Part shown: positions 1 to 64,000 of the stretch, piece by piece | Position numbering within the stretch: position 1 is the first letter of the stretch | Layout: every line of letters starts with the position of its first letter | Assembly (NCBI GenBank): GCA_965221125.1 | Contig: CBDCRW010000003.1 | Coordinates: forward strand, 32,001 to 96,000 | Direction: 5' to 3' | DNA: 64,000 nt | Origin: Alphaproteobacteria bacterium | GTDB taxonomy: Bacteria > Pseudomonadota > Alphaproteobacteria > UBA828 | Position numbers and translations under genes: made by a program | The notes under the pieces: model-generated | What the model saw: the letters and a program-made list of their open reading frames with translations, nothing else | The model's database searches: none | Told to the model about the DNA's origin: nothing

Positions 1-567
1 GAGCGCTTGCGCGAGCGCGCCCGTCGCCGCGGCGGCAACCCCTTGGAGCGCCCCGTCGCGGGCGATGTCCGTGTGGATGATCGCGGCGGCGCCGGCATCC
101 TCGAACCGGCATGCTAGGTCCAGCGCGCTCATGTCCACCGTCTCCGCCCAGCCTTCGACGGCGACCCGTCCGTCGCGCGCATCGATGCCGACGGCGATGC
201 GGCCGGGAAAGGCCCGGCAGGCGTCGCGCACAAGATCGGGATCGCGAACCGCCACCGTGCCGAGGATCACCCGCTGCACGCCGGCCCCGAGCCACGCCTC
301 GATGGTGGCCATGTCGCGGATGCCGCCGCCGAGCTGCACCGGAATGTCGACGGCGTCCACGATGGCGCCGACCGCGTCGGCGTTGACCGGCTTGCCCGCG
401 AAGGCGCCGTCGAGGTCGACGATGTGGAGCCAGGCGAAGCCCGCCGCCGCGAAGGCCCGCGCCTGGGCCGGCGGATCGTCGGAGAAGACCGTCGCCCGCG
501 CCATGTCTCCCTGCACGAGCCGCACACAGGCGCCGTCCTTGAGGTCGATGGCGGGGAAGAGGATCAC
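1..567 (-). CDS. hisA: Phosphoribosylformimino-5-aminoimidazole carboxamide ribotide isomerase HisA (3' end outside window)
   Basis: Minus strand from GTG at 567 reads (M)[21 protein letters not shown]...[11 protein letters not shown]...QLGGGIR; GTGA overlap with upstream gene; his operon context. Confidence 0.95.
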
Positions 568-1127
568 GGTGCCGCGACCGGCGGCCGGTCCGTCAGATCC
601 TTGCAGTAGTAGTGGCCGGCGATGGATTGCCCGTCCACGAACGCGTACTTGGGATGCGTGCCCCAGCGCTCAAATCCGAGAGATTCGTAGAGCGCGATGG
701 CGGCCTCCTGGGTCTCCCGCACGCTGAGGTTCATCACCTTGAAGCCGCGCGCCTGCGCTTCCGCTTCGGCCTCCTCCAGCAACCGCCGGGCCAGGCCGTG
801 CCCGCGCGCCCACGGTGCGACGAAGTGCGTGTCGATGAGGCACGACAGGCGCCACGCCTCCTTCTGCGGCGGCGCCGAGACGAGCTGCACCGATCCCGCC
901 ACCACCCCGTCCATGCGGCCGATAAAGAGCATCCGCTCCGGCACCACGGTCACGCCCCGCCAGTAGCGCTCGAAGGCAGCAGGCTCGGGCGGACGCACCC
1001 AGCCGAACCCGGCGCCGTCGTTGATCGCGGCGGCGGCAGCCTCGCAGAGCTCGGCAAGCTCGCGCTTGCGCAGACGCTCGACAGTGCCGACCTCGATGCG
1101 CGGGCCCACTGTCGCGAGCTGGCTCAT
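564..1127 (-). CDS. GNAT family N-acetyltransferase
   Basis: [16 protein letters not shown] acetyl-CoA motif A and [10 protein letters not shown] motif; ATGA overlap with hisH stop. Confidence 0.9.
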
Positions 1128-1768
1128 GGCTGCCACCGAAGGAAATTCTCGATCAGGGTCAATCCGACCTCCTGGCTCTTCTCGGGGTGAAACTGGGTGC
1201 CGACCATGTTGTCCCGGCCCGCGACTGCGGTGACCGGGCCGCCGTAATCCACGGTCGCGAAAACCTCGTCGTTACGGCGGCACGTCAGTCCGTAGCTGTG
1301 GACGAAATAGGCATGGGCGTCGCCGGGCAGGTCCTTCAGGATCGGGTGCGCTTCGCCCATGAGAGCGAGATCGTTCCACCCCATGTGGGGCACCTTCAGC
1401 GTCTCGTCATCGGGCTCGAGCGGCCCCACTTCGCCGTCGATCCAGCCGAGCCCCTCGTGCTCGCCGTGCTCGTGACCCACGCGCGCCATGAGCTGCATGC
1501 CGACGCAGATGCCGAGGAAGGGCACGCCCCGCCGCAACACCGCGTCTTCCAGCGCCTCGACCATGCCGTCGCGCGCGGCGAGGCCGGCCTTGCAGTCGGC
1601 GAAGGCGCCGACACCGGGCAGCACGATCCGCTCGGCGTTTCGCACCCGGTCGGGATCGTCGGTCACGACCACCGGCGTGGTCGGCGCAGCGTCGGCGGCG
1701 GCGCGCTCGAAGGCCTTGGCGGCGGAGCGCAGGTTGCCCGAGCCGTAGTCGATGATCGCGGTGGCCAC
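1124..1768 (-). CDS. hisH: Imidazole glycerol phosphate synthase subunit HisH
   Basis: [38 protein letters not shown] motifs. Confidence 0.97.
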
Positions 1769-1774
1769 GGCGCG

Positions 1775-2245
1775 TCAGCTCCAGAAGCCGGGATCGGGGT
1801 CCAGGCCACGCGTGCCGGTCGCACGGGCCCCGAAGGGCGACGGCCGCGGCTGCGGCGCCGCTGCGGGCGTCAGGGCTTCGGCGTAGCGGATGAGCGCCTG
1901 CGCGCGGCTCGGCGCAGCCACCACCTCCACCAGGCGATAGCCGCGAGCCGCGAGGCCGGCCCGGCGCAGATCGTTGCCCGACATGCCTGCGAGCACGCCG
2001 TAGCCGAGGCCGAGGATCACCGGGAGCAGCGGCCCCAGACCCAGCACATGGGGCACGACGACGATCGCCGCCAGCGAGCCGATCAACGCGACGGCGGCGA
2101 GCCACAATCCCTCCGCCAGAGCCCAGAACGGCGCGAAGAAGAACGCGAGCCAGTTGAACCCCTCGCGCACGAGAATCGCGCGTCCCAGCGCGCCGTCCTC
2201 CGCGCCCTCGTCGCTGGCCGGGAGGTGAACCGTGTAGAAGCGCAC
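1775..2245 (-). CDS. DUF2628-like membrane protein
   Basis: VREGFNWLAFFFAPFWAL motif, hydrophobic segments, usual position between hisB and hisH in Alphaproteobacteria. Confidence 0.75.
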   Translation of the reverse strand: MRFYTVHLPASDEGAEDGALGRAILVREGFNWLAFFFAPFWALAEGLWLAAVALIGSLAAIVVVPHVLGLGPLLPVILGLGYGVLAGMSGNDLRRAGLAARGYRLVEVVAAPSRAQALIRYAEALTPAAAPQPRPSPFGARATGTRGLDPDPGFWS

Positions 2246-2249
2246 CGCC

Positions 2250-2867
2250 TCAGACCTCCAGGCTGCCGCCCAGCACGCCCTTGGTAGACGGCACCTCCCC
2301 CGCCATGCGCGGGTCGGGCTCGATCGCCTGCCTCAGCGCCCGCGCGAGGCCCTTGTAGCAGGCCTCGATCATGTGGTGGCTGTTCTCGCCGTACATGACC
2401 TCGACGTGGAGCGTCAGCCCCGCCGCCTGCGCGAACGCCTGGAACCACTCCTTGAAGTGCTCGGTGTCCATGCCGTCGAGGCGCGGCCTCTCGAACTGCA
2501 CCCGCCAGATCAGGTAGGGCCGGTTGCTCGCATCCAGGGAGACACGCGCGCAGGCCTCGTCCATGGGGATCACGGCGCTGCCGTAGCGGCGGATGCCGCG
2601 CCGCTCGCCGAGGGCCTGGCTCACGGCTTCGCCGATGGTGATCCCCGTGTCTTCGACCGTGTGGTGCAGCGTCACGTCGATATCGCCTTCGGCCGTGCAC
2701 TCGATATCGATCAGGCTGTGGCGCGAGAGCTGCTCCAGCATGTGGTCGAGGAAGCCGATTCCGGTCGCAATCCGCGAGCGGCCACTGCCGTCCAGATCGA
2801 CCGCAACGGCAATGCTCGTCTCCTTGGTAACCCGCTCGACGCGGGCCGTGCGCGCAGGCTCGCTCAT
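2250..2867 (-). CDS. hisB: Imidazoleglycerol-phosphate dehydratase
   Basis: [34 protein letters not shown] motifs. Confidence 0.97.
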
Positions 2868-3018
2868 GACGCAGACCAGTGATCCGGGGGGAACGGCGAT
2901 CTTTTAGCAAGAACCGCTGCCGGCTGCCAGCCTCCAGCAGCCCCTCCGCTTCGGGCTTTGCGGCGCGCGCACGCCGGGGCATGATGGCGCGAGACTGCGC
3001 AAACGGGGAGATTGCGGC

Positions 3019-3816
3019 ATGGCCGGAACCTTCGACATCAACATCGATTGCGGTGAGAGCTTCGGCAACTGGGTCATGGGGGCGGACGAGGCGCTCATGC
3101 CCCACGTCACCACGGCGAATGTCGCCTGCGGCTTTCACGCGGGCGATCCCATGACGATGATGCAGACCATCGCGCTGGCCAAGGCGAACGGTGTCGCGGT
3201 GGGCTCCCATCCCGGGCTGCCGGACCTCATGGGCTTCGGGCGGCGGGTCATGGCGATCACGCCGGAGGAGCTCTATGCCTACGTGATCTATCAGACCGGC
3301 GCGCTCAAGTCGGCGCTCGAGGCCCACGGCATGGCCCTGCACCACGTCAAGCCGCACGGCGCGCTCTATCGCATGCTGAACGGCGACGAGGCGCTGGGCG
3401 AGGCATTCGCCCGCGCGGTGATCGATCTCTGTCCCGAGCCGATGATCTACTACCCCGCGCCGGTGGAGCGTCACGCGGTGACGAAGATCGCGGCGGCCAT
3501 GGGGATCGACGTGGTGCCCGAGCTCTATTTCGATCTTCCCTACGAGGACGACGGGACCCTCGCGCTGAAGCGCTCCAACGAAGGGGCGGACCTCGACGAG
3601 ACCCGGCAGAAGCTCGGGCTCTTCCTCGAGACCGGCAACACGCTCAGCATGAACGGCGCGCGCGTGCCGATTTCGGCGCGCAGCATCTGCCTGCACGGGG
3701 ACGGGCCGAACGCGGTGGAGCTCGCCACGACCATCGGCGACACGCTCAAGGAGTGCGGCTACGCGCTTCAGCCGCTCGAGCCCGCACCGACGATTCGGCA
3801 CCAGGCCGCCGAGTAG
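3019..3816 (+). CDS. pxpA: LamB/YcsF family protein (5-oxoprolinase subunit A-like)
   Basis: NIDCGESFG, ANVACGFHAGDP, HPGLPDLMGFGRR, HVKPHGALY, SICLHGD. Confidence 0.88.
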   Translation: MAGTFDINIDCGESFGNWVMGADEALMPHVTTANVACGFHAGDPMTMMQTIALAKANGVAVGSHPGLPDLMGFGRRVMAITPEELYAYVIYQTGALKSALEAHGMALHHVKPHGALYRMLNGDEALGEAFARAVIDLCPEPMIYYPAPVERHAVTKIAAAMGIDVVPELYFDLPYEDDGTLALKRSNEGADLDETRQKLGLFLETGNTLSMNGARVPISARSICLHGDGPNAVELATTIGDTLKECGYALQPLEPAPTIRHQAAE

Positions 3817-3897
3817 GGGCTGGAATCGCGGCGCCGGTTGGGGCATGTTCCGCCCGCAGCCGGCGCGCGCCGAGTCTGAGGAGAGAAGGAGACGTCG

Positions 3898-4029
3898 ATG
3901 AGCGACGATCACGGCCCCTCGCTCGAGGAGCTGACACGGGCACGAATCCCTTATGTGGTGGGGCTCGGCCTCGCCGTCGTCATCATCGGCGTCCTCGCCG
4001 GGCTCTCGGCAGGCGGAATCGTTCCGTAA
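3898..4029 (+). CDS. Small single-pass membrane protein (43 aa), below ORF-track cutoff
   Basis: AAGGAG RBS upstream; MSDDHGPSLEELTRARIPYVVGLGLAVVIIGVLAGLSAGGIVP*; fills the gap between pxpA and the convergent epimerase. Confidence 0.65.
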   Translation: MSDDHGPSLEELTRARIPYVVGLGLAVVIIGVLAGLSAGGIVP

Positions 4030-4035
4030 GACGAT

Positions 4036-4974
4036 TCAGGAGGCGGGCAGCAGCCCCTCCTCCTTCATCCAGCCGCACAGATCCTCGAACATGGTGCGGA
4101 GCGGCACCGGCTTGAAGCCGAGCTCCCGCACCGCCTTGTCGCAGAGCATGATCTGCGTCCGGTTCGACGTGTACTGAATCTCGGGGCTCGCGTCGGGGTT
4201 GGGCTCGCTCGTCACCACCGGCGCCTCCACGCCGACGAGTTCCGCGACGATGGCGGCAACCGTCTCGTACTTCTCGTTGGCGCCGGCGAGGATATAGCGC
4301 TCCCCTCGCCTGCCCCGCTCGCAGGCGCTGATGTGCGCCTTTGCGGTCTCGTCGACATGGCAGTAGGCCCCTCCGCCGGTGCCGACGGTGGTCATGGCGC
4401 CGCTCGCGATCGCCTGGACGAAGGGGCCCCAGATCACCCGGTCGTAGGGACCGACGACGTTGCCGGGATTGACGCAGACGGCGTCCAAGTCGCCGGCCGC
4501 GGCCTCCAGCACGATGTCCTCCGCCGCCTTCTTGGTGCGGTAGTAGTTGACCGGGATATCGTCGGCGTTGGACGGCGCGGTCTCGTCAATGGGCACGCCG
4601 TCGTGGAGGCCGAAGACGGCGCCTGTGGACGTGTGGACAAAGCGGCCCACATTCCTGGCCTGCGCCGCCGCGACCACGGCGCGGGTGCCCGCCACGTGGG
4701 CGTGAGTCTGCGCCTCGTCGCCGGACGAAGCGAAGCTCACGTTGCCGGCCACGTGGAAGAGGGCATCGACGCCGTCAGGGATCGCGCTCTCGAGAAAATC
4801 TCGGTCTCCGATGTCCCCCACCACGCGCGTCGCCGGAAATTGGCGCAGATAGGTGAGGTCCGAGGTTTCCCGGTGCATCGCGATCACCGACCAGCCGGCC
4901 TCGCCGAGCTGCTTCACCAGGTTGACGCCGATGAAGCCGGACGCGCCGGTGACGAATGCCGTCTTGCCTGTCAT
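4036..4974 (-). CDS. NAD-dependent epimerase/dehydratase (extended SDR)
   Basis: VTGASGFIG Rossmann motif, YYRTK catalytic YxxxK, NPGNVVGPYD. Confidence 0.9.
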   Translation of the reverse strand: MTGKTAFVTGASGFIGVNLVKQLGEAGWSVIAMHRETSDLTYLRQFPATRVVGDIGDRDFLESAIPDGVDALFHVAGNVSFASSGDEAQTHAHVAGTRAVVAAAQARNVGRFVHTSTGAVFGLHDGVPIDETAPSNADDIPVNYYRTKKAAEDIVLEAAAGDLDAVCVNPGNVVGPYDRVIWGPFVQAIASGAMTTVGTGGGAYCHVDETAKAHISACERGRRGERYILAGANEKYETVAAIVAELVGVEAPVVTSEPNPDASPEIQYTSNRTQIMLCDKAVRELGFKPVPLRTMFEDLCGWMKEEGLLPAS

Positions 4975-5000
4975 GTCGAATATCCTTGCGTGTGTGCGGC

Positions 5001-6509
5001 TCAGCGCCAGATCGGCTTGCCGGAGCCCGGCAGGCCGTAGGACTCCCACTTGCCGCTCACCCGCTCCACGATCTCGTCCGCCATGTGGATGCGCTGCCCC
5101 CAGGCGCGGCTGGTCTCCGGCCCGATCTTCGTCGTGGCATCGAGGCCGATCTTGGCGCCGAGCCCAGGCTCAGGGCTGGCAAAGTCGAGGTAGTCGATCG
5201 GCGTGTTTTCGACGACCGTGATGTCGCGCGCCGGGTCCATGCGGGTGGAGACCGCCCACATCACGTCCTTCCAGTCGCGAGCATCGATGTCGTCGTCCAC
5301 CACGATCACCCATTTCGTATACATGAACTGCCGCAAATAGGACCAGACGGCCATCATCACCCGCTTGGCATGGCCCGCGTAGGATTTCTTGATGGAGACC
5401 ACGGCGATTCGGTAGCTGCAGCCTTCCGGCGGCAGCCAGAAGTCGACGATCTCGGGGAACTGCTGGATGAGGAGCGGGATGAAGACCTCGTTCAGCGCCT
5501 CGCCGAGGATGCTCGGCTCGTCCGGCGGGCGCCCGGTATAGGTCGAGAGATAGATCGGCTCGCGCCGCATGGTGATGGCGGAGACCGTGAACACCGGGAA
5601 CGGCTCGACCGCGTTGTAGTAGCCTGTATGATCGCCGTAGGGGCCTTCGTCCTCGTAGTCGTCGAGGCTGACATGGCCTTCAATGACGATCTCGGCCTCG
5701 GCCGGAACCTCGAGCGGCACCGTCTTGGCCCGCACGAGTTCCACCTTCTGGCCGCGCAGGAGGCCCGCAAACTGGTATTCCGAGAGCGTATCCGGCACCG
5801 GCGTCACGGCGGCGAGAATGGTGCCGGGGTCGGCACCGATCACGGCCGCGGCCGGCAGCGGTTCGCGCTTCTCTTCTGCCCAGCGCCGATGCTGCTGGGC
5901 GCCGCCGCGGTGCGCGAGCCAGCGCATCAGCGTCGTGTTTCGGCCGGTGACCTGCATCCGGTAGATGCCGAGGTTGTAGTTGTCGATGCGGGAGCGGCTC
6001 GGCCCCCTGGTGACGACCAGCGGCCAAGTGATGAGCGGCGCCGGCTCCCCCGGCCAGCATGTCTGAATCGGGAGCCGGCCGAGGTCGATGTCGTCGCCGG
6101 TGAGCACCACCTCCTGCACCGGGCCGTCGCCCACCGTGCGGGGCTTCATCGCGCGCACCGTGTTGAGCAGCGGCAGCATTTCGACCGCCTCGCGCCAGCC
6201 GCTCGGCGGCTCGGGCTGACGCAGGAAGGCCAGGGTCTCGCCTACCTCGCGAAGCTGGTCCGGCTCCCGGTTCATGCCCCAGGCGACGCGCTCCACGGTG
6301 CCGAAGAGGTTGACCAGCACCGGCATGTCGAAGCGTCCGCCGTCATCGCCGATGACGTTCTCGAAGAGCACTGCCGGCCCCTGCTCCGCGATGAGGCGGG
6401 TCTGGATCTCGGTCATCTCCAGATGGGGCGAGACCGGCGCCTGGACCCGGCTCAAACGTCCCGCACTCTCCAGGCGGGCGATGAATTCGCGCAGCGATCG
6501 ATAGGCCAT
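5001..6509 (-). CDS. ubiD: UbiD family prFMN-dependent decarboxylase
   Basis: [10 protein letters not shown] start, [24 protein letters not shown] motifs. Confidence 0.95.
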
Positions 6510-6598
6510 GGGCACCTCGGCGAGTCGCCGCCATTCATGGGCACCCGCGGGCGCCCGTCAAGCCCGTGCCGGCGAACGGCGGCGACGCGCGGCGGCCG

Positions 6599-7435
6599 AT
6601 GACCCGGCCGCCAACCGGGACGGTGGAGATCGCGAAACGCTATCCCTTCCCGCGGCCGGGATACTCGTTTCTCTACGTGGACGGCGAGGCGCTGCCCCTC
6701 CTCTCCCTCGGCGAGTCGCTGGAGGATGCCGAGATCGAGGTCGACGGGCGATCCGTGCCGGCCGGTTCGTTGATGCGCCAACGAGGGATTGCCACGCCGG
6801 CGCCAATGAGTTTACGCACATCCGTCCTCGCCTACGGCGCCAACGCCGCGCCCGAGCGGCTGCGGCGGAAGTTCGCGCCCATCGGCCAGGCGGTCTTCCC
6901 GGTGCTGCAGGCGCGGCTGCACGATTTCGACGTCGTCCACGCCGCCCATATCTCGAGCTACGGCGCGGTGCCGGCCACCATCGAATACGCGCCCGGCACG
7001 GTGTGTGACATCGCCATCACCTGCCTCGACGAGCGCGAGCTCGCCCGCATGCACGAGACCGAGTTCCGCCGGCACACGTACCTGTTCGGCCTGCTGAGCA
7101 ACGTCAAGCTGGAGCCCGACCTGCTGCCGGCCATGGATTGGGTGAGCACCTACGTCGGCGGGTTCGGCCATATCGCGCCGGAGGGGGAGCCACTTGCGCT
7201 CGCCGCCATTCGAGCCGAGGGGCGGCGCTTCCGCACCTGCTCGCAGACGGAGGCGCTGGAGACGGTTCAGGCCATGCTGGGCGTGCCGGGGCCGCTGGAT
7301 GCGTTCGTTCAAGCGGCGATCGACGACGATGCGGTCAGGCGCGCACGCACGGAACGCCTCAGGGCGCAGGCGCAGCCCTTCTCCTACGGCGACTTTGCGT
7401 CCGTCGCGCCGGAGGCGCGCGACATCAAAGAATAG
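6599..7435 (+). CDS. Hypothetical protein, possibly gamma-glutamylcyclotransferase-like fold
   Basis: Long ORF with coding-like codon usage; VLAYGANAAP resembles the YGSN motif of GGCT/AIG2-like proteins; start uncertain. Confidence 0.6.
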   Translation: MTRPPTGTVEIAKRYPFPRPGYSFLYVDGEALPLLSLGESLEDAEIEVDGRSVPAGSLMRQRGIATPAPMSLRTSVLAYGANAAPERLRRKFAPIGQAVFPVLQARLHDFDVVHAAHISSYGAVPATIEYAPGTVCDIAITCLDERELARMHETEFRRHTYLFGLLSNVKLEPDLLPAMDWVSTYVGGFGHIAPEGEPLALAAIRAEGRRFRTCSQTEALETVQAMLGVPGPLDAFVQAAIDDDAVRRARTERLRAQAQPFSYGDFASVAPEARDIKE

Positions 7436-7451
7436 TCGATCGCCGTGACAG

Positions 7452-8387
7452 TCAGCCGAGCGCCTGCGCGGCGACGATTCCGGCGAAGAGCGCAAGGCCG
7501 ACCAGGCTGTTGTTCTTGAACTTGGCCAGGCAGTCGGCGGGGCTGTCGATCCGCACGCGCAGTGCCTGCCAGGCGAGCAGCAACGCCGCCACCGCCACGC
7601 CCGCGTAGTAGGGCCAGGCCACGGCCGCGGCGGCTCCGGCGCCGGCAAAGCCCGCCACGGCGATCACGTAGAACGCGATCAGGAAGGGCCGCGTCCGCTG
7701 GCCGAGCGCGATGGCGCTGGATTTCACCCCGATCAGGAGGTCGTCCTCCTTGTCCTGATGCGCGTAGATCGTGTCGTAGCCCAGGGTCCAGGCGATGCCG
7801 CCGACGTAGAGCAGCCCCGCCGGCCAGCCGATTCCGCCCTCCACCGCGGCCCAGCCAAGCAGCGCGCCGTAGTTGAAAGTGATGCCGAGAAATGCCTGCG
7901 GCCAGTAGGTGATGCGCTTCATCAGCGGGTAGAGAACCACCAGCAGCAGCGACGCCGCGCCGAGCACGACCGCGAACAGGTTGAACTGCAGGAGGATGGC
8001 GAGGCCCGCGCCGAGCAGCACCGCCATGAAGGCGACGGCGCCCTTCAGCCCGATGGCGCCGGAGGCCAGCGGGCGCCGGCGGGTGCGCTCCACGCGGGCG
8101 TCGAAGTCGCGGTCGAAGATGTCGTTCAGCGTGCAGCCGGCGGCCCGCATCACGAACGCGCCGACGGTGAAGAGAACCAGTATCTCCAGACTCGGCAGGC
8201 CGTCCGAGGCGAGCCCAATGGCCCAGAGGCAGGGCCAGAGCAGGAGCCACACGCCCACCGGCTGGTCCAGCCTGGCCAGCGCGACGAAGGGGCGCGCGAA
8301 AGGCGGCATCGCCCGCTCGATCGGCCCAGGCCCTCCGGCTCCACGCCCGGCGGGCGATTCGGCCGCGTTGTGCAGGCGCTCGACCAT
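7452..8387 (-). CDS. ubiA: 4-hydroxybenzoate polyprenyltransferase
   Basis: GCTLNDIFDRDFDARVERTRRRPLASG and YDTIYAHQDKEDD Asp-rich motifs. Confidence 0.96.
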   Translation of the reverse strand: MVERLHNAAESPAGRGAGGPGPIERAMPPFARPFVALARLDQPVGVWLLLWPCLWAIGLASDGLPSLEILVLFTVGAFVMRAAGCTLNDIFDRDFDARVERTRRRPLASGAIGLKGAVAFMAVLLGAGLAILLQFNLFAVVLGAASLLLVVLYPLMKRITYWPQAFLGITFNYGALLGWAAVEGGIGWPAGLLYVGGIAWTLGYDTIYAHQDKEDDLLIGVKSSAIALGQRTRPFLIAFYVIAVAGFAGAGAAAAVAWPYYAGVAVAALLLAWQALRVRIDSPADCLAKFKNNSLVGLALFAGIVAAQALG

Positions 8388-8410
8388 GGCCGCTGGTGTA
8401 TCGTGGCGCC

Positions 8411-9193
8411 ATGACAGTGACAAGCGGAGAGCCGCAAGTGGACGGGCCGGAGCGCGAGCATGAAGACGGCCGGCCCACGATCCGGCTCTTCGTCGAGGAC
8501 GCGCTCGAATCGGGCGCGACGCTCGCGCTCGGGCCAGGGCAGATCCACTACCTCCGCAACGTGATGCGCCGGGCGCCGGGCGACCGAGTCCGCCTCTTCA
8601 ACGGACGCGACGGGGAGTGGGAGGGCATCGTCGAGAGCATCGCGCCCCGCCGTGCCACCGTTCGCCTCGGCATGCAAACCGCAGAGCAAACGCCGGCGCC
8701 CGACGTGCGGCTCCTCTTCGCGCCGCTCAAGGCGACCCGCACCCGCTTCGTGGTGGAGAAGGCGACGGAGCTGGGGGCAGGCCGCATCCACCCGATCCTC
8801 ACCCGGCATGGCCAGACTGCGCGCGTCAATGTCGAGCGGCTCCGCGGCCACGCCATCGAGGCGGCGGAGCAGTGCGGCCGCCTGGACGTGCCGGCGATTG
8901 CGCCCCCCTGCCCCCTCACAGAGGCGCTTGCCGCCTGGCCGCCGGAACGCCGACTGCTGGTATGCGATCCCGATGCCGAGTCGTCGATCGCCGAGGCGTT
9001 GGCCGGCGCGCCGGCAGCGTCCTGGGCGATCCTGATCGGGCCGGAAGGCGGCTTCGCGCCCGACGAGCGCCGCTTGCTCGCCGACCATCCGGCAGCCGTG
9101 CGCGCCCGCCTCGGCCCGCGCATCTTGCGCGCTGAGACCGCCGTCGCGGCCGCCCTCGCCTGCTGGCAGGCTCTCGCGGGCGACTGGCGATGA
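8411..9193 (+). CDS. rsmE: 16S rRNA m3U1498 methyltransferase
   Basis: HYLRNVMR, EKATELG, EAAEQC, IGPEGGF, LGPRILRAETA. Confidence 0.95.
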   Translation: MTVTSGEPQVDGPEREHEDGRPTIRLFVEDALESGATLALGPGQIHYLRNVMRRAPGDRVRLFNGRDGEWEGIVESIAPRRATVRLGMQTAEQTPAPDVRLLFAPLKATRTRFVVEKATELGAGRIHPILTRHGQTARVNVERLRGHAIEAAEQCGRLDVPAIAPPCPLTEALAAWPPERRLLVCDPDAESSIAEALAGAPAASWAILIGPEGGFAPDERRLLADHPAAVRARLGPRILRAETAVAAALACWQALAGDWR

Positions 9194-9311
9194 GGCCGCG
9201 CGGCGCAAGACACAGACCTGCCATGTCCCGGTTCGCAGTCCGACAAGCTGGACAGCGGCGCCCGAATAGGGGAAACCCCGCACAGCTTTGACGCGAGAGT
9301 TGGGAGGGGGC

Positions 9312-10673
9312 GTGAACGACAGCGCCACCAGGCAAGGCGAGGCGCTCACCCGCCGCGACCTGATCGAGTACCTCGAATCCGGCTGCAAGCCGCGCTCCGC
9401 GTGGCGCATCGGCACGGAGCACGAGAAATTCGGCCACCGCCTCGCGGACCATGCGCCGCTCCCCTACGACGGACCGTGGGGTATCCGCGCGCTTCTGGAA
9501 GGGCTGCAGCGCTACGGCTGGACCCCGTACCTGGAGAACGGCAACCCCATCGCCCTCCTCAAGGACGGACAGTCGGTGACGCTGGAGCCGGGCGGCCAGC
9601 TTGAGCTTTCGGGCGCCCCGCTCCACAACCTGCACCGCACCTGCGACGAGGTGCACGCGCATCTCGATCAGGTGCGCACGGTCTCCGGGGAGCTGGGCAT
9701 CGGCTTCTACGGCGTGGGCTTCCGCCCCGACGCGCCGCGCGACGCGATCCCCTGGATGCCCAAGGGCCGCTACAAGATCATGCGCCGCTACATGCCGACG
9801 CGCGGCAGCCTCGGCCTCGACATGATGACGCGCACCTGCACCGTGCAGGTCAATCTCGACTTCGACTCGGAAACCGACATGGTGCGCAAGATGCGCGTCG
9901 CCATGGCCCTGCAGCCGGTCGCGACTGCGCTCTTCGCCAACTCGCCCTTCGTCGAGCGCAAGCCCAGCGGCTTCCGCAGCTACCGGAGCCATGTCTGGAC
10001 CGATACGGACCCCGATCGCTGCGGCCTTCTCGGCTTCGTTTTCGAGCCCGGCATGGGGTTCGAGCGCTACGCCGATTACGTGCTCGACGTGCCCATGTAC
10101 TTCGTGGCGCGCGACGGCGGCTACGTCGACGTGGCGGGCGAATCGTTCCGCGACTTCCTCGACGGCGCCCTGCCCCAGCTCCCCGGCGAGCGGCCGACCA
10201 TGAAGGACTGGGAGGATCACCTGACCACGGTGTTCCCAGAGGTGCGCCTCAAGACGTTCATCGAGATGCGCGGCACCGACAGCGGGCCGTGGGGCAAGAT
10301 CTGCTCGCTGCCGGCGCTCTGGGTCGGCCTGCTCTACGATTCGACGGCGCTCAACGAGGCCGAGGCGCTCATCGCCTCCTGGTCGGCCGACGATGTCGCG
10401 GCATTGCACCGCGCCGCGCCGCGGGAGGCGCTGGGCGCCAGCATCGGCGGGCGGACGGCCCAGGAGGTGGCGCGCGATGCCGTGGAGATCGCGGCCGGGG
10501 GCCTGAAGCGCCGCGCCGTCGCCGGCAATCTCGACGTGGACGAACGCTCCTACATCACCTACCTGCGCCAGATCGCGGAAACCGGGCGGACCGCCGCCGA
10601 CGACATGCTGGAGGCCTACGAGGGCCGCTGGGGCCGCAGCATCGAGCCGCTCTTCGAGGAATACGCCTATTAG
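9312..10673 (+). CDS. gshA: Glutamate--cysteine ligase (alphaproteobacterial/plant type)
   Basis: RIGTEHEKF, LEPGGQLELSG, MPKGRY, TCTVQVNLD, FPEVRLK; GGAGG RBS before GTG. Confidence 0.95.
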   Translation: MNDSATRQGEALTRRDLIEYLESGCKPRSAWRIGTEHEKFGHRLADHAPLPYDGPWGIRALLEGLQRYGWTPYLENGNPIALLKDGQSVTLEPGGQLELSGAPLHNLHRTCDEVHAHLDQVRTVSGELGIGFYGVGFRPDAPRDAIPWMPKGRYKIMRRYMPTRGSLGLDMMTRTCTVQVNLDFDSETDMVRKMRVAMALQPVATALFANSPFVERKPSGFRSYRSHVWTDTDPDRCGLLGFVFEPGMGFERYADYVLDVPMYFVARDGGYVDVAGESFRDFLDGALPQLPGERPTMKDWEDHLTTVFPEVRLKTFIEMRGTDSGPWGKICSLPALWVGLLYDSTALNEAEALIASWSADDVAALHRAAPREALGASIGGRTAQEVARDAVEIAAGGLKRRAVAGNLDVDERSYITYLRQIAETGRTAADDMLEAYEGRWGRSIEPLFEEYAY

Positions 10674-11877
10674 CGCAGAGGGCACACCCCCGACCGGCGG
10701 CATCGCCTACCGCATCAACCCGGCCGTCCGCGCCGTCATCCCGCCGCCCATCGCCGCGATTGCGCGTCTCGCAGCGGGCCGCGACTTTCCCCCCGACAAG
10801 CCGCTGCTCGACCTGGCCCAGGCAGTGCCGGCCTACCCGCCGGCGGAGGCGCTGACCGCCCATCTCGCGAGCGTCATCCGCAAGCCGGAGATGGCGCGCT
10901 ATACCCCGATCGTCGGCCGGGACGATCTTCGCCATGCGCTCGCGGCGGCGCTCAGCGAAACCTACGGCGGCCGGGTCGCGCCCGATCAGATCGCGATCAC
11001 GGCGGGCTGCAACCAGGCCTTCTGCCTCGCGCTCATGGCGCTTGCCGGGCCGGGCGACGAGGCGATCCTGGCCGGGCCCTCGTACTTCAACTATCAGATG
11101 TGGCTGGAGATGCTGGGCGTCTCGCCCGTCTACCTTCCCTTCCGCCCGGAGCGCGGCGGCGTGCCGGACCCGGCGGACGCACGCGCATGGATCACGCCAC
11201 GTACGCGGGCCATCGTGCTCGTGACGCCCAACAACCCCACGGGCGCCATATACCCGCCGGAGACCATCGACGGCTTCCATCGCCTGGCGCGCGAGGCCGG
11301 CGTGGCGCTGGTGCTCGACGAGACCTACCGCGACTTCCTGCCGGGCGACGGCCCGCCCCACGGCCTGTTCGCGCGCTCCGATTGGGACGAGACGCTGGTC
11401 CACCTCTACAGCTTCTCCAAGGTCTACAGCCTCACCGGCTATCGCGTCGGCGCCCTCGTCGCGGGAAGCGGTCTTCTCGCCGAGGTCGCCAAGGCCGCCG
11501 ACTGCGTCGCAATCTGCGCGCCCGCCATCGCGCAGGAGGCGGCGCTCTACGGCCTTCGCAACCTCGCGGATTTCCGGGCCGAGAAGCGGCGCCTCGTGCT
11601 GGAGCGCGTCACGCAGTTCCGTGCCGTCTTCGAGCGTCGGGACCTGGGCTACGAGCTGATCTGCGCTGGCGCGTTCTTTGCCTACGTGCGCCACCCCTTC
11701 GCCGGCACGCCGGCCGTCGACGTCGCCCACCGGCTCATCCAGGAAGAGAACGTGCTCTGCCTGCCCGGTAGCGCCTTCGGCCCGGACCAGGAGAATTATC
11801 TGCGCTTCGCTCTCGCGAACATCGACGGCGCCGCGATGGTGGCGCTCGGCGACCGTCTGGTCGCCAGCCAGAAATAG
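10669..11877 (+). CDS. PLP-dependent aminotransferase class I/II; start codon non-canonical or uncertain (first GTG at 10825)
   Basis: TPNNPTG, DETY, SFSKVYSLTGYRVG; protein-like sequence continues in frame upstream of 10825. Confidence 0.85.
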   Translation: MSAEGTPPTGGIAYRINPAVRAVIPPPIAAIARLAAGRDFPPDKPLLDLAQAVPAYPPAEALTAHLASVIRKPEMARYTPIVGRDDLRHALAAALSETYGGRVAPDQIAITAGCNQAFCLALMALAGPGDEAILAGPSYFNYQMWLEMLGVSPVYLPFRPERGGVPDPADARAWITPRTRAIVLVTPNNPTGAIYPPETIDGFHRLAREAGVALVLDETYRDFLPGDGPPHGLFARSDWDETLVHLYSFSKVYSLTGYRVGALVAGSGLLAEVAKAADCVAICAPAIAQEAALYGLRNLADFRAEKRRLVLERVTQFRAVFERRDLGYELICAGAFFAYVRHPFAGTPAVDVAHRLIQEENVLCLPGSAFGPDQENYLRFALANIDGAAMVALGDRLVASQK

Positions 11878-11882
11878 TCAGG

Positions 11883-13016
11883 TTAGGGCGCGACCTCGGT
11901 CTGCGCTTCGGTGAAGCGGCCGATATCGAAGCCCTCGATCGGCGTCTCGGTGCGGCCGTCGAGAGCAAGCTCCGCCGCCACCGCGCCGGACGCCGGGCCC
12001 AGGCAGAAGCCGTGACCGCTGAAGCCGAAGGCGTGCACCAGGCCGGGCGTGGTGCGGCTCGGGCAGAGCACCGGCAGGTGGTCCCGCGTGCAGCCCTCGA
12101 CCCCGCTCCAGAAGCGGATCACGGCGAGGTCTGCGATACGGGGGATGATCTCGATCGTTCGCGCCAGCGTGGTGAGGTTCTCCTCGGCGTTGACCTTGCC
12201 GAAGCCGACATCGAGATCGGCGGTGCCGCTGCGCCCGCCGAAGATCACGTTGCCGCGCGGGATCTGGCGGGCATAGACGTCGCCACCCACCACGGCGAGC
12301 ACGGGCTCCATGAAATAGGGCGCGGGCTCGGTGACGACCATCTGCGGCTCCATCGGCCAGATCTCGACCGGCTCGCCGAAGCGCGCCGAAAGCCGCCCGC
12401 CCCATGCGCCCGAGCTGTTGATCAGCGTGTCCCCACGCAGCGTGCGGCCCGACTCGGTCTCAACCGCGAAGCTCGCGCCGTCGCGCTCCACGTGCTTCGC
12501 GCCGTCATGCTCGATCAGCACCGCGCCCGCCGCCCGCGCCGCGCGGGCGAAGGCGGGGCCGACGAGGCGCGGATTGGCCTGCCCATCACTCGCGCAATAG
12601 GCGGCGCCGAGGGCGCTCGGGCCGAGCCAGGGGTAGCGGTCGCGCAGCGTGTTCCGGCCCAGCATCTGGACCTCGACCCCGTACTCGGATTGCGCTTCGG
12701 CATGGGCCGCGATCTGGTCCATGTCCTCGTCGCTGCGCGCGACCTTGATGTTGCCCGTGACCTCGTACTCGCAGTCGCTGCCGACGAGCTCCGGCAGGCG
12801 CTGCCAGATCGCGATCGCGCGGGCGGCGATGGGAAGCTCGGCGAGCTTGCGCCCGTTGCGCCGCACGCCGCCGAAATTGACGCCGCTCGCCGCGGCGCCG
12901 AGCTGGTTCTTCTCCACGACCGCGACGCTCGCGCCACGCTCACGCAGGCAGAGCGCCGCAGCGCAGCCGACCAGGCCGCCGCCGACGATGACCACGTCGG
13001 TTCGCGAATCGCTCAT
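11883..13016 (-). CDS. FAD-dependent D-amino acid oxidase family protein (HcnC/OoxB-like)
   Basis: IVGGGLVG, ASGVNFGGVR, GFSGHGF. Confidence 0.88.
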   Translation of the reverse strand: MSDSRTDVVIVGGGLVGCAAALCLRERGASVAVVEKNQLGAAASGVNFGGVRRNGRKLAELPIAARAIAIWQRLPELVGSDCEYEVTGNIKVARSDEDMDQIAAHAEAQSEYGVEVQMLGRNTLRDRYPWLGPSALGAAYCASDGQANPRLVGPAFARAARAAGAVLIEHDGAKHVERDGASFAVETESGRTLRGDTLINSSGAWGGRLSARFGEPVEIWPMEPQMVVTEPAPYFMEPVLAVVGGDVYARQIPRGNVIFGGRSGTADLDVGFGKVNAEENLTTLARTIEIIPRIADLAVIRFWSGVEGCTRDHLPVLCPSRTTPGLVHAFGFSGHGFCLGPASGAVAAELALDGRTETPIEGFDIGRFTEAQTEVAP

Positions 13017-14416
13017 ATCGAGGCCGCCCGCGAGCGTTCCTCGACCGCTGCCTCCGCGCCTGCACGGATGGAGAGCGGCTTGACCGGGGCCTGGCCCCGC
13101 AGGCGGCCCACCTCCTCCACCGCGCACCCGCGCGCGTCCGCGAGGATCTGAGCGGCAGCCAGGCCGCACACACGGCCTTGGCAGCGGCCCATGCCGACGC
13201 GGGTGAACGCCTTGGCCCGGTTCATCTCCGCCGGCGACAGGGCGCGGCCCTCACGGATGTCGCCGGCCGTGATCGCCTCGCAGCGGCAGACGACGGTCTC
13301 GTCCGGCAGCGCTCGCGCCAGGTGGAAGGGCGCCGGCAGCGCCCGCTCCAGCGCGTTGCGGAAGCGCATGATGCGCCGCAGCTTCGCCCGCAGCCTCGCC
13401 CGCTGCGCGCGCTCCACCGCGATGTCGTGGTCGGCGAGCAGAGCCAGCGCGGCGAGCCGGCCGCGCAGCTCCGCCGCATCGGCGCCGGCGACCCCGGCCC
13501 CATCGCCCGCAAGGTAGACGGAGCCCGTGAGCGCGCGGCCGTCCTCGTCGGCCTGGGGCAGCCATTGCTGCGCCAGCGGGTCGAACGCCATCTCGCAGCC
13601 GGCAAGCTCGGCAAGCTGCACCTCGGACTTCACGCTGTAGCCGATACCGAGTCCGGTGCAGGCGACTCGGTGCTCGCGTCCGCGCCGGTCCCGGTAGCGC
13701 ACGGCCTCCAGGGCGGAGTCGCCCTCGGCGGCGACGGGCATGATGCCGGCCCGCACCGCTAACCCCGCCGCCCTGAGCCAGGTCATGTACCAGACCCCCT
13801 TGGCGAAGGTCCGCCCGCCCGAGAGCAGACCCGGAATCACCGGGATCGCCTGGCTCATGCGGGAGGTGTCGAGCACCGCCGCCACGCGCGCGCCCGCGTG
13901 GACGTACTGGTAGGCGACGAGGTAGAGCAGCGGCCCGGTGCCCATGAAGACGACCGGATCGCCGATGGCACAGCCCTGCGCCTTCAACGCGACCTGGGAG
14001 CCGCCCATGGTGAAGACGCCGGGGAGCGTCCAGCCCGGAAACGGGATGACCCGATCCATGGCGCCGGTGGCGAGGATGATCGCGTCGAACGCGATCCGCT
14101 CGATGCCGTCCGGGCCGAGCGTCTGGGCGACGCCACCCTCGATGTTCCAGATCAACGTGTCGGGGCGATAATCGATCCGCCCCCGCATGCCGTCGAGCGC
14201 GGCATGCACGGCTTGCGCCTTGCCCGCCTCGAAGCCGTAGAGCTTGGCGGCAGGTCTCCGGAACCCTTCCGGCGGCCGGCGATAGATCTGGCCGCCGCTG
14301 CGTGCGCCCTCATCGACGACGATCGGCGCGATGCCGTGACTGACGAGCGTTTCGGCCGCCCGCGTTCCCGCCGGACCGGCGCCGACGATCAGCACGGTGG
14401 GATTGCCGCCGCTCAT
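13013..14416 (-). CDS. FAD/NAD(P)-binding oxidoreductase with BFD-like [2Fe-2S] domain (HcnB/OoxA-like)
   Basis: IVGAGPAG, ATGAMDR, PGWTLPGV, CRCE, GMGRCQGRVC. Confidence 0.88.
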   Translation of the reverse strand: MSGGNPTVLIVGAGPAGTRAAETLVSHGIAPIVVDEGARSGGQIYRRPPEGFRRPAAKLYGFEAGKAQAVHAALDGMRGRIDYRPDTLIWNIEGGVAQTLGPDGIERIAFDAIILATGAMDRVIPFPGWTLPGVFTMGGSQVALKAQGCAIGDPVVFMGTGPLLYLVAYQYVHAGARVAAVLDTSRMSQAIPVIPGLLSGGRTFAKGVWYMTWLRAAGLAVRAGIMPVAAEGDSALEAVRYRDRRGREHRVACTGLGIGYSVKSEVQLAELAGCEMAFDPLAQQWLPQADEDGRALTGSVYLAGDGAGVAGADAAELRGRLAALALLADHDIAVERAQRARLRAKLRRIMRFRNALERALPAPFHLARALPDETVVCRCEAITAGDIREGRALSPAEMNRAKAFTRVGMGRCQGRVCGLAAAQILADARGCAVEEVGRLRGQAPVKPLSIRAGAEAAVEERSRAASI

Positions 14417-14733
14417 GACCCGCCGTCGGGCGCGCAGACGCGCATGCCGTCCCGCACCTCCGTCGTGCACGCGCGGGCACGGCTCCCGTCCTCGAGCACG
14501 ACCCAGCAGTCCTGGCACGCGCCCATGTTGCAGAACCCGGCGCGCGGTCCGCCGTCGAACTCGTTGCGCCGAAGGGCGACGCCGTTGCAGAGAAGCGCGG
14601 TCAGGAGGGTATCGCCGGCAAGCGCGGCAAGCGGCCGCCCGCCGTGAAAAATCGTGACGCCCGGCCGGCCGGTCTCGGCCAGACGAACGAGGCGGCACCC
14701 AGCGCCCGACGGCTGTTCGGCAGGCTGCGACAT
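14413..14733 (-). CDS. 2Fe-2S binding subunit (HcnA-like)
   Basis: FCNMGACQDC...RAC; ATGA overlap with the next gene. Confidence 0.85.
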   Translation of the reverse strand: MSQPAEQPSGAGCRLVRLAETGRPGVTIFHGGRPLAALAGDTLLTALLCNGVALRRNEFDGGPRAGFCNMGACQDCWVVLEDGSRARACTTEVRDGMRVCAPDGGS

Positions 14734-14790
14734 GCGCCCGTGCTGACACGCCGCTCTGCGCGCGTCAAGAAAGGCGCGCGCCGCTGCCCC

Positions 14791-15954
14791 TCACACCGCC
14801 GGGCGACCCTCCGATTCCCGCCCGTAGACGCGCCCCTTCCACACGCTCCGCCGCCCGCCCCAGTCGCGCAGCGCCGAGTGCCAGGTCATGGCGAGGTACA
14901 ACGTGCCGATGAGCGGCAAAGCCAGCGACCAGGCGGGCGAGAGCCGGTAGTAGCGGAGGGTTGGCACGTAGCAGACCCACATGGCGACCAGCCCGGCGGC
15001 TGCCGCGATCCGTGCCGCAAGGGGTCCGGCCAGTCCCGCAATCGGCGCCCAGAATGCGAGCGCCATGAGCAGCGTGCAGAGCAGCAATAGCGCAGGCGAA
15101 TAGCGGAGCTGGGTGTAGGCGGTGCGGGCGACCATCTGCCACATCGCGCCCAGCGTCGGATAGGCCCGGTGACTCACCGCGCCGGAGGTGACGCCCACCC
15201 AGGTTCGCAACCCGGCGTCCTTCACCGCACGCGCCAGCGCGCAGTCGTCGATGAGCGCCCCCCGAATGGCGTCGAAGCCGCCGATCCTGTCGAGCGCGGC
15301 CGTTTCCATCAGTACGCAGCCGCCCGCCGCGGCGGCGACCCACCGGCTCGGCCTGTTCGCCAGGTGGAATGGATAGAGCAGGCGGAAGAAGAAGATGAAG
15401 GCGGGCAGCAGGAGCCGCTCCCAGCCTCTCTGCATGCGAAGCGCCGCCATGACCGAGACGAGCGCCGCGCCGCTTTCTTCCTTCCTGGCAAGCAGCGCCC
15501 GGATCATTCCGGGCCGGAGCGTGATATCGGCGTCCAGCAACAGGATCAGCGGCGTCTCGACGTGCCGGCGCCCCTGCTCCAGAGCCCACAGCTTGCCGGT
15601 CCAGCCGTCCGCCAGCGGCGCGCCGCTGTAGACGTCGAGGTTGAGCGACTCGGTGGCAGCACGGCGGGCGACCTCCGCCGTGCCGTCGCTGGAGCGGTCG
15701 TCGACCAGGATCACGCGAAGGCCCCGGCCCTGTCGACCGAGCGCCGCCAGAGTATCGCCGATGACCGCCGCCTCGTCCCGCGCCGGGATGAGAACGGTCA
15801 CGTCGGCGAGCCCGGTCTCCGCCCCGTCGCCCGCAGTCTCCGGCTCCAGCCGCTCCCGCACGCGCCAGGGCTGCCAGGGCAGCACGAGGATGCAGAGCCA
15901 GATTGCGGCGCCCGCCGCGGCGAGGCCGCTCCAGAGCATCATCGTACCGCTCAT
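14791..15954 (-). CDS. GT2 glycosyltransferase, hopene-associated HpnB-like
   Basis: IPARDEA, DDRSSDGT, GWTGKLWAL, DAD, ALIDDCALA, MVARTAYTQL, WKGR. Confidence 0.85.
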   Translation of the reverse strand: MSGTMMLWSGLAAAGAAIWLCILVLPWQPWRVRERLEPETAGDGAETGLADVTVLIPARDEAAVIGDTLAALGRQGRGLRVILVDDRSSDGTAEVARRAATESLNLDVYSGAPLADGWTGKLWALEQGRRHVETPLILLLDADITLRPGMIRALLARKEESGAALVSVMAALRMQRGWERLLLPAFIFFFRLLYPFHLANRPSRWVAAAAGGCVLMETAALDRIGGFDAIRGALIDDCALARAVKDAGLRTWVGVTSGAVSHRAYPTLGAMWQMVARTAYTQLRYSPALLLLCTLLMALAFWAPIAGLAGPLAARIAAAAGLVAMWVCYVPTLRYYRLSPAWSLALPLIGTLYLAMTWHSALRDWGGRRSVWKGRVYGRESEGRPAV

Positions 15955-16056
15955 CGGCGGGGTTCGCGCGCCGCCCTTGGGCGACGGCTCAGGAGGATTG
16001 CGCCCGTGCCGCAGCCGTCGCGATCGGCGCTGCAGAGACAGACAGACGCCGGCACA

Positions 16057-16479
16057 TCAAGTATCCCTGCGCTTGGTCAAGGTGACGATGTTCCGCCCGT
16101 CCTCGCGCCGGTAGCTGGCCTCGTCCATCAGCTGCAGCACGAGATAGACGCCGAGCCCGCCGATCGGACGTTCCGGTATCGGCGAATCGAGATCGGGCGG
16201 CGGCGCTTCGTTGAACGGATCATACGGCTTGCCGTCGTCAATGACCTCCATGGTGAGAGCGTCCTTCTCCGAAGTCAGCGTGATCTGGATATCGCTGTCC
16301 CCCTGCTCATCGTATCCGTACTTCACGATATTGGTGCCGATCTCCTCGAGCACGAGCTTGATCTGAAACACCAGCCCGGACTCCCAGCCTTCGGCCTCGG
16401 CCAACAGATCGACCGCCGTGTGAATGCGGTCGATCTCGTCAAGCCGGGCTTCCATATTGAGGGTAAGGTTCGCGCCCAC
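16057..16479 (-). CDS. RsbW-like anti-sigma factor / HATPase_c Ser kinase
   Basis: LVLEEIGTNIVKYG, DDGKPYDP, RPIGGLGVYLV, NIVTL. Confidence 0.88.
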   Translation of the reverse strand: MGANLTLNMEARLDEIDRIHTAVDLLAEAEGWESGLVFQIKLVLEEIGTNIVKYGYDEQGDSDIQITLTSEKDALTMEVIDDGKPYDPFNEAPPPDLDSPIPERPIGGLGVYLVLQLMDEASYRREDGRNIVTLTKRRDT

Positions 16480-16714
16480 TCTCTGGTCCTCGCTCGAATA
16501 GAGGCCATGCAGGCTACCGTCGCGTTGGCTGGAGCCAATCCCGCGTGGCCTACCGCGCCGCAGCCTGGCCGGCGCCCTATAGCAATGTCACGAGGCGCAG
16601 ACTCGTCGACGGCCGATGCAACACGCTGCTATACCTGCCCGCGCTTGGCAAGCACTCGTTCTTGCCGGGCAGGGACCGTGCCGTCGGAGAGGTGAAATCG
16701 TGGAGCAGGCAGGG

Positions 16715-16792
<78 letters not shown>

Positions 16793-16803
16793 GCCGCCGG
16801 CCT

Positions 16804-16832
16804 GACTTAGTGAAGCGCCGGTGCCGCGTCAA
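16804..16832 (-). promoter_or_regulatory. Putative sigma70 promoter of tRNA-His
   Basis: TTGACG-N17-TAAGTC just upstream of the tRNA. Confidence 0.45.
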
Positions 16833-16878
16833 GCGGAGGCCCGTCTTGCGGACGAGTTCAGCGAACCAGTGGTGGGGC

Positions 16879-18588
16879 ATGCGGGCGAGACTCGCCGCGC
16901 TGCTTCTTGTCGCGCCGGCCATCGTGGGGATGCCGGTGGAGGCTGGCGGAGCCGACGCGCCGGTGCTTGCTGAGCACGCGATGATCGCTGCGGCGCACCC
17001 TGCAGCGGCCGAAGCCGGCGCCCGCATCCTCGCGGAGGGCGGCGGTGCCATCGACGCGGCGATCGCGGCGCAGATGGTGCTGGGTCTGGTCGAGCCCCAG
17101 TCGTCGGGCATCGGCGGCGGCGGGTTCCTGCTCTACCACGACGCCGAGCGGGAGCGCGTGGAAAGCTACGACGGGAGGGAGACCGCACCGGCTGCCGTCG
17201 ACGAACGCCTGTTCATGGCCGGGGACGGCATGCCGAAGGCATGGCCGGAAGCTGCCGTCGGCGGATTGCCGGTGGGCGTGCCGGGCGTCGTCCGTATGCT
17301 CGAACGCGCGCACCGCGCCCATGGCCGCATGCCCTGGGCGCGACTCTTCGAGCCCGCAGCGGCTCTCGCCGAACAGGGCTTCACCATTTCGCCGCGGCTC
17401 GCCTCGATGATCGAGCGCAATCCCGATCTGGCGCGCTTCCCCGCCGCCCGACGCTATTTCTTTCACCCGGACGGCGTGCCGAAACGCGCTGGCGAGACAC
17501 TGGTCAATCCGACCTATGCCGGGACGATGAGGGCGGTTGCCCGCGAGGGCGCGGACGCTCTCCACGAAGGACCCATCGCGGCCCAAATCGTCGCAGCCGT
17601 GCGTGGCGATTCGCTCAATCCGGGGTTCCTCGCCCTCGCCGATCTCGCCGGCTACCGCGCCCGCGAGCGGCCGCCGGTGTGCCTCGACTATCGGCGACAC
17701 AGGGTATGCAGCATGGGGCCGCCGAGCTCCGGCGGGGTGACGATGCTGCAGATCCTGGGCTTGCTGCGGCGTTTCGACCTCGCCTCTCTTGCGCCCGGCT
17801 CCACGAGAGCGGTCCACCTCGTCAGCGAGACGAGCCGCCTCGCCTTCGCCGACCGCAACCGCTATCTGGCCGACTCGGACTTCGTGACGGTTCCGGTCGA
17901 AGGGCTGCTGGATCCCGCATACCTGCGGCGGCGCTCTCTCCTGATCGATCCCGGCCGCACCATGGGCAGGGCGGAGCCGGGCGTTCCGCCGGGCTCCGAA
18001 GACGTCGAGCGTGCCGATGCCGCATCGCCGGAACTTGCCTCCACGAGTCATCTCTCGGTCGTCGATTCGCGCGGCAACGCCGTCTCGTTCACCACCAGCG
18101 TCGAGCGCGCCTTCGGCTCCCGACTCATGGCCGCTGGCTTCATCCTGAACAGCCAGCTCACCGATTTTTCCTTCGCGTCCACGGACGCACACGGCCCCGT
18201 CGCCAACCGGGTGCAGCCGGGCAAGCGGCCGCGTTCATCGATGACGCCGACGTTGATATTCGATGAGAACGGCGAACTGGTCGCGGCCCTCGGTTCGCCC
18301 GGCGGACCGCGCATCATCGGCTTCGTCGCGCAGTCGGTCATCGCTCTCCTGGATTGGGGCCTCGACGCACAGGCCGCGCTCGGCCTGCCACGGCACGTCA
18401 ATCGGAACGGCGCGACCGAGCTGGAGGCGGGCACCGCGCTCGAGCAGCTCGCGCCTGCGCTGGAGGCACTCGGGCACGAGGTGCGTATCCGGCCGCTGGT
18501 GAGCGGCCTGCACGCCGTCCGCCGGGTCGAGGGCGGGCTGGAAGGCGGCGCCGACCCCCGCCGTGAGGGGATCGCGCTCGGGCATTGA
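16879..18588 (+). CDS. ggt: Gamma-glutamyltransferase
   Basis: Signal peptide; EPQSSGIGGG, DGRETAP, PPSSGG, TSHLSVVD catalytic Thr, PGKRPRSSM, GADPRREG. Confidence 0.95.
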   Translation: MRARLAALLLVAPAIVGMPVEAGGADAPVLAEHAMIAAAHPAAAEAGARILAEGGGAIDAAIAAQMVLGLVEPQSSGIGGGGFLLYHDAERERVESYDGRETAPAAVDERLFMAGDGMPKAWPEAAVGGLPVGVPGVVRMLERAHRAHGRMPWARLFEPAAALAEQGFTISPRLASMIERNPDLARFPAARRYFFHPDGVPKRAGETLVNPTYAGTMRAVAREGADALHEGPIAAQIVAAVRGDSLNPGFLALADLAGYRARERPPVCLDYRRHRVCSMGPPSSGGVTMLQILGLLRRFDLASLAPGSTRAVHLVSETSRLAFADRNRYLADSDFVTVPVEGLLDPAYLRRRSLLIDPGRTMGRAEPGVPPGSEDVERADAASPELASTSHLSVVDSRGNAVSFTTSVERAFGSRLMAAGFILNSQLTDFSFASTDAHGPVANRVQPGKRPRSSMTPTLIFDENGELVAALGSPGGPRIIGFVAQSVIALLDWGLDAQAALGLPRHVNRNGATELEAGTALEQLAPALEALGHEVRIRPLVSGLHAVRRVEGGLEGGADPRREGIALGH

Positions 18589-18614
18589 TCGGGGACGCGC
18601 GTTCCCCGATCCGC

Positions 18615-20057
18615 TTACCGTTCGCGCTCTTCCGAACCGCCGTGATCGGGAAAGTCCGGCACGCGCAGCCTGAAGACCGTGCCCGAGGAATCCGAGCGTT
18701 CCAGGTGAATGTCACCGCCGAGGTTGCGCATGAGGTCACGGGCGATGGCGAGGCCGAGGCCCGTGCCGTCGCTGCGTCCGCCGTCCGCAAAGGCTTCGAA
18801 CAGGTGATCGCGCACCGAGGCCGGAATGCCGGAGCCGGTATCGGCGATCTCGACCACCGTGTCGCCCGTATCGCGCCAGGCGCTCACGCGCACCGTCCCG
18901 CCGCCGACATGGCAGGCAAGCGCCTGCACCGCGTTCTGCGCCAGATTGATGATGACCCTGTAGAGCTGGTCTCGGTCGGCAGCGACCTCGAGGTCCTGCG
19001 GCACGTCGTTGCGCCAGACCACCGAGTCGTCGTCGACGTGAAGCGCCGCCCGGACTTCGTCCACCAATGGCGCGAGCGCGAAGGACGTCTGTCGCGGCGA
19101 CGGCAGGCGCCCGGTCGCAAAGCTCAGCGTGTGGGTGCACAAGGCGATGGCCCGGTCGATCGCCGCGACGAGAGGATGCGCGAGCCTTTGCACCTCCGGA
19201 TCGCGCGCCGTCGCCAGGCGGTCGGTCAGCACGGCCGCCGTCGTCAGCATGTTGCGGAGATCGTGGTTGATCTTCGCAACGCCGGACCCCACTGCGGCGA
19301 GCCGCTCCCGCTGGCGAAGCGCCGCGCGGACGCGCCGCTGCATTACCTGAAGCTCGCGTTGCGCGAGCCCGATCTCGTCGCGCCTGCCGCTGACCCTGAC
19401 GGTCGCGGACGCATCCTCCGGCGCGCGGCGGAACGAGACCAGGCTGTCGGTCATGCGGCCGAGCGGCAGAACCATGAGCCAGTGCAGCGAGATGTAGACG
19501 AGGCCCGCGACGACAAAGGCGAGGATGATGGAGAGCACCAGGATCCGCCCGGAATAGTCGAGCATCGACGCGAACATCGGAGCCTCCGGCAGCACGATGT
19601 CGACCAGGGTGTCGTCGGGGTCGCCGCGTGCGATGCCCATCACGCGAATCGTCCGATCGCCGCCGTGGCGCAGCGCATCGGCGGCCTCCCCGATCAGGCC
19701 CATCGCCGTCTCTTCGCGCAGGTCGAAGCTCGCGTCGACGGTGATCGGCATGTCGTCCCCCAGCACCAGCCGGCGCGTGCCGGCCCGCTTGAGAGAGACC
19801 GCCCTCACCCCGGCGCGCTCCAGAAGGGCGGCGCGGAGCTCCTCGGTCACCATGCCGTCCGGCGATGCCTCGACCGCCAGCGCCGCGATCCGCGCGGCGT
19901 CGATCCGTTCTTCGAGATAGACCAGGCGGTGACGCGCTATGGACGGGACATAGATGAAGATTTCGCCCAGGAGGACGAAGAACACCGTGAGCACCAGAAG
20001 CCGCGCCGAGAGGCCGCTGACTGCCCGCGACAAGACCGAGAACTTTAAACCAGCCAC
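18615..20057 (-). CDS. HAMP-domain sensor histidine kinase
   Basis: Two TM segments, KINHDLRNML H-box, NLAQNA, DTGSGI, GTGLGLAI. Confidence 0.92.
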   Translation of the reverse strand: MAGLKFSVLSRAVSGLSARLLVLTVFFVLLGEIFIYVPSIARHRLVYLEERIDAARIAALAVEASPDGMVTEELRAALLERAGVRAVSLKRAGTRRLVLGDDMPITVDASFDLREETAMGLIGEAADALRHGGDRTIRVMGIARGDPDDTLVDIVLPEAPMFASMLDYSGRILVLSIILAFVVAGLVYISLHWLMVLPLGRMTDSLVSFRRAPEDASATVRVSGRRDEIGLAQRELQVMQRRVRAALRQRERLAAVGSGVAKINHDLRNMLTTAAVLTDRLATARDPEVQRLAHPLVAAIDRAIALCTHTLSFATGRLPSPRQTSFALAPLVDEVRAALHVDDDSVVWRNDVPQDLEVAADRDQLYRVIINLAQNAVQALACHVGGGTVRVSAWRDTGDTVVEIADTGSGIPASVRDHLFEAFADGGRSDGTGLGLAIARDLMRNLGGDIHLERSDSSGTVFRLRVPDFPDHGGSEERER

Positions 20058-20140
20058 GGTGATTCGAAGGAATCGCCTGTTGCTTTGCCTGCTCGACTAT
20101 AAGGCGGGCGCCGGATTGGCGCCACGCTCACCGCATGCGA

Positions 20141-21550
20141 TCAGCCAAGGCGGGCGAGCAGACGCACCAGCCGCTTGGTGCGCGCGCTGAAGAGCATCGG
20201 TGCGTGGAAGCTGCCGGCGGCGCGAGCGCTGACCTCGCTGAAGGTCGGGTACGGCACGATCGCCTGGGACAGCTTGCCGACTCCGAGCTTGTATTTCACT
20301 GCCAGGACCCACGGGAGAATCAGCTCGCCGGCATGGGCGCCGACGATGGAGGCGCCGAGCACCCTGCCCCGCTTCGTCGCCACGACCTTGATCAGCCCGT
20401 TCGTGGCGTCCTCGGCAATGGCGCGGTCGTTCTCTTCGAACGGGAAGCGCAGCACGCGCACCTCGTCGCCCCTGGCGCGGGCCTCCGCCTCGCTCAGGCC
20501 GACGTGGGCGAGTTCCGGATCGGTGTACGTGACCCACGGCACCGCGTCGTAGCGTGCCCGCGCCGGCAGCCGGAACAGCGCGTTGGTGATCACGATCCGC
20601 GCCTGATAGCTGGCCGTGTGGGTGAAGCGGTAGGGCCCGACGACATCGCCGATGGCGAATATCCGCTTGTTGGTCGTGCGCAGGCGCGCGTCCACCAGCG
20701 GCACGCCGTCGTTGAGCGCGACGCCGGCGTCCTCCAGCCCGAGACCGTCGATCTTCGGCCGCCGCCCTGCCGCGACCAGCAGATGAGAGCCGGAGAGGTG
20801 CAGGTTCGCCTCGCCCGATCCGCTGGTCAGCGCAACGCCGCCGTCACCCGTCTCCGCGACCGCCGTGACCGGCGTGTCCTCGTGGATCGTCACGCCGTCC
20901 TCGATCAGCTGCGCGCGCACGAAGGCCGCCATCTCGGGATCGTCGCGACCGAGGACCCGCCCTTTTTCGATCAGCGTGACCTCGGCGCCGAGCCGGCGAT
21001 AGGCCTGGGACATCTCGACGCCCACCGGGCCGCCGCCCAGCACCAGCAGATGGCTCGGCTCGGGCGCCGAATCGAACAGGGTCTCGTTGGTGAGGTAGGG
21101 CACCGTTTCGAGACCCGGAACGGCGGGGACGACCGGCGCGGAGCCGGTGGCGACGACGAAGCGCCGCGCCGTCACGCTGGTATCGCCCACCTCCAGGAAG
21201 CGCGGCGCGACGAAACGGGCCTTGCCGAGCACCACGTGGACGCCGAGACCGCGGAAGCGCTCAACCGAGTCGTGCGGCTCGATGGCCGCAATCGCGCCGC
21301 GCATGTGATCGTAGGCCGCGGCGAAATCGTCGCCTCGCGCGGCGGCGGCCAGCAGAGCCTTGGAGGGGACGCAGCCGGTGTTGAGGCACTCGCCGCCCAT
21401 CCGGGACTGCTCGATCAGGATCACCGAAGCACCCATCTGCACGGCGCCGGCAGCAATCGAAAGTCCGCCCGAGCCCGCCCCGATCACACAGAGATCCGCC
21501 CGGATCCTGTCGCTGATGGTCCTCGACCGATCTACGCCCGCCGCTCCCAT
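20141..21550 (-). CDS. Pyridine nucleotide-disulfide oxidoreductase (dihydrolipoamide dehydrogenase/MerA-like family)
   Basis: IGAGSGG, GGECLNTGCVPSK, GGGPVG, YPTFSE. Confidence 0.9.
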   Translation of the reverse strand: MGAAGVDRSRTISDRIRADLCVIGAGSGGLSIAAGAVQMGASVILIEQSRMGGECLNTGCVPSKALLAAAARGDDFAAAYDHMRGAIAAIEPHDSVERFRGLGVHVVLGKARFVAPRFLEVGDTSVTARRFVVATGSAPVVPAVPGLETVPYLTNETLFDSAPEPSHLLVLGGGPVGVEMSQAYRRLGAEVTLIEKGRVLGRDDPEMAAFVRAQLIEDGVTIHEDTPVTAVAETGDGGVALTSGSGEANLHLSGSHLLVAAGRRPKIDGLGLEDAGVALNDGVPLVDARLRTTNKRIFAIGDVVGPYRFTHTASYQARIVITNALFRLPARARYDAVPWVTYTDPELAHVGLSEAEARARGDEVRVLRFPFEENDRAIAEDATNGLIKVVATKRGRVLGASIVGAHAGELILPWVLAVKYKLGVGKLSQAIVPYPTFSEVSARAAGSFHAPMLFSARTKRLVRLLARLG

Positions 21551-21981
21551 GCTCCGCCCTGCGTCTGCTCCCAATAGGTGACGGTGTCGCCGCGATCCTT
21601 GTGCGCCCGCCATCTGCCGCGTGCAGCCTCCAGCGTCGCGGGATCGCTCCCGTCGAACATGTCGAGGCAGCGTTCGAATCGATTGAGTTCTGCGGGTGCA
21701 ATGCCGTCGACCATGACGGCAATCTCGGCGCCGTTGGGATTGGTGTCGTCGGTTGCGAGGAAGATCGGCTGGCGCTCAGGACTGCCGTCCCGCGCCGTGC
21801 CGTGGGGCAGGAAGGAGCCCTGCTCGTAGGTCCACAACGCCGCGTTCAGCGCCTCGGCGCGCTCCTCCGACGCGGCGAGCACCACCGCGCGGCGGCCGCT
21901 CTCCAGGACCTTTTCCAACAGTTTAGGGAGCGCTTTCTCCAGCGGCGTGCGGCGAAGCTGGTAGAAGGCGATCTCGACCAT
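21532..21981 (-). CDS. holC: DNA polymerase III subunit chi
   Basis: FYQL, LWTY..SFLPHG, QPIFL, ARGRW; directly downstream of pepA. Confidence 0.93.
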   Translation of the reverse strand: MVEIAFYQLRRTPLEKALPKLLEKVLESGRRAVVLAASEERAEALNAALWTYEQGSFLPHGTARDGSPERQPIFLATDDTNPNGAEIAVMVDGIAPAELNRFERCLDMFDGSDPATLEAARGRWRAHKDRGDTVTYWEQTQGGAWERRA

Positions 21982-21990
21982 TGCCGGGCT

Positions 21991-23493
21991 TCAGGCCTCG
22001 TAGTGCGAGCGCACCAGTTGATCGAGAAGCCGGACGCCGTAGCCCGACGCGCCCTTCGGCACGGTCGGGTCGTCTCCCCGCTTCATCCAGGCCATGCCCG
22101 CGATGTCGAGATGCGCCCACGGCACGTCGTTGACGAAGCGTTGCAGGAACTGGGCGGCCGTCACGCTGCCGGCCTCGCGCCCCTTGCCGACATTCTTCAT
22201 GTCCGCGATGGCCGAGTTGATGTCCTTGTCGTAGCGCTCGCTGAGCGGCAGGCGCCAGACCTCCTCGCCGCTCTCCTTGCCCGCCGCGATCAGCCGCTCC
22301 GAGAGCTCGTCGTCGTTGCTGAAGAGGCCGGCCTGGAAGGTGCCGAGGCTGATGATGATGGCGCCTGTGAGCGTCGCCAGATCGACCATGAACTGGGGCT
22401 TGAACGTCTCCTGCGTGTACCAGAGCGCATCGGCGAGCACGAGGCGGCCCTCGGCGTCGGTGTTGATGACCTCGATGGTCTGGCCCGACATGGAGGTGAC
22501 GACGTCGCCGGGGCGCTGCGCCTTGCCGTCGGGCATGTTCTCGACCAGTCCCACGACGCCGACCGCGTTCACCCGCGCCTTGCGGCCGGCCAGGCACTTC
22601 ATCAGGCCGATCACGGTCGCAGCGCCGGCCATGTCGTACTTCATCTCCTCCATGCCCTGGCTCGGCTTGATGGAGATGCCGCCGGTATCGAAGGTCACGC
22701 CCTTGCCGACGAAGGCGACGGGCTGCGCGTCCAGCCCTTCCGGCGCGCCGTTCCAGCGCATGATCGCGAGATAGGGCTCGTGCTCGCTGCCCTGGGCGAC
22801 GCCGAGCAGCGAGCCCATGCCGAGCGAGGCCATCCTCTCGCGGTCGAAGAGCTCGACCTCCACCCCGTCCTCGGCGAGCGCCTCGATGTCCTGGGTGATG
22901 GTCTTCGGATACTTCACGTTGCTCGGCTCGGAGACCAGATCGCGCGTGACGAAGACGCCCGTGGCGAGACTGTCGTTGGGCTTGAAGGCCGCTTCCGCCG
23001 CCGCCGGCTCGTCGAGCATCACGGTCAGCTGGCCGAGCGTCTTCTTGTCCTCGTCCTTCTTCTTGGTGTGGTACTTGTCGAAGCTGTAGCTGCCGAGGCG
23101 CGCGCCGAGCGCGATTTCGGCAGCCATCGCCTTCGGCGCCAGCTCCGCGCCGTCGACCGCGTCGACGACGAGCGCCGCCGTCTTTGCGCCGGTGGCGTTC
23201 ACCTTGCGAACGACCGAGCCCCCGAGCGCCCGCAGCTGGCGGCCGTCGATCTTGGCGGGCTGACCGAGCCCGACCAGGATCACGGCGTCGACGTCGAGCC
23301 CGTGCGGCGCGACGATCGTCGACGACGTCCCCTTCTTGCCGCTGAAGCGGCCGCTGCCGAGCGCACGGCTCAGCACGCCGCCGCTCTGCTCGTCCAGCGC
23401 GCGCGCGGTCATGCCCAGGGTGCGATCGTCCGTCACGCCGACGGCGATGACGCCCGTGGACGGTGTCGAAATCTCGGAAAATGCAATCTTCAT
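21991..23493 (-). CDS. pepA: Leucyl aminopeptidase
   Basis: VGKGVTFDTGGISIK, MKYDMAG, NTDAEGRL, DLATLTGA. Confidence 0.96.
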   Translation of the reverse strand: MKIAFSEISTPSTGVIAVGVTDDRTLGMTARALDEQSGGVLSRALGSGRFSGKKGTSSTIVAPHGLDVDAVILVGLGQPAKIDGRQLRALGGSVVRKVNATGAKTAALVVDAVDGAELAPKAMAAEIALGARLGSYSFDKYHTKKKDEDKKTLGQLTVMLDEPAAAEAAFKPNDSLATGVFVTRDLVSEPSNVKYPKTITQDIEALAEDGVEVELFDRERMASLGMGSLLGVAQGSEHEPYLAIMRWNGAPEGLDAQPVAFVGKGVTFDTGGISIKPSQGMEEMKYDMAGAATVIGLMKCLAGRKARVNAVGVVGLVENMPDGKAQRPGDVVTSMSGQTIEVINTDAEGRLVLADALWYTQETFKPQFMVDLATLTGAIIISLGTFQAGLFSNDDELSERLIAAGKESGEEVWRLPLSERYDKDINSAIADMKNVGKGREAGSVTAAQFLQRFVNDVPWAHLDIAGMAWMKRGDDPTVPKGASGYGVRLLDQLVRSHYEA

Positions 23494-23593
23494 TGGGTCA
23501 TCCATCCTGACGATGCCTGCACGGGCCACACGGTCTGCGAGAGCACCGTATAGCTAACGTGGTGCTTCGGGTGAAGGGAGGCAAGGCGTGGGG

Positions 23594-25201
<1,608 letters not shown>

Positions 25202-25246
25202 CGGCTGCTCTCGGGCAGGGAGACCGGGCCTATCGCCCCGCTGCTC

Positions 25247-25511
25247 GCCCGCATTTCTCACCGTGGTCACGGTCTGCGCGGCGCTGTCCGGCTGACAGGC
25301 AAGGAGAGGCGCGCAGCGCGATGTGGGGCATCGGGCAAGCGCATCGACGTAGCATGTCGGCCGGAGAGCGCCGCCCTTCGGGTCGCGCCCAGGCGCCCGC
25401 CCGCGGCGTCGCGGGCCTCAACCGTATTCCCCGATACGCTTTTCGGCCCGCTTCTGGCGGATCGAACGCCTGGGCGCGACGCAGGCCGTGACTACGGTGA
25501 GAAATGCGGGC
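25247..25511. mobile_element. MITE-like palindromic element, copy 1
   Basis: 32-bp imperfect terminal inverted repeats (GCCCGCATTTCTCACCGTGGTCACGGTCTGCG / CGCAGGCCGTGACTACGGTGAGAAATGCGGGC); near-identical copy at 45119-45384; no transposase. Confidence 0.85.
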
Positions 25512-25844
25512 TGGACCTCCGTCGGCCCGCCACGCGCAGGGTTGAGCGAAAACGCTGCTTGAGATGTTCATGAGTGCCGGTCGAGGCGTATGACGCTGAT
25601 CGTACTCGCTGGTGCCGTGCATAACAGGATTCGCCCTCCCATGACAACGAGATGACTCTCATCGCCGAAAGAGCGCAACTGGACGGGGGATCGGGCTTCG
25701 GCGGCAGGGTGAAATCGCGCGCCCACCGTGCCGCCGCCGCCGCTCGACCCCGGCGGCGGAACTGCCTATCCTCTGCGCGCATCGCGGTCCCGAGACGTCG
25801 GCGAGGCCGCGTACCCGGCAGCAGAATGGCCAGGAGGTCGCACG

Positions 25845-27506
25845 ATGGAGATCGCTTCGGCGGAGCCGCCGGTCTGGAAGTACCAGCGGCAGTTCGATTA
25901 CGGAGAGGGTGTTTCGACGCTCGCGCAGCGCCCCGACCTGATGCACGACACGGCCTTGAAGCGGTTGTCGGACGAGCAGGTGCGGACCTTCATCGCAAAC
26001 GGCCACATCACGCTTCAGCCCGACCTGCCCGCCGCGTTCCACCGCGAGATGTTCGACCGCTTCGTCGGAATCATCGGAGAGGACAACGACCACAACCCCG
26101 GCAACAACCTTCTGCCCCTGGTGCCCGAGCTTCAGCTCGTCTTCGACGATCCCGTCATCAGTGGTGCGCTGACGAGCGTGCTCGGCGAGGACTACATGAT
26201 GCACCCGCACCGGGTGCTGCACGACAACCCGCCCGGCAGCGATCCCCAGCTCTGGCACCACGACAGCTACTGGGGCTACAAGCGCAAGGTGCACAACCAT
26301 CACCCGTGGTGGGTGATGATCATGTACTACCCCCAGGACATCTATGAAGAGATCGGCCCGACCGGGGTTATCCCCGGCAGCCAGTACATCGCGCAGAGGC
26401 TCGAGGACATCGAACAGCTCGGCAGCCACACGCGTGGCACGGGCGGCGCCTGCGTGATGATTCACTACGACATCTGGCACCGGAAGATGAAGAACTTCAC
26501 CAACCTCAAGCGCTTCATGGTGAAGTTCGAGTTCATGCGGATGCGGCGCCCGCAGGGCGTGACCTGGGACAGTGACGACGATGCATGGAGCAACCCGAGC
26601 GAGCTGCCGGGATACCGCATGGAGCCCGCGTGGCGTTCCACCTGGCACTGGCTGGGGGGAAGCCTGCTTCCCTCGCTGCCTCCCGATCCCGCCGTTGCGT
26701 TGGACGAAGCCCTCGCCGCGGCGCGCGACCGCTCAGGCGATGTGGACCATCGCGCGCGCGCCGAAGCGCTTGCCGATATCGCCCGCCTCGGCGCCGACGC
26801 CGCACCGGCGATCCCGGCGCTGGTCGAGCTTCTCGGCGACGACAACGAGGCGGTCGGTCTCAACGCGGCCTACGCTCTGGCCCACGTCGGCGAGGCGGGA
26901 ATCGCTCCCCTCGTCGCGGCCATGCGCGGCAACGACGGCGAGAACGTGGACGACGCGCGCTGCTTCATCGACCAGGGCGAGAAGAGCGAGCTCGAGATGG
27001 TGGCGCGAAACGCCGCCCACGGCCTGGTTGCGGCCGGACTGCCGGCCCTGCCCGCGCTCCTTGATTGCGCGCGCGAGGGCGGGCCGCGGGTGCGCAAGTA
27101 CGCCCTCTTCGCGCTGGGCGAACTCGATACCGACGACGACGCGGCCATCGACGCGCTCGTCGCGGGCTGCCGCGACGAGGATCCCGCGGTGCGCCTGAAC
27201 GCCGTTGAAGGGCTCGGCCTCAAGAAGGGAAGCCCGACCGCCGCCGAGGCCCTGGCCGCCGCCCTCTTCGACGGTGACGACGAGGTCCGCTTCAACGCCT
27301 CGCTCGCCCTCGCCCGCCTCGGCCCGGCCGCCGCTCCCGCGATCGGCGCCCTCGTCGAGGCGCTGCGCGACGGCAACCGCTACACCATGGGCTATGCGGT
27401 CGAGGCGCTGGAGCGCATCGGCACGCCCGAGGCGCACCAGGCCCTGATCCGCTTCCTCAAGATTGCGCGCTGGTGTCCGATCACCACCACCGGCAACCTG
27501 TTCTGA
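25845..27506 (+). CDS. Phytanoyl-CoA dioxygenase (PhyH)-like Fe/2OG domain fused to HEAT repeats
   Basis: AGGAGG RBS; WHHDS (HxD), GPTGVIPGSQ, IWHR; C-terminal repeats such as VRLNAVEGLG, VRFNASLALARLG. Confidence 0.85.
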   Translation: MEIASAEPPVWKYQRQFDYGEGVSTLAQRPDLMHDTALKRLSDEQVRTFIANGHITLQPDLPAAFHREMFDRFVGIIGEDNDHNPGNNLLPLVPELQLVFDDPVISGALTSVLGEDYMMHPHRVLHDNPPGSDPQLWHHDSYWGYKRKVHNHHPWWVMIMYYPQDIYEEIGPTGVIPGSQYIAQRLEDIEQLGSHTRGTGGACVMIHYDIWHRKMKNFTNLKRFMVKFEFMRMRRPQGVTWDSDDDAWSNPSELPGYRMEPAWRSTWHWLGGSLLPSLPPDPAVALDEALAAARDRSGDVDHRARAEALADIARLGADAAPAIPALVELLGDDNEAVGLNAAYALAHVGEAGIAPLVAAMRGNDGENVDDARCFIDQGEKSELEMVARNAAHGLVAAGLPALPALLDCAREGGPRVRKYALFALGELDTDDDAAIDALVAGCRDEDPAVRLNAVEGLGLKKGSPTAAEALAAALFDGDDEVRFNASLALARLGPAAAPAIGALVEALRDGNRYTMGYAVEALERIGTPEAHQALIRFLKIARWCPITTTGNLF

Positions 27507-27528
27507 CCCGCCCCCGTTAGCGGGCAAG

Positions 27529-27560
27529 GAAAAAAGGGAGGGGCGTTTGCCCCTCCCTTC
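27529..27560 (-). terminator. Rho-independent terminator of the ABC operon
   Basis: Minus strand GAAGGGAGGGGC-AAAC-GCCCCTCCCTTTTTT just after the SBP stop. Confidence 0.8.
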
Positions 27561-27576
27561 ATGTTGGCAACGGAAA

Positions 27577-29130
27577 CTAAACGTCGAAGTTGAGTCCGGC
27601 GCGCTTCGTCGCCTCCAGGAACTTGTCGTGCTGCGACTTCTGCGAGTCGTAGCCGAGCTTCTGCGTGATCTGCACCCACTCTTCCGCCGCCTCGTCGAGC
27701 GCGTCCTGCGCACCGATCTCGTCGGAAATGAAGCGCGAGATTGCGCGGCCGAGGGCATCGCCGTATTCGCCCGCACCTTCCCAGTAAATCTGCGGGAAGG
27801 CGTTCTCCACATTGGCCTGGCAGCCGTCGAGGTGACGCCGTGCCTGGTCGAATGTCTTGAAGATGCCGTCGTTGACCGGCCACAGCTCGTCGGTGCCGCG
27901 CTGCGGGTTGGGCTCGGTGTACATCTGCGCCGCTTCGTCGGTGAAGTGGGTCTTCCCATAGGGGTCGGAACCGCAGAACGGGTCGGCCACGATGTTCATC
28001 GAGTAGTCCGGGTGGGACATGCGGTAGATGAAGTACGCGGCGGCTTCCTTCACTTCTTCCGAGGCGTTGGCAGGCACGGCGAGTGTCCGGCTGTAGAGCG
28101 CGACCGGCGTGTGCTTCATGCTGCCGTCGGCCTGCTGGGTGCCGGGCACCAGCGCGGTCGCCTGATCCGACGCCCGCTCGAGGCCCTGACTGCGCACCGT
28201 GAACTCGGCCAGGTCGATCCACCAGACCGACATGACGTCCGCGCCCGATTCCCAGCGCGCGATCGTTTCGCCGATCGACATGGAGGTCTTCCCTGGCGGG
28301 CCGGTCTCCACGATCTCCTTGAACATCTCGAGCGATTCCGCGGCACGGCCCTGGTTGATCTGCGGGTTCATGTTGCGGTCGAAATAGGTGACGCCGTAGC
28401 TCCCCGCGACGTCGATCCAGAACCCCCATGAGAAGTTCGGCGGGTTCATGACGACCGACGTGCCGTAGATGTCCTGCGAGCTGTACTTGTCGGTGAAGAA
28501 GCGCGCCGTGTCGCGATACTCTTCCCACGTGGTGGGCACGGTCAGCTCGCGCTGGAAGCGCTTCGAGAACTCCTTCTGGTTGTCCGCATCGGCGAAATAG
28601 CTCGGCCGATAGTGCAGGTTGTGGATGTCGCCATCGACCATCAGACCATAGGTCTGGCCGCCCCACTGCGAATAGAATTCGCCGTAGCCCGGCATGATCC
28701 AGTCGAAGTACTCCGCGGATCCGCCGAAGTTATCGAGGTACTGGTCGAGCGGCTCGAGCAATCCGACTTCCGCGAAGAGGCCGAAGTAGAGGCTCGGCAT
28801 GCAGAACCAGTCGAAGCGCGGGTTGTTGGACAGGAGCTGCGGCACGATCTTCGCCGTGGTCTCACCCGCGTCGTAGAGCTCGCGGCTCTTCAGGCTGACG
28901 CCGGCTTCCGCCTGAAGCAGCGGCGACAGCCACATCGGCGCGTTCTGCCAGTTGTTGTCCCAGAGGCCCGCGACCTCGATGTCGTTGAAGCGCTTGTCGG
29001 CCTTGAGGCTGCCGGCGCCGAGGCCGGTTCCCATGCCGCCCAGCGCCAGCGCGCCGCCGGCCATGGCAGAGCCCTTGACGAAATCGCGGCGCGAGAGCCG
29101 CCTGTTAACGAGGTGTTTGAAAGCGCCCAT
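27577..29130 (-). CDS. ABC transporter solute-binding protein (CUT1-like) with Tat signal
   Basis: SRRDFVKG twin-arginine motif; DGD..LHYR and PTTWEEY family-1 SBP motifs. Confidence 0.88.
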   Translation of the reverse strand: MGAFKHLVNRRLSRRDFVKGSAMAGGALALGGMGTGLGAGSLKADKRFNDIEVAGLWDNNWQNAPMWLSPLLQAEAGVSLKSRELYDAGETTAKIVPQLLSNNPRFDWFCMPSLYFGLFAEVGLLEPLDQYLDNFGGSAEYFDWIMPGYGEFYSQWGGQTYGLMVDGDIHNLHYRPSYFADADNQKEFSKRFQRELTVPTTWEEYRDTARFFTDKYSSQDIYGTSVVMNPPNFSWGFWIDVAGSYGVTYFDRNMNPQINQGRAAESLEMFKEIVETGPPGKTSMSIGETIARWESGADVMSVWWIDLAEFTVRSQGLERASDQATALVPGTQQADGSMKHTPVALYSRTLAVPANASEEVKEAAAYFIYRMSHPDYSMNIVADPFCGSDPYGKTHFTDEAAQMYTEPNPQRGTDELWPVNDGIFKTFDQARRHLDGCQANVENAFPQIYWEGAGEYGDALGRAISRFISDEIGAQDALDEAAEEWVQITQKLGYDSQKSQHDKFLEATKRAGLNFDV

Positions 29131-29220
29131 GTTTCCCTCCTAGCTTTCCTGTCTCGGGGTTGGTGAATTTGCCGTGCGGAGCGAAGGCATCACTCGTTTC
29201 TCAGCCCAGCACGTCACGCG

Positions 29221-30327
29221 TCAAACAAGCAAGTCCTCCGTTTCGGCATCGAAAACCAGCACGTCGTCCGGGTGGTAGTAGAGTTCGACCTCTTCGTCCC
29301 GGCCGGCGCCATCGCTCGACGTGGTGACGGCCTGCAGCTGGGCGTCGCCACTGGTCAGCGTCAGGATCGAGCGCTCGCCGGAATACTCGTTGATGAGCAC
29401 CTTCGCGGTGATGCTGTTCTCCAGGCCATCCGCGAAGCGGGTCAGATTCTGCGGCCTGATTCCGACGATGTAGCCGTCGGCCCCGCGGCTGCGAATCTTC
29501 GTCATCCGTTCGGCCGACGGCTGAAACCGTGTGGCGCCGTCGTGGGTGACGAGCGTCACGTCGCCGCCCGCTTCCTCCGGCCGGACCTCGAAGAAGTTCG
29601 TCGGCGGCTCACCGATGAATCCGGCCACGAAGACGTTGTTCGGCGCATGGTACAGGTCGTCGCGCGTGCCGAACTGCTGCAGGCGGCCCTCGTGCATGAC
29701 CGCAACCCGGTCCGAGAGTGCGAGCGCCTCCATCTGGTCATGGGTGACGAACAGCATCGTGCGGCCCAACGACTGATGAATGCGGCGAAGCTCGATCATC
29801 ATCTGGAACTTCAGGTGGGCATCGAGATGGCTCATGACCTCGTCGAGGATGAACGCCGCCGGCTCGCGGATCAGCGCGCGGCCCAGCGATACCCGCTGCT
29901 GCTGGCCGCCCGAGAGCGCGCCGGGCTTCTGGTCGAGCACATCCTCGATCTGCAGGAGCCCGGCGATCCGCCGCACTTCCTGCCTCCTGTCCTCCTTGCT
30001 CACGCCCCGCACTTCCAGCGGGAATCCCAGGTTCTCCTCGATCGTGAAATTGGGATAGAGCGCGTAGGTCTCGAACGCCATGGCGACGTTGCGCTCCTGC
30101 GGCTCCATGTCGTTGACCACGGTGTCGTCGAAGCGGATTTCGCCCGACGTGACGGATTCGAGCCCGACGATCATCCTGAGCGTCGACGACTTGCCGCACC
30201 CCGACGGCCCCAGCAGCGAGACGAACTCGCCATCCGCGACGTTCAGCGAGAAGTCCTTGACCGCGTGCACGTTGCCCCGCCGGCTGCGGTAAATCTTGTC
30301 GATGCTGTCGAGCGTGACGCGGGCCAT
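29221..30327 (-). CDS. ABC transporter ATP-binding protein (MalK-like)
   Basis: GPSGCGKS, LSGGQQQR, ILDE, VTHDQ; ATG at 30327. Confidence 0.92.
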   Translation of the reverse strand: MARVTLDSIDKIYRSRRGNVHAVKDFSLNVADGEFVSLLGPSGCGKSSTLRMIVGLESVTSGEIRFDDTVVNDMEPQERNVAMAFETYALYPNFTIEENLGFPLEVRGVSKEDRRQEVRRIAGLLQIEDVLDQKPGALSGGQQQRVSLGRALIREPAAFILDEVMSHLDAHLKFQMMIELRRIHQSLGRTMLFVTHDQMEALALSDRVAVMHEGRLQQFGTRDDLYHAPNNVFVAGFIGEPPTNFFEVRPEEAGGDVTLVTHDGATRFQPSAERMTKIRSRGADGYIVGIRPQNLTRFADGLENSITAKVLINEYSGERSILTLTSGDAQLQAVTTSSDGAGRDEEVELYYHPDDVLVFDAETEDLLV

Positions 30328-30329
30328 GG

Positions 30330-31439
30330 CTAGAGCACCAGGTTCTTGCCGTCGTCGGGATCGAAGAAAAACGCCTGTGTCGTGTCGATGGCGAGGCGGA
30401 CGCGCTCGCCGTGCTCGTAGCGGTGTTCGGGCGACGACAGGGCCGTGATGGTGGCGCCGCCCGCCTCGGCGATCAGGATCGCGTGGGTGCCGAGCGGCTC
30501 GAACAGCGTGACGGTGCACTCGAAGACATGCTGATCGGCGCGGACGTCTTCTCCGTCCAGCACCACGGAGACATGCTGCGGGCGTATGCCGTAGGTGACC
30601 CGCCCCGTGCCCGCGCCGTTCAACCGCTGCACGTGGGGCCCTGCGACGGGCACGGCGAGCGAACTCTCGACGTGACGCGCGAGCAGGGCGCCGTTCTCCG
30701 AAGCCAGCTCGCAGCTGAGCACGTTGATCGACGGCTGGCCCATATGCTCGGCCACGAACAACGTCTCCGGTTTCTCGAACACCTCGTGGGCCCCGCCGAT
30801 CTGCACGAAACCGCCGGGGCCGGCGACGCCGATCCGATCCCCGAGAGAGAGCGCCTCCGCGTAATCGTGGGTGACGTAGATGGTCGCGACCTTGCGCAGC
30901 GCTTCGAGGGTGTGGAACTGCGCGCGCAGCTCGTGACGGATCTTGGCATCGAGGTGGCTGATCGGCTCGTCGAGCAGGAAGGCTTCCGGCTCCGCCACCA
31001 GCGTGCGCCCCAGCGCCGTGCGCTGCTTCTGCCCGCCCGATATCTCGGCCGGCCGGCGCCCGACCAGCTGGTCGATCTTGAGCAGGCGCGCCACGTCCAT
31101 CACGCGCTGCTGGACCTCGGCCCTCGGCAAGCGGCGTGCACGCAGGGGGCTCGCGATGTTCTCGAACACGCTGAGGTGGGGATAGAGCGCATAGGATTCG
31201 AAGGTCATCGCGACCCGGCGCCGGTAGGGCGGCAGCCGCGAGATGTCCTTGCCGCCCAGGATGATGCGCCCCTCGTTCGGCACCTCGAGGCCGGCGATCA
31301 GGCGAAGCAGCGTCGTCTTGCCGATGCCCGACGGCCCGACCACGACGAAGAACTCGCCCTCCTCGACGGTCAGGTCCATCCGGTCGATCACCGGAAAGTC
31401 CCAGCCCTTGCACAGTCCCTCGATTTCGAGCCGTGCCAT
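30330..31439 (-). CDS. ABC transporter ATP-binding protein (MalK-like)
   Basis: GPSGIGKT, ISGGQKQR, LLDEP, VTHD. Confidence 0.92.
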   Translation of the reverse strand: MARLEIEGLCKGWDFPVIDRMDLTVEEGEFFVVVGPSGIGKTTLLRLIAGLEVPNEGRIILGGKDISRLPPYRRRVAMTFESYALYPHLSVFENIASPLRARRLPRAEVQQRVMDVARLLKIDQLVGRRPAEISGGQKQRTALGRTLVAEPEAFLLDEPISHLDAKIRHELRAQFHTLEALRKVATIYVTHDYAEALSLGDRIGVAGPGGFVQIGGAHEVFEKPETLFVAEHMGQPSINVLSCELASENGALLARHVESSLAVPVAGPHVQRLNGAGTGRVTYGIRPQHVSVVLDGEDVRADQHVFECTVTLFEPLGTHAILIAEAGGATITALSSPEHRYEHGERVRLAIDTTQAFFFDPDDGKNLVL

Positions 31440-31443
31440 GCGC

Positions 31444-32283
31444 CTAGCCCTTCACGACGCCGAGCGAGAGACCGCGCACCATGTAGCGGCGCAGCACCAG
31501 GAAGAGAATGACCGGCGGAAGCACCGCGATCAGCGAGAACAGCGCGGCGAGATTCCAGAGTTTTTGCGCACCCTGGACGAACCCCGGAGTCTGGATCGTG
31601 TTCACGGCCACGTTGGAGCCGACCAGCATGTTGGCGAACAGATACTCGTTCCAGGCGAAAATCCAGCAGAGCAGCGCCACCGACATCATGCCGGGCACGA
31701 CCTGCGGCAGGGTGATCTTGAAGAAGGCTCTGACCGGCGAGTAGCCGTCGAGGTACGCGGCTTCTTCCAGCTCGCGCGGCGCGTCGCGGAAGAAGACCAT
31801 CATCAACCAGGTCGCGAGCGGCATGTTGAAGACCAGGTAGAGGATGATCAGGGAAATGTGGTTGTCGGTCGATCCGAACACCGTGTCGAACGCGCGGAAC
31901 ATGGGCAGCAGGATCGCGACGGGCGGAAACATGCGGTTGGACAGGATCCAGAACGCCATGTTCTCGCCGCCGGCCTGGCGCGGGAAGCGCGCCAGGGCGT
32001 AACCGGCGAGGGAGCCTAGGAAGACCGCAAGCGCCGTGTTCGCCGAGGCGATCAGCAGCGTATCCAGCAGGGCGGCAACGTTGGTCTCGTCCGAAAAGAT
32101 CAGATCGAGATTGCTCCACATGAATTCGTCCGGCCAGAAGGTCGGCTTGATACGGTTGACCTCCTCGATGCCCTTAAATCCGGTAATGAATTGGAAATAG
32201 TACGGGAACAGGGAAATGATCGCCCATACTCCCAGGAATACGAACATAAGGATGGCGACGAGCTTGTAGTGACGATCGCTCAT
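31444..32283 (-). CDS. Carbohydrate ABC transporter permease (MalG-like)
   Basis: ELEEAAYLDG EAA loop, FAWNEYLFA. Confidence 0.92.
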   Translation of the reverse strand: MSDRHYKLVAILMFVFLGVWAIISLFPYYFQFITGFKGIEEVNRIKPTFWPDEFMWSNLDLIFSDETNVAALLDTLLIASANTALAVFLGSLAGYALARFPRQAGGENMAFWILSNRMFPPVAILLPMFRAFDTVFGSTDNHISLIILYLVFNMPLATWLMMVFFRDAPRELEEAAYLDGYSPVRAFFKITLPQVVPGMMSVALLCWIFAWNEYLFANMLVGSNVAVNTIQTPGFVQGAQKLWNLAALFSLIAVLPPVILFLVLRRYMVRGLSLGVVKG

Positions 32284-32286
32284 CGG

Positions 32287-33261
32287 TCAGGCGATCGCCT
32301 GTGCTTTCAGAACCTTCTTGAGATATTTCAAGAAGAGAGTGATAAGAACTGCGGCAACGATAAAAATAACGATTGCGTATCCGGCCGCTTCACCAACCTG
32401 AAAATCTCGAATGCCGCGCTGATAAGCGATGTAGACGGGCAGTTCCGACGATTCCGCAGGTCCACCGGACGTCATCACGTAAATCTTGTCGACATACTTG
32501 TACGCGTCCATGAAGCGGATGATGAAGGCGATGGCGATCACCTCCTTCAGCATCGGCAACGTGATTCGCGTCAGCACCTTCCAGCGCGACGCGCCATCGA
32601 CCCGCGCAGCCTCGTAGATCGATTGCGGCAGAGACGCGCGCCCTGCGTAGACGATCAGCAAGGGCAGAGAGGTCCATTGCCAGATGTCGGCGAACGTCAC
32701 CGACCAGAGAGAAAGGCTGGTGTTGAACCACTCGACCTTTTCCGTGGAGATGCCGGTAACGATCAGGATTTCATTGATGATTCCGTTATGTGGCGTGAGC
32801 ATCAGGAGCCACATGAGCCCGGTCATGGCAGGCGGCAGCATGAGCGGCACCACCATGCAAATCAGCAGCAATGTTCGCGCCCAGTTCCATTTCACGACCG
32901 AGAACAGCATGAGCGCGAGCGCAGTGCCCAGGATCACCTCCAGCACGGCACCGAAAACGAGATACTGCACCAGGTTGACGACGCTGCTGACGAAGCGGTC
33001 GTTGGTGAAGACGTTGGCGAAATTATCGAACCAGATGAAGTTGTATCTGTCTCGCGTGAGCGACATCAATGTCGTGTCGTGGAACGCGTGGAAGAACATC
33101 CAGATCGTCGGATAGATGACGATCGCGAGGAGAACGAGGACCGGCAATCCGATGAGAGAAATCGGCACCCACCGCGAGACGATGAGCAGGCGCTCTCGCT
33201 TCTTGTTCTTGAACCACTCCGGGTATTCGGGCGATCCGGTTTTGGAACGGGCAGGCGTCAT
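32287..33261 (-). CDS. Carbohydrate ABC transporter permease (MalF-like)
   Basis: IYEAARVDGAS EAA loop, DIWQWT, TSGGP. Confidence 0.92.
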   Translation of the reverse strand: MTPARSKTGSPEYPEWFKNKKRERLLIVSRWVPISLIGLPVLVLLAIVIYPTIWMFFHAFHDTTLMSLTRDRYNFIWFDNFANVFTNDRFVSSVVNLVQYLVFGAVLEVILGTALALMLFSVVKWNWARTLLLICMVVPLMLPPAMTGLMWLLMLTPHNGIINEILIVTGISTEKVEWFNTSLSLWSVTFADIWQWTSLPLLIVYAGRASLPQSIYEAARVDGASRWKVLTRITLPMLKEVIAIAFIIRFMDAYKYVDKIYVMTSGGPAESSELPVYIAYQRGIRDFQVGEAAGYAIVIFIVAAVLITLFLKYLKKVLKAQAIA

Positions 33262-33347
33262 CTAGCGCGACTGGGCATCATTGCGCTGGACGGCGAACCG
33301 AAACATTTATCGCGACACACCCCGCCAGCGAAGTGCCAGTCGTTCAC
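33258..33347 (-). CDS. Putative 29-aa leader ORF coupled to the first permease
   Basis: GGAGG-N6-GTG start; (M)NDWHFAGGVCRDKCFGSPSSAMMPSRAR*; TGA overlaps permease ATG (ATGA). Confidence 0.4.
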   Translation of the reverse strand: MNDWHFAGGVCRDKCFGSPSSAMMPSRAR

Positions 33348-33382
33348 CCTATTCCTCCAGACCCCGGGATTTAGGTCGCGGG

Positions 33383-33411
33383 AGCCTAGTGTCGCGCCCC
33401 AACCGAGTCAA
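33383..33411 (-). promoter_or_regulatory. Putative sigma70 promoter of the ABC operon
   Basis: TTGACT-N17-TAGGCT on the minus strand. Confidence 0.55.
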
Positions 33412-33540
33412 GGGAACGGCCGGACAGGCGGCTGCGCGCCGCGCGGCAAAGGGGGTACACGCCGATGACGGCCAAGGGTCGCGGCCCACCGGCGCGCAAT
33501 CCTGTCTCCCGACCCAGCAAATCGGTTAGGGTCCGGCGCC

Positions 33541-34923
33541 ATGACGAAGAGAGTCGCAGCCGCGCCGGAGCGCCCGGTGAGCGCCGCCATGCCGTTCGGC
33601 CGCCATCTGACGCGGACGGCCCGCCTCGCCGGCCCGGTGATCCTCGCGCGCGCCGGCCTGCTGGTGATGGTCGCGGTCGATTCCGCAATGCTGGGGCACT
33701 ACGGCACCCTCTCGCTCGCCTACTACGCCGCGGCGAACGCGGCCCAGGTCGTCATGATCCTGATCGGCGTGGGCCTGCTCCAGGGCACGACGATCCTGGT
33801 TGCGCAAGCCCACGGCGCGCACGACCGCGCCGCCTGCGGCACATTCTGGCGCGTGAGCATGGTCCACGCGGCCGCCCTCGGCGTCCTCATGGGGCTGCTC
33901 TGCCTGCTCGGCCGCTGGATACTGGAAGCGACGGGGCAAGAGCCCGAGGTTGCCCTCGGCGGCGGCCGCGTGCTCGACATGATCGCGTGGGGCTCGCCGC
34001 CGCTGATGATGTGGGTGGTGTGCAGCCACTTCCTGGAGGGCATCAGCCGGCCGATCCCCGGCATGCTGGTGATGTTTGGCGCGGTGCTGCTCAACGTTCT
34101 GCTCAACTGGATCTTCATCTTTGGTCACTGGGGCGGGCCCGAGATGGGGGCGGAAGGCGCGGCCATCGCCACCTCGCTGGTGCGCTGGGTGATGTTCGGG
34201 GCTCTCCTTCTCTTCGTGCTGCGCCTGCCGGATGGCCGGGCGCTCGGCATCAGCCGGCGGGTCGCGGATTTCTGGGCGGTCTCGCGCCGGCTGCGCCGCC
34301 TGGGGTACCCGCTGGCCGCTGCGCGGGGCCTCGAGACGACGGCCTTCGCCGCCCTGGTGATGCTGGCCGGCAACCTCGGCACGGTGCCGCTCGCCGCCTA
34401 CCAGATCGGCTACAACCTGATCGGTCTCGTCTTCATGGTCGCGATCGGCACCGCTGCGGCGAGCATGATCCGGGTCGGCAATGCGGTGGGGCGGCGCAAC
34501 CCGACCGATATCTCGCGCGCCGGGTGGGCAGGCGTGCTGCTGATTGCCTGCCTGATGGCGTGCTTCGCCGGGCCGTTCCTCGGCCTCGGCATGCCGCTCG
34601 CGGGTCTCTACACGGACGATCCGGCCGTTCTGCCGTTGGCCGCGTCGCTCATCGGCATTTGCGGTATCATCCTGGTGTTCGACGGGATGCAGGCGGTGCT
34701 GATGGGCGCGCTGCGCGGCATCGCCGACGTCTGGGTGCCGCCGGGGCTTCAGCTCATCTCGTGGTGGTGCATCACGGTGCCCATCGGTTACGTGCTGGCC
34801 TTCGTGGTCGGGATCGGCGTCGACGGCCTGATGTGGGGCGTCCTGGCGGGCGCGCTGAGCGCCAGCATCCTGCTCTCGGGTCGCTTCCTCGCCATGGCCC
34901 GGCGGCCGATCGCCCGCTACTGA
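33541..34923 (+). CDS. MATE family efflux transporter
   Basis: About 12 hydrophobic segments, D.AMLGH, RVGNAVG, FDGMQAV..GALRG. Confidence 0.9.
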   Translation: MTKRVAAAPERPVSAAMPFGRHLTRTARLAGPVILARAGLLVMVAVDSAMLGHYGTLSLAYYAAANAAQVVMILIGVGLLQGTTILVAQAHGAHDRAACGTFWRVSMVHAAALGVLMGLLCLLGRWILEATGQEPEVALGGGRVLDMIAWGSPPLMMWVVCSHFLEGISRPIPGMLVMFGAVLLNVLLNWIFIFGHWGGPEMGAEGAAIATSLVRWVMFGALLLFVLRLPDGRALGISRRVADFWAVSRRLRRLGYPLAAARGLETTAFAALVMLAGNLGTVPLAAYQIGYNLIGLVFMVAIGTAAASMIRVGNAVGRRNPTDISRAGWAGVLLIACLMACFAGPFLGLGMPLAGLYTDDPAVLPLAASLIGICGIILVFDGMQAVLMGALRGIADVWVPPGLQLISWWCITVPIGYVLAFVVGIGVDGLMWGVLAGALSASILLSGRFLAMARRPIARY

Positions 34924-35017
34924 GGGACCAGCATCGGGGCGAAGAGCCGCTCGGCGCCCCAAAATGGCCACAGTCGGCCCATAGTCGGGGCAGCTGCCGC
35001 AGAAGGAGTGAGAAACG

Positions 35018-35710
35018 GTGTCTTCGACCATCGCGCTCGTCGATGACGACCAGCACCTGCTCACCTCGGTCACCATGGCGCTGGAGGCGGAGGGGTTCGT
35101 CGTCCGCCCCCACAGCGACCCGGTAAAGGCATTGCAGGACCTGCTGAGCCGGCCGGTGGACCTTGCGGTGCTCGACATCAAGATGCCGCAGATGGACGGC
35201 CTGGAGCTGCTCGCCCAGTTGCGGAAGCACTCGACCGTACCGGTGGTGTTCCTGACCTCGAAGGATGCCGAGGACGATCAGCTCTACGGTCTCAGCCAGG
35301 GCGCGGACGACTACATCACCAAGCCCTTCTCGGTCCGCCTCCTGGTCGAGCGGATCCGGACGATCCTGCGGCGGGCCGAGCCAGCAATGAGCACCGATTC
35401 GGCGCGCGCCCTCATGGTGCGGGGCGCCCTGGTGCTGGACGAGGACCGTCACCTCTGCACCTGGCAGGGCGAGGCGCTCTCGCTGACGGTGACCGAGTTC
35501 CTGTTGCTGAAGGCGCTGGCCCAGCGCCCTGGCCACGTGAAGAGCCGGAACCAGCTGATGGATGCCGCCTACGGCGACCAGATCTACGTCGAGGACCGCA
35601 CCATCGACAGCCACGTGAAGCGCATCCGCAAGAAGTTCAGGGCCACCGATCCGACCTTCTCGCAGATAGAGACGCTCTACGGTGTCGGTTACCGATACAC
35701 CGCGCCGTGA
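35018..35710 (+). CDS. chvI: OmpR-family response regulator ChvI
   Basis: [53 protein letters not shown]. Confidence 0.9.
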
Positions 35711-37391
35711 TCCGATCGGGCACGATCTGAAGGCGGCGCCCTCCGCCTCGCAGGCGAGGGCAAGGCGTGGCCTGCGGCCGCGTATCGCCTTTCCGCTCAC
35801 TGCCCGCATCCTCGCCATCAACGTCATGGCGCTGGGCGTCCTGGTGGCGGGCTTCTTCTACCTCGATCACCTTCAGCGCGACCTGATGGACGCCAAGCTG
35901 GAGGCGCTCGCTCGCGAGGCGACCTTGCTGGCTGCGGCGCTCGGCGAAAGCGCGGTCGACACCGCCGGCGCATCGGAGGCGGGTCTCGACCGCACCGCGT
36001 CGGCGACGCTCGTGCACCGCCTGAACCTGCCGATCGACACCCGCGCGCTGCTCTTCGATGCCGACGGTACCCTCGCCGTCGACTCCTGGCGGCTGCCCAT
36101 GGCGCCCGTGCAGACGACGGAATTGCCGCCCCCGGACGAGGACAGAGGCGCCCTCGGCCGGGCGGCGGACGCCGCCTACGAGTGGATCACCGCGCGCCTG
36201 CCGCCGCGCACGACGGTCCCTCTCTATACCGAGCCGAGCGACCCGCGCGCGGCCGACCTGCCCAAGGTGATGAGCGCGCTGCAGGGCACCGCCGGCCAGG
36301 CCATGCACAGAACGCAGGACGCCCGGCTCGTCGCAGTCGTGGCCGCGCCGATCCAGCCCTTCCGCCGGGTTCAGGGCGCGCTGCTGCTGGTGGCGGACGC
36401 GGAGGACGTGCTGGACAGCGTGCGCAACGCCCGCTTCACGATCCTTCAGGCGTTCTGCATCGCGCTCGGCATTACCATCGTCCTCAGCCTCTTCTTCGCG
36501 GGCACGATCACCCGCCCGGTGCGCCGGCTCGCGCGGGCGGCGGAGCGGGTGCGCGCGGGCGGCGGGCGCAAGGTCGCGATCCCCGACTTCACGGCGCGGA
36601 ACGACGAGATCGGCCGCCTCTCCGCAGCGCTCCGCGACATGACCGAGGCCCTGTGGGTGCGCATGGACGCGATCGAGCGCTTCGTGGCCGACGTGGCGCA
36701 CGAGGTGAAGAACCCGCTCAGCTCCGTGCTCAGCGCCGTCGACACGGCCCGGCGGGTCGACGACGAAGAGAAGCGCGCGAAGCTGCTCGCGCTCGTCGGC
36801 GAGGACGTGAAGAGGCTGGACCGGCTGCTGAGCCAGATCGCCGATGCCTCCAAGATCGACACCGAGCTGGCCCGCGCCCAGATGGAGCCGGTCGACATTC
36901 GCGCCATGCTGACGACTCTCGCGGAGATGCACGGCGCCGCCACATCGGCGAGCGATGAGCCCGCGTCGACCACGCTTGAGATCGAAGGTGAGGGTCCGTT
37001 CGCGGTGCTCGGCGTCGAGGACCGCCTCGCCCAGGTGCTCCAGAACCTGGTGAGCAACGCCCGCTCGTTCAGCCCGCCGGGCGGCACGGTCGCGCTCGGG
37101 CTCCGCCGGGACGGGGCAGAAGTCGTGGTGAGCGTGGACGACGACGGCCCCGGCGTGCCGGCCGGGATGGAGGAGGCGATCTTTCGGCGGTTCTATACCT
37201 TCCGGCCCGGTGGCGAAACCTTCGGCACCCACTCGGGTCTCGGCCTCAGCATTTCACGCCAGATCGCCGAGGCCCACGGCGGCCGGCTCATTTGCACCAA
37301 CCGCTACGATTCGGCAGGCCGCGTGCTGGGCGCGAGCTTCCGCCTGGAGCTTCCTGTCGCGGCTCCCGCCCGCCCGTCCGAGGCTGGCTAA
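35682..37391 (+). CDS. chvG: Sensor histidine kinase ChvG/ExoS
   Basis: [45 protein letters not shown]; follows chvI. Confidence 0.9.
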
Positions 37392-37407
37392 GCGCGAATC
37401 GTCCGGC

Positions 37408-37623
37408 TCAGTGAACGCTGAGCGGCTGGAGCTGATGCTGGCGGGCGGCGGCGAACGCGATCTCGCGGTCCGGTGCCACGCCGAGAAGGCGGCCGTCCGG
37501 CGCGTGAATGCCGAAGACCATGGCGCCATCCACGAGAACTTCGCGGATGTAGGCTTCGTTGCCGGCGAGGAAGTGGACGTGTTCCCGCTGCTCGCCGGCA
37601 GTCGTCCGTTCGACGTCATTCAT
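37408..37623 (-). CDS. DUF1150 family protein
   Basis: AYIREV, IHAPDG, AFAAARQHQLQPLSVH; AAGGAGG RBS. Confidence 0.8.
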   Translation of the reverse strand: MNDVERTTAGEQREHVHFLAGNEAYIREVLVDGAMVFGIHAPDGRLLGVAPDREIAFAAARQHQLQPLSVH

Positions 37624-37793
37624 GACCTTCCTCCTTCACCCTCGGCACGGGGCCGCAGCCCCGCCAGCCGCGCCATTCACACAACCCGAGCATCCGTCAG
37701 GCCCCTGCCCCGCCTGCGCCCACGATCGGCGGTTCCGCCTCTGAGCGATGGCTGGCGGTGGCGGCCATGCCGCCGACCAAGCGCATGTCTTCC

Positions 37794-37821
37794 ATGTGGG
37801 AATGGCGGGGTCGTGAATCAA
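37794..37821 (-). promoter_or_regulatory. Putative RpoH (heat-shock) promoter upstream of DUF1150
   Basis: TTG-N18-CCCACAT on the minus strand, resembling alphaproteobacterial RpoH promoters. Confidence 0.45.
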
Positions 37822-37877
37822 ACCGTTTTGGTATCCAGATTGCTCCGCAATGCAGAGCTATCTGGATATGCTGTCCT

Positions 37878-38001
37878 CCGGTATCTGGACCGCATCATCG
37901 CCGAGCTGCCGGACTCCTCGTACGCGCTCATGGCTGAGCGGCAACTCGACGACCCGGAGACGCCTGCTCAACTCACCTGCCTCGGCTGCCACAAGTACTG
38001 A
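37878..38001 (+). pseudogene. 3' remnant of a protein with a C-terminal CxxCH motif
   Basis: RYLDRIIAELPDSSYALMAERQLDDPETPAQLTCLGCHKY*; coding-like codon usage but no credible start or signal peptide. Confidence 0.5.
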
Positions 38002-38189
38002 ACCGGCGGCGAATGGAACGCGCCCGCACATTCCTCGACGTCAATTCGGCAGGTATTCCGGACGTGGCTGTCCCCGCCCGGCGGATATGGCATGGTGGCG
38101 TGAGCGAACGATTCCGCCGCCTGCGCCCACGGGTACACACCCGCTGAAGGGGCGCCGGGCGGGCGGCGCAGGGGAGCAGGCCGCCCGCC

Positions 38190-39107
38190 ATGAGCACGCA
38201 ATCGACGCACGGGGCGGGCGGGCCCGCCATCGGGCGCACCTGGGAAGGCGTGCTCCTGATGATCTTCACCTGCGCCTGCTTCGCCGGCATGTCGGCGGCG
38301 ATCCGCCACATCTCGGCGGAAATCTCGGTGTTTCAGATCGCCTTCATCCGCAACGGCATCGGCACCCTGATCCTCGTGCCCTTCATGGTCAGGATCGGCT
38401 TCGGCTCGTTCAGCCCGCGCCGCTTCCGCCTCTTCGCGGTCCGCGCCGGCATCGGCGTCCTCGCCATGTGGGCCTGGTACTCGGCGCTGCAGATCACGCC
38501 GCTCGCGGAAGCCATCACGCTCAACTTCACGGTCTCGCTCTGGATGATCCCGGTCGCCATCCTGATGCTGGGCGAGCGGGTCGGCCCGCGCCGCTGGATC
38601 GCCACCGTGGTGGGCTTCGCCGGCGTGCTGATCGTGCTGCAGCCGGGCGCGGACACCGTTTCCGTCGGCGGCCTGCTCGCGATATCGGCGGCGCTGCTCT
38701 TCGCCATCTCGATGGCACTGGTCCGCCTGCTCGCACGCGCCGAATCGCCGCTCGCCATCGTCTTCTACATGAACCTGATCATGACGCCGCTCTCCCTCGG
38801 CCCCGCGCTCTGGTGGTGGCAGATGCCGACGATGGAGCAGCTCGGCTGGCTTCTCGGTATCGGCTGCGTCCTCACCATCGCCCACTTCTCCATGGCCCGC
38901 GCTCTCTCGATCATGGAGGCGACGGCCATCGTGCCGCTGGACTTCACCCGCCTCCCCTTCGCGGTGCTCATCGGCTGGTTCGCGTTCGGCGAGTTTCCCG
39001 GCGTCTGGACCTGGGTCGGCGCGGTCTTCATCGTGGCGAGCGCTGTCTACATCGCCCGCCGCGAAGCGCTGCTCGTGCGCCGCCGCCCCGCCGTGATCGA
39101 CCCGTAG
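38190..39107 (+). CDS. DMT/EamA family transporter
   Basis: Ten hydrophobic segments, FIRN, LGERVGPRRW, GFAGVLIVLQPG, FGEFP. Confidence 0.9.
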   Translation: MSTQSTHGAGGPAIGRTWEGVLLMIFTCACFAGMSAAIRHISAEISVFQIAFIRNGIGTLILVPFMVRIGFGSFSPRRFRLFAVRAGIGVLAMWAWYSALQITPLAEAITLNFTVSLWMIPVAILMLGERVGPRRWIATVVGFAGVLIVLQPGADTVSVGGLLAISAALLFAISMALVRLLARAESPLAIVFYMNLIMTPLSLGPALWWWQMPTMEQLGWLLGIGCVLTIAHFSMARALSIMEATAIVPLDFTRLPFAVLIGWFAFGEFPGVWTWVGAVFIVASAVYIARREALLVRRRPAVIDP

Positions 39108-39184
39108 TCGCCGGGCCGCCGAGCGACTTTTGCAGGCTCCTGCGGTTTGCTATGTAGGCGGCCGCATCACCTGGGGAGTGGGAC

Positions 39185-39949
39185 ATGAACATCAGCGGGC
39201 AAACGGCGATCGTGACCGGCGGCGCGTCGGGGCTGGGCGAGGCGACGGCGCGGGCGCTGGCTGCCGCCGGCGCCAAGGTCGGCATCCTCGACATGAACGA
39301 GGCGCTGGCGCAGAAGGTCGCGGCCGAGGTCGGCGGCGCGGCCGCAGTCTGCGATGTGGTCGACCCGGCCAGCCACGAGGCCGCCATGGCGGCGGTGCGC
39401 GACGCCCTCGGGCCTGCGCGCATCATGGTCGCCTGCGCCGGCATCGCGCCCGGCGCCAAGCTGGTCGGCCGCGACGGCAACGCGAGCCCGCTGGAAAAGC
39501 TCACCCGCGCGATCCACGTCAACCTGATCGGCACCATCAACTCGTGCCGGCTTGCCGCCGCCGACATGGCGGCGATGGAGCCGATGGAGGACAACGAGCG
39601 CGGCTGCATCGTCACCACCGCTTCCGTCGCGGCCTTCGAAGGCCAGATCGGGCAGCTCGACTACGCGGCGTCGAAGGGCGGCGTCGCGGCGATGACGATC
39701 CCGCTCGCGCGCGAGCTTGCCCGCGACGGCATCCGCGTGAACTGCATCGCGCCGGGGCTGATGGACACGCCGATGATGGCGGGCCTCTCCGAGCCCGTGA
39801 AGCAGTCGCTGCTGGAAACGACGGTCTACCCGAGGCGCCTCGGCAGCGCCGAGGAGTATGGCGCGCTCGCCGTGCACATCGCGGAGAACACCTTCATGAA
39901 CGGCTCGGTGATCCGCTTCGACGGCGCGCTCCGCATGGCGCCGAAGTAG
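39185..39949 (+). CDS. SDR oxidoreductase (3-hydroxyacyl-CoA dehydrogenase type II/HSD10-like)
   Basis: TGGASGLG, ASVAAFEGQIGQ..YAASKGG, DGALRM. Confidence 0.9.
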   Translation: MNISGQTAIVTGGASGLGEATARALAAAGAKVGILDMNEALAQKVAAEVGGAAAVCDVVDPASHEAAMAAVRDALGPARIMVACAGIAPGAKLVGRDGNASPLEKLTRAIHVNLIGTINSCRLAAADMAAMEPMEDNERGCIVTTASVAAFEGQIGQLDYAASKGGVAAMTIPLARELARDGIRVNCIAPGLMDTPMMAGLSEPVKQSLLETTVYPRRLGSAEEYGALAVHIAENTFMNGSVIRFDGALRMAPK

Positions 39950-39965
39950 CCGTACCGGCCTCCCC

Positions 39966-40457
39966 CTACTCGGGAGACCAAGGCGCGATCCGGGTCTCCC
40001 AGGCCGCGCTGTCGGCCGGGCTGAAGAGCTTCAGCGTGAGGTCGATGCGCGCGAACTTCCAGGCGCCGTCCTCCTTGCGCAACCGGGAGTCGTACCAGCC
40101 GCCGATCCAGGTGTCCCTCGTCGGCCCCCCACCCTCGGGCGTCACCTTGCCCAGCTCCCACAGGTAGTGGTTCGACGTGGCACTGCGCCCGTCCGCCGCC
40201 ACCTCGACGATGGGCTGGGTCATGTAGTGGATGGCCCAGGGCATGAAGGTGGTGCAGTTGGGGCGGATGTCGCGGACGATCCCCGCCCGCGTCTCCCAAT
40301 GGCCGATGCCTTCGCAGTGCCACACCGCATCCTCGGTGAAGAGCGGCGCGACGAGCGCGGGGTCGCCGTTGTGGTCCACGGCCTTGGCGTAGCGGGCGAT
40401 GAGCTGCTGGATCGCCTCGATATCCTCGAGACGCCGGAGCCGCGCTTCGATGCTCAC
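39966..40457 (-). CDS. SnoaL/NTF2-like protein (BaiE/LinA-like), paralog B
   Basis: GTG start after GGAGG; RLEDIEAIQQLIARY, FTEDAVW, HYMTQP, GGWYD, WKF. Confidence 0.85.
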   Translation of the reverse strand: MSIEARLRRLEDIEAIQQLIARYAKAVDHNGDPALVAPLFTEDAVWHCEGIGHWETRAGIVRDIRPNCTTFMPWAIHYMTQPIVEVAADGRSATSNHYLWELGKVTPEGGGPTRDTWIGGWYDSRLRKEDGAWKFARIDLTLKLFSPADSAAWETRIAPWSPE

Positions 40458-40485
40458 GGCCGCCTCCCTTCGTTGCGCCGGCGCG

Positions 40486-40974
40486 CTACCCCTTCCAGGG
40501 CGGGATCGGCGTCTCCCACGAGGTCGCATCGGCGGGGCTGAGCAGCTTCAGGATCAGCTCGATGTGGGTGAACTTCCAGTCGCCGCCTTCCTTGCGGAAG
40601 GTGGATTCGTACCAGCCGCCGATCCAGGTATCCTGGTCCGGGCTTCCATCTTCCTGCACCGCCTTGGCGAGCTCCCACAGGTAGTATTCGCCGGTAGCCG
40701 TCTGACCGTCGTCCGCGATCTCGATGATCGGCTGGGTGAAGTAGTGCAGCGCCCACGAGAGCTGCTTGGTGGAGACCTCGCGCAGGCCCGAGACGATGGC
40801 GTCGCGGCTCTCGTAACGCCCGATCCCCTCGCAGTTCCAGACCGCGTCCTCGGTGAAGCACGGCGCCATCTTCTCCGGGTCGGCGTTGTTGTCCGCCGCC
40901 GTCATGTAGCGGGCGATGAGCTGCTTGATGGCTTCGATATCCTCAAGGCGCTGAAGGCGTTGCTCCACGGACAT
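40486..40974 (-). CDS. SnoaL/NTF2-like protein (BaiE/LinA-like), paralog A
   Basis: RLEDIEAIKQLIARY, FTEDAVW, HYFTQP, GGWYE, WKF. Confidence 0.87.
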   Translation of the reverse strand: MSVEQRLQRLEDIEAIKQLIARYMTAADNNADPEKMAPCFTEDAVWNCEGIGRYESRDAIVSGLREVSTKQLSWALHYFTQPIIEIADDGQTATGEYYLWELAKAVQEDGSPDQDTWIGGWYESTFRKEGGDWKFTHIELILKLLSPADATSWETPIPPWKG

Positions 40975-41009
40975 GGTCTCTGTTCCCTATGGTTGTTCCA
41001 GGTGTTCGT

Positions 41010-42548
41010 TCAGTTTGCGACGCGTTTCGCCGGTGTCTCTTCCGGCTTGCAGCCCGTGGGGCAGCACCGCCCCGGCTGACGGTCGCGGCTTTCCGTGCCG
41101 CTTTCGTCCGCAAGCACGCCCCGGTCGAGCAGCTTCTCCACGAGCGCCACCTTGTCCTCCACCGGGTAGCTGCGGAAGATTTCGAGGCCCGTCGCCTGCG
41201 GCGAGCCGCCGCCGTGCAGGCTGATGACCGAGTACCAGCCGGCGGTGCCGGAGGCGGTCAGGTCCTCGATCAGGCGGGCGACCTCCATGCGCTCGCCATA
41301 GGGCAGGTCCTCCCGCCCCTTCAGCATCTCCGCGAGGGTGCCGGCGGTCGCCGGATTGTGGTCCTCGTCCGGCCCCGGCAGCGCGACCACCAAACCGCCC
41401 GAGACCTCGTGCGCGATGCGGTGCATGTCGTAGATCTGTGTCGACAGCAGCAGCTTGCCGATATTGGCGAAGACGCGGTCGGGCTCGACGCAGCCGGAGC
41501 CGTCCGCCACCGCGTAGACCGAACTCGCGACACCGCAGGCATAGAAGCCCTCGACGATCTTGATCAGCTCCACCATGCGGTCGCGCAGGTGCGACGTGCG
41601 CTCGACCTCCAGGCCGTTGGCCTCGGCCATCAGGACGCCGGCGCCGATCAGCAGGTCGCCGAAGCCCGCGCGCGCGCCGATGCAGGAATGCCGGTGGTGC
41701 GTCGCATAGGCCTGCGTGAGCGACTGCGAATATTCCCACTCGCCGGCGAGGAACACGCGCTCCCACGGCACGAACACGTCGTCGAAGATCACCACGCCGG
41801 TGGACTGGCCGTAGCGGGCGCTGAAGGTAGCCGCCTTCTCGCCCGGCCGGCCTGCGGGGCGGGCGACGACGGTGACGCCGTCGGCATCCACCGGCACCGC
41901 ACAGCAGAGCGCAAAGTCCTTGTCGTCTTCCGTCATGTTGCGGCAGGGCATGACCAGATACTCGTGGACGTAGGGCGCCGCCGTGACAATCGCCTTCGCG
42001 CCGCGAATCACGATGCCGTCGGGCCGGCGCCGCGCGATGTGCACGTAGGAATCGCGCACGGTCTGGGCATGGGGCCGGCGCGAGCGGTCGCCTTTGCCGT
42101 CGGTCATGGCGACGCCGAGGGTGAGGTCCTCGGCCTGCACCCGGTGGAGGTAGGCGAGGAAGCGCTCGTGCAGGGCGCTCCCGGTCTCCTGATCCATGCG
42201 CCACGCGGTCTGGTGGATGGCGTTGAGTCCGTCCTGAGTCAGGTAGCGCTGGGCGCAGCCGGTGTACTGGCAGACGAGCCGCACCGCCTCCAGCTTGTGG
42301 AGCTGGTCGGTGGTCGAGCGGTTGATGTGGAGGAAGCGGTGGACCTCGTCGCCGGTGCTCTCCTCCACCGCCGTCATCGTCTGGCGGTGCTGCTCGGCCT
42401 GCGCGAAATCGTAGACGAGCCCCAGCGCGGCAACGCCGGGCCCGAAGCGCGGCTCGTCGGCGACGGACGCGACCTCGTCGCCGTCGACATAGACGCGGGG
42501 CGAGAGCCGCCGCAGTGACTCCCGGTACTCCTCGCCGGACATCAACAT
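41010..42548 (-). CDS. 4-hydroxybutyryl-CoA dehydratase / 4-hydroxyphenylacetate 3-hydroxylase family flavoprotein (AbfD-like, divergent)
   Basis: EYRESLR, AMTDGKGDRS..P, GIVIRGAK, FDDVFVPWERVF, LHGGGSP. Confidence 0.85.
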   Translation of the reverse strand: MLMSGEEYRESLRRLSPRVYVDGDEVASVADEPRFGPGVAALGLVYDFAQAEQHRQTMTAVEESTGDEVHRFLHINRSTTDQLHKLEAVRLVCQYTGCAQRYLTQDGLNAIHQTAWRMDQETGSALHERFLAYLHRVQAEDLTLGVAMTDGKGDRSRRPHAQTVRDSYVHIARRRPDGIVIRGAKAIVTAAPYVHEYLVMPCRNMTEDDKDFALCCAVPVDADGVTVVARPAGRPGEKAATFSARYGQSTGVVIFDDVFVPWERVFLAGEWEYSQSLTQAYATHHRHSCIGARAGFGDLLIGAGVLMAEANGLEVERTSHLRDRMVELIKIVEGFYACGVASSVYAVADGSGCVEPDRVFANIGKLLLSTQIYDMHRIAHEVSGGLVVALPGPDEDHNPATAGTLAEMLKGREDLPYGERMEVARLIEDLTASGTAGWYSVISLHGGGSPQATGLEIFRSYPVEDKVALVEKLLDRGVLADESGTESRDRQPGRCCPTGCKPEETPAKRVAN

Positions 42549-42560
42549 CCTGTCCCCCGT

Positions 42561-43445
42561 TCAGCCGGCCTGCGCGTCCCGCTGGCGGATCGCCTCGGCA
42601 ATCCGCAGCACGCGCTCGGCCTTCTCGTAGATCGGGTAATCGATGAAGTAGCCGTCGACCTGGATGGAGGCCGAGCCCGCAGCCTCGGCTTCCCTGAAGG
42701 CGGCGACATGCTTCTCGGCCTGGACCACGGCATCGGCGCTCGGTGTGAACACGCGGTTGACCGGCTCCACCTGCTTGGGGTGGATGCAGAGCTTGCCCTG
42801 GAAGCCGAAGCTGAGCGCGGTGTGCGCCGAGCGCTCCAGGTTGTCTGCGTCCGCGAGATCGATGAAGACCGTGTCGATGGGGGGCTCCAGCCCGCCGACG
42901 CGGGAGGCGAGCACGATGGTCGCGCGCGCGTGCGCAAGCTCGGCTTCCGCCCCGGTCCAGACCATTCCCATGTCGCGCGTGTAGTCGCCCGCGCCGAAGG
43001 AGAGCCGGCGGACGCGCGTACCGGTAGCCGCGATCGCCTGGGCCGCAGCGACGCCCCGGCCGGTCTCGATGATCGGCACCAGGTCGATGGCGCCCCTCTC
43101 GAGCCCCCGCTCGCGCTCGAGCTGGCCGAGCAGCCAGTCCACCGTCTCCAGCTGGCCGGGCGCCTCGACCTTCGGCAGCATGACGCCGTCCACGCCTGCC
43201 GCCACGACGGCCTGGAGGTCGCCGTAGCAGTAGTCGGTGTCGAGCCCGTTCACGCGTACGTAGCCGAGGCAGGCGCGCGGCGCCTGCAGGGCATCCACGA
43301 CGACCGCCCGCGTCGCTTCCTTCTCCGCCGCGGCGACGGCGTCTTCGAGGTCGAGGATCACGGCGTCGGCGCCGGCGCCGAAGACCTTGGCGACCTTGCG
43401 CGGATGGTTACCCGGGGCAAACAGGTAGGTGCGGTGCAGCTTCAT
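42561..43445 (-). CDS. CitE-like CoA-ester lyase (HpcH/HpaI aldolase/citrate lyase family)
   Basis: LFAPGN, ILDLEDAV, YVRVN, LPKVE, IIET, GKLCIHPKQ. Confidence 0.9.
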   Translation of the reverse strand: MKLHRTYLFAPGNHPRKVAKVFGAGADAVILDLEDAVAAAEKEATRAVVVDALQAPRACLGYVRVNGLDTDYCYGDLQAVVAAGVDGVMLPKVEAPGQLETVDWLLGQLERERGLERGAIDLVPIIETGRGVAAAQAIAATGTRVRRLSFGAGDYTRDMGMVWTGAEAELAHARATIVLASRVGGLEPPIDTVFIDLADADNLERSAHTALSFGFQGKLCIHPKQVEPVNRVFTPSADAVVQAEKHVAAFREAEAAGSASIQVDGYFIDYPIYEKAERVLRIAEAIRQRDAQAG

Positions 43446-43744
43446 GGGAACTCGCTGAAGGCTCGGGCCAAACAACCACAGCGCACCGCCCCGATCAAGG
43501 CGGCCGGTGCCGGCGGCGGGAACTTTAGCGGGGGAAGCGGGTCTGCGGCGTTATTTGGGTCTTTGTTATGGAAAAGCCAAGGAAAGCCCGTATGCTTCCC
43601 GAAATATACGCTTTGTTCTGGCAAGGTGGACCATCTTCTGGTCTTGTGCTCGACTTGCGAACGACGCTTGTGCCAGCCTGAGCGATGACCCGAACGGATT
43701 GAGACGCCACGTCTCGGGCCATCGATGACGAACGGAGGACGGCC

Positions 43745-44245
43745 ATGATCCGGAGCTGGAAACGACGCCTGGTCGGCGGACTCGCGCTTGGCGTTGCCAT
43801 CATGCTGGGATCGTCCCTGGCGGCAACCTCCCTGCGGGCCGATTCGGAATGGTCGTGGGAAGGCGCGATCGTCGGCGGGGTCATCGGCGGATTGATCGGC
43901 TCGACGCACGACGGCAGGACCGATCGCCGGGCCGCGCTCCGCGTCACCACGGCTCTGGCTCCCTTCTACGACGGGCCGTTCATCGTCCATCATCACCACG
44001 GGGGTTGGCATCGCCACCCGTGGAAGCACCGGCGCGGGTGGCACGTCTGGCTGGGACACTGGGAGCCCTGGCACGTGCGCTTGGATCGGTATCACCATCG
44101 CCAGTGGCGCGGCCCGTGGGTCCAGCTACGGTCGGTGCCCCCGCATCCGCAAGCGCACCAGCATCGCCACGGCCACCAGGCGCACCAGCAGACCCGGCAG
44201 ACGAATCCGCAGGTGCACCGGCACGGTCATGCCCACAGGTGGTAG
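43745..44245 (+). CDS. Hypothetical exported His/Trp-rich protein with glycine zipper
   Basis: GGAGG RBS; signal-peptide-like N-terminus; GAIVGGVIGGLIG; His-rich C-terminal half. Confidence 0.65.
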   Translation: MIRSWKRRLVGGLALGVAIMLGSSLAATSLRADSEWSWEGAIVGGVIGGLIGSTHDGRTDRRAALRVTTALAPFYDGPFIVHHHHGGWHRHPWKHRRGWHVWLGHWEPWHVRLDRYHHRQWRGPWVQLRSVPPHPQAHQHRHGHQAHQQTRQTNPQVHRHGHAHRW

Positions 44246-44282
44246 CGGCCGCGCCGCCGCGCCCTGATCGAATCGGCGCCGC

Positions 44283-44924
44283 CTATTCCGGGTGAAAGGC
44301 GATCTCGCCGTACCAGGCGCGGGCGCTCTGCCCGCAGTTGTCCGAATCGGTCATGACGGCAACGCCTTCGAGCGCGTCGACCTCCATGCCGAAGAGGCGG
44401 CGGAAGTCGGCGCGAACGTTCCTCCTGTAGCTCTGCCACGTCCCGGCCTCTCCCTCGCCTGACTGGACGGCGACCATCATGACCTTGGAGGAGAACGGGT
44501 TGGGCCAGCTCTGGCCCACGTCCGCCTGGTTCGCCCACACGTAGTTGACCGCCCGCGGCATGTCGAACCATTCCTCGCCGGGCGCGACGACGTAGATCCG
44601 GGCCGCGAAGTCGTCGCCCTCCTTGATCCGCTCGTCGGCGACCGCGAGCGGCTTCTCGATGCGCCAGCTCCACTCGAGGATCGGCGTCTCCGTCAGGTCG
44701 ATCTCCCGCTCGAGGTAGAGGCTCGATGCCGTGGCGGCACTGTCCGCCTCGACGACGCGCCGCCCGTCGACCTCGACGACGCGGTATCGGGTCTCGCCCT
44801 CGAACTCCTCGATCTCCCAGCCGCCGCGGTCCCCCGACGACGGCCACTCCAGCACGAGCGGCGCGGCGTACGCCGGCAGCGCAATCATCGACAAGGCGAG
44901 AAAGGCGGGCGCGAAGGGGTGCAT
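44283..44924 (-). CDS. DUF3047 domain exported protein
   Basis: Signal peptide; PILEWSWRIE, DDFAARIYV, NYVW, VMTDSDN. Confidence 0.85.
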   Translation of the reverse strand: MHPFAPAFLALSMIALPAYAAPLVLEWPSSGDRGGWEIEEFEGETRYRVVEVDGRRVVEADSAATASSLYLEREIDLTETPILEWSWRIEKPLAVADERIKEGDDFAARIYVVAPGEEWFDMPRAVNYVWANQADVGQSWPNPFSSKVMMVAVQSGEGEAGTWQSYRRNVRADFRRLFGMEVDALEGVAVMTDSDNCGQSARAWYGEIAFHPE

Positions 44925-45010
44925 CGGGCGAGTCTGTCCCACCGCGGCACCGCGGGCAACGGCGCGGGACGGCCAACCCGCATTGCCGTTTTGCTCGGAA
45001 GGGCATTAAA

Positions 45011-45120
45011 GCGGTCCATTCCGGCATACGCCGGCACAAAGTGGGACAAAGTGGCACAAAGTGGCTCATGATGGCCCAAGCTGGCCCGTCCCGGCGGCGG
45101 CAGGCGCCCGCTGGAGCAGC
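45011..45120. repeat. 10-bp-phased degenerate tandem array (11 units)
   Basis: Every decamer from 45011 has GG at positions 3-4; core ACAAAGTGG occurs three times. Confidence 0.7.
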
Positions 45121-45384
45121 CCGCAATTCTCACCAGGGTCATGGTCTGCGCGGCGCTGTCCGGCCGACAGGCAAGGAGAGGCGCGCAGCGCGATGCAGGG
45201 ACATCGGGCAAGCGCATCGACGCAGCATGTCTGCCGGAGAGCGCCGCCCTTCGGGTCGCGCCCAGGCGCCCGCCCGCGGCGTCGCGGGCCTCAACCGTAT
45301 TCCCCGATACGCTTTTCGGCCCGCTCCTGGCGGATCGAACGCCTGGGCACGACGCAGGCCGTGACCCTGGTGAGAAATGCGGGC
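45119..45384. mobile_element. MITE-like palindromic element, copy 2
   Basis: Same orientation and sequence as 25247-25511 with scattered substitutions; TIRs GCCCGCAATTCTCACCAGGGTCATGGTCTGCG / CGCAGGCCGTGACCCTGGTGAGAAATGCGGGC. Confidence 0.85.
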
Positions 45385-45520
45385 TAGCGCCCGGCGACGA
45401 GCCGGCTCCCCGGAGCCGCTCCGGCCCGACTCCCCCGGACGTGCGACGGTCTGCGCGCTGCATCGGCAGAGCCTGCCCCTACCCGCCCGCCGGCCCCGTG
45501 CACCGCACCATGGTGCGGGC

Positions 45521-46972
45521 CTAACCGGCGGCATCGTCCGCGCCTCTGCCCAGCAGCCGCACCCGCGCGCCGGCGAGCAGGTCGCGAAGCTTCGCGCGGA
45601 TCGCCCAGAGGCACACGAGGGAGGGGATCACCATGAGCGTCGTAATCACGAAGAAGGTGCCCCAATCGCCTTCCAGCCAGTCCACCAGCTCGCCGGAGGA
45701 CGCGGCGAGCAGCGTGCGGCCCGCCGTGCCGAGCGAGGCCAGCAGCGCGTACTGGGTGGCTGTATAGGTCCGGTCCACCAGCATCGAGATGAAGGCGACG
45801 AAGGTGACGGTCGCGAACGCGCTGGTGAGGTCGTCGATCACGACGGCCGCGGCGAACAGCACCTCCGACTTTCCGGACCACGCCAGCAGCGCGAACATGA
45901 GATTGGTCGTGGCCATCGCGATGCCGGAGACGAACATCGCGCGGACGAGGCCGATGCGGATCGCGACGAGGCCGCCGAGCACCGTGAACCCCACGGTGAC
46001 GATCCAGCCGAGGCCCTTGGAGTAGAGCGCGATGTCCGACTTGGTGAAGCCGATCTCCGTATAGAAGACCAGCGACATGCGCCCCATGAAGGCTTCGCCG
46101 ATCTTGAACAGGAAGACGAAGCCCAGGACCGCGAGCGCGATGGCGACCCCGTTCTTGGCGAAGAAGCGCATCAGGGGGCCGGCGACCGTGCCGCCGAGCC
46201 AGGCGGCGGCGCGCCCGAGCGGGCCGGTCATGCGCAGGCGCGACGCGATGCGCTCTTCGTCCTCGGCCTGGGCGGCGAGGCGTTCCGCCGCCGCAGCCTC
46301 CCGCACGAACAGGAGGCCGACATTGCAGAGCACGACCACGATGCCGAGCACGAGGAATGTCGCCTGCCAGTAGTTCTCGACGCCTGCGGACTGGAGCCCG
46401 CCGGCGGTCTCCAGCGCGACGATGCCGCCGAGCTTGAAGCCGCTCCACCAGCCGACGACCGCGACGGCCGCGCCGGCGGCCATGGCCTCGCCTTCCGACT
46501 TGCCCATCTGCTCGATCCTGAGCGCGTCGATGGCGATGTCCTGAGTCGCCGACGCCACGGCGATGGCGAGGCCGACTGCGATGACGGAACCGAGGCTTTC
46601 GGAGGGATCGAGCGCGCTCCACAGCACGAGACACAGCAAGACCGCGACTTGCAGGACGAGGATCCAGGCGCGCCGCTGGCCGATCCGGCTAGACAGCCAC
46701 GGCAGCCGCACGCGGTCGATGAGCGGGGCCCAGAGAAAGTTGAACGCATAGACGCCGAAGATGAGGCCGGCCCAGCCGATGGTGCTGCGGCTCAGCCCGT
46801 CTTCCGTCAGCCAGAGGGTGAGGCTGGTCCCGATGAGCACCCACGGAAAGCCGCTGATGATCCCGAGAAGGAGGATGCGGGCCATCCGCCGCTCGAAATA
46901 GACGGCGAGCGATTGCGCCAGTCCTTGCACGACGACCCCCGGGCGACTCGGTGCGCGATCGGCCCAGACCAT
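45521..46972 (-). CDS. ampG: AmpG family muropeptide MFS transporter (start uncertain)
   Basis: LGIISGFP, FLWAPLID, GQRRAW, SATQDIAIDALRIE, YTATQYALLAS. Confidence 0.85.
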   Translation of the reverse strand: MVWADRAPSRPGVVVQGLAQSLAVYFERRMARILLLGIISGFPWVLIGTSLTLWLTEDGLSRSTIGWAGLIFGVYAFNFLWAPLIDRVRLPWLSSRIGQRRAWILVLQVAVLLCLVLWSALDPSESLGSVIAVGLAIAVASATQDIAIDALRIEQMGKSEGEAMAAGAAVAVVGWWSGFKLGGIVALETAGGLQSAGVENYWQATFLVLGIVVVLCNVGLLFVREAAAAERLAAQAEDEERIASRLRMTGPLGRAAAWLGGTVAGPLMRFFAKNGVAIALAVLGFVFLFKIGEAFMGRMSLVFYTEIGFTKSDIALYSKGLGWIVTVGFTVLGGLVAIRIGLVRAMFVSGIAMATTNLMFALLAWSGKSEVLFAAAVVIDDLTSAFATVTFVAFISMLVDRTYTATQYALLASLGTAGRTLLAASSGELVDWLEGDWGTFFVITTLMVIPSLVCLWAIRAKLRDLLAGARVRLLGRGADDAAG

Positions 46973-47100
46973 AGCGAGACGTTTGGCGTGCCGTCACCTT
47001 TTCATGTGTGAGCGGGACGGAGCACCGGCGCTATGGCGCACGCGGCGGCCACGGGCTATGTCGGCGCAGGGCGGAGCGAACCCGCGCACGGAGGCGACCC

Positions 47101-48273
47101 ATGAAGCTCGAAGGGATCAGGGTGCTGGATCTCTCCCGGTTCCTGCCGGGCCCGCACCTGGCGATGATGATGGCCGATCACGGTGCGGACGTGATCAAGG
47201 TCGAGGACCCGAAGAGCGGCGATCCCGCGCGCGCGATCGGACCCGCCGAGGCCGGCCACACGGTCTATTTCCGCAACGCGAACCGGGGCAAGCGGAACCT
47301 CGCCGTCGATCTCAAGAGCGAAGCCGGGCGCGAGGCCTTCATGCGGCTCGCCGAGACCGCCGACGTGATCCTCGAGACCTTCCGCCCCGGCGTCGTCGAA
47401 CGCCTCGGCATCGGCTACGACGCCGTGCAGGCGCGGGCGCCGCAGGTCGTCTACGCCTCCATCTCCGCCTTCGGCCAGTCGGGCCCCTACCGCGACCGCC
47501 CGGCCCACGACCTCAGCGTCAACGCGCTCGCCGGCGTCGCGAGCCTCAGCGTCGACGGCGACGGCAAGCCGGCCATGGCGTGCCTGCCGCCCTCCGACAT
47601 GGGCGGCTCGCTGATGGCGCTCGCCGGCATCCTCATGGCCCTGCTGCGCCGCCAGAGCACCGGGCGCGGCGACTACCTGGACCTCTCCATGTTCGACACG
47701 GTGGTATCGTGGACGCCGCACGTCGCCGGCCGCGTCTTCGCCGAGGGCAGCGCGCCGGACCCCTCATCCCAGCGCACGCAGGGCGGGGCCGCGTTCTACC
47801 GCCCCTACCGCACCAGGGACGGCCGCTACATCACCCTCGGCGGCGGCGAGATGAAGTTCGTCGTCAACTTCCTGGAGGCGGTGGAACGCCCCGACCTGAT
47901 CCCCCTCGGCCGCGAGCCCGCCGGCCCGGCGCAGGCGCAGCTCCATGCCTTCCTCGAAGAGACCTTCGCCCGGCGCACGCAGGCCGAGTGGGTCGAGTGG
48001 TTCGCCGGTCGCGACATCTGCTTCGCCCCGGTGCTCGACCTCAAGGAAGCCTTCGACGACCCACACCTAGCCGCGCGTGACATGCTCGTGCGGGACGGCG
48101 ACGGCGCCTCCCACCTCGGCATCCCGATCAAGTTCCGGGAGGAGCCGGGGCGGATCGACCCGGCGGTGCCCACCCTCGGCCAGCACAGCGCCGCGATCCT
48201 GCGCGAGATCGGCTACGGCGAGGCGGAATGCGCGGCGCTCGCCCAGGGCGGCGTCATCCGACAGGCGGAGTAG
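47101..48273 (+). CDS. CaiB/BaiF family III CoA-transferase
   Basis: LEGIRVLDLSRFLPGP, GADVIKVE, NRGKR, FRPGV, GQSGP, AHD; GGAGG RBS. Confidence 0.92.
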   Translation: MKLEGIRVLDLSRFLPGPHLAMMMADHGADVIKVEDPKSGDPARAIGPAEAGHTVYFRNANRGKRNLAVDLKSEAGREAFMRLAETADVILETFRPGVVERLGIGYDAVQARAPQVVYASISAFGQSGPYRDRPAHDLSVNALAGVASLSVDGDGKPAMACLPPSDMGGSLMALAGILMALLRRQSTGRGDYLDLSMFDTVVSWTPHVAGRVFAEGSAPDPSSQRTQGGAAFYRPYRTRDGRYITLGGGEMKFVVNFLEAVERPDLIPLGREPAGPAQAQLHAFLEETFARRTQAEWVEWFAGRDICFAPVLDLKEAFDDPHLAARDMLVRDGDGASHLGIPIKFREEPGRIDPAVPTLGQHSAAILREIGYGEAECAALAQGGVIRQAE

Positions 48274-48284
48274 CCAAACGCGGG

Positions 48285-49256
48285 TCAGGCGCCCTTTGCG
48301 ATTCGCTCGGTGAAGAAGGCCGTGAAGCGGTCCGCGTCCACGTCCACGCAGGTGTCCATGTTGGGCTCCAGCTTGCGCGGGATGGTGCGCAGGATGTCGT
48401 TGCGGACGATGAGGTCGCGATCGATGGGCGTCGGCGCGAACTCGGCCGAGATGTGCAGCCGGGTCATCTCGCAATAGGACTTGTCGTGGGCGAGCGTCAC
48501 CGCCAGCGGGTCGTGCAGCCAGAGGCCGGTATGTTCGGTGGGGATGCCGACCGAAAGGTAGATCTGGCGCTCCTGCGGCGGCCAGACCGCGAGGATGCGG
48601 CTCACCATCTGCGCGACCGGGCGGTCCGAAGCGTTGATCACCTTGAGCTGGTCGTCGCGCAGCGGCACCTTCAGGGTCACGTCGATGGGGCAGAGCACCA
48701 TCGGCAGGCCCGAATTGCAGACGATCTGGGCCGCCACGGGGTCGTTGTTGAAGTTGTACTCCTCGACAGGCGATCGACGGATCCCCTTCTCGTCCACGAT
48801 GGGCACGATCACGCCGGCCATCATGATCAGCTCCTTGATGTTCTCCCTGATCGCCGGCTCCAGGACATAGGCGACCGCCATGTTGCTGACGGCGCCGAGG
48901 GTGACCACCGTGACCTCGCCCGGGTTCTCCATGATGTTGCGGATGATGAAGTTGGGCGCCGGCTCGTCGAGATAGGCGAGGTTCTCGTCTCCCTCCTCCA
49001 GGATGCCCTCGCCCTCGAAGCCGAACATCAGGTAGTTGCCGCCGAGCGGCTGGCCGACGCCGCGTGCTACTGGCACGTCGGGCCGGCCGTTCACGTCGAG
49101 CACCTTGCGTGCGATTCGCGAGCGCAGGTGGGTGTCGCCGTAGACGGTGGTGACGCCCAGCAGGTCCAGCTCCGGCGACTGGCAGCCGACGGAGACCGCG
49201 AGCGCGTCGTCGTAGTAGGTCCCGATGTCGGTGTCGATAACGATCTTCTGTGCCAT
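48285..49256 (-). CDS. Nucleoside hydrolase (IUNH family, divergent)
   Basis: IDTDIG..DDA, VTTVYG, EYNF..DP.AA, LHDPLA. Confidence 0.85.
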   Translation of the reverse strand: MAQKIVIDTDIGTYYDDALAVSVGCQSPELDLLGVTTVYGDTHLRSRIARKVLDVNGRPDVPVARGVGQPLGGNYLMFGFEGEGILEEGDENLAYLDEPAPNFIIRNIMENPGEVTVVTLGAVSNMAVAYVLEPAIRENIKELIMMAGVIVPIVDEKGIRRSPVEEYNFNNDPVAAQIVCNSGLPMVLCPIDVTLKVPLRDDQLKVINASDRPVAQMVSRILAVWPPQERQIYLSVGIPTEHTGLWLHDPLAVTLAHDKSYCEMTRLHISAEFAPTPIDRDLIVRNDILRTIPRKLEPNMDTCVDVDADRFTAFFTERIAKGA

Positions 49257-49280
49257 TGAGATGTCCCTTCTCTTCGTTGT

Positions 49281-50510
49281 TCAGTCGGCGCCGGTGCCTG
49301 CCGATTGCCCGACCGCCACGCCCGTGGCCGCATCGAAGAAGTGGATGCGATCCGCCCTCGGGTGCAGCCGGACGCGCTCGCCTTCCCGCGCGCTCAACCC
49401 GCCTCCGGATCGGAGCCGCAGACGGTCGCCTTCCGTATCCACCGCCAACAGCGTCGTGTCGCCCAGTGCCTCGCGGATGCGAATGTGCCCGGCGATTCCC
49501 GGCGCGCCCAGACCGCCTAGACGAATATCGTCCGGCCGCACGCCCACATCGACGGCACCGCCGGCCGCGTCCGCCGATGCCTCGATGGCGGCCATCATCG
49601 CCGTCGGGAGTCCCTCAAGCGCATAGTCACCGATGGCGACGCGTCCGCCGCTTACTCTGGCTCGAACGATGTTCATCGGCGGCTCGCCGACGAAGGTGGC
49701 GACGAAGCGGTTGGCCGGACGGCGATAGACGTCCTCCGGCGTTCCCACCTGTTGCAGGAGGCCCTGGTGCATGATCGCGACGCGGTCGGCCATGGTCAGG
49801 GCTTCGAGCTGGTCGTGAGTGACATAGGTGGTCGTCGACTCATTGGCCCCGTGGACGCGCTTCAGCTCGATGCGCATCTCGTTGCGAAGCTCGGCCTCAA
49901 GGTGGGAGATCGGCTCGTCGAGCAGGAATACCGATGGCCGCCGGACCAGGGCGCGCGCCAGCGAAACGCGCTGCCGCACGCCGCCGCGCAGCGCGTTGCA
50001 CAGGCGCGCGTCGAGATGGGCAATGGGCTCGTCCAGCAGCGTCGCGTTGGCGTCGCGCACGAGCGCCCGGCCGAGCGAGACACGCTGGCGCTGCCCGCCG
50101 CTGAGCTGGTTGGGATGCCGCTCCAGCAGCTCGGTGATATCGAGCAACGCAGCGACCTCGCGGATGCGCTCGGCGCGTACGTTGGCGTCGAGGCCCCGCC
50201 CCGGCGCGCGCAGAGGGAACTCCAGATTGCGCCACACGGAGAGATGCGGATAGAGCGCGTAGGATTCGAAGGCCATCGCGATGTCGCGGCGCTGCGGCGG
50301 CTCGGCGGTGACGTCGTGCCCCGCGATCCAGACCCGGCCCTCGCTCGGATCCTCGATCCCCGCCACCAGCTTGAGCAGCGTCGACTTGCCGGCGCCAGAC
50401 GGCCCGAAGACCACGAGCAGCGCGCCGTCCGCGCAATGGAGGTCGACCGACGAGAGGGCGGTGTCGTCGCCATAGCTCTTGGTCACAGCGGCGAGGCGAA
50501 GGTCGCTCAT
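49281..50510 (-). CDS. ABC ATP-binding protein with duplicated signature/Walker B block (probable chimera)
   Basis: One Walker A (GPSGAGKS) but two successive RQRVSL.RALVR...LLDEPI.HL blocks. Confidence 0.75.
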   Translation of the reverse strand: MSDLRLAAVTKSYGDDTALSSVDLHCADGALLVVFGPSGAGKSTLLKLVAGIEDPSEGRVWIAGHDVTAEPPQRRDIAMAFESYALYPHLSVWRNLEFPLRAPGRGLDANVRAERIREVAALLDITELLERHPNQLSGGQRQRVSLGRALVRDANATLLDEPIAHLDARLCNALRGGVRQRVSLARALVRRPSVFLLDEPISHLEAELRNEMRIELKRVHGANESTTTYVTHDQLEALTMADRVAIMHQGLLQQVGTPEDVYRRPANRFVATFVGEPPMNIVRARVSGGRVAIGDYALEGLPTAMMAAIEASADAAGGAVDVGVRPDDIRLGGLGAPGIAGHIRIREALGDTTLLAVDTEGDRLRLRSGGGLSAREGERVRLHPRADRIHFFDAATGVAVGQSAGTGAD

Positions 50511-50511
50511 G

Positions 50512-51372
50512 TCAGCGGGCGCCTCCGCTGAAGACTTGCCGCTCCATGTAGCGATCAAGGATGGTCGCCGCGACGATGGGCAGGATGATGGCGACGAGCC
50601 CGGTCGCCGCGAGCAGCCACCAGCACGGCTCCATCTTCGCGCTCCACGCCGTGATGACGATGGGGAGCGTCTGCGCCTCGCGGAAGGTCAGCATCAGCGC
50701 CAGCAGAAAATCGTTCCAGGCGAAGATGAAGGCCAGCAGATAGGTGGCCGCGAGACCGGGCATCGCCAAGGGAAACATCACCTTCCAGATTTGCCCGAAC
50801 TTGCCGTAGCCGTCGACGGCGGCTGCGTGCTCGATGTCGGGCGGAATGCGGCGCATGAAGTCGGTGAGCAGATAGACGGTGAGCGGCAGGTTGTACCAGG
50901 TGTAGACGATGATCATGCCGAGGTGGCTGTCGAGCAGGCCGACCCAGCGGAACATCATGAAGAGCGCGATCACGGCTACGATCGGCGGCATCATGCGCTG
51001 CGAGACGATGAGGAACGAGAGATCGTTGTTCTTCATCCAGGCGTACTTGTACTCGTAGCGCGCCAACCCGTAGGCCGCGAAGGCGCCGATCACGACAGCG
51101 AGGAAAGCGCTCACCGAAGCAAAGAGGACGCTGTTGCCAAGCCCGCGCAGGAAGGCGTCCTGCCCCTCGCCGCCGAGGAATTTCCATGCCTTGAAGGTCG
51201 GCTCGCAATCCACCTCCGGCACGTAGAACGGCCCCTGGTAGATGTCCTTGGGCTTCTTGAAGGCGGTGACGGCCATCCAATAGACCGGGAAGAGCGCAAA
51301 CAGCCCCCAGATCGAGAGCATGAGGTAGCGCACGCCGGTGGCTCTTCGGCGGTCTCCGACGCCCGCACTCAT
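50512..51372 (-). CDS. Carbohydrate ABC transporter permease (MalG-like)
   Basis: RMMPP, IEHAAAVDG, FIFAWNDFL. Confidence 0.88.
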   Translation of the reverse strand: MSAGVGDRRRATGVRYLMLSIWGLFALFPVYWMAVTAFKKPKDIYQGPFYVPEVDCEPTFKAWKFLGGEGQDAFLRGLGNSVLFASVSAFLAVVIGAFAAYGLARYEYKYAWMKNNDLSFLIVSQRMMPPIVAVIALFMMFRWVGLLDSHLGMIIVYTWYNLPLTVYLLTDFMRRIPPDIEHAAAVDGYGKFGQIWKVMFPLAMPGLAATYLLAFIFAWNDFLLALMLTFREAQTLPIVITAWSAKMEPCWWLLAATGLVAIILPIVAATILDRYMERQVFSGGAR

Positions 51373-51479
51373 GCCGCAGCTCCGCGCACGGCGCCGGGCC
51401 GCATGGCGCCGGCGGGAGCATCGTCGACCAGCTCCAGCGCGCGCCGGAGCGCCCGGTTTCGCCTGTTCGTCAGCAGGCC
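51369..51479 (-). pseudogene. C-terminal remnant of the upstream operon gene (probably MalF-like permease)
   Basis: Frame GLLTNRRNRALRRALELVDDAPAGAMRPGAVRGAAA* ends in ATGA overlap with the permease; upstream part replaced by IS481 sequence. Confidence 0.45.
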
Positions 51480-51797
51480 TGCGCCGGGGTCGGGCGGCGC
51501 AGAGTGTGGGGTCGCGACGAGCGGTCCTTGAGGTCTTCGCTACCCTTGGCCCGGAAGCGCGCGGCCCACTTGCGCACGGTGCGCTCGCAGACCCTTAGGT
51601 CCGTGGCCACGGACTTAGAGGTCTACCCCTGCTCGACGACGCGGCGCACGATCTCGGCTCGACCGCGGGGCGCGAGTCTTGCATTCTTATGGACGTTCAT
51701 CCGGGGCTCGCTTCTCGGCTTGTTGACAGGCATTCAGCACCCATCAGCTTCCGAGATTCAGCCCCGGATGGATAACCCATTGAGAGTTCACAGCTAG
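51470..51797 (-). mobile_element. IS481-family remnant (left end plus truncated, interrupted transposase)
   Basis: End CTAG-C-TGTGAACTCTCAATGGGTT; from 51700 MNVHKNARLAPRGRAEIVRRVVEQG*TSKSVATDLRVCERTVRKWAARFRAKGSEDLKDRSSRPH, matching the IS481 transposase N-terminus. Confidence 0.88.
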
Positions 51798-52159
51798 TGG
51801 CGCCCTCTCGACCAGAGTTGAACGCCTGAGCCGCGTGCCTCGCCTTGCGTGAGCCGCCCGGCCGCGACCATGGTGGCCAGGGCGGCGCGGAGCGAGCGGC
51901 TGGACACCAGGTACTTGCTGATCTTGCCGGCGGGAAGCGTCGTGTCGGATCCCTTCAGCGCACCGGAAACGTATGCGCGCATCTCGGCGAACGAGCGGGG
52001 CTCGACCAGGATCGGCGCGAGCAGCGCGTCGAACTCGTCGAGACAAAGTGGCCTCTCCCACTCCACCGTGACCTTCTGCTCGAAGCTGTAGCTGCCCGCG
52101 AGCAGCACCGCGTCCGGGCCCGGCCGGCCGGCCCGCCTAGCGCGGCGCGCTTGCGCCAT
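51794..52159 (-). CDS. Hypothetical protein or 3' gene fragment
   Basis: Protein-like composition after residue ~17; stop codon is the TAG of the CTAG flanking IS481; start doubtful. Confidence 0.4.
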   Translation of the reverse strand: MAQARRARRAGRPGPDAVLLAGSYSFEQKVTVEWERPLCLDEFDALLAPILVEPRSFAEMRAYVSGALKGSDTTLPAGKISKYLVSSRSLRAALATMVAAGRLTQGEARGSGVQLWSRGRH

Positions 52160-53057
52160 GGGCCGGAACCTTCGGACTCAGTATCTCCGAGCGGGAGAGC
52201 TCCCGGTCCAGCACCTCGACGATGGCGGCTGCCAGCGCCCGGATGGCCCCGGTCGCACCGCCCGGCCTCCAGAAGAGCCCGATGTCGAAGTCGTCGAGCG
52301 CGGGCAGCTCCGCGCAAGGCGGCAGAGCGTGCAGGCTCGGCGGCACGGTGCTCGTCGAGATCGCCGTGAGACCGAGCCCGCTCTCGATCGCGGCCTGGTT
52401 GCCGGCGAGGTTGGAGCTGGAATAGACGATCCTGTAGGGGATGTCGCGCCGCTGCAGCGCGCTCAACACGCGCAGGCGGTACTGGCAGCCGTCCGGGAAC
52501 AGGACCAGGGGCAGCGGGCGTCGCGTCCGCAGATCGTGGTCCTGGCTACCGACCCAGGCCATAGGCTCGCGCCACTGATCGGTCATGTGCGCGGTGGATC
52601 GGTCGTCGTGCACCGCGAGGACGATGTCGAACTCGTTCTGGATCAGCCCGCTAATGAGGTCGCGGCTCAGCTCGCAGGTCACGTCGAGCGCGACATCCGG
52701 GTGGGACTCGGAGAACCGGCCAAGGAGCTGCGGCAGGAACGAGAGCGCGTAGTCGCTGGGTATGCCGACACGGATCGTCCCGGTCAGGATGCCGCCGTCC
52801 AGCCGCCCGACGCACTCGTCGTTCAGCGCCACGATCTGCTTGGCGTATTCGAGGACGATCTCGCCCTGCGGCGTCAGCCCGAAGGCCTTGCCGGAATTGG
52901 TGAGGATCGGCGAGCCGACGACGTGCTGAAGGCGCTGCATCTGCAGGCTCACAGCCGACTGCGAGCGGCCGATTTCCTCCCCCGTCCGCGAGAAGCTCTG
53001 CGTTCGGGCCAGCACCAGCAGGGTCCGCAAGAGGTCGATCGGGAGGATGCGTTCCAT
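52137..53057 (-). CDS. LysR family transcriptional regulator
   Basis: SFSRTG..IGRSQSAVSLQMQRL HTH, LTPQG, substrate-binding domain; AGGAGG RBS. Confidence 0.93.
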   Translation of the reverse strand: MERILPIDLLRTLLVLARTQSFSRTGEEIGRSQSAVSLQMQRLQHVVGSPILTNSGKAFGLTPQGEIVLEYAKQIVALNDECVGRLDGGILTGTIRVGIPSDYALSFLPQLLGRFSESHPDVALDVTCELSRDLISGLIQNEFDIVLAVHDDRSTAHMTDQWREPMAWVGSQDHDLRTRRPLPLVLFPDGCQYRLRVLSALQRRDIPYRIVYSSSNLAGNQAAIESGLGLTAISTSTVPPSLHALPPCAELPALDDFDIGLFWRPGGATGAIRALAAAIVEVLDRELSRSEILSPKVPAHGASAPR

Positions 53058-53103
53058 TCTGTCGTCCCTGCCCTCCTTCGTTCGCGACTCGCACGGCGAC
53101 GAT

Positions 53104-53141
53104 ATGAGACTTTCTCATGAAAGTATATTTACTATTCATGA
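53104..53141. promoter_or_regulatory. LysR-type operator in the divergent promoter
   Basis: Palindrome ATGAGA-CTT-TCTCAT (T-N11-A) at 53104-53118 and overlapping TCATGAA...TTCATGA inverted repeat in an AT-rich gap. Confidence 0.65.
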
Positions 53142-53237
53142 AGATAATCAATCGCTTGGTGTTATTGGTGGCCGGTGTCCCCTCGCAACCGGACGGTATC
53201 CATTGCCGACGGTGACGCACACGGAGACGAAGGCGCC

Positions 53238-54476
53238 GTGACCGACCCGGAAAGGATCGCCACACAAAAGCTCTGGAGCGTCGGCGAGATGCAGCGCCGC
53301 CTCGGCAATCTGCACGCGCTGATGGACGAGCGCTCGCTCGACGCCGTGATCCTGACGAGCCTGCACAACGTCCTCTACTACACCGGCTTCTTCTGTCCGC
53401 CCTTCGGCCGGCTGCACTCCGCGGTCATCCCGAGGAAGGGCGAGCCCGCGCTGATCGTCTCGCTGATTGAGGACGAGCGCCCCCAACACTGCTGCTACTA
53501 CGAGGACATCCGCCCGTTCCACGACTGGGAGATGAGCCCGCTTGAGAACAGCGTGCGGCTCTTCGGCGAGGTGCTGCACGACAACGGCATCCGAAGCGGC
53601 CGCCTCGGCTACGAGGAGGATTCCGTGTCGGTCGGCTTCAAGGCGCTGATCGACAGCGCGCTCGGCGGCTTCGCGTTCGCCGACGTGGCCTACGACACCA
53701 TGCGCCAGCGCCTGGTCAAGTCGGAGGAGGAGATCGCCCTCATCCGTCAGGGCGTCGAGATCTGCGAGGTCGGCGGCTACGCCGCTCTGGAGGCTCTGAA
53801 GCCCGGCGTCACCGAGATCGAGATGGCGCGGGCCGCCAACATCGCCATCGAGAACGAGCTCCGCCGGCGCTTCCCCGACATCGAGGTCGACAACCTCAAC
53901 ATGTGCTGGGTTCAGACCGGCCCCTACCGGAGCCGCGTCGGCCACATCATGAACGCGCACCGGGTCGTGCAGCAGGGCGAGATGATCAGCGTCAATCCCT
54001 ACGCGATCATCGGCGGCTACTACCACGTCCTGGAGCGAAGCCTCTACTGGGGGCATATCCCCGACGACGCGCTCGCGGTCTTCAAGACCAACGTCGAGGC
54101 GCATCACGCCGGGCTCCGGACGCTCCGCGCAGGCATCAGGTGCTCCGACGTCGACAAGGCGGTCAACCCCGTCTACCGGAAGGCGGGCCTGCTGGAGGGG
54201 CGTTCCTTCGGCACCGGCCACTCGGTCGGGATCATGTCGATCTGGTACGGACGCGAGGAAGGGGGCGAACTGCGCCAGTACAACGACACCGTGCTGGAAG
54301 AGAACATGGTCGTGACCATGGAGCCGATGGTGAACGTGGACGGCCTCGGCGGCTTCCGCCATCACGACATCTGCCGCATCACCGCCGACGGTATCGAGAA
54401 CCTCAACACCTTCCCGCGCGGCGTCCTGCTGGCCGGCGACGACGGGAGCCTGGAAGAGCTTTGGCTGCCCGCCTGA
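53238..54476 (+). CDS. Creatinase-like amidinohydrolase (M24 family, divergent)
   Basis: EMQRR, LTSLHNVLYYTGF, FGR, GGYY..LERS, RSFGTGHSVG....YGRE...ELR, MEPM. Confidence 0.8.
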   Translation: MTDPERIATQKLWSVGEMQRRLGNLHALMDERSLDAVILTSLHNVLYYTGFFCPPFGRLHSAVIPRKGEPALIVSLIEDERPQHCCYYEDIRPFHDWEMSPLENSVRLFGEVLHDNGIRSGRLGYEEDSVSVGFKALIDSALGGFAFADVAYDTMRQRLVKSEEEIALIRQGVEICEVGGYAALEALKPGVTEIEMARAANIAIENELRRRFPDIEVDNLNMCWVQTGPYRSRVGHIMNAHRVVQQGEMISVNPYAIIGGYYHVLERSLYWGHIPDDALAVFKTNVEAHHAGLRTLRAGIRCSDVDKAVNPVYRKAGLLEGRSFGTGHSVGIMSIWYGREEGGELRQYNDTVLEENMVVTMEPMVNVDGLGGFRHHDICRITADGIENLNTFPRGVLLAGDDGSLEELWLPA

Positions 54477-54510
54477 ACAGGGCCATCGGCCCGGCGCACC
54501 GAGCGGTGCG

Positions 54511-56571
54511 ATGACCGCCCGGCTCGCCGCCGACATCGGCGGCACCTTCACCGACCTCGTGCTGCTGGACCGGGGCGGCGGCGTGCATGTCGCGAAGACG
54601 CTTTCGACGCCGGGCGACTTCAAGGAGGGCGTGCTGGGCGGCGTCGAGCGGATTCTGTCGGATGCCGGGCCGGCGGCGGGGCAGGACATCGCGCTCGCCG
54701 ATGTCGACTACTTCGTGCACGGCGCGACCGTGGTGCTCAATGCCCTGCTGGAGCGGAAGCTGCCGCAGGCCGCGCTGGTCACCACGGCCGGGTTTCGCGA
54801 CGTGCTCGAGATCATGCGCACCAACAACCCGCGCATGTACGACCTCAAGTGGATCAAGCCGAAGCCGATCATCCCGCGCCACTTGCGCTTCGAGGTCGGC
54901 GAGCGCGTCCGCCACACCGGCGAGGTGCTGCGCCCGCTGGACGAGGCGGAGACTCGCGAGGTGGCGCTTCGGATCAAGGCGCGCGGCATCCGCTCGGTGG
55001 CGCTCTGCTTCCTCCACGCCTACGCCAACCCCGACCACGAGCGCCGCGCCCGCGAGATCATCCTGGAGGAGCACCCGAAGGCGCACGTCACGGTCTCCTC
55101 CGACGTGGCCAGCGAGCTGAGGGAGTTCGAGCGCACGTCGACGGTGGCGATCAACGCCAGCACCATCCCCATCATCTCGGCCTATCTCGACGGCTTGTCG
55201 CAGGCGCTGAGCGAGCGCGGCCTGGAGCGCGAGCTCTTCGTGATGCAGTCGAACGGCGGCGTCATCACCAGCCGCACCGCCCGATCGCTGCCGGTCCGCA
55301 CCGTGATGTCGGGGCCGGCCGGCGGCGTCGTCGGCGCCCAGTTCATCGCGAACCGCATGGGCTTGCGCGACGTGGCGACCATCGACATCGGCGGCACCAG
55401 CAGCGACATGGGCGTGATCGCCGACGGCCTCGCGCGGACGGTCGACCAGAGCGCCGTCGAGGGCTGGCCGATCATGGCGCCGACCATCGAAATCCTGGCC
55501 ATCGGCGCCGGCGGCGGCAGCATCGCCTGGGTCGACGCCGGCGGCGCGCTGCGCGTGGGGCCGCAGAGCGCCGGCGCCCGGCCCGGCCCCGCGTGCTACG
55601 GCCTCGGCGGGGCGGAGCCCACCGTCTCCGACGCCTGCGTCGCGCTCAACCGGCTGAACCCGGACTATTTTCTCGCGGGCGAAATGACGCTCGACCGCGA
55701 TGCCGCCGAGCGCGCCATCGGCGAGCACATCGCCGGGCCGCTCGGGATGGAGGTCGCGGACGCCGCCGAGGGCATCCTCCGGGTCGTCACCGCCAACATG
55801 AACAAGGCGATCCGCTCGATCCTGATTGCGCGGGGCTTCGACATCCGCAGCTTCACTCTCATGGCGTTCGGCGGCGCGGGCGGCATGGTGGCCGGCGAGC
55901 TGCTCGACATCGGCGACGTGCAGCGCCTCGTCGTGCCCAGCAATCCCGGCGCCGTCTCGGCCATCGGGATGCTCGCCACCGACCTGCGGCACGATCTCGC
56001 GCAGTCCTCCGTCCAGTCCTTCGCGGACGTCGAGTGGAGCGAGATCGGGGGCGCCCTGCAGCAGCTTCGCATTCTCGGCACGGAACGGCTCAAGCGGGAA
56101 GGCGTGGACGGCGCGGCCATGCGCTTCGACGACGCGCTCGACCTGCGCTACGTCGGCCAGGACTACTACCTGCGCGTCTACGTCGATTGCGACGACCTCG
56201 ACGGCGCGCGCATACGCGCCGATTTCGACCGGCTGCACGAGCACACCTACGGCTTCGCCAACCCCGAGTTCGAGGTCGAGATGGTCAACGCGCGGGTCTT
56301 CGCCATCGGCGCGTTCGAGCGACCGCAGCTCCCCGAGATCGCCGCCCGCGTCTCGTCCGACGGGCCGCTCCCGACGAAGGCCCGGCGCCGGGTGTTCTTC
56401 GGCGGCGCGTTCGTCGAGACGGACATCTACGACGTGACTGCGCTCCGCGCCGGCGACGAAATCGAAGGACCCTGCGTCATCGAGGATCCGCGTTCGACGA
56501 TCGTCGTCATGCCGGGCCAGACCGCGGCGGTGGATCGTTTCCGCAACCTCACCATCGAGGCTGCGGCGTGA
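54511..56571 (+). CDS. Hydantoinase/oxoprolinase subunit A
   Basis: DIGGTFTD, EFERTST, MQSNGG, SGPAGG, DIGGTS, GAGGGS, GPQSAGA.PGP.CY. Confidence 0.93.
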   Translation: MTARLAADIGGTFTDLVLLDRGGGVHVAKTLSTPGDFKEGVLGGVERILSDAGPAAGQDIALADVDYFVHGATVVLNALLERKLPQAALVTTAGFRDVLEIMRTNNPRMYDLKWIKPKPIIPRHLRFEVGERVRHTGEVLRPLDEAETREVALRIKARGIRSVALCFLHAYANPDHERRAREIILEEHPKAHVTVSSDVASELREFERTSTVAINASTIPIISAYLDGLSQALSERGLERELFVMQSNGGVITSRTARSLPVRTVMSGPAGGVVGAQFIANRMGLRDVATIDIGGTSSDMGVIADGLARTVDQSAVEGWPIMAPTIEILAIGAGGGSIAWVDAGGALRVGPQSAGARPGPACYGLGGAEPTVSDACVALNRLNPDYFLAGEMTLDRDAAERAIGEHIAGPLGMEVADAAEGILRVVTANMNKAIRSILIARGFDIRSFTLMAFGGAGGMVAGELLDIGDVQRLVVPSNPGAVSAIGMLATDLRHDLAQSSVQSFADVEWSEIGGALQQLRILGTERLKREGVDGAAMRFDDALDLRYVGQDYYLRVYVDCDDLDGARIRADFDRLHEHTYGFANPEFEVEMVNARVFAIGAFERPQLPEIAARVSSDGPLPTKARRRVFFGGAFVETDIYDVTALRAGDEIEGPCVIEDPRSTIVVMPGQTAAVDRFRNLTIEAAA

Positions 56572-56603
56572 CGGCGCGCGGCCGGCCGGGATAGAGGCAC
56601 AGC

Positions 56604-58427
56604 ATGGCCAAGGCAGTGAGCTTCGCAGCGACGGACCGGGAGGCGGCGGTCGATCCGGTCACGCTGGAAGTCGTCCGTGCCGGCCTGCACTCGATCATCA
56701 GCGAGATGTCGATCACGCTGAACCGGACCTCCTATTCGACCATCCTGCGCGAGATCAACGACTACAGCTGCGTGCTCTTCGACAGCCGGGGCCGGCTGCT
56801 GGCCCAGGCCGAGGGCATCCCGATCTTCAACGGCAGCATGAACTTCGTCGTCGATGCGGTGATGGAGAAGTTCCCGCTCTCCGAAATGCGGCAGGGAGAC
56901 ATCTTCCTCTCCAACGATCCCTACACCGCCGGCGGCACGCACAAGAACGACATCAACGTCGTCATGCCGATCTTCTGGCAGGGCGCGCTGGTGATGCTGG
57001 CGGCGAACAAGGCGCACCACCTCGATATCGGCGGCAAGGACCCCGGCAGCTGGTCGGCGGACGCGCGCAACACGTACCAGGAGGGCCTTTGCCTTCCTCC
57101 GTTGCAGCTCGCGCGCGGCGGCACGATGAACGAGGAGGTCATCGAGATCCTGATGGCCAACCTGCGCACGCCGACACTTTCCCGCGGCGATTTCTCGGCC
57201 CAGATCGCGGCCCTCAAGACGGCAGAACTGCGCACCCACGAGTGGCTGGAGAAGAACGGCGCAGACGTACTGACGCAGTCGGTCGACGCGTTGCTCGACC
57301 ACGGCGAGCGCGTCGTCCGCGCGGCGATCGAGCGGATTCCCGACGGCGTCTACAGGGCATCGGGCTTCGCCGACGGCGACGGCGTCACAGACGAGCCGAT
57401 CCCCATCGCCGTGACCGTCACGGTGGACGGCGGCGACATCCACATCGACTACACCGGCAGCGGCGCCCAGCGCGAGGGCTCGGCGGGGAACGCCCACTGG
57501 GTCGTGACCGTCTCCATGACGCGCCAGGCGATGATGTTCTTCACCGACACCGCGCTCGGCGGCAACGAGGGCTCGTACCGGCCGATCCACGTCTCGGCGC
57601 CCGCCGGCTGCGTCTTCAACCCCGAGTACCCCGCGCCGGTGACGACCGGCATGGGGAACATGGGCACGCGGCTGATCGAGCTGATCTTCCAGGCGCTGGC
57701 CGAGGTCATTCCCGAAGAGGTGATCGGCGGCACCTTCGGCTGCTTCAGCTGCATGACACTGGGCGGCAAGGACCCGGAGAGCGACGGCGAGTTCGTGCAC
57801 TTCGAGTGCTACTCCGGCGGCTGGGGCGGGCGCCACCACGCGGACGGCAACAGCGCCACCGTCTCGCTCGGCAGCGGCGATGCCTACAACATCCCCGTGG
57901 AGGTGATGGAGACCACCACGCCGATCCTGCTCTGCGAGAAGTTCGCGCTGCAGGAGCGCTCAGCCGGCGCCGGCCGGCATCGCGGCGGCTTCGGCACCGA
58001 GATCGACTACCGGATGATGGGCGAGGCCGAGCTCGCCATCGCCTTGGATCGCGAGACCTTCAAGCCCTACGGCCTCTTCGGCGGGCTGGAGGGGCAGGGC
58101 AGCGAGCTGCTGGTCGAGCCCGGCACGCCTTCGGAAGCGCGCCACGTCCGCGCGAGCGGCGTGAAGGTGGCGGAAGGCGCGCTCGTCCGCCACCGGACGG
58201 CAGGCGGGGGCGGCTATGGCCCGCCCATCGAGCGCGATCCGGCGCTCGTCGCCGAGGACTGCCTGAACGGACTGATCACGCTGAACGACGCCCGCGACCT
58301 CTATGGCGTGGCGATCGACCCCGAGACGCTTGAGGCGAACGGCGACGCCACGGCGGCGCTGCGGAAGGCCCGGCGAGGACCCGAGGACTCTTCACCACCG
58401 GCGCCCGGAAACGACCGGACGCGGTGA
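56604..58427 (+). CDS. Hydantoinase B/oxoprolinase subunit
   Basis: DPVTLEV, NDPY.AGGTH..D, HHLDIGG, YQEG, G.GRHRGG.G, AGGGGYG.P..R. Confidence 0.93.
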   Translation: MAKAVSFAATDREAAVDPVTLEVVRAGLHSIISEMSITLNRTSYSTILREINDYSCVLFDSRGRLLAQAEGIPIFNGSMNFVVDAVMEKFPLSEMRQGDIFLSNDPYTAGGTHKNDINVVMPIFWQGALVMLAANKAHHLDIGGKDPGSWSADARNTYQEGLCLPPLQLARGGTMNEEVIEILMANLRTPTLSRGDFSAQIAALKTAELRTHEWLEKNGADVLTQSVDALLDHGERVVRAAIERIPDGVYRASGFADGDGVTDEPIPIAVTVTVDGGDIHIDYTGSGAQREGSAGNAHWVVTVSMTRQAMMFFTDTALGGNEGSYRPIHVSAPAGCVFNPEYPAPVTTGMGNMGTRLIELIFQALAEVIPEEVIGGTFGCFSCMTLGGKDPESDGEFVHFECYSGGWGGRHHADGNSATVSLGSGDAYNIPVEVMETTTPILLCEKFALQERSAGAGRHRGGFGTEIDYRMMGEAELAIALDRETFKPYGLFGGLEGQGSELLVEPGTPSEARHVRASGVKVAEGALVRHRTAGGGGYGPPIERDPALVAEDCLNGLITLNDARDLYGVAIDPETLEANGDATAALRKARRGPEDSSPPAPGNDRTR

Positions 58428-58460
58428 GTTGGCGACACGAAGAAGGATGAAAGGGAGGGC

Positions 58461-59564
58461 ATGATCATGTGGAAATGGATTGCTGGTGCCGTTGCGGCCG
58501 TCGCGGTGAGCGTGCTCGCCGTCCCGGGCGCGCAGGCGGCCTTCAAGCTGGATGGAGACCCCAAGATCGCGATGCTCCAGCTCGGCACCGTCAACGACGG
58601 CGGCTGGTCCGAGGCTCTCGAGTACGCGCGGGTCAAGACCGAGGAGGCTCTCGGCGTCGAGATCGCCTACACGGAGAACATCCCGGAGGACAATTCGGAG
58701 ATCCTCAGGGCCATCGACCTCTACGTGAGCCGGGGCCACAACATCATCATCGGCACCTCGTGGGGCTATGGTGACGCCTTTCTCGAGGCGGCCACCAAGT
58801 ACCCCGACGTGGCCTTCGTGAACTGCGCCGGCGAGACCAACAACGCCACGAACCTGGAGAGCTTCTACGCGCGCAGCTACCAAGGCTGGTATCTGGCCGG
58901 GATCGTGGCCGGCCACGTGACGCAGTCCAAGAAGATCGGCGCCATCGGCGGCTATCCGCTCAGCGTGGTGAACTGGGACCTCAACGGCTTCCTGCGCGGC
59001 GCCCAGTCCGTGAATCCCGACATCGAGATGGTCGGCGTCTTCGTCAACACCTGGTACGACCCGGTGAAGGAAACGCAGGCGGCGGAGGCCCTGCTGGAGC
59101 AGGGCGTCGACGTGCTGGGCTCCAACCTGAGCACGCCGGGCCCGCACCTCGCCTTCCAGGACCAGGGCAAGTGGTCGGTCGGCTTCCAGATCGACGTGTC
59201 GGACCAGGCGCCGGACGCGGTGGCGACCTCGATGGTCTACAAGTGGGAGGCCTATCTGATCCCGACCATCTCGGCGATCATCGAAGGCACCTGGGAGCCC
59301 GGCGAATGGGGCTGGTGGGAAGGCATCGACACGGGCCTCTTCGACGTCGACCCCATCGCGTCGTGGGTGCCGGCAGCGGCGGTGGCGGACGTGGACGCGG
59401 CGCGCGCGGCGATGGTCGCGGGCACGCTCGATCCCTTCCAGGGGCCGCTGCATCGGCAGGACGGCACGCTGGAGGTGGCGGAGGGCGAGGTTCTCTCCGA
59501 CGACGGCCTCTGGGGCATGACCTACTTCGTGCAGGGCGCCATCGGCACCATGCCGGCGGAGTAG
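58461..59564 (+). CDS. BMP family ABC solute-binding protein (nucleoside/nucleobase type)
   Basis: Signal peptide; DGGW, GTSWGY, YLAGIVAG, GAQSVNP, WYDP.KE. Confidence 0.9.
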   Translation: MIMWKWIAGAVAAVAVSVLAVPGAQAAFKLDGDPKIAMLQLGTVNDGGWSEALEYARVKTEEALGVEIAYTENIPEDNSEILRAIDLYVSRGHNIIIGTSWGYGDAFLEAATKYPDVAFVNCAGETNNATNLESFYARSYQGWYLAGIVAGHVTQSKKIGAIGGYPLSVVNWDLNGFLRGAQSVNPDIEMVGVFVNTWYDPVKETQAAEALLEQGVDVLGSNLSTPGPHLAFQDQGKWSVGFQIDVSDQAPDAVATSMVYKWEAYLIPTISAIIEGTWEPGEWGWWEGIDTGLFDVDPIASWVPAAAVADVDAARAAMVAGTLDPFQGPLHRQDGTLEVAEGEVLSDDGLWGMTYFVQGAIGTMPAE

Positions 59565-59610
59565 GCCCGACCCGGTAGGTCCCTTCCCCGGACCATGCCA
59601 TTGTAGCGGG

Positions 59611-61110
59611 GTGAGCCGTGCCCTAGAAATCGTCGGCGCAAGCAAGGCGTTCGATGCCCGGCCGGCGCTCAGGCGGGCATCGTTCGCCTGCGACTGGGGC
59701 GAGGTCCACGCGCTCCTCGGGGAGAACGGGGCCGGCAAGTCGACCCTGATGAACGTCGCCTGTGGGCTCTACGCGCCCGACGAAGGCACCATCGCGGTCG
59801 ACGGCGAGCCCGCCACGATCACCGCGCCGGCCGATGCCGCCCGTCTCGGCATCGGGATGGTTCATCAGCACTACAAGCTGGTGCAGCGCTTCACCGTCGC
59901 CGAGAACATCGTCCTCGCCTGCCGAGGCGCACTGGGCGTGCGCCGCCCGCGCGAGGCGGCCGAGGCGGTGGCGGCGAAGGCGGCTGACGTGGGCTTCGAG
60001 ATCGACCCCGGCGCCGTGGTCGGCGAACTCTCCATCGCCGAGCAGCAGCGCGTCGAGATCCTCAAGGTGCTGTTGCTGGGCGCCCGCATCCTCATCCTGG
60101 ACGAGCCCACCTCGGTGCTGACCGACCAGGAGTCGGTCCAGGCGCTCACCTTCATGCGCCGCCTCGCGGAAGACGGCCACGCGGTGGTGCTGATCACCCA
60201 CAAGCTGCGCGAGGTGATCGGCTACGCGTCGCGGGTCACGGTGATGCGCGGCGGCGAGACGGTGCTCGCCGGTGCGGAGACCGCAGGGCTGGATGCCGAG
60301 ACGCTCGCCCGGACCATGGTGGGCGAGGAGAGCGCGGCGCAGGAACGCCGCACCCGGCCGCTGGCTCAGGTGAGGCTCAAGGTCGAGGATCTGAGCGTCC
60401 GCCGGGCCGCCGGCATCGGCGTAGACGGCATCGGCTTCGCCGTGCGCGGCGGCGAGATCTACGGCATCGCCGGTGTCGGCGGCAACGGGCAGCAGGAGCT
60501 GGCCGACGCGCTGACCGGGCTGCGCCCGCCCGCCCGCGGGTCCATCGCCATCGACGGCGCGGAGCTCGCGGGCCGGGACGTGCCGGCCTTCCGCCGCCGG
60601 GGGATGCGCGCCGTGCCCGCCGACCGCTTCCGCACCGGCCTCCTGGCGGAGCTAGCGGTCTACGAGAACCACGGCGTGACGGGCGTGCCGGCCGGCGAGT
60701 ACGGCAGTCCGGCGCTGGTCCGACGCCGCGCCATGCGGGCGGCGGCGGCGCAGGCGATCGAGGCATACAGCATCCACGGCGCGGCACCCGGCACCGCCGC
60801 CCGGCTCCTCTCCGGCGGCAACGCCCAGAAGCTCCTGCTCGCGCGCGAGCTCAGGGGCGGGGCCAGCGTGCTGATCGCCCATTCGCCGACCCGCGGCCTC
60901 GACGTGAGCGCCTGCCGCACGGTCCACGACCTGCTGCAGGGCGCGGCGGACGCGGGCACCGCCTGCGTGCTGATCAGCGAGGACCTGGAGGAGGTGCTGG
61001 CGCTGTCCACCACCATCGCGGTGATCAGCCGGGGCCGCCTGGTCCGCGAGTTCGCCGCAGGCCAGGTGAGCCGCGCCGAGATCGGCCGCCTGATGCTGGG
61101 CCACGCCTGA
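59611..61110 (+). CDS. ABC ATP-binding protein with two NBDs (CUT2/nucleoside type)
   Basis: GENGAGKSTL, ILDEPT, ITHKL, LSGGNAQK, PTRGLD. Confidence 0.92.
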   Translation: MSRALEIVGASKAFDARPALRRASFACDWGEVHALLGENGAGKSTLMNVACGLYAPDEGTIAVDGEPATITAPADAARLGIGMVHQHYKLVQRFTVAENIVLACRGALGVRRPREAAEAVAAKAADVGFEIDPGAVVGELSIAEQQRVEILKVLLLGARILILDEPTSVLTDQESVQALTFMRRLAEDGHAVVLITHKLREVIGYASRVTVMRGGETVLAGAETAGLDAETLARTMVGEESAAQERRTRPLAQVRLKVEDLSVRRAAGIGVDGIGFAVRGGEIYGIAGVGGNGQQELADALTGLRPPARGSIAIDGAELAGRDVPAFRRRGMRAVPADRFRTGLLAELAVYENHGVTGVPAGEYGSPALVRRRAMRAAAAQAIEAYSIHGAAPGTAARLLSGGNAQKLLLARELRGGASVLIAHSPTRGLDVSACRTVHDLLQGAADAGTACVLISEDLEEVLALSTTIAVISRGRLVREFAAGQVSRAEIGRLMLGHA

Positions 61111-62180
61111 TGCTCGGCCCTGTCTATCTCGTACCCCGCCAGCAGGCGCCGCTCTGGCTGCGCGCGGCGACCTTCGTCGGCGGCATCGCGCTGGGCCTGC
61201 TCATCGCCTTCGGCATCCTCATTGCCTACGGCGTCGGCGCCGGGGAGATCGTCAACGAGTTCATCGTCTACGTGTTCCTCGACCTGAATGGCCTCGCCCA
61301 GGTGGTGACCGCCTCGACGCCGCTGGTCCTCGTCGGCCTGGCGTCGGCGGTGGCGCTCAAGCTCCGCTTCTGGAACATCGGCGTCGAGGGTCAGATGTGG
61401 CTCGGCTGCATTGCCGCGACCGGCGTTGCCATCTTCGACATCGGCCCGGAGGCCGCGCGCCTGCCGCTCATGTTCGTCGCCGCCGCCGTCGCCGGCGCCT
61501 GCTGGATCGGCATTCCCGCCGTTCTCAAGCTCCGCTTCCGGGTCAACGAGATCATCACCACGCTGCTGCTCACCTACGTCGCCTACCAGCTGGTGCAGCA
61601 CCTCCTCTTCGGGCCCTGGCACGATCCGGGCAGCGCCTTTCCCAACTCGCGGCACTACGACGAAGGGGCTGAGCGGCTGGCCCGGCTCGGCTGGGGTTCG
61701 TCGCACACCGGCATCTGGATCGCGCTCGGGGCGGGCGTCCTGCTCTGGTTCGTGATGACCCGCTCTCGGATCGGCTTCTACATGGACGCCATCGGCGCCA
61801 ACGCGGACGCGGCGCGGGCGGCGGGCGTCCCGGTCGTGCTCACGACGGCGCTGGCCGCGGTCATGTCCGGCGGGCTCGCGGGTGCAGCGGGCGCCAGCCT
61901 CGCCGCCGGGCAGGAATACCGCATGACCCTCTTCATCGCCGGCGGCTACACCTTCAGCGGCATCGTCATCGCCTTCATCGGGCGCTTCCGGCCGATCCCC
62001 GTCATCGTCACGGCGTTCGTGGTCGGCGGCGTCTACACGGCGGGCGACACGCTCAAGGTCTTCTATCAACTGCCTGCCGCGATCACGACGCTGATCGAGG
62101 CGGTCATTCTTCTCACCTTCGTCACGGTCGAGTTCTTCAGCCGCTACCACGTCACCTTCGGACTGAGGGAGCGCGCCTGA
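61110..62180 (+). CDS. ABC permease (nucleoside type)
   Basis: WNIGVEGQ, VNEIITTLLL, GYTFSGIVIAF. Confidence 0.9.
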   Translation: MLGPVYLVPRQQAPLWLRAATFVGGIALGLLIAFGILIAYGVGAGEIVNEFIVYVFLDLNGLAQVVTASTPLVLVGLASAVALKLRFWNIGVEGQMWLGCIAATGVAIFDIGPEAARLPLMFVAAAVAGACWIGIPAVLKLRFRVNEIITTLLLTYVAYQLVQHLLFGPWHDPGSAFPNSRHYDEGAERLARLGWGSSHTGIWIALGAGVLLWFVMTRSRIGFYMDAIGANADAARAAGVPVVLTTALAAVMSGGLAGAAGASLAAGQEYRMTLFIAGGYTFSGIVIAFIGRFRPIPVIVTAFVVGGVYTAGDTLKVFYQLPAAITTLIEAVILLTFVTVEFFSRYHVTFGLRERA

Positions 62181-63109
62181 TGGCAGCCGACTTCGTCCAG
62201 AACTGGCTCGCCACCACGCCCGGCTTCGCCACGCCCTACCTGCTCGCCGCCCTCGGGCTGATGATCAACGAGCGCGCCGGCGTGCTCAATCTCGGCTGCG
62301 AAGGCATGATGCTGGTGGGCGCGATGACCGGCGCGGTCGTGAGCTTCCACACCGGCCTCGCCGGCGCCGGCGTGCCCGTCGCCATGCTGGCCGGCGCGCT
62401 GGTCGCCCTCGTGTTCGGCATCGCCGTGGTGGTCTTCCGCACCGATCAGGTGCTGACCGGGCTCATCGTCGTCGCTCTCGGCGACGGGCTGACAGGGGTC
62501 GTGGGCCGCCCCTACATGTTCGAGAAGGTGGCGGGATTCCGCGACCTCGACCTGGGCGCACTCAGCGACATTCCCTGGCTGGGCCCTATCCTCTTCCAGC
62601 AGGACATCCTGGTCTATGCCGCCGCGGCGCTGGCCGTGGCCGTCTGGTGGGGCCTCGACAGATCGGACGTGGGGCTCAGGCTCCGCGCCGTCGGCGAGGA
62701 CCCGGCGACCGCCGACATCGCCGGCGTGAACGTCCAGCTCTTCCGCCTCGCCGCCGTGGTGCTGGGCGGCGCGTTCTGCGGGCTCGCGGGCGCCTACCTG
62801 TCGCTCGCTTCCAGCTTCGTCTGGACCGAGCACATGGTCGCCGGCCGCGGCTGGATCGTCATCGCGCTTGTGATCTTTTCGGGCTGGCGGCCGGGGCGCG
62901 CGGTGATCGGCGCGCTGATCTTCGGCGGCGCCGAGGCGCTGATCCCGCGCATTCAGGCGATCGGCCTCGACGTGCCCATCTACATCGTCGGCATGCTGCC
63001 CTACGTGCTGACGCTGGCGGTGCTGATCGTCCCCACGATCCTGCGGGGCGAGCGCTCGCCTGCGCCGAGCGGGCTTCTGCTCAACTACCTGCGGCAGGAT
63101 CGGCGCTGA
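62180..63109 (+). CDS. ABC permease (nucleoside type)
   Basis: ERAGVLNLGCEG, LRAVGEDP, AGRGWI, MLPY. Confidence 0.9.
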   Translation: MAADFVQNWLATTPGFATPYLLAALGLMINERAGVLNLGCEGMMLVGAMTGAVVSFHTGLAGAGVPVAMLAGALVALVFGIAVVVFRTDQVLTGLIVVALGDGLTGVVGRPYMFEKVAGFRDLDLGALSDIPWLGPILFQQDILVYAAAALAVAVWWGLDRSDVGLRLRAVGEDPATADIAGVNVQLFRLAAVVLGGAFCGLAGAYLSLASSFVWTEHMVAGRGWIVIALVIFSGWRPGRAVIGALIFGGAEALIPRIQAIGLDVPIYIVGMLPYVLTLAVLIVPTILRGERSPAPSGLLLNYLRQDRR

Positions 63110-63230
63110 GGTATGCTCGATAGCGAGGGCAGCGCCGATCGCCGGCGACCTTCGAGGGGAGGAATCCGATGAGCAGCATGATAACACTCATGCTGAGACG
63201 GTCAGCTGTGCTTGAGGGTTGACCGATAGA

Positions 63231-63425
63231 TCAGGTCGAGTGGGCGACTTCACCGGTCGCGCGCGGGCGCTCGGCGAGCCACTTCTCTAGCTCGTGCTCG
63301 GCCCAGGGCCCCACCTTGACCGGCTCAGGAAACTGGCCGGCGCGCATCAATCTATAGATCGTGGAACGGGTAACCCCGCAGCGGGTCTCAACCTCTTCGC
63401 GGCGGAGTAGGCGGTCGTCGTTCAT
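63231..63425 (-). CDS. AlpA family phage/island regulator
   Basis: LLRREEV...G.TRSTIYRLMRAGQFPEPVKVG; GGAGG RBS. Confidence 0.85.
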   Translation of the reverse strand: MNDDRLLRREEVETRCGVTRSTIYRLMRAGQFPEPVKVGPWAEHELEKWLAERPRATGEVAHST

Positions 63426-63488
63426 GGCGTCCTCCGGGTCTTTGTCGTCCCGGATATTGCCGCAAGTGACCGCGAGGCCTGAATGGAA

Positions 63489-64000
63489 TCATATGGGGGT
63501 GATTTGATTCCGATATTTCTCGATTGGGCCGTACCTCTTGATGATGCGCCCAATGTAGTCGGCGGTGAGTTTCCCGCCTCCCGCGCGCGGAACAACCTCT
63601 CGAATAAAATCGACAGCGTCCGCTTTGGTCTTGCCTTCGCTGAAGACAAGCCAAGCGACTAACCGGACGATCCGTTCATCGCGCGTCCGGTTCTCATCTG
63701 GACTACGCCCTCTGCCTCGCTTGGGTCGGGTGACCTCGCCCGTAAAAACGGCAATGGCAAGCTCCAGAATTGCGTCGTGGGCGCTGTCCTCCAGGCCATG
63801 CCCGCGAATATCCTTGCGGGCAACGTCCTCCAATGTGTCGAAGGCCCACGCCCGCTGCCCGTAGGACAGCGCCTCATCGCCCACCATGTACGCCAGTCTT
63901 CGGATTGCTCGCGCCTGCTCTTTGCTATCGCCCGGCCAGTCCAACACGTTGTTCGACGGGCGCGGCAACTCCTCAAAAGCGGAGCGCAGGAATAGCCGGT
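63489..64000 (-). CDS. Hypothetical island protein (frame open to the window edge)
   Basis: No stop upstream of TTG 63968 within the window; RPKRGRGR basic patch; lower GC; lies upstream of alpA. Confidence 0.55.
   Translation of the reverse strand, partial: RLFLRSAFEELPRPSNNVLDWPGDSKEQARAIRRLAYMVGDEALSYGQRAWAFDTLEDVARKDIRGHGLEDSAHDAILELAIAVFTGEVTRPKRGRGRSPDENRTRDERIVRLVAWLVFSEGKTKADAVDFIREVVPRAGGGKLTADYIGRIIKRYGPIEKYRNQITPI

Follow-up and report, generated by a model that had tools for sequence, protein, structure and literature searches.

A TA-flanked palindromic repeat family with a covarying, cloverleaf-like fold in uncultured Alphaproteobacteria, probably a non-autonomous transposable element

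The window analyzed here, meaning the whole 64-kb stretch of DNA, harbors two copies of a palindromic, non-coding element of about 265 bp (Table 1) and no third copy. The copies are 94.4% identical by blastn (94.7% in the family alignment described below) and, as the initial annotation had reported, are bounded by terminal inverted repeats, which span about 31 bp in both. In the left terminus of copy 1, a conserved outer block of 16 nt (GCCCGCATTTCTCACC) is followed by a variable trinucleotide, GTG, and then by a conserved inner block. The terminal 16-mer GGTGAGAAWTGCGGGC has four exact matches in the window, corresponding to the four element ends, versus 0.12 expected from shuffles. The arm trinucleotides were also read as first noted, with changes on both arms: GTG faces TAC in copy 1, forming two Watson-Crick pairs and one G.T, and AGG faces CCT in copy 2, where all three pairs are Watson-Crick. 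The reported proximity of copy 1 to pckA and the lack of an encoded transposase hold as well, since no open reading frame with a Pfam match was identified inside the copies and no transposase was identified in the window. The genes on both sides of copy 2 lie on the minus strand. The bases flanking copy 1 are degenerate (tc and tg in place of TA and TA), and those flanking copy 2 are ca and TA.

Table 1. Positions of the two element copies, their parts and the adjacent genes in the window.
Feature	Position	Strand	Remarks
pckA	23594..25201	-	PEPCK_ATP, E = 3.7e-212; likely start ATG at 25201, 45 bp from the left end of copy 1
Copy 1 of element	25247..25511	+	265 nt; divergent spacer between pckA and the HEAT-PhyH gene; nhmmer E = 1.8e-82
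Copy 1 left terminus	25247..25277	+	about 31 nt of terminal stem (helix 1); trinucleotide GTG at 25263-25265
Copy 1 left hairpin arm	25275..25377	+	helices 2-4
Central mini-hairpin CCCTTCGGG, copy 1	25373..25381	+	between the two arms; helix 5
Copy 1 right hairpin arm	25380..25483	+	helices 6-9; 124 bits against covariance model R1
Copy 1 right terminus	25481..25511	+	trinucleotide TAC at 25493-25495; outer 16 nt at 25496-25511
Gene with PhyH and HEAT-repeat domains	25728..27506	+	216 bp right of copy 1
DUF3047 gene	44283..44942	-	start 176 bp left of copy 2
Copy 2 of element	45119..45384	+	266 nt; spacer between the 3' end of the MFS gene and the 5' end of the DUF3047 gene; nhmmer E = 5.1e-85
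Copy 2 left terminus	45119..45149	+	trinucleotide AGG at 45135-45137
Copy 2 left hairpin arm	45147..45250	+	59.8 bits against R1, opposite strand
CCCTTCGGG motif, copy 2	45247..45255		
Copy 2 right hairpin arm	45253..45356	+	120.6 bits against R1
Copy 2 right terminus	45354..45384	+	trinucleotide CCT at 45366-45368; outer 16 nt at 45369-45384
MFS transporter gene	45521..46972	-	stop 136 bp right of copy 2

Further family members were sought by scanning species-representative genomes for one exact terminus, TGACNNNGGTGAGAAWTGCGGGC, with the trinucleotide left free. The scan returned at least 75 loci in at least 32 assemblies, as counted by accession prefix, and the carriers among the matches listed are metagenome-assembled genomes (MAGs) titled Alphaproteobacteria, Rhodospirillales, Kiloniellales or Defluviicoccus. 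The apparent invariance of the termini in this set is partly built in, since the scan pattern demanded an exact terminus. The at least 75 loci include 45 full-length copies, 8 copies cut by a contig end, 11 solo termini, 4 internal-deletion forms, 3 minis of 40 bp, and one each of a 5'-truncated copy, a half copy, an IS-interrupted copy and a likely chance match. The suggestion of an abundant family was thus borne out, with at least 45 further full-length copies in at least 20 assemblies beside the window. The 45 full-length copies among the matches listed and the two window copies make up the 47 copies analyzed below. Among the matches listed, the nearest relative lies in the same genome for 28 of the 35 copies that come from multi-copy genomes, and mean identity is 95.0% within genomes (maximum 99.6%) versus 88.0% between them. 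A one-armed form of 175 bp occurs with the same junction and with TA flanks at two loci (168 of 175 positions identical), and two identical 40-bp minis, again flanked by TA, lie at two loci of one MAG, a pattern indicating that deletion derivatives were themselves copied to new sites.

The flanks of the 47 full-length copies point to a specific target. A TA dinucleotide is found on the left of 35 copies, on the right of 36 and on both sides of 28; immediately before the left TA, C occurs in 35 and T in 9 of 46 cases, and immediately after the right TA, G occurs in 34 and A in 10 of 47. Judged from these flanks, the insertion site appears to be a TA within a YTAR context, mostly CTAG. In 18 of the 47 copies the flanking TA and the first base of the element form a stop codon. 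Because G is the first base of either terminus, insertion into a TAG or TAA stop codon restores a stop in both orientations. The enrichment at stop codons is attributable to the target preference itself, since 10 of the 29 CTAG sites in the flanks outside coding sequence are stop codons. Relative to the abutting gene, 8 copies have the same and 10 the opposite orientation.

Filled sites of this kind suggest that TA is duplicated on insertion, but their sequence fits equally well an element that carries one TA of its own and inserts 3' of CTA without true duplication, C-TA-[G...C]-TA-G being exactly the product of [G...C-TA] inserted after CTA. The element might then move as a folded single strand, its arms and terminal stem serving as substrate for a structure-specific enzyme, for instance a tyrosine recombinase like those acting on integron attC sites or an HUH transposase of the IS200/IS605 or REP/RAYT type. 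Neither the matches listed nor the plasmid collection yielded a DDE partner, as this mode of transfer would have it, and the transposase with the same ends that the initial annotation proposed looking for did not emerge: at none of the 75 loci among the matches listed does the terminus have a counterpart within 2 kb that would enclose a transposase gene. The two transposases seen belong to unrelated insertions, one being an IS of the IS4 family located beside copies and the other an IS1182-like IS that interrupts a single copy. Long near-perfect inverted termini combined with a symmetric target are, however, typical of DDE elements and not of IS200/IS605-type ends. Moreover, forms lacking one or both arms, namely the one-armed form and the 40-bp minis, nevertheless occupy more than one site, and an unsystematic view of the flanking genes showed neither an HUH gene nor a recombinase gene beside any copy. 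Movement as a single strand is accordingly considered very unlikely. The TA flanks, the inverted termini, the lack of an open reading frame, within-genome copies of up to 99.6% identity and the copied deletion derivatives all support the alternative that both window copies belong to a multi-copy, non-autonomous transposable element (MITE) family of many uncultured Alphaproteobacteria, probably moved in trans by a DDE transposase.

The predicted fold of the element consists of a terminal stem, two hairpin arms and the central CCCTTCGGG hairpin in a cloverleaf-like arrangement. Its folding energy is -197.1 kcal/mol with RNA parameters (z = -13.0) and -117.5 kcal/mol with DNA parameters (z = -12.5), in both cases well beyond what chance would give. 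In the family alignment, 94.8% of the cells at the 100 pairs of the fold are paired. Covariation extends beyond the two window copies: 29 of these pairs, in 143 cells, have changed on both sides, versus 13.9±1.8 pairs and 36.4±4.2 cells in shuffles, none of 500 of which reaches either value, and sliding the partners by 1-3 columns as a control leaves only 6-13 pairs and 9-16 cells. It is present in every helix and thus beyond the termini. The arm trinucleotides, which occur in 8 complementary types, are perfectly complementary in 29 of the 47 copies, versus 12.7±2.3 in shuffles (0 of 10,000 reach 29). Pairing of one arm with the other yields 10 pairs changed on both sides versus 9.1±2.0 in shuffles, a value reached by 204 of 500. 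Each arm, as read from the alignment, therefore pairs with itself, and not with the other arm, its pairing being kept by matched changes. Most of the inner stems initially proposed are supported by family covariation, namely the 14-bp GTCGCGCCCAGGCG/CGCCTGGGCGCGAC stem, GCGGGCC/GGCCCGC and CGTAT/ATACG (helices 6, 8 and 9). The exception is CTGTC/GACAG, a stretch where the covarying pairing is instead one of 15-20 bp with a partner about 90 nt downstream (helix 2).

The two halves of the element are themselves related. When the left half is reverse-complemented and aligned with the right half, 94 of 127 aligned positions agree, and the left arm of copy 1 scores 56.7 bits against the right-arm covariance model on the opposite strand versus 15.8 bits on the same strand. 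Left arms match this model only in the opposite orientation, with 54-60 bits in the window copies and L076 and 36-70 bits in the scan loci. The body is thus an old inverted duplication, the left arm being a reverse-complement copy of the right that has since diverged, and the element is composed of two half-elements, each a terminus and a hairpin arm of about 100 nt, joined at the CCCTTCGGG mini-hairpin.

Matched changes could also arise as a by-product of mutation, through template switching or through gene conversion from arm to arm or copy to copy, in which case the fold would have no role. Inverted loops and multi-base compensatory changes are described as footprints of template switching in excerpts of PMC8794818. 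Within the family, TTC forms the central loop of 25 copies, 12 have the exact inversion of it, GAA, and 6 have TCC; the trinucleotide AGG/CCT is found inverted, as CCT/AGG, in L015, and several types differ by 2-3 adjacent bases. Mismatched trinucleotide pairs resemble chimeras of types already present, AGG/CAT occurring four times and ACG/CCT three times. In the single orthologous pair, L049 and L066, the terminus variant CCCGCC is carried on opposite arms and L066 resembles another copy of its genome more closely than its ortholog, both of which fit conversion between copies. Against a by-product, specific mismatches have been conserved and not erased: a T.G at columns 24:327 of helix 1 persists in 44 of 47 copies, and non-standard pairs at 205:304, 206:303 and 209:299 of helix 6, C.A in the majority by column letters, in 33, 44 and 43. 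Arm-to-arm pairing, which conversion between the halves would favor, is the one that exhibits no excess covariation, and, per column, shared alleles reach only about half the frequency in paired positions (77 in total) that they have in unpaired ones (54). A purely mutational origin of the covariation is therefore regarded as doubtful.

A functional structured RNA, either a small RNA or an element acting in cis within 3'-UTRs or between cistrons, could likewise ride on a mobile element or be spread by it, the RNA itself benefiting host or element. Covariation in every helix, a C(UUCG)G motif as the central loop in 25 of 47 copies and the many copies that must be co-transcribed, with 18 starting at a stop codon, are in line with such a role. 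In Bacillus, the repeat bcr1 is transcribed and has compensatory changes (PMC3184786, from the excerpted text). Orientation relative to the abutting gene is nevertheless unbiased, the orientation of the loop bears no relation to gene direction or transcribed strand, and the conserved wobble-compatible mismatches, T.G in helix 1 and C.A in helix 6, would favor opposite strands. No Rfam family matched, and no sigma-70-like promoter or intrinsic-terminator pattern was detected in or beside either window copy; any effect of copy 1 on pckA, as first suggested, would be conjectural. Private changes are not depleted in stems: they are equally frequent in paired (85 in 200) and unpaired columns (32 in 66), and 61 of the 85 leave a non-Watson-Crick pair. 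The contrast between private and shared changes is weak (Fisher p = 0.024 for 47 rows; p = 0.19 without the five most divergent rows, L016, L018, L037, L052 and L071). L049 and L066 are more conserved than their flanks, agreeing at 249 of 266 positions (93.6%) versus 88.9% and 84.1%, which points in the opposite direction or to gene conversion. Neutral orientation is not decisive either, because an inverted duplication could provide one "sense" arm on either strand. The initial annotation had left the choice between a MITE and a structured-RNA family; the former fits better than a structured RNA gene, and an action of the fold at the RNA level, for which neither strand nor orientation bias speaks, is judged unlikely.

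A distant relative on a Terrarubrum plasmid bears on all of these readings. Its termini are unrelated to those of the family and its fold is the same: 14 of 35 pairs of the right arm have changed on both sides and none is broken, and 10 of the 14 pairs of the 14-bp stem have been replaced on both sides with the loops kept. Such survival of the fold through full replacement of a stem speaks against a mutational by-product, and conservation of fold over sequence, even between lineages with unrelated termini, would suit a single-strand mobile element. Unpaired positions are better conserved than paired ones (26 of 34 versus 42 of 70 identical), the usual signature of a structured RNA, and the element sits inside an operon, between the PTS IIC and IIB genes. 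This pattern of unrelated termini, shared fold and loops better conserved than stems is not predicted by a plain selfish MITE.

The MITE interpretation can accommodate a constrained fold as follows. A DDE transposase supplied in trans, of the IS630/Tc1-mariner type or of the IS5 family as in IS711, would bind the termini and duplicate TA, and the variable trinucleotide would be an uncontacted spacer between two protein-contacted blocks. The complementarity of the trinucleotide and of the inner stems would then reflect a constraint on the folded single strand, acting on the lineages that spread and persist and less strongly on each resident copy. Among the reasons considered for this constraint, we prefer host tolerance, albeit with somewhat less than even confidence: the element inserts in either orientation at stop codons and into transcribed spacers, where a symmetric fold that closes on either strand may disturb neighboring genes least.

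The family appears to be new and undescribed, in agreement with the initial suggestion, with no described family matched in Rfam 15, in E. coli genomes or in the literature. At gathering score Rfam 15 gave no hit, the rows at E >= 0.25 being chance-level matches to miRNAs, and a full-text search for the terminal 16-mers retrieved no paper. The general design of the element, TA-flanked, foldable and hosted by Alphaproteobacteria, resembles that of ERIC, CIR/Bru-RS and RIME. The likeness to ERIC put forward initially was not upheld: E. coli genomes carry ERIC, and copy 1 has no blastn match at E <= 0.01 in 5,426 complete ones. In a collection of 72,556 plasmids, including Sinorhizobium megaplasmids, a single partial match was obtained and the termini had none. 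Identity with one of these known repeats is thus extremely unlikely, the comparison with CIR being made with its published description. In excerpts of PMC2229807, CIR elements are portrayed as two long inverted-repeat arms joined by a linker, like the present element, but are defined around a GANTC motif, which the family consensus lacks. Precedents for the use of TA and YTAR sites are RUP, which IS630-Spn1 is believed to mobilize at TA (same excerpts), and IS711, which duplicates TA at YTAR (PMC2266754, in part); the ISY100 transposase, in turn, binds its termini via two helix-turn-helix motifs (PMC2170065, in part).

Two copies of a palindromic element of ~265 bp are present in the window (copy 1 and copy 2, coordinates in the table), with 94.4% identity between them by blastn. 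The terminal 16-mer GGTGAGAAWTGCGGGC has exact matches in the window only at the four ends of these copies, against 0.12 matches expected from shuffles. In each terminus, three variable nucleotides (hereafter, the trinucleotide) are located between the conserved outer 16 nt and a conserved inner block, and they read as the initial annotation had reported: GTG/TAC in copy 1, forming two Watson-Crick pairs and one G.T, and AGG/CCT in copy 2. Copy 1 is predicted to fold at -197.1 kcal/mol as RNA (z = -13.0) and at -117.5 kcal/mol as DNA (z = -12.5). Searches of the window with an nhmmer profile and with a covariance model of the right arm (R1, filters off) revealed no third copy or remnant, the next-best match after the two copies reaching 19.3 bits (E = 0.13).

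Copy 1 occupies a divergent spacer, with pckA on one side, its likely start 45 bp away, and a gene encoding PhyH and HEAT-repeat domains on the other. The product of the latter gene combines a PhyH-like dioxygenase region with several HEAT/armadillo-type repeats, a domain pairing that is unusual for a bacterial protein. Copy 2 is flanked by an MFS transporter gene, on the side of its stop codon, and by a DUF3047 gene, on the side of its start. Three tandem 10-nt units, each consisting of CACAAAGTGG followed by G or C, separate copy 2 from the DUF3047 start and could represent a repeated operator-like site upstream of that gene. Neither a sigma-70-like promoter nor an intrinsic-terminator pattern was found in or beside either window copy. 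The other 44 predicted proteins of the window correspond to ordinary chromosomal genes, with no transposase encoded among them. Elsewhere in the window, two adjoining SnoaL_4-domain genes are tandem paralogs with ~72% DNA identity. The practical point for this window is that the upstream region of pckA contains a stable hairpin of ~265 bp, and that a second copy lies between co-directional genes.

Coordinates of the elements and associated features. L-numbers designate loci from the terminus scan of species-representative genomes; L076 is the Terrarubrum plasmid locus.
Feature	Location	Strand or position	Basis or description
Copy 1	window 25247-25511	+	265 nt
Copy 2	window 45119-45384	+	266 nt
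pckA (PEPCK_ATP, E = 3.7e-212)	window, likely start ATG at 25201	minus	Pfam match
PhyH + HEAT-repeat domain gene	window 25728-27506	right of copy 1	domain match
DUF3047 gene	window, start at 44942	minus	
MFS transporter gene	window, stop at 45521	minus	
Three tandem 10-nt units	window 45035-45070	between copy 2 and DUF3047 start	
Two SnoaL_4-domain genes	window 39969-40974		
Solo terminus, 43 nt	L024:2001-2043		
Orthologous pair	L049:2001-2266 / L066:1758-2023	same insertion site	
40-bp minis	L012:1984-2023, L042:2001-2040, L065:1006-1045		first 24 nt of left terminus + last 16 nt of right terminus; TA flanks
IS4-family IS, four copies in OY763326.1	L031:~532-1994, L035:~532-1994, L052:~2295-3757, L067:~2271-3733	element/flank junction	
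Element split by an IS1182/IS5-like insertion	L004:55-2023		
Non-coding ~670-bp repeat	L065:1046-2023, L068:2001-2629 (OY763937.1)		
Terrarubrum element, 269 nt	L076:1347-1615	between PTS glucitol IIC gene TAA stop and IIB gene	

A scan of species-representative genomes, using one exact terminus with free trinucleotide as query (TGACNNNGGTGAGAAWTGCGGGC), identified at least 75 loci in at least 32 assemblies (counted by accession prefix), at least 45 of them full length, which bears out the earlier proposal of an abundant family. The matches listed comprise 45 full-length loci, 8 copies cut by contig ends, one 5'-truncated and one half copy, 4 internal-deletion forms keeping both termini, 3 minis of 40 bp made of the two terminal tips, one IS-interrupted copy, 11 solo termini and one likely chance match. 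The record titles of these matches designate MAGs of Alphaproteobacteria, Rhodospirillales, Kiloniellales or Defluviicoccus, apart from a single 'Clostridiales' contig that looks like a chance match. The family is abundant in poorly studied, uncultured Alphaproteobacteria. No listed locus presents the flanks of the window copies, so the genome of the window itself is not among the matches listed. The termini look conserved partly because the scan demanded one exact terminus, and for the same reason relatives with other termini were necessarily missed. One of the solo termini lies a few tens of bases from an apparent tRNA gene, as read by eye.

The 45 listed full-length copies and the two window copies, which derive from 21 genomes and span 249-293 bp, were aligned (alignment A2, 47 copies, on which columns and helices are numbered). 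Among the matches listed, the nearest relative lies in the same genome for 28 of the 35 copies that come from multi-copy genomes; mean identity is 95.0% within genomes versus 88.0% between them, with within-genome pairs of up to 99.6%, and at least 13 full-length copies are found in OY763326.1. The family presents, as a MITE does, many copies dispersed over unrelated sites, with near-identical ones inside single genomes. Its members are also short (under about 500 bp) and non-coding: ORFs in the window copies have no Pfam match, and the compensatory changes described below argue against coding. Their terminal inverted repeats form helix 1, the terminal stem (27 counted pairs, columns 1-31/320-350), in which 97.1% of cells are paired across the 47 copies.

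The dinucleotide TA precedes the element in 35 of the 47 full-length copies, follows it in 36 and is present on both sides in 28. The base preceding the left TA is C in 35 of 46 copies and T in 9 (Y at -3 in 44/46), and the right TA is followed by G in 34 of 47 copies and by A in 10 (R at +3 in 44/47). The insertion site is YTAR, mostly CTAG. From these flanks we infer that TA is duplicated at insertion, a signature of IS630/Tc1-mariner elements that has been proposed for RUP/IS630-Spn1, as described in PMC2229807; IS711 is likewise described as duplicating TA within YTAR (PMC2266754). An element that carries a single TA and inserts 3' of CTA would leave a filled site of identical sequence. 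As regards empty sites, none was found: no flank among the matches listed corresponds to a stretch of the window lacking the element, and the one overlap of flanks from different genomes (L024/L051) covers neither insertion site. A 4-bp duplication of YTAR was ruled out, because the outer bases are independent of the element's end bases: only at one locus (L010) does the base preceding the left TA agree with the last base of the element.

In 18 of the 47 copies, the flanking TA and the first base of the element together form the stop codon of a predicted gene (17 TAG and 1 TAA). Since both termini begin with G, the stop codon is rebuilt in either orientation, and the element can sit directly against genes. 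Ten of the 29 non-coding CTAG sites in the same flanks are already stop codons, and hence this enrichment requires no special selection. The terminus also contains an outward-facing start codon (GGTGAGAAATG), to which a naive gene caller stretched 8 ORFs. The idea that it feeds downstream genes was rejected, this number being judged compatible with chance. Knowledge of the family should prevent annotation errors in which ORFs are run into copies.

The structure defined on A2 contains 100 pairs, with 94.8% of cells paired; beside the terminal stem it has a left and a right arm, with a central mini-hairpin between them. Both sides have changed in 29 pairs, compared with 13.9±1.8 in shuffled alignments (0 of 500 reach 29) and with 6-13 when partners are slid by 1-3 columns; the corresponding number of cells changed on both sides is 143, versus 36.4±4.2 after shuffling (0 of 500 reach 143) and 9-16 after sliding. 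Covariation is seen in every helix of at least 5 pairs, with columns 264:271 reading G:C in 27 copies and U:A in 20, columns 60:130 reading G:C in 32 and A:U in 14, and columns 43:148 adopting four Watson-Crick forms. The covariation that the initial annotation had noticed between the two window copies is thus a property of the family, and the 14-bp stem that it had drawn also covaries (198:311, C:G in 40 copies and G:C in 6; 200:309, A:U in 38, G:C in 5 and C:G in 1). The local CTGTC/GACAG stem that it had proposed is not what covaries; that stretch pairs instead with a partner ~90 nt away (helix 2). No other part of the terminal stem varies as much as the trinucleotide, which is flanked by the conserved outer 16 nt and the conserved inner block. 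Its two sides are perfectly complementary in 29 of the 47 copies, against 12.7±2.3 with shuffled partners (0 of 10,000 reach 29), and fall into 8 complementary types, the mismatched trinucleotides mostly combining existing types (e.g. AGG/CAT four times, ACG/CCT three times). The matched changes are real and family-wide. They show either that the folded state of the single strand is important or that a mutation process is copying the palindrome.

When the left half of the element is reverse-complemented and aligned with the right half, the two agree at 94 of 127 positions. The R1 model, built from the right arm alone (104 positions, 35 pairs), scores the right arms of the window copies at 124 and 120.6 bits; their left arms are recognized only when the opposite strand is read (56.7 and 59.8 bits, versus 15.8 and 12.8 bits on the same strand). 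Across the at least 75 loci, left arms are also hit in opposite orientation, at 36-70 bits, and all 143 hits obtained on the matches listed fall inside known copies. The match between halves and the opposite-strand scores indicate that the element is an old inverted duplication of a terminus plus hairpin arm. Pairing of the left half with the right half as a rod finds no support in the covariation: it yields 10 two-sided pairs, compared with 9.1±2.0 after shuffling (204 of 500 reach it), and the variable columns break the half-to-half pairs. Each arm folds on itself. Kissing between the arm loops was rejected, since the same columns show breaks and no compensation.

The sole plasmid match was a 68-nt stretch of Terrarubrum flagellatum plasmid NZ_CP091854.1. 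The Terrarubrum element, a distant relative, sits inside a glucitol/sorbitol PTS operon, exactly between the IIC stop codon and the ribosome-binding region of IIB, and is not annotated in the record. Its termini (GAGCCTGTTTGGGAATT...) are unrelated to those of the main family, and each of its flanks reads TAA, compatible with duplication of either TA or TAA. The predicted fold (-186.4 kcal/mol, z = -15.2) has the topology of copy 1, and R1 scores its right arm at 74 bits (E = 1.1e-12) and, with the strand reversed, its left arm at 54.2 bits. Of the 35 right-arm pairs, 21 are as in the family consensus and 14 have changed on both sides, with none changed on one side and none broken; 10 pairs are replaced in the basal 14-bp stem, and unpaired positions are more conserved (26/34) than paired ones (42/70). 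The plasmid collection contained no further Terrarubrum-type copy or distant relative beyond this single one. Coming from a cultured strain that keeps the fold with different ends, this one sequence shows the fold outlasting the termini.

As in structured RNAs, base pairs are compensatory, but a single functional strand is not discernible: the element has the same orientation as the abutting gene in 8 cases and the opposite one in 10, and conserved T.G pairs in the terminal stem and conserved C.A pairs in the right arm would be wobble pairs on opposite strands. In the central loop, 25 copies have TTC, 12 have the exact inverse of this, GAA, and 6 have TCC; the orientation of the loop is unrelated to the direction of neighbouring genes. 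Template switching, a mutation process that copies palindromes, offers an alternative account of the matched changes and, as described in PMC8794818, predicts both the inverted loop and the multi-base matched changes observed here. A purely mutational cause is at odds, however, with the conserved mismatches in stems and with the Terrarubrum relative, in which loops are conserved while stems are replaced.

Private (single-copy) substitutions are equally frequent in paired and unpaired columns (85 in 200 versus 32 in 66), and 61 of the 85 in paired columns leave a non-Watson-Crick pair. Alleles present in at least 2 copies number 77 in paired versus 54 in unpaired columns, being per column about half as frequent in the former, and 278 of the 399 shared-allele cells in paired columns are Watson-Crick. 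This contrast, which is weak (Fisher P = 0.024; P = 0.19 without L016, L018, L037, L052 and L071, the five most divergent rows of A2), suggests that resident copies decay freely and that the spreading lineages keep the fold. The one orthologous pair found (L049 and L066) occupies the same insertion site in two species-level genomes that share 3.8 kb of flanks with 86.7% identity. The elements are more similar (249/266, 93.6%) than their two flanks (88.9% and 84.1%), the 17 differences between them comprise, among others, two compensatory pairs and a variant of the terminus carried on opposite arms, and L066 resembles a copy from its own genome more closely than it does L049, a pattern that fits gene conversion between copies. 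Two loci carry a one-armed form of 175 bp that has an identical junction and TA flanks in both and agrees at 168 of 175 positions, and two minis of one MAG are identical, both in a CTCTA...TAGAGGC context. Deletion forms have thus been copied, so movement does not strictly depend on the arms, even though the full-length form predominates.

We regard it as unlikely that the fold, and not the termini, is the selected unit, in which case the element would be a functional, orientation-independent nucleic-acid cassette and not mere transposon debris. It would then constitute a mobile four-way-junction module built from a terminal stem, two mirror-image arms with conserved loops and a UUCG-type hairpin at the centre, and its transposase-specific ends would have been exchanged as the module persisted across alphaproteobacterial orders. 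Having one arm per orientation, it would present the same structure on whichever strand is read, acting as an RNA on neighbouring genes or as a folded-DNA substrate for its own spread. A functional fold, whether of RNA or DNA, would make the family a portable, orientation-independent structured module; a non-functional one would make it a clean natural case of a palindrome maintained by template switching or gene conversion. The family poses a testable question: is there selection on the fold of a mobile element?

The search for a partner transposase covered several sources. No second terminus was found around a gene at any of the at least 75 loci, an absence that pertains to the sample and not to the genomes, and no autonomous element with matching termini was found among the matches listed or in plasmids. 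Terminus-only blastn against plasmids gave no match with E under 0.5 when the main-family termini were used, and no relevant one with those of the Terrarubrum type. Neither an IS630-type transposase nor matching termini of such an element were detected in the window or among the matches listed, and no IS711-like (IS5-family) IS with matching termini was found. Solo termini were rejected as IS ends, as they are truncated remnants running into host sequence, and the IS4-family and IS1182-like transposases encountered were rejected as partners, being unrelated insertions.

These insertions have features of their own. Four OY763326.1 copies carry, at the element/flank junction, an IS4-family IS of ~1.46 kb (copies ~99.5% identical) encoding a 406-aa transposase with Nterm_IS4 and DDE_Tnp_1 domains. 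Each time, a ~10-bp duplication comprises CTAG and the element's first CCC (e.g. GCGCTAGCCC), and this IS apparently selects the end of the element as its insertion site, a parallel to the preference of IS711 for Bru-RS repeats. Another copy (L004) is split by an insertion of ~1.7 kb whose 440-aa transposase has DUF772 and DDE_Tnp_1_6 domains. Two further loci (L065 and L068) share a different non-coding repeat, 86% identical between them, which begins with the right terminus of the element (38 nt) and continues into unrelated sequence with repeated GCG(T)GAAATTGG(G/C)TTCGTTTTG motifs. Inspection by eye revealed no convincing gene in this repeat and no second terminus in L068; it may be another non-autonomous element using the same end.

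We propose that the element is moved in trans by a DDE transposase duplicating TA at YTAR, for which IS711-like or IS630/Tc1-mariner elements are candidate sources. The two blocks beside the trinucleotide would then be contacted by protein, with the trinucleotide as a free spacer, an arrangement expected of a transposase that binds via two helix-turn-helix motifs in the manner described for ISY100 (PMC2170065). Landing in transcribed spacers in both orientations, the element would have to be tolerated by its host, and a symmetric fold that closes on itself on either strand would interfere least with the neighbours. Such tolerance is our preferred reason for the fold, and we hold it loosely.

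With regard to known families, only a tRNA elsewhere in the window reaches the gathering threshold in Rfam 15, and at E ≤ 10 copy 1 yields two chance-level miRNA rows (21 and 15 bits, versus gathering thresholds of 128 and 196). The likeness to ERIC suggested in the initial annotation found no counterpart at E ≤ 0.01 in 5,426 complete E. coli genomes (blastn, word size 11). Our literature searches found no paper printing either terminal 16-mer and none on MITEs in sponge-symbiont Alphaproteobacteria; those on MITEs, IS630 and compensatory changes returned reviews only. Correia/NEMIS and ERIC elements are TA-flanked and, like the present element, have inverted termini and fold as a whole by pairing of their 5' and 3' ends. 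The present element, however, is larger and forms a four-way junction instead of a single hairpin, with no evidence of IHF sites or promoters. RNA-level roles are described for both of those families in PMC2229807. The CIR (CcrM-associated intergenic repeats) of Caulobacter and Brucella are also alphaproteobacterial, with two long inverted-repeat arms and a linker, but in the description given in PMC2229807 they carry a conserved GANTC methylation motif in a terminal loop and are presented without 5'/3' end pairing. The element, whose 266-nt consensus lacks GANTC and which has a 31-bp terminal stem, is set apart from CIR by that description. Bru-RS1/2 of Brucella are palindromic and attract IS711, as described in PMC2266754; in the present family an IS4-family IS is located at the junction of four copies. 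A putative TA target within YTAR/CTAG and a putative 2-bp duplication are shared with IS711 and IS630/Tc1-mariner elements as described in PMC2266754 and PMC2229807, but these are autonomous and carry a transposase gene, whereas no such gene was found bounded by the element's termini. RUP, as portrayed in PMC2229807, is similarly small, non-coding and multi-copy, with inverted termini and TA insertion, and is moved in trans, as we propose for the present element, with IS630-Spn1 as its presumed mobilizer. RUP measures 107 bp and its termini match a known IS, whereas the present element measures ~265 bp, its partner IS was not found, and its body is a conserved two-arm fold with extensive covariation. 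The bcr1 repeat of the Bacillus cereus group, according to PMC3184786, looks mobile and retains a cruciform-like fold through compensatory base changes. It differs in being ~155 bp long, flanked by 5-bp direct repeats, transcribed and found in Firmicutes, whereas the element has TA flanks, an inverted duplication of two hairpin arms and alphaproteobacterial hosts. We classify the element as a new MITE family, the comparison with CIR, Bru-RS and RIME being by description and not by sequence. Structured MITEs are known but, to our knowledge, few have been examined for base-pair covariation at such scale.
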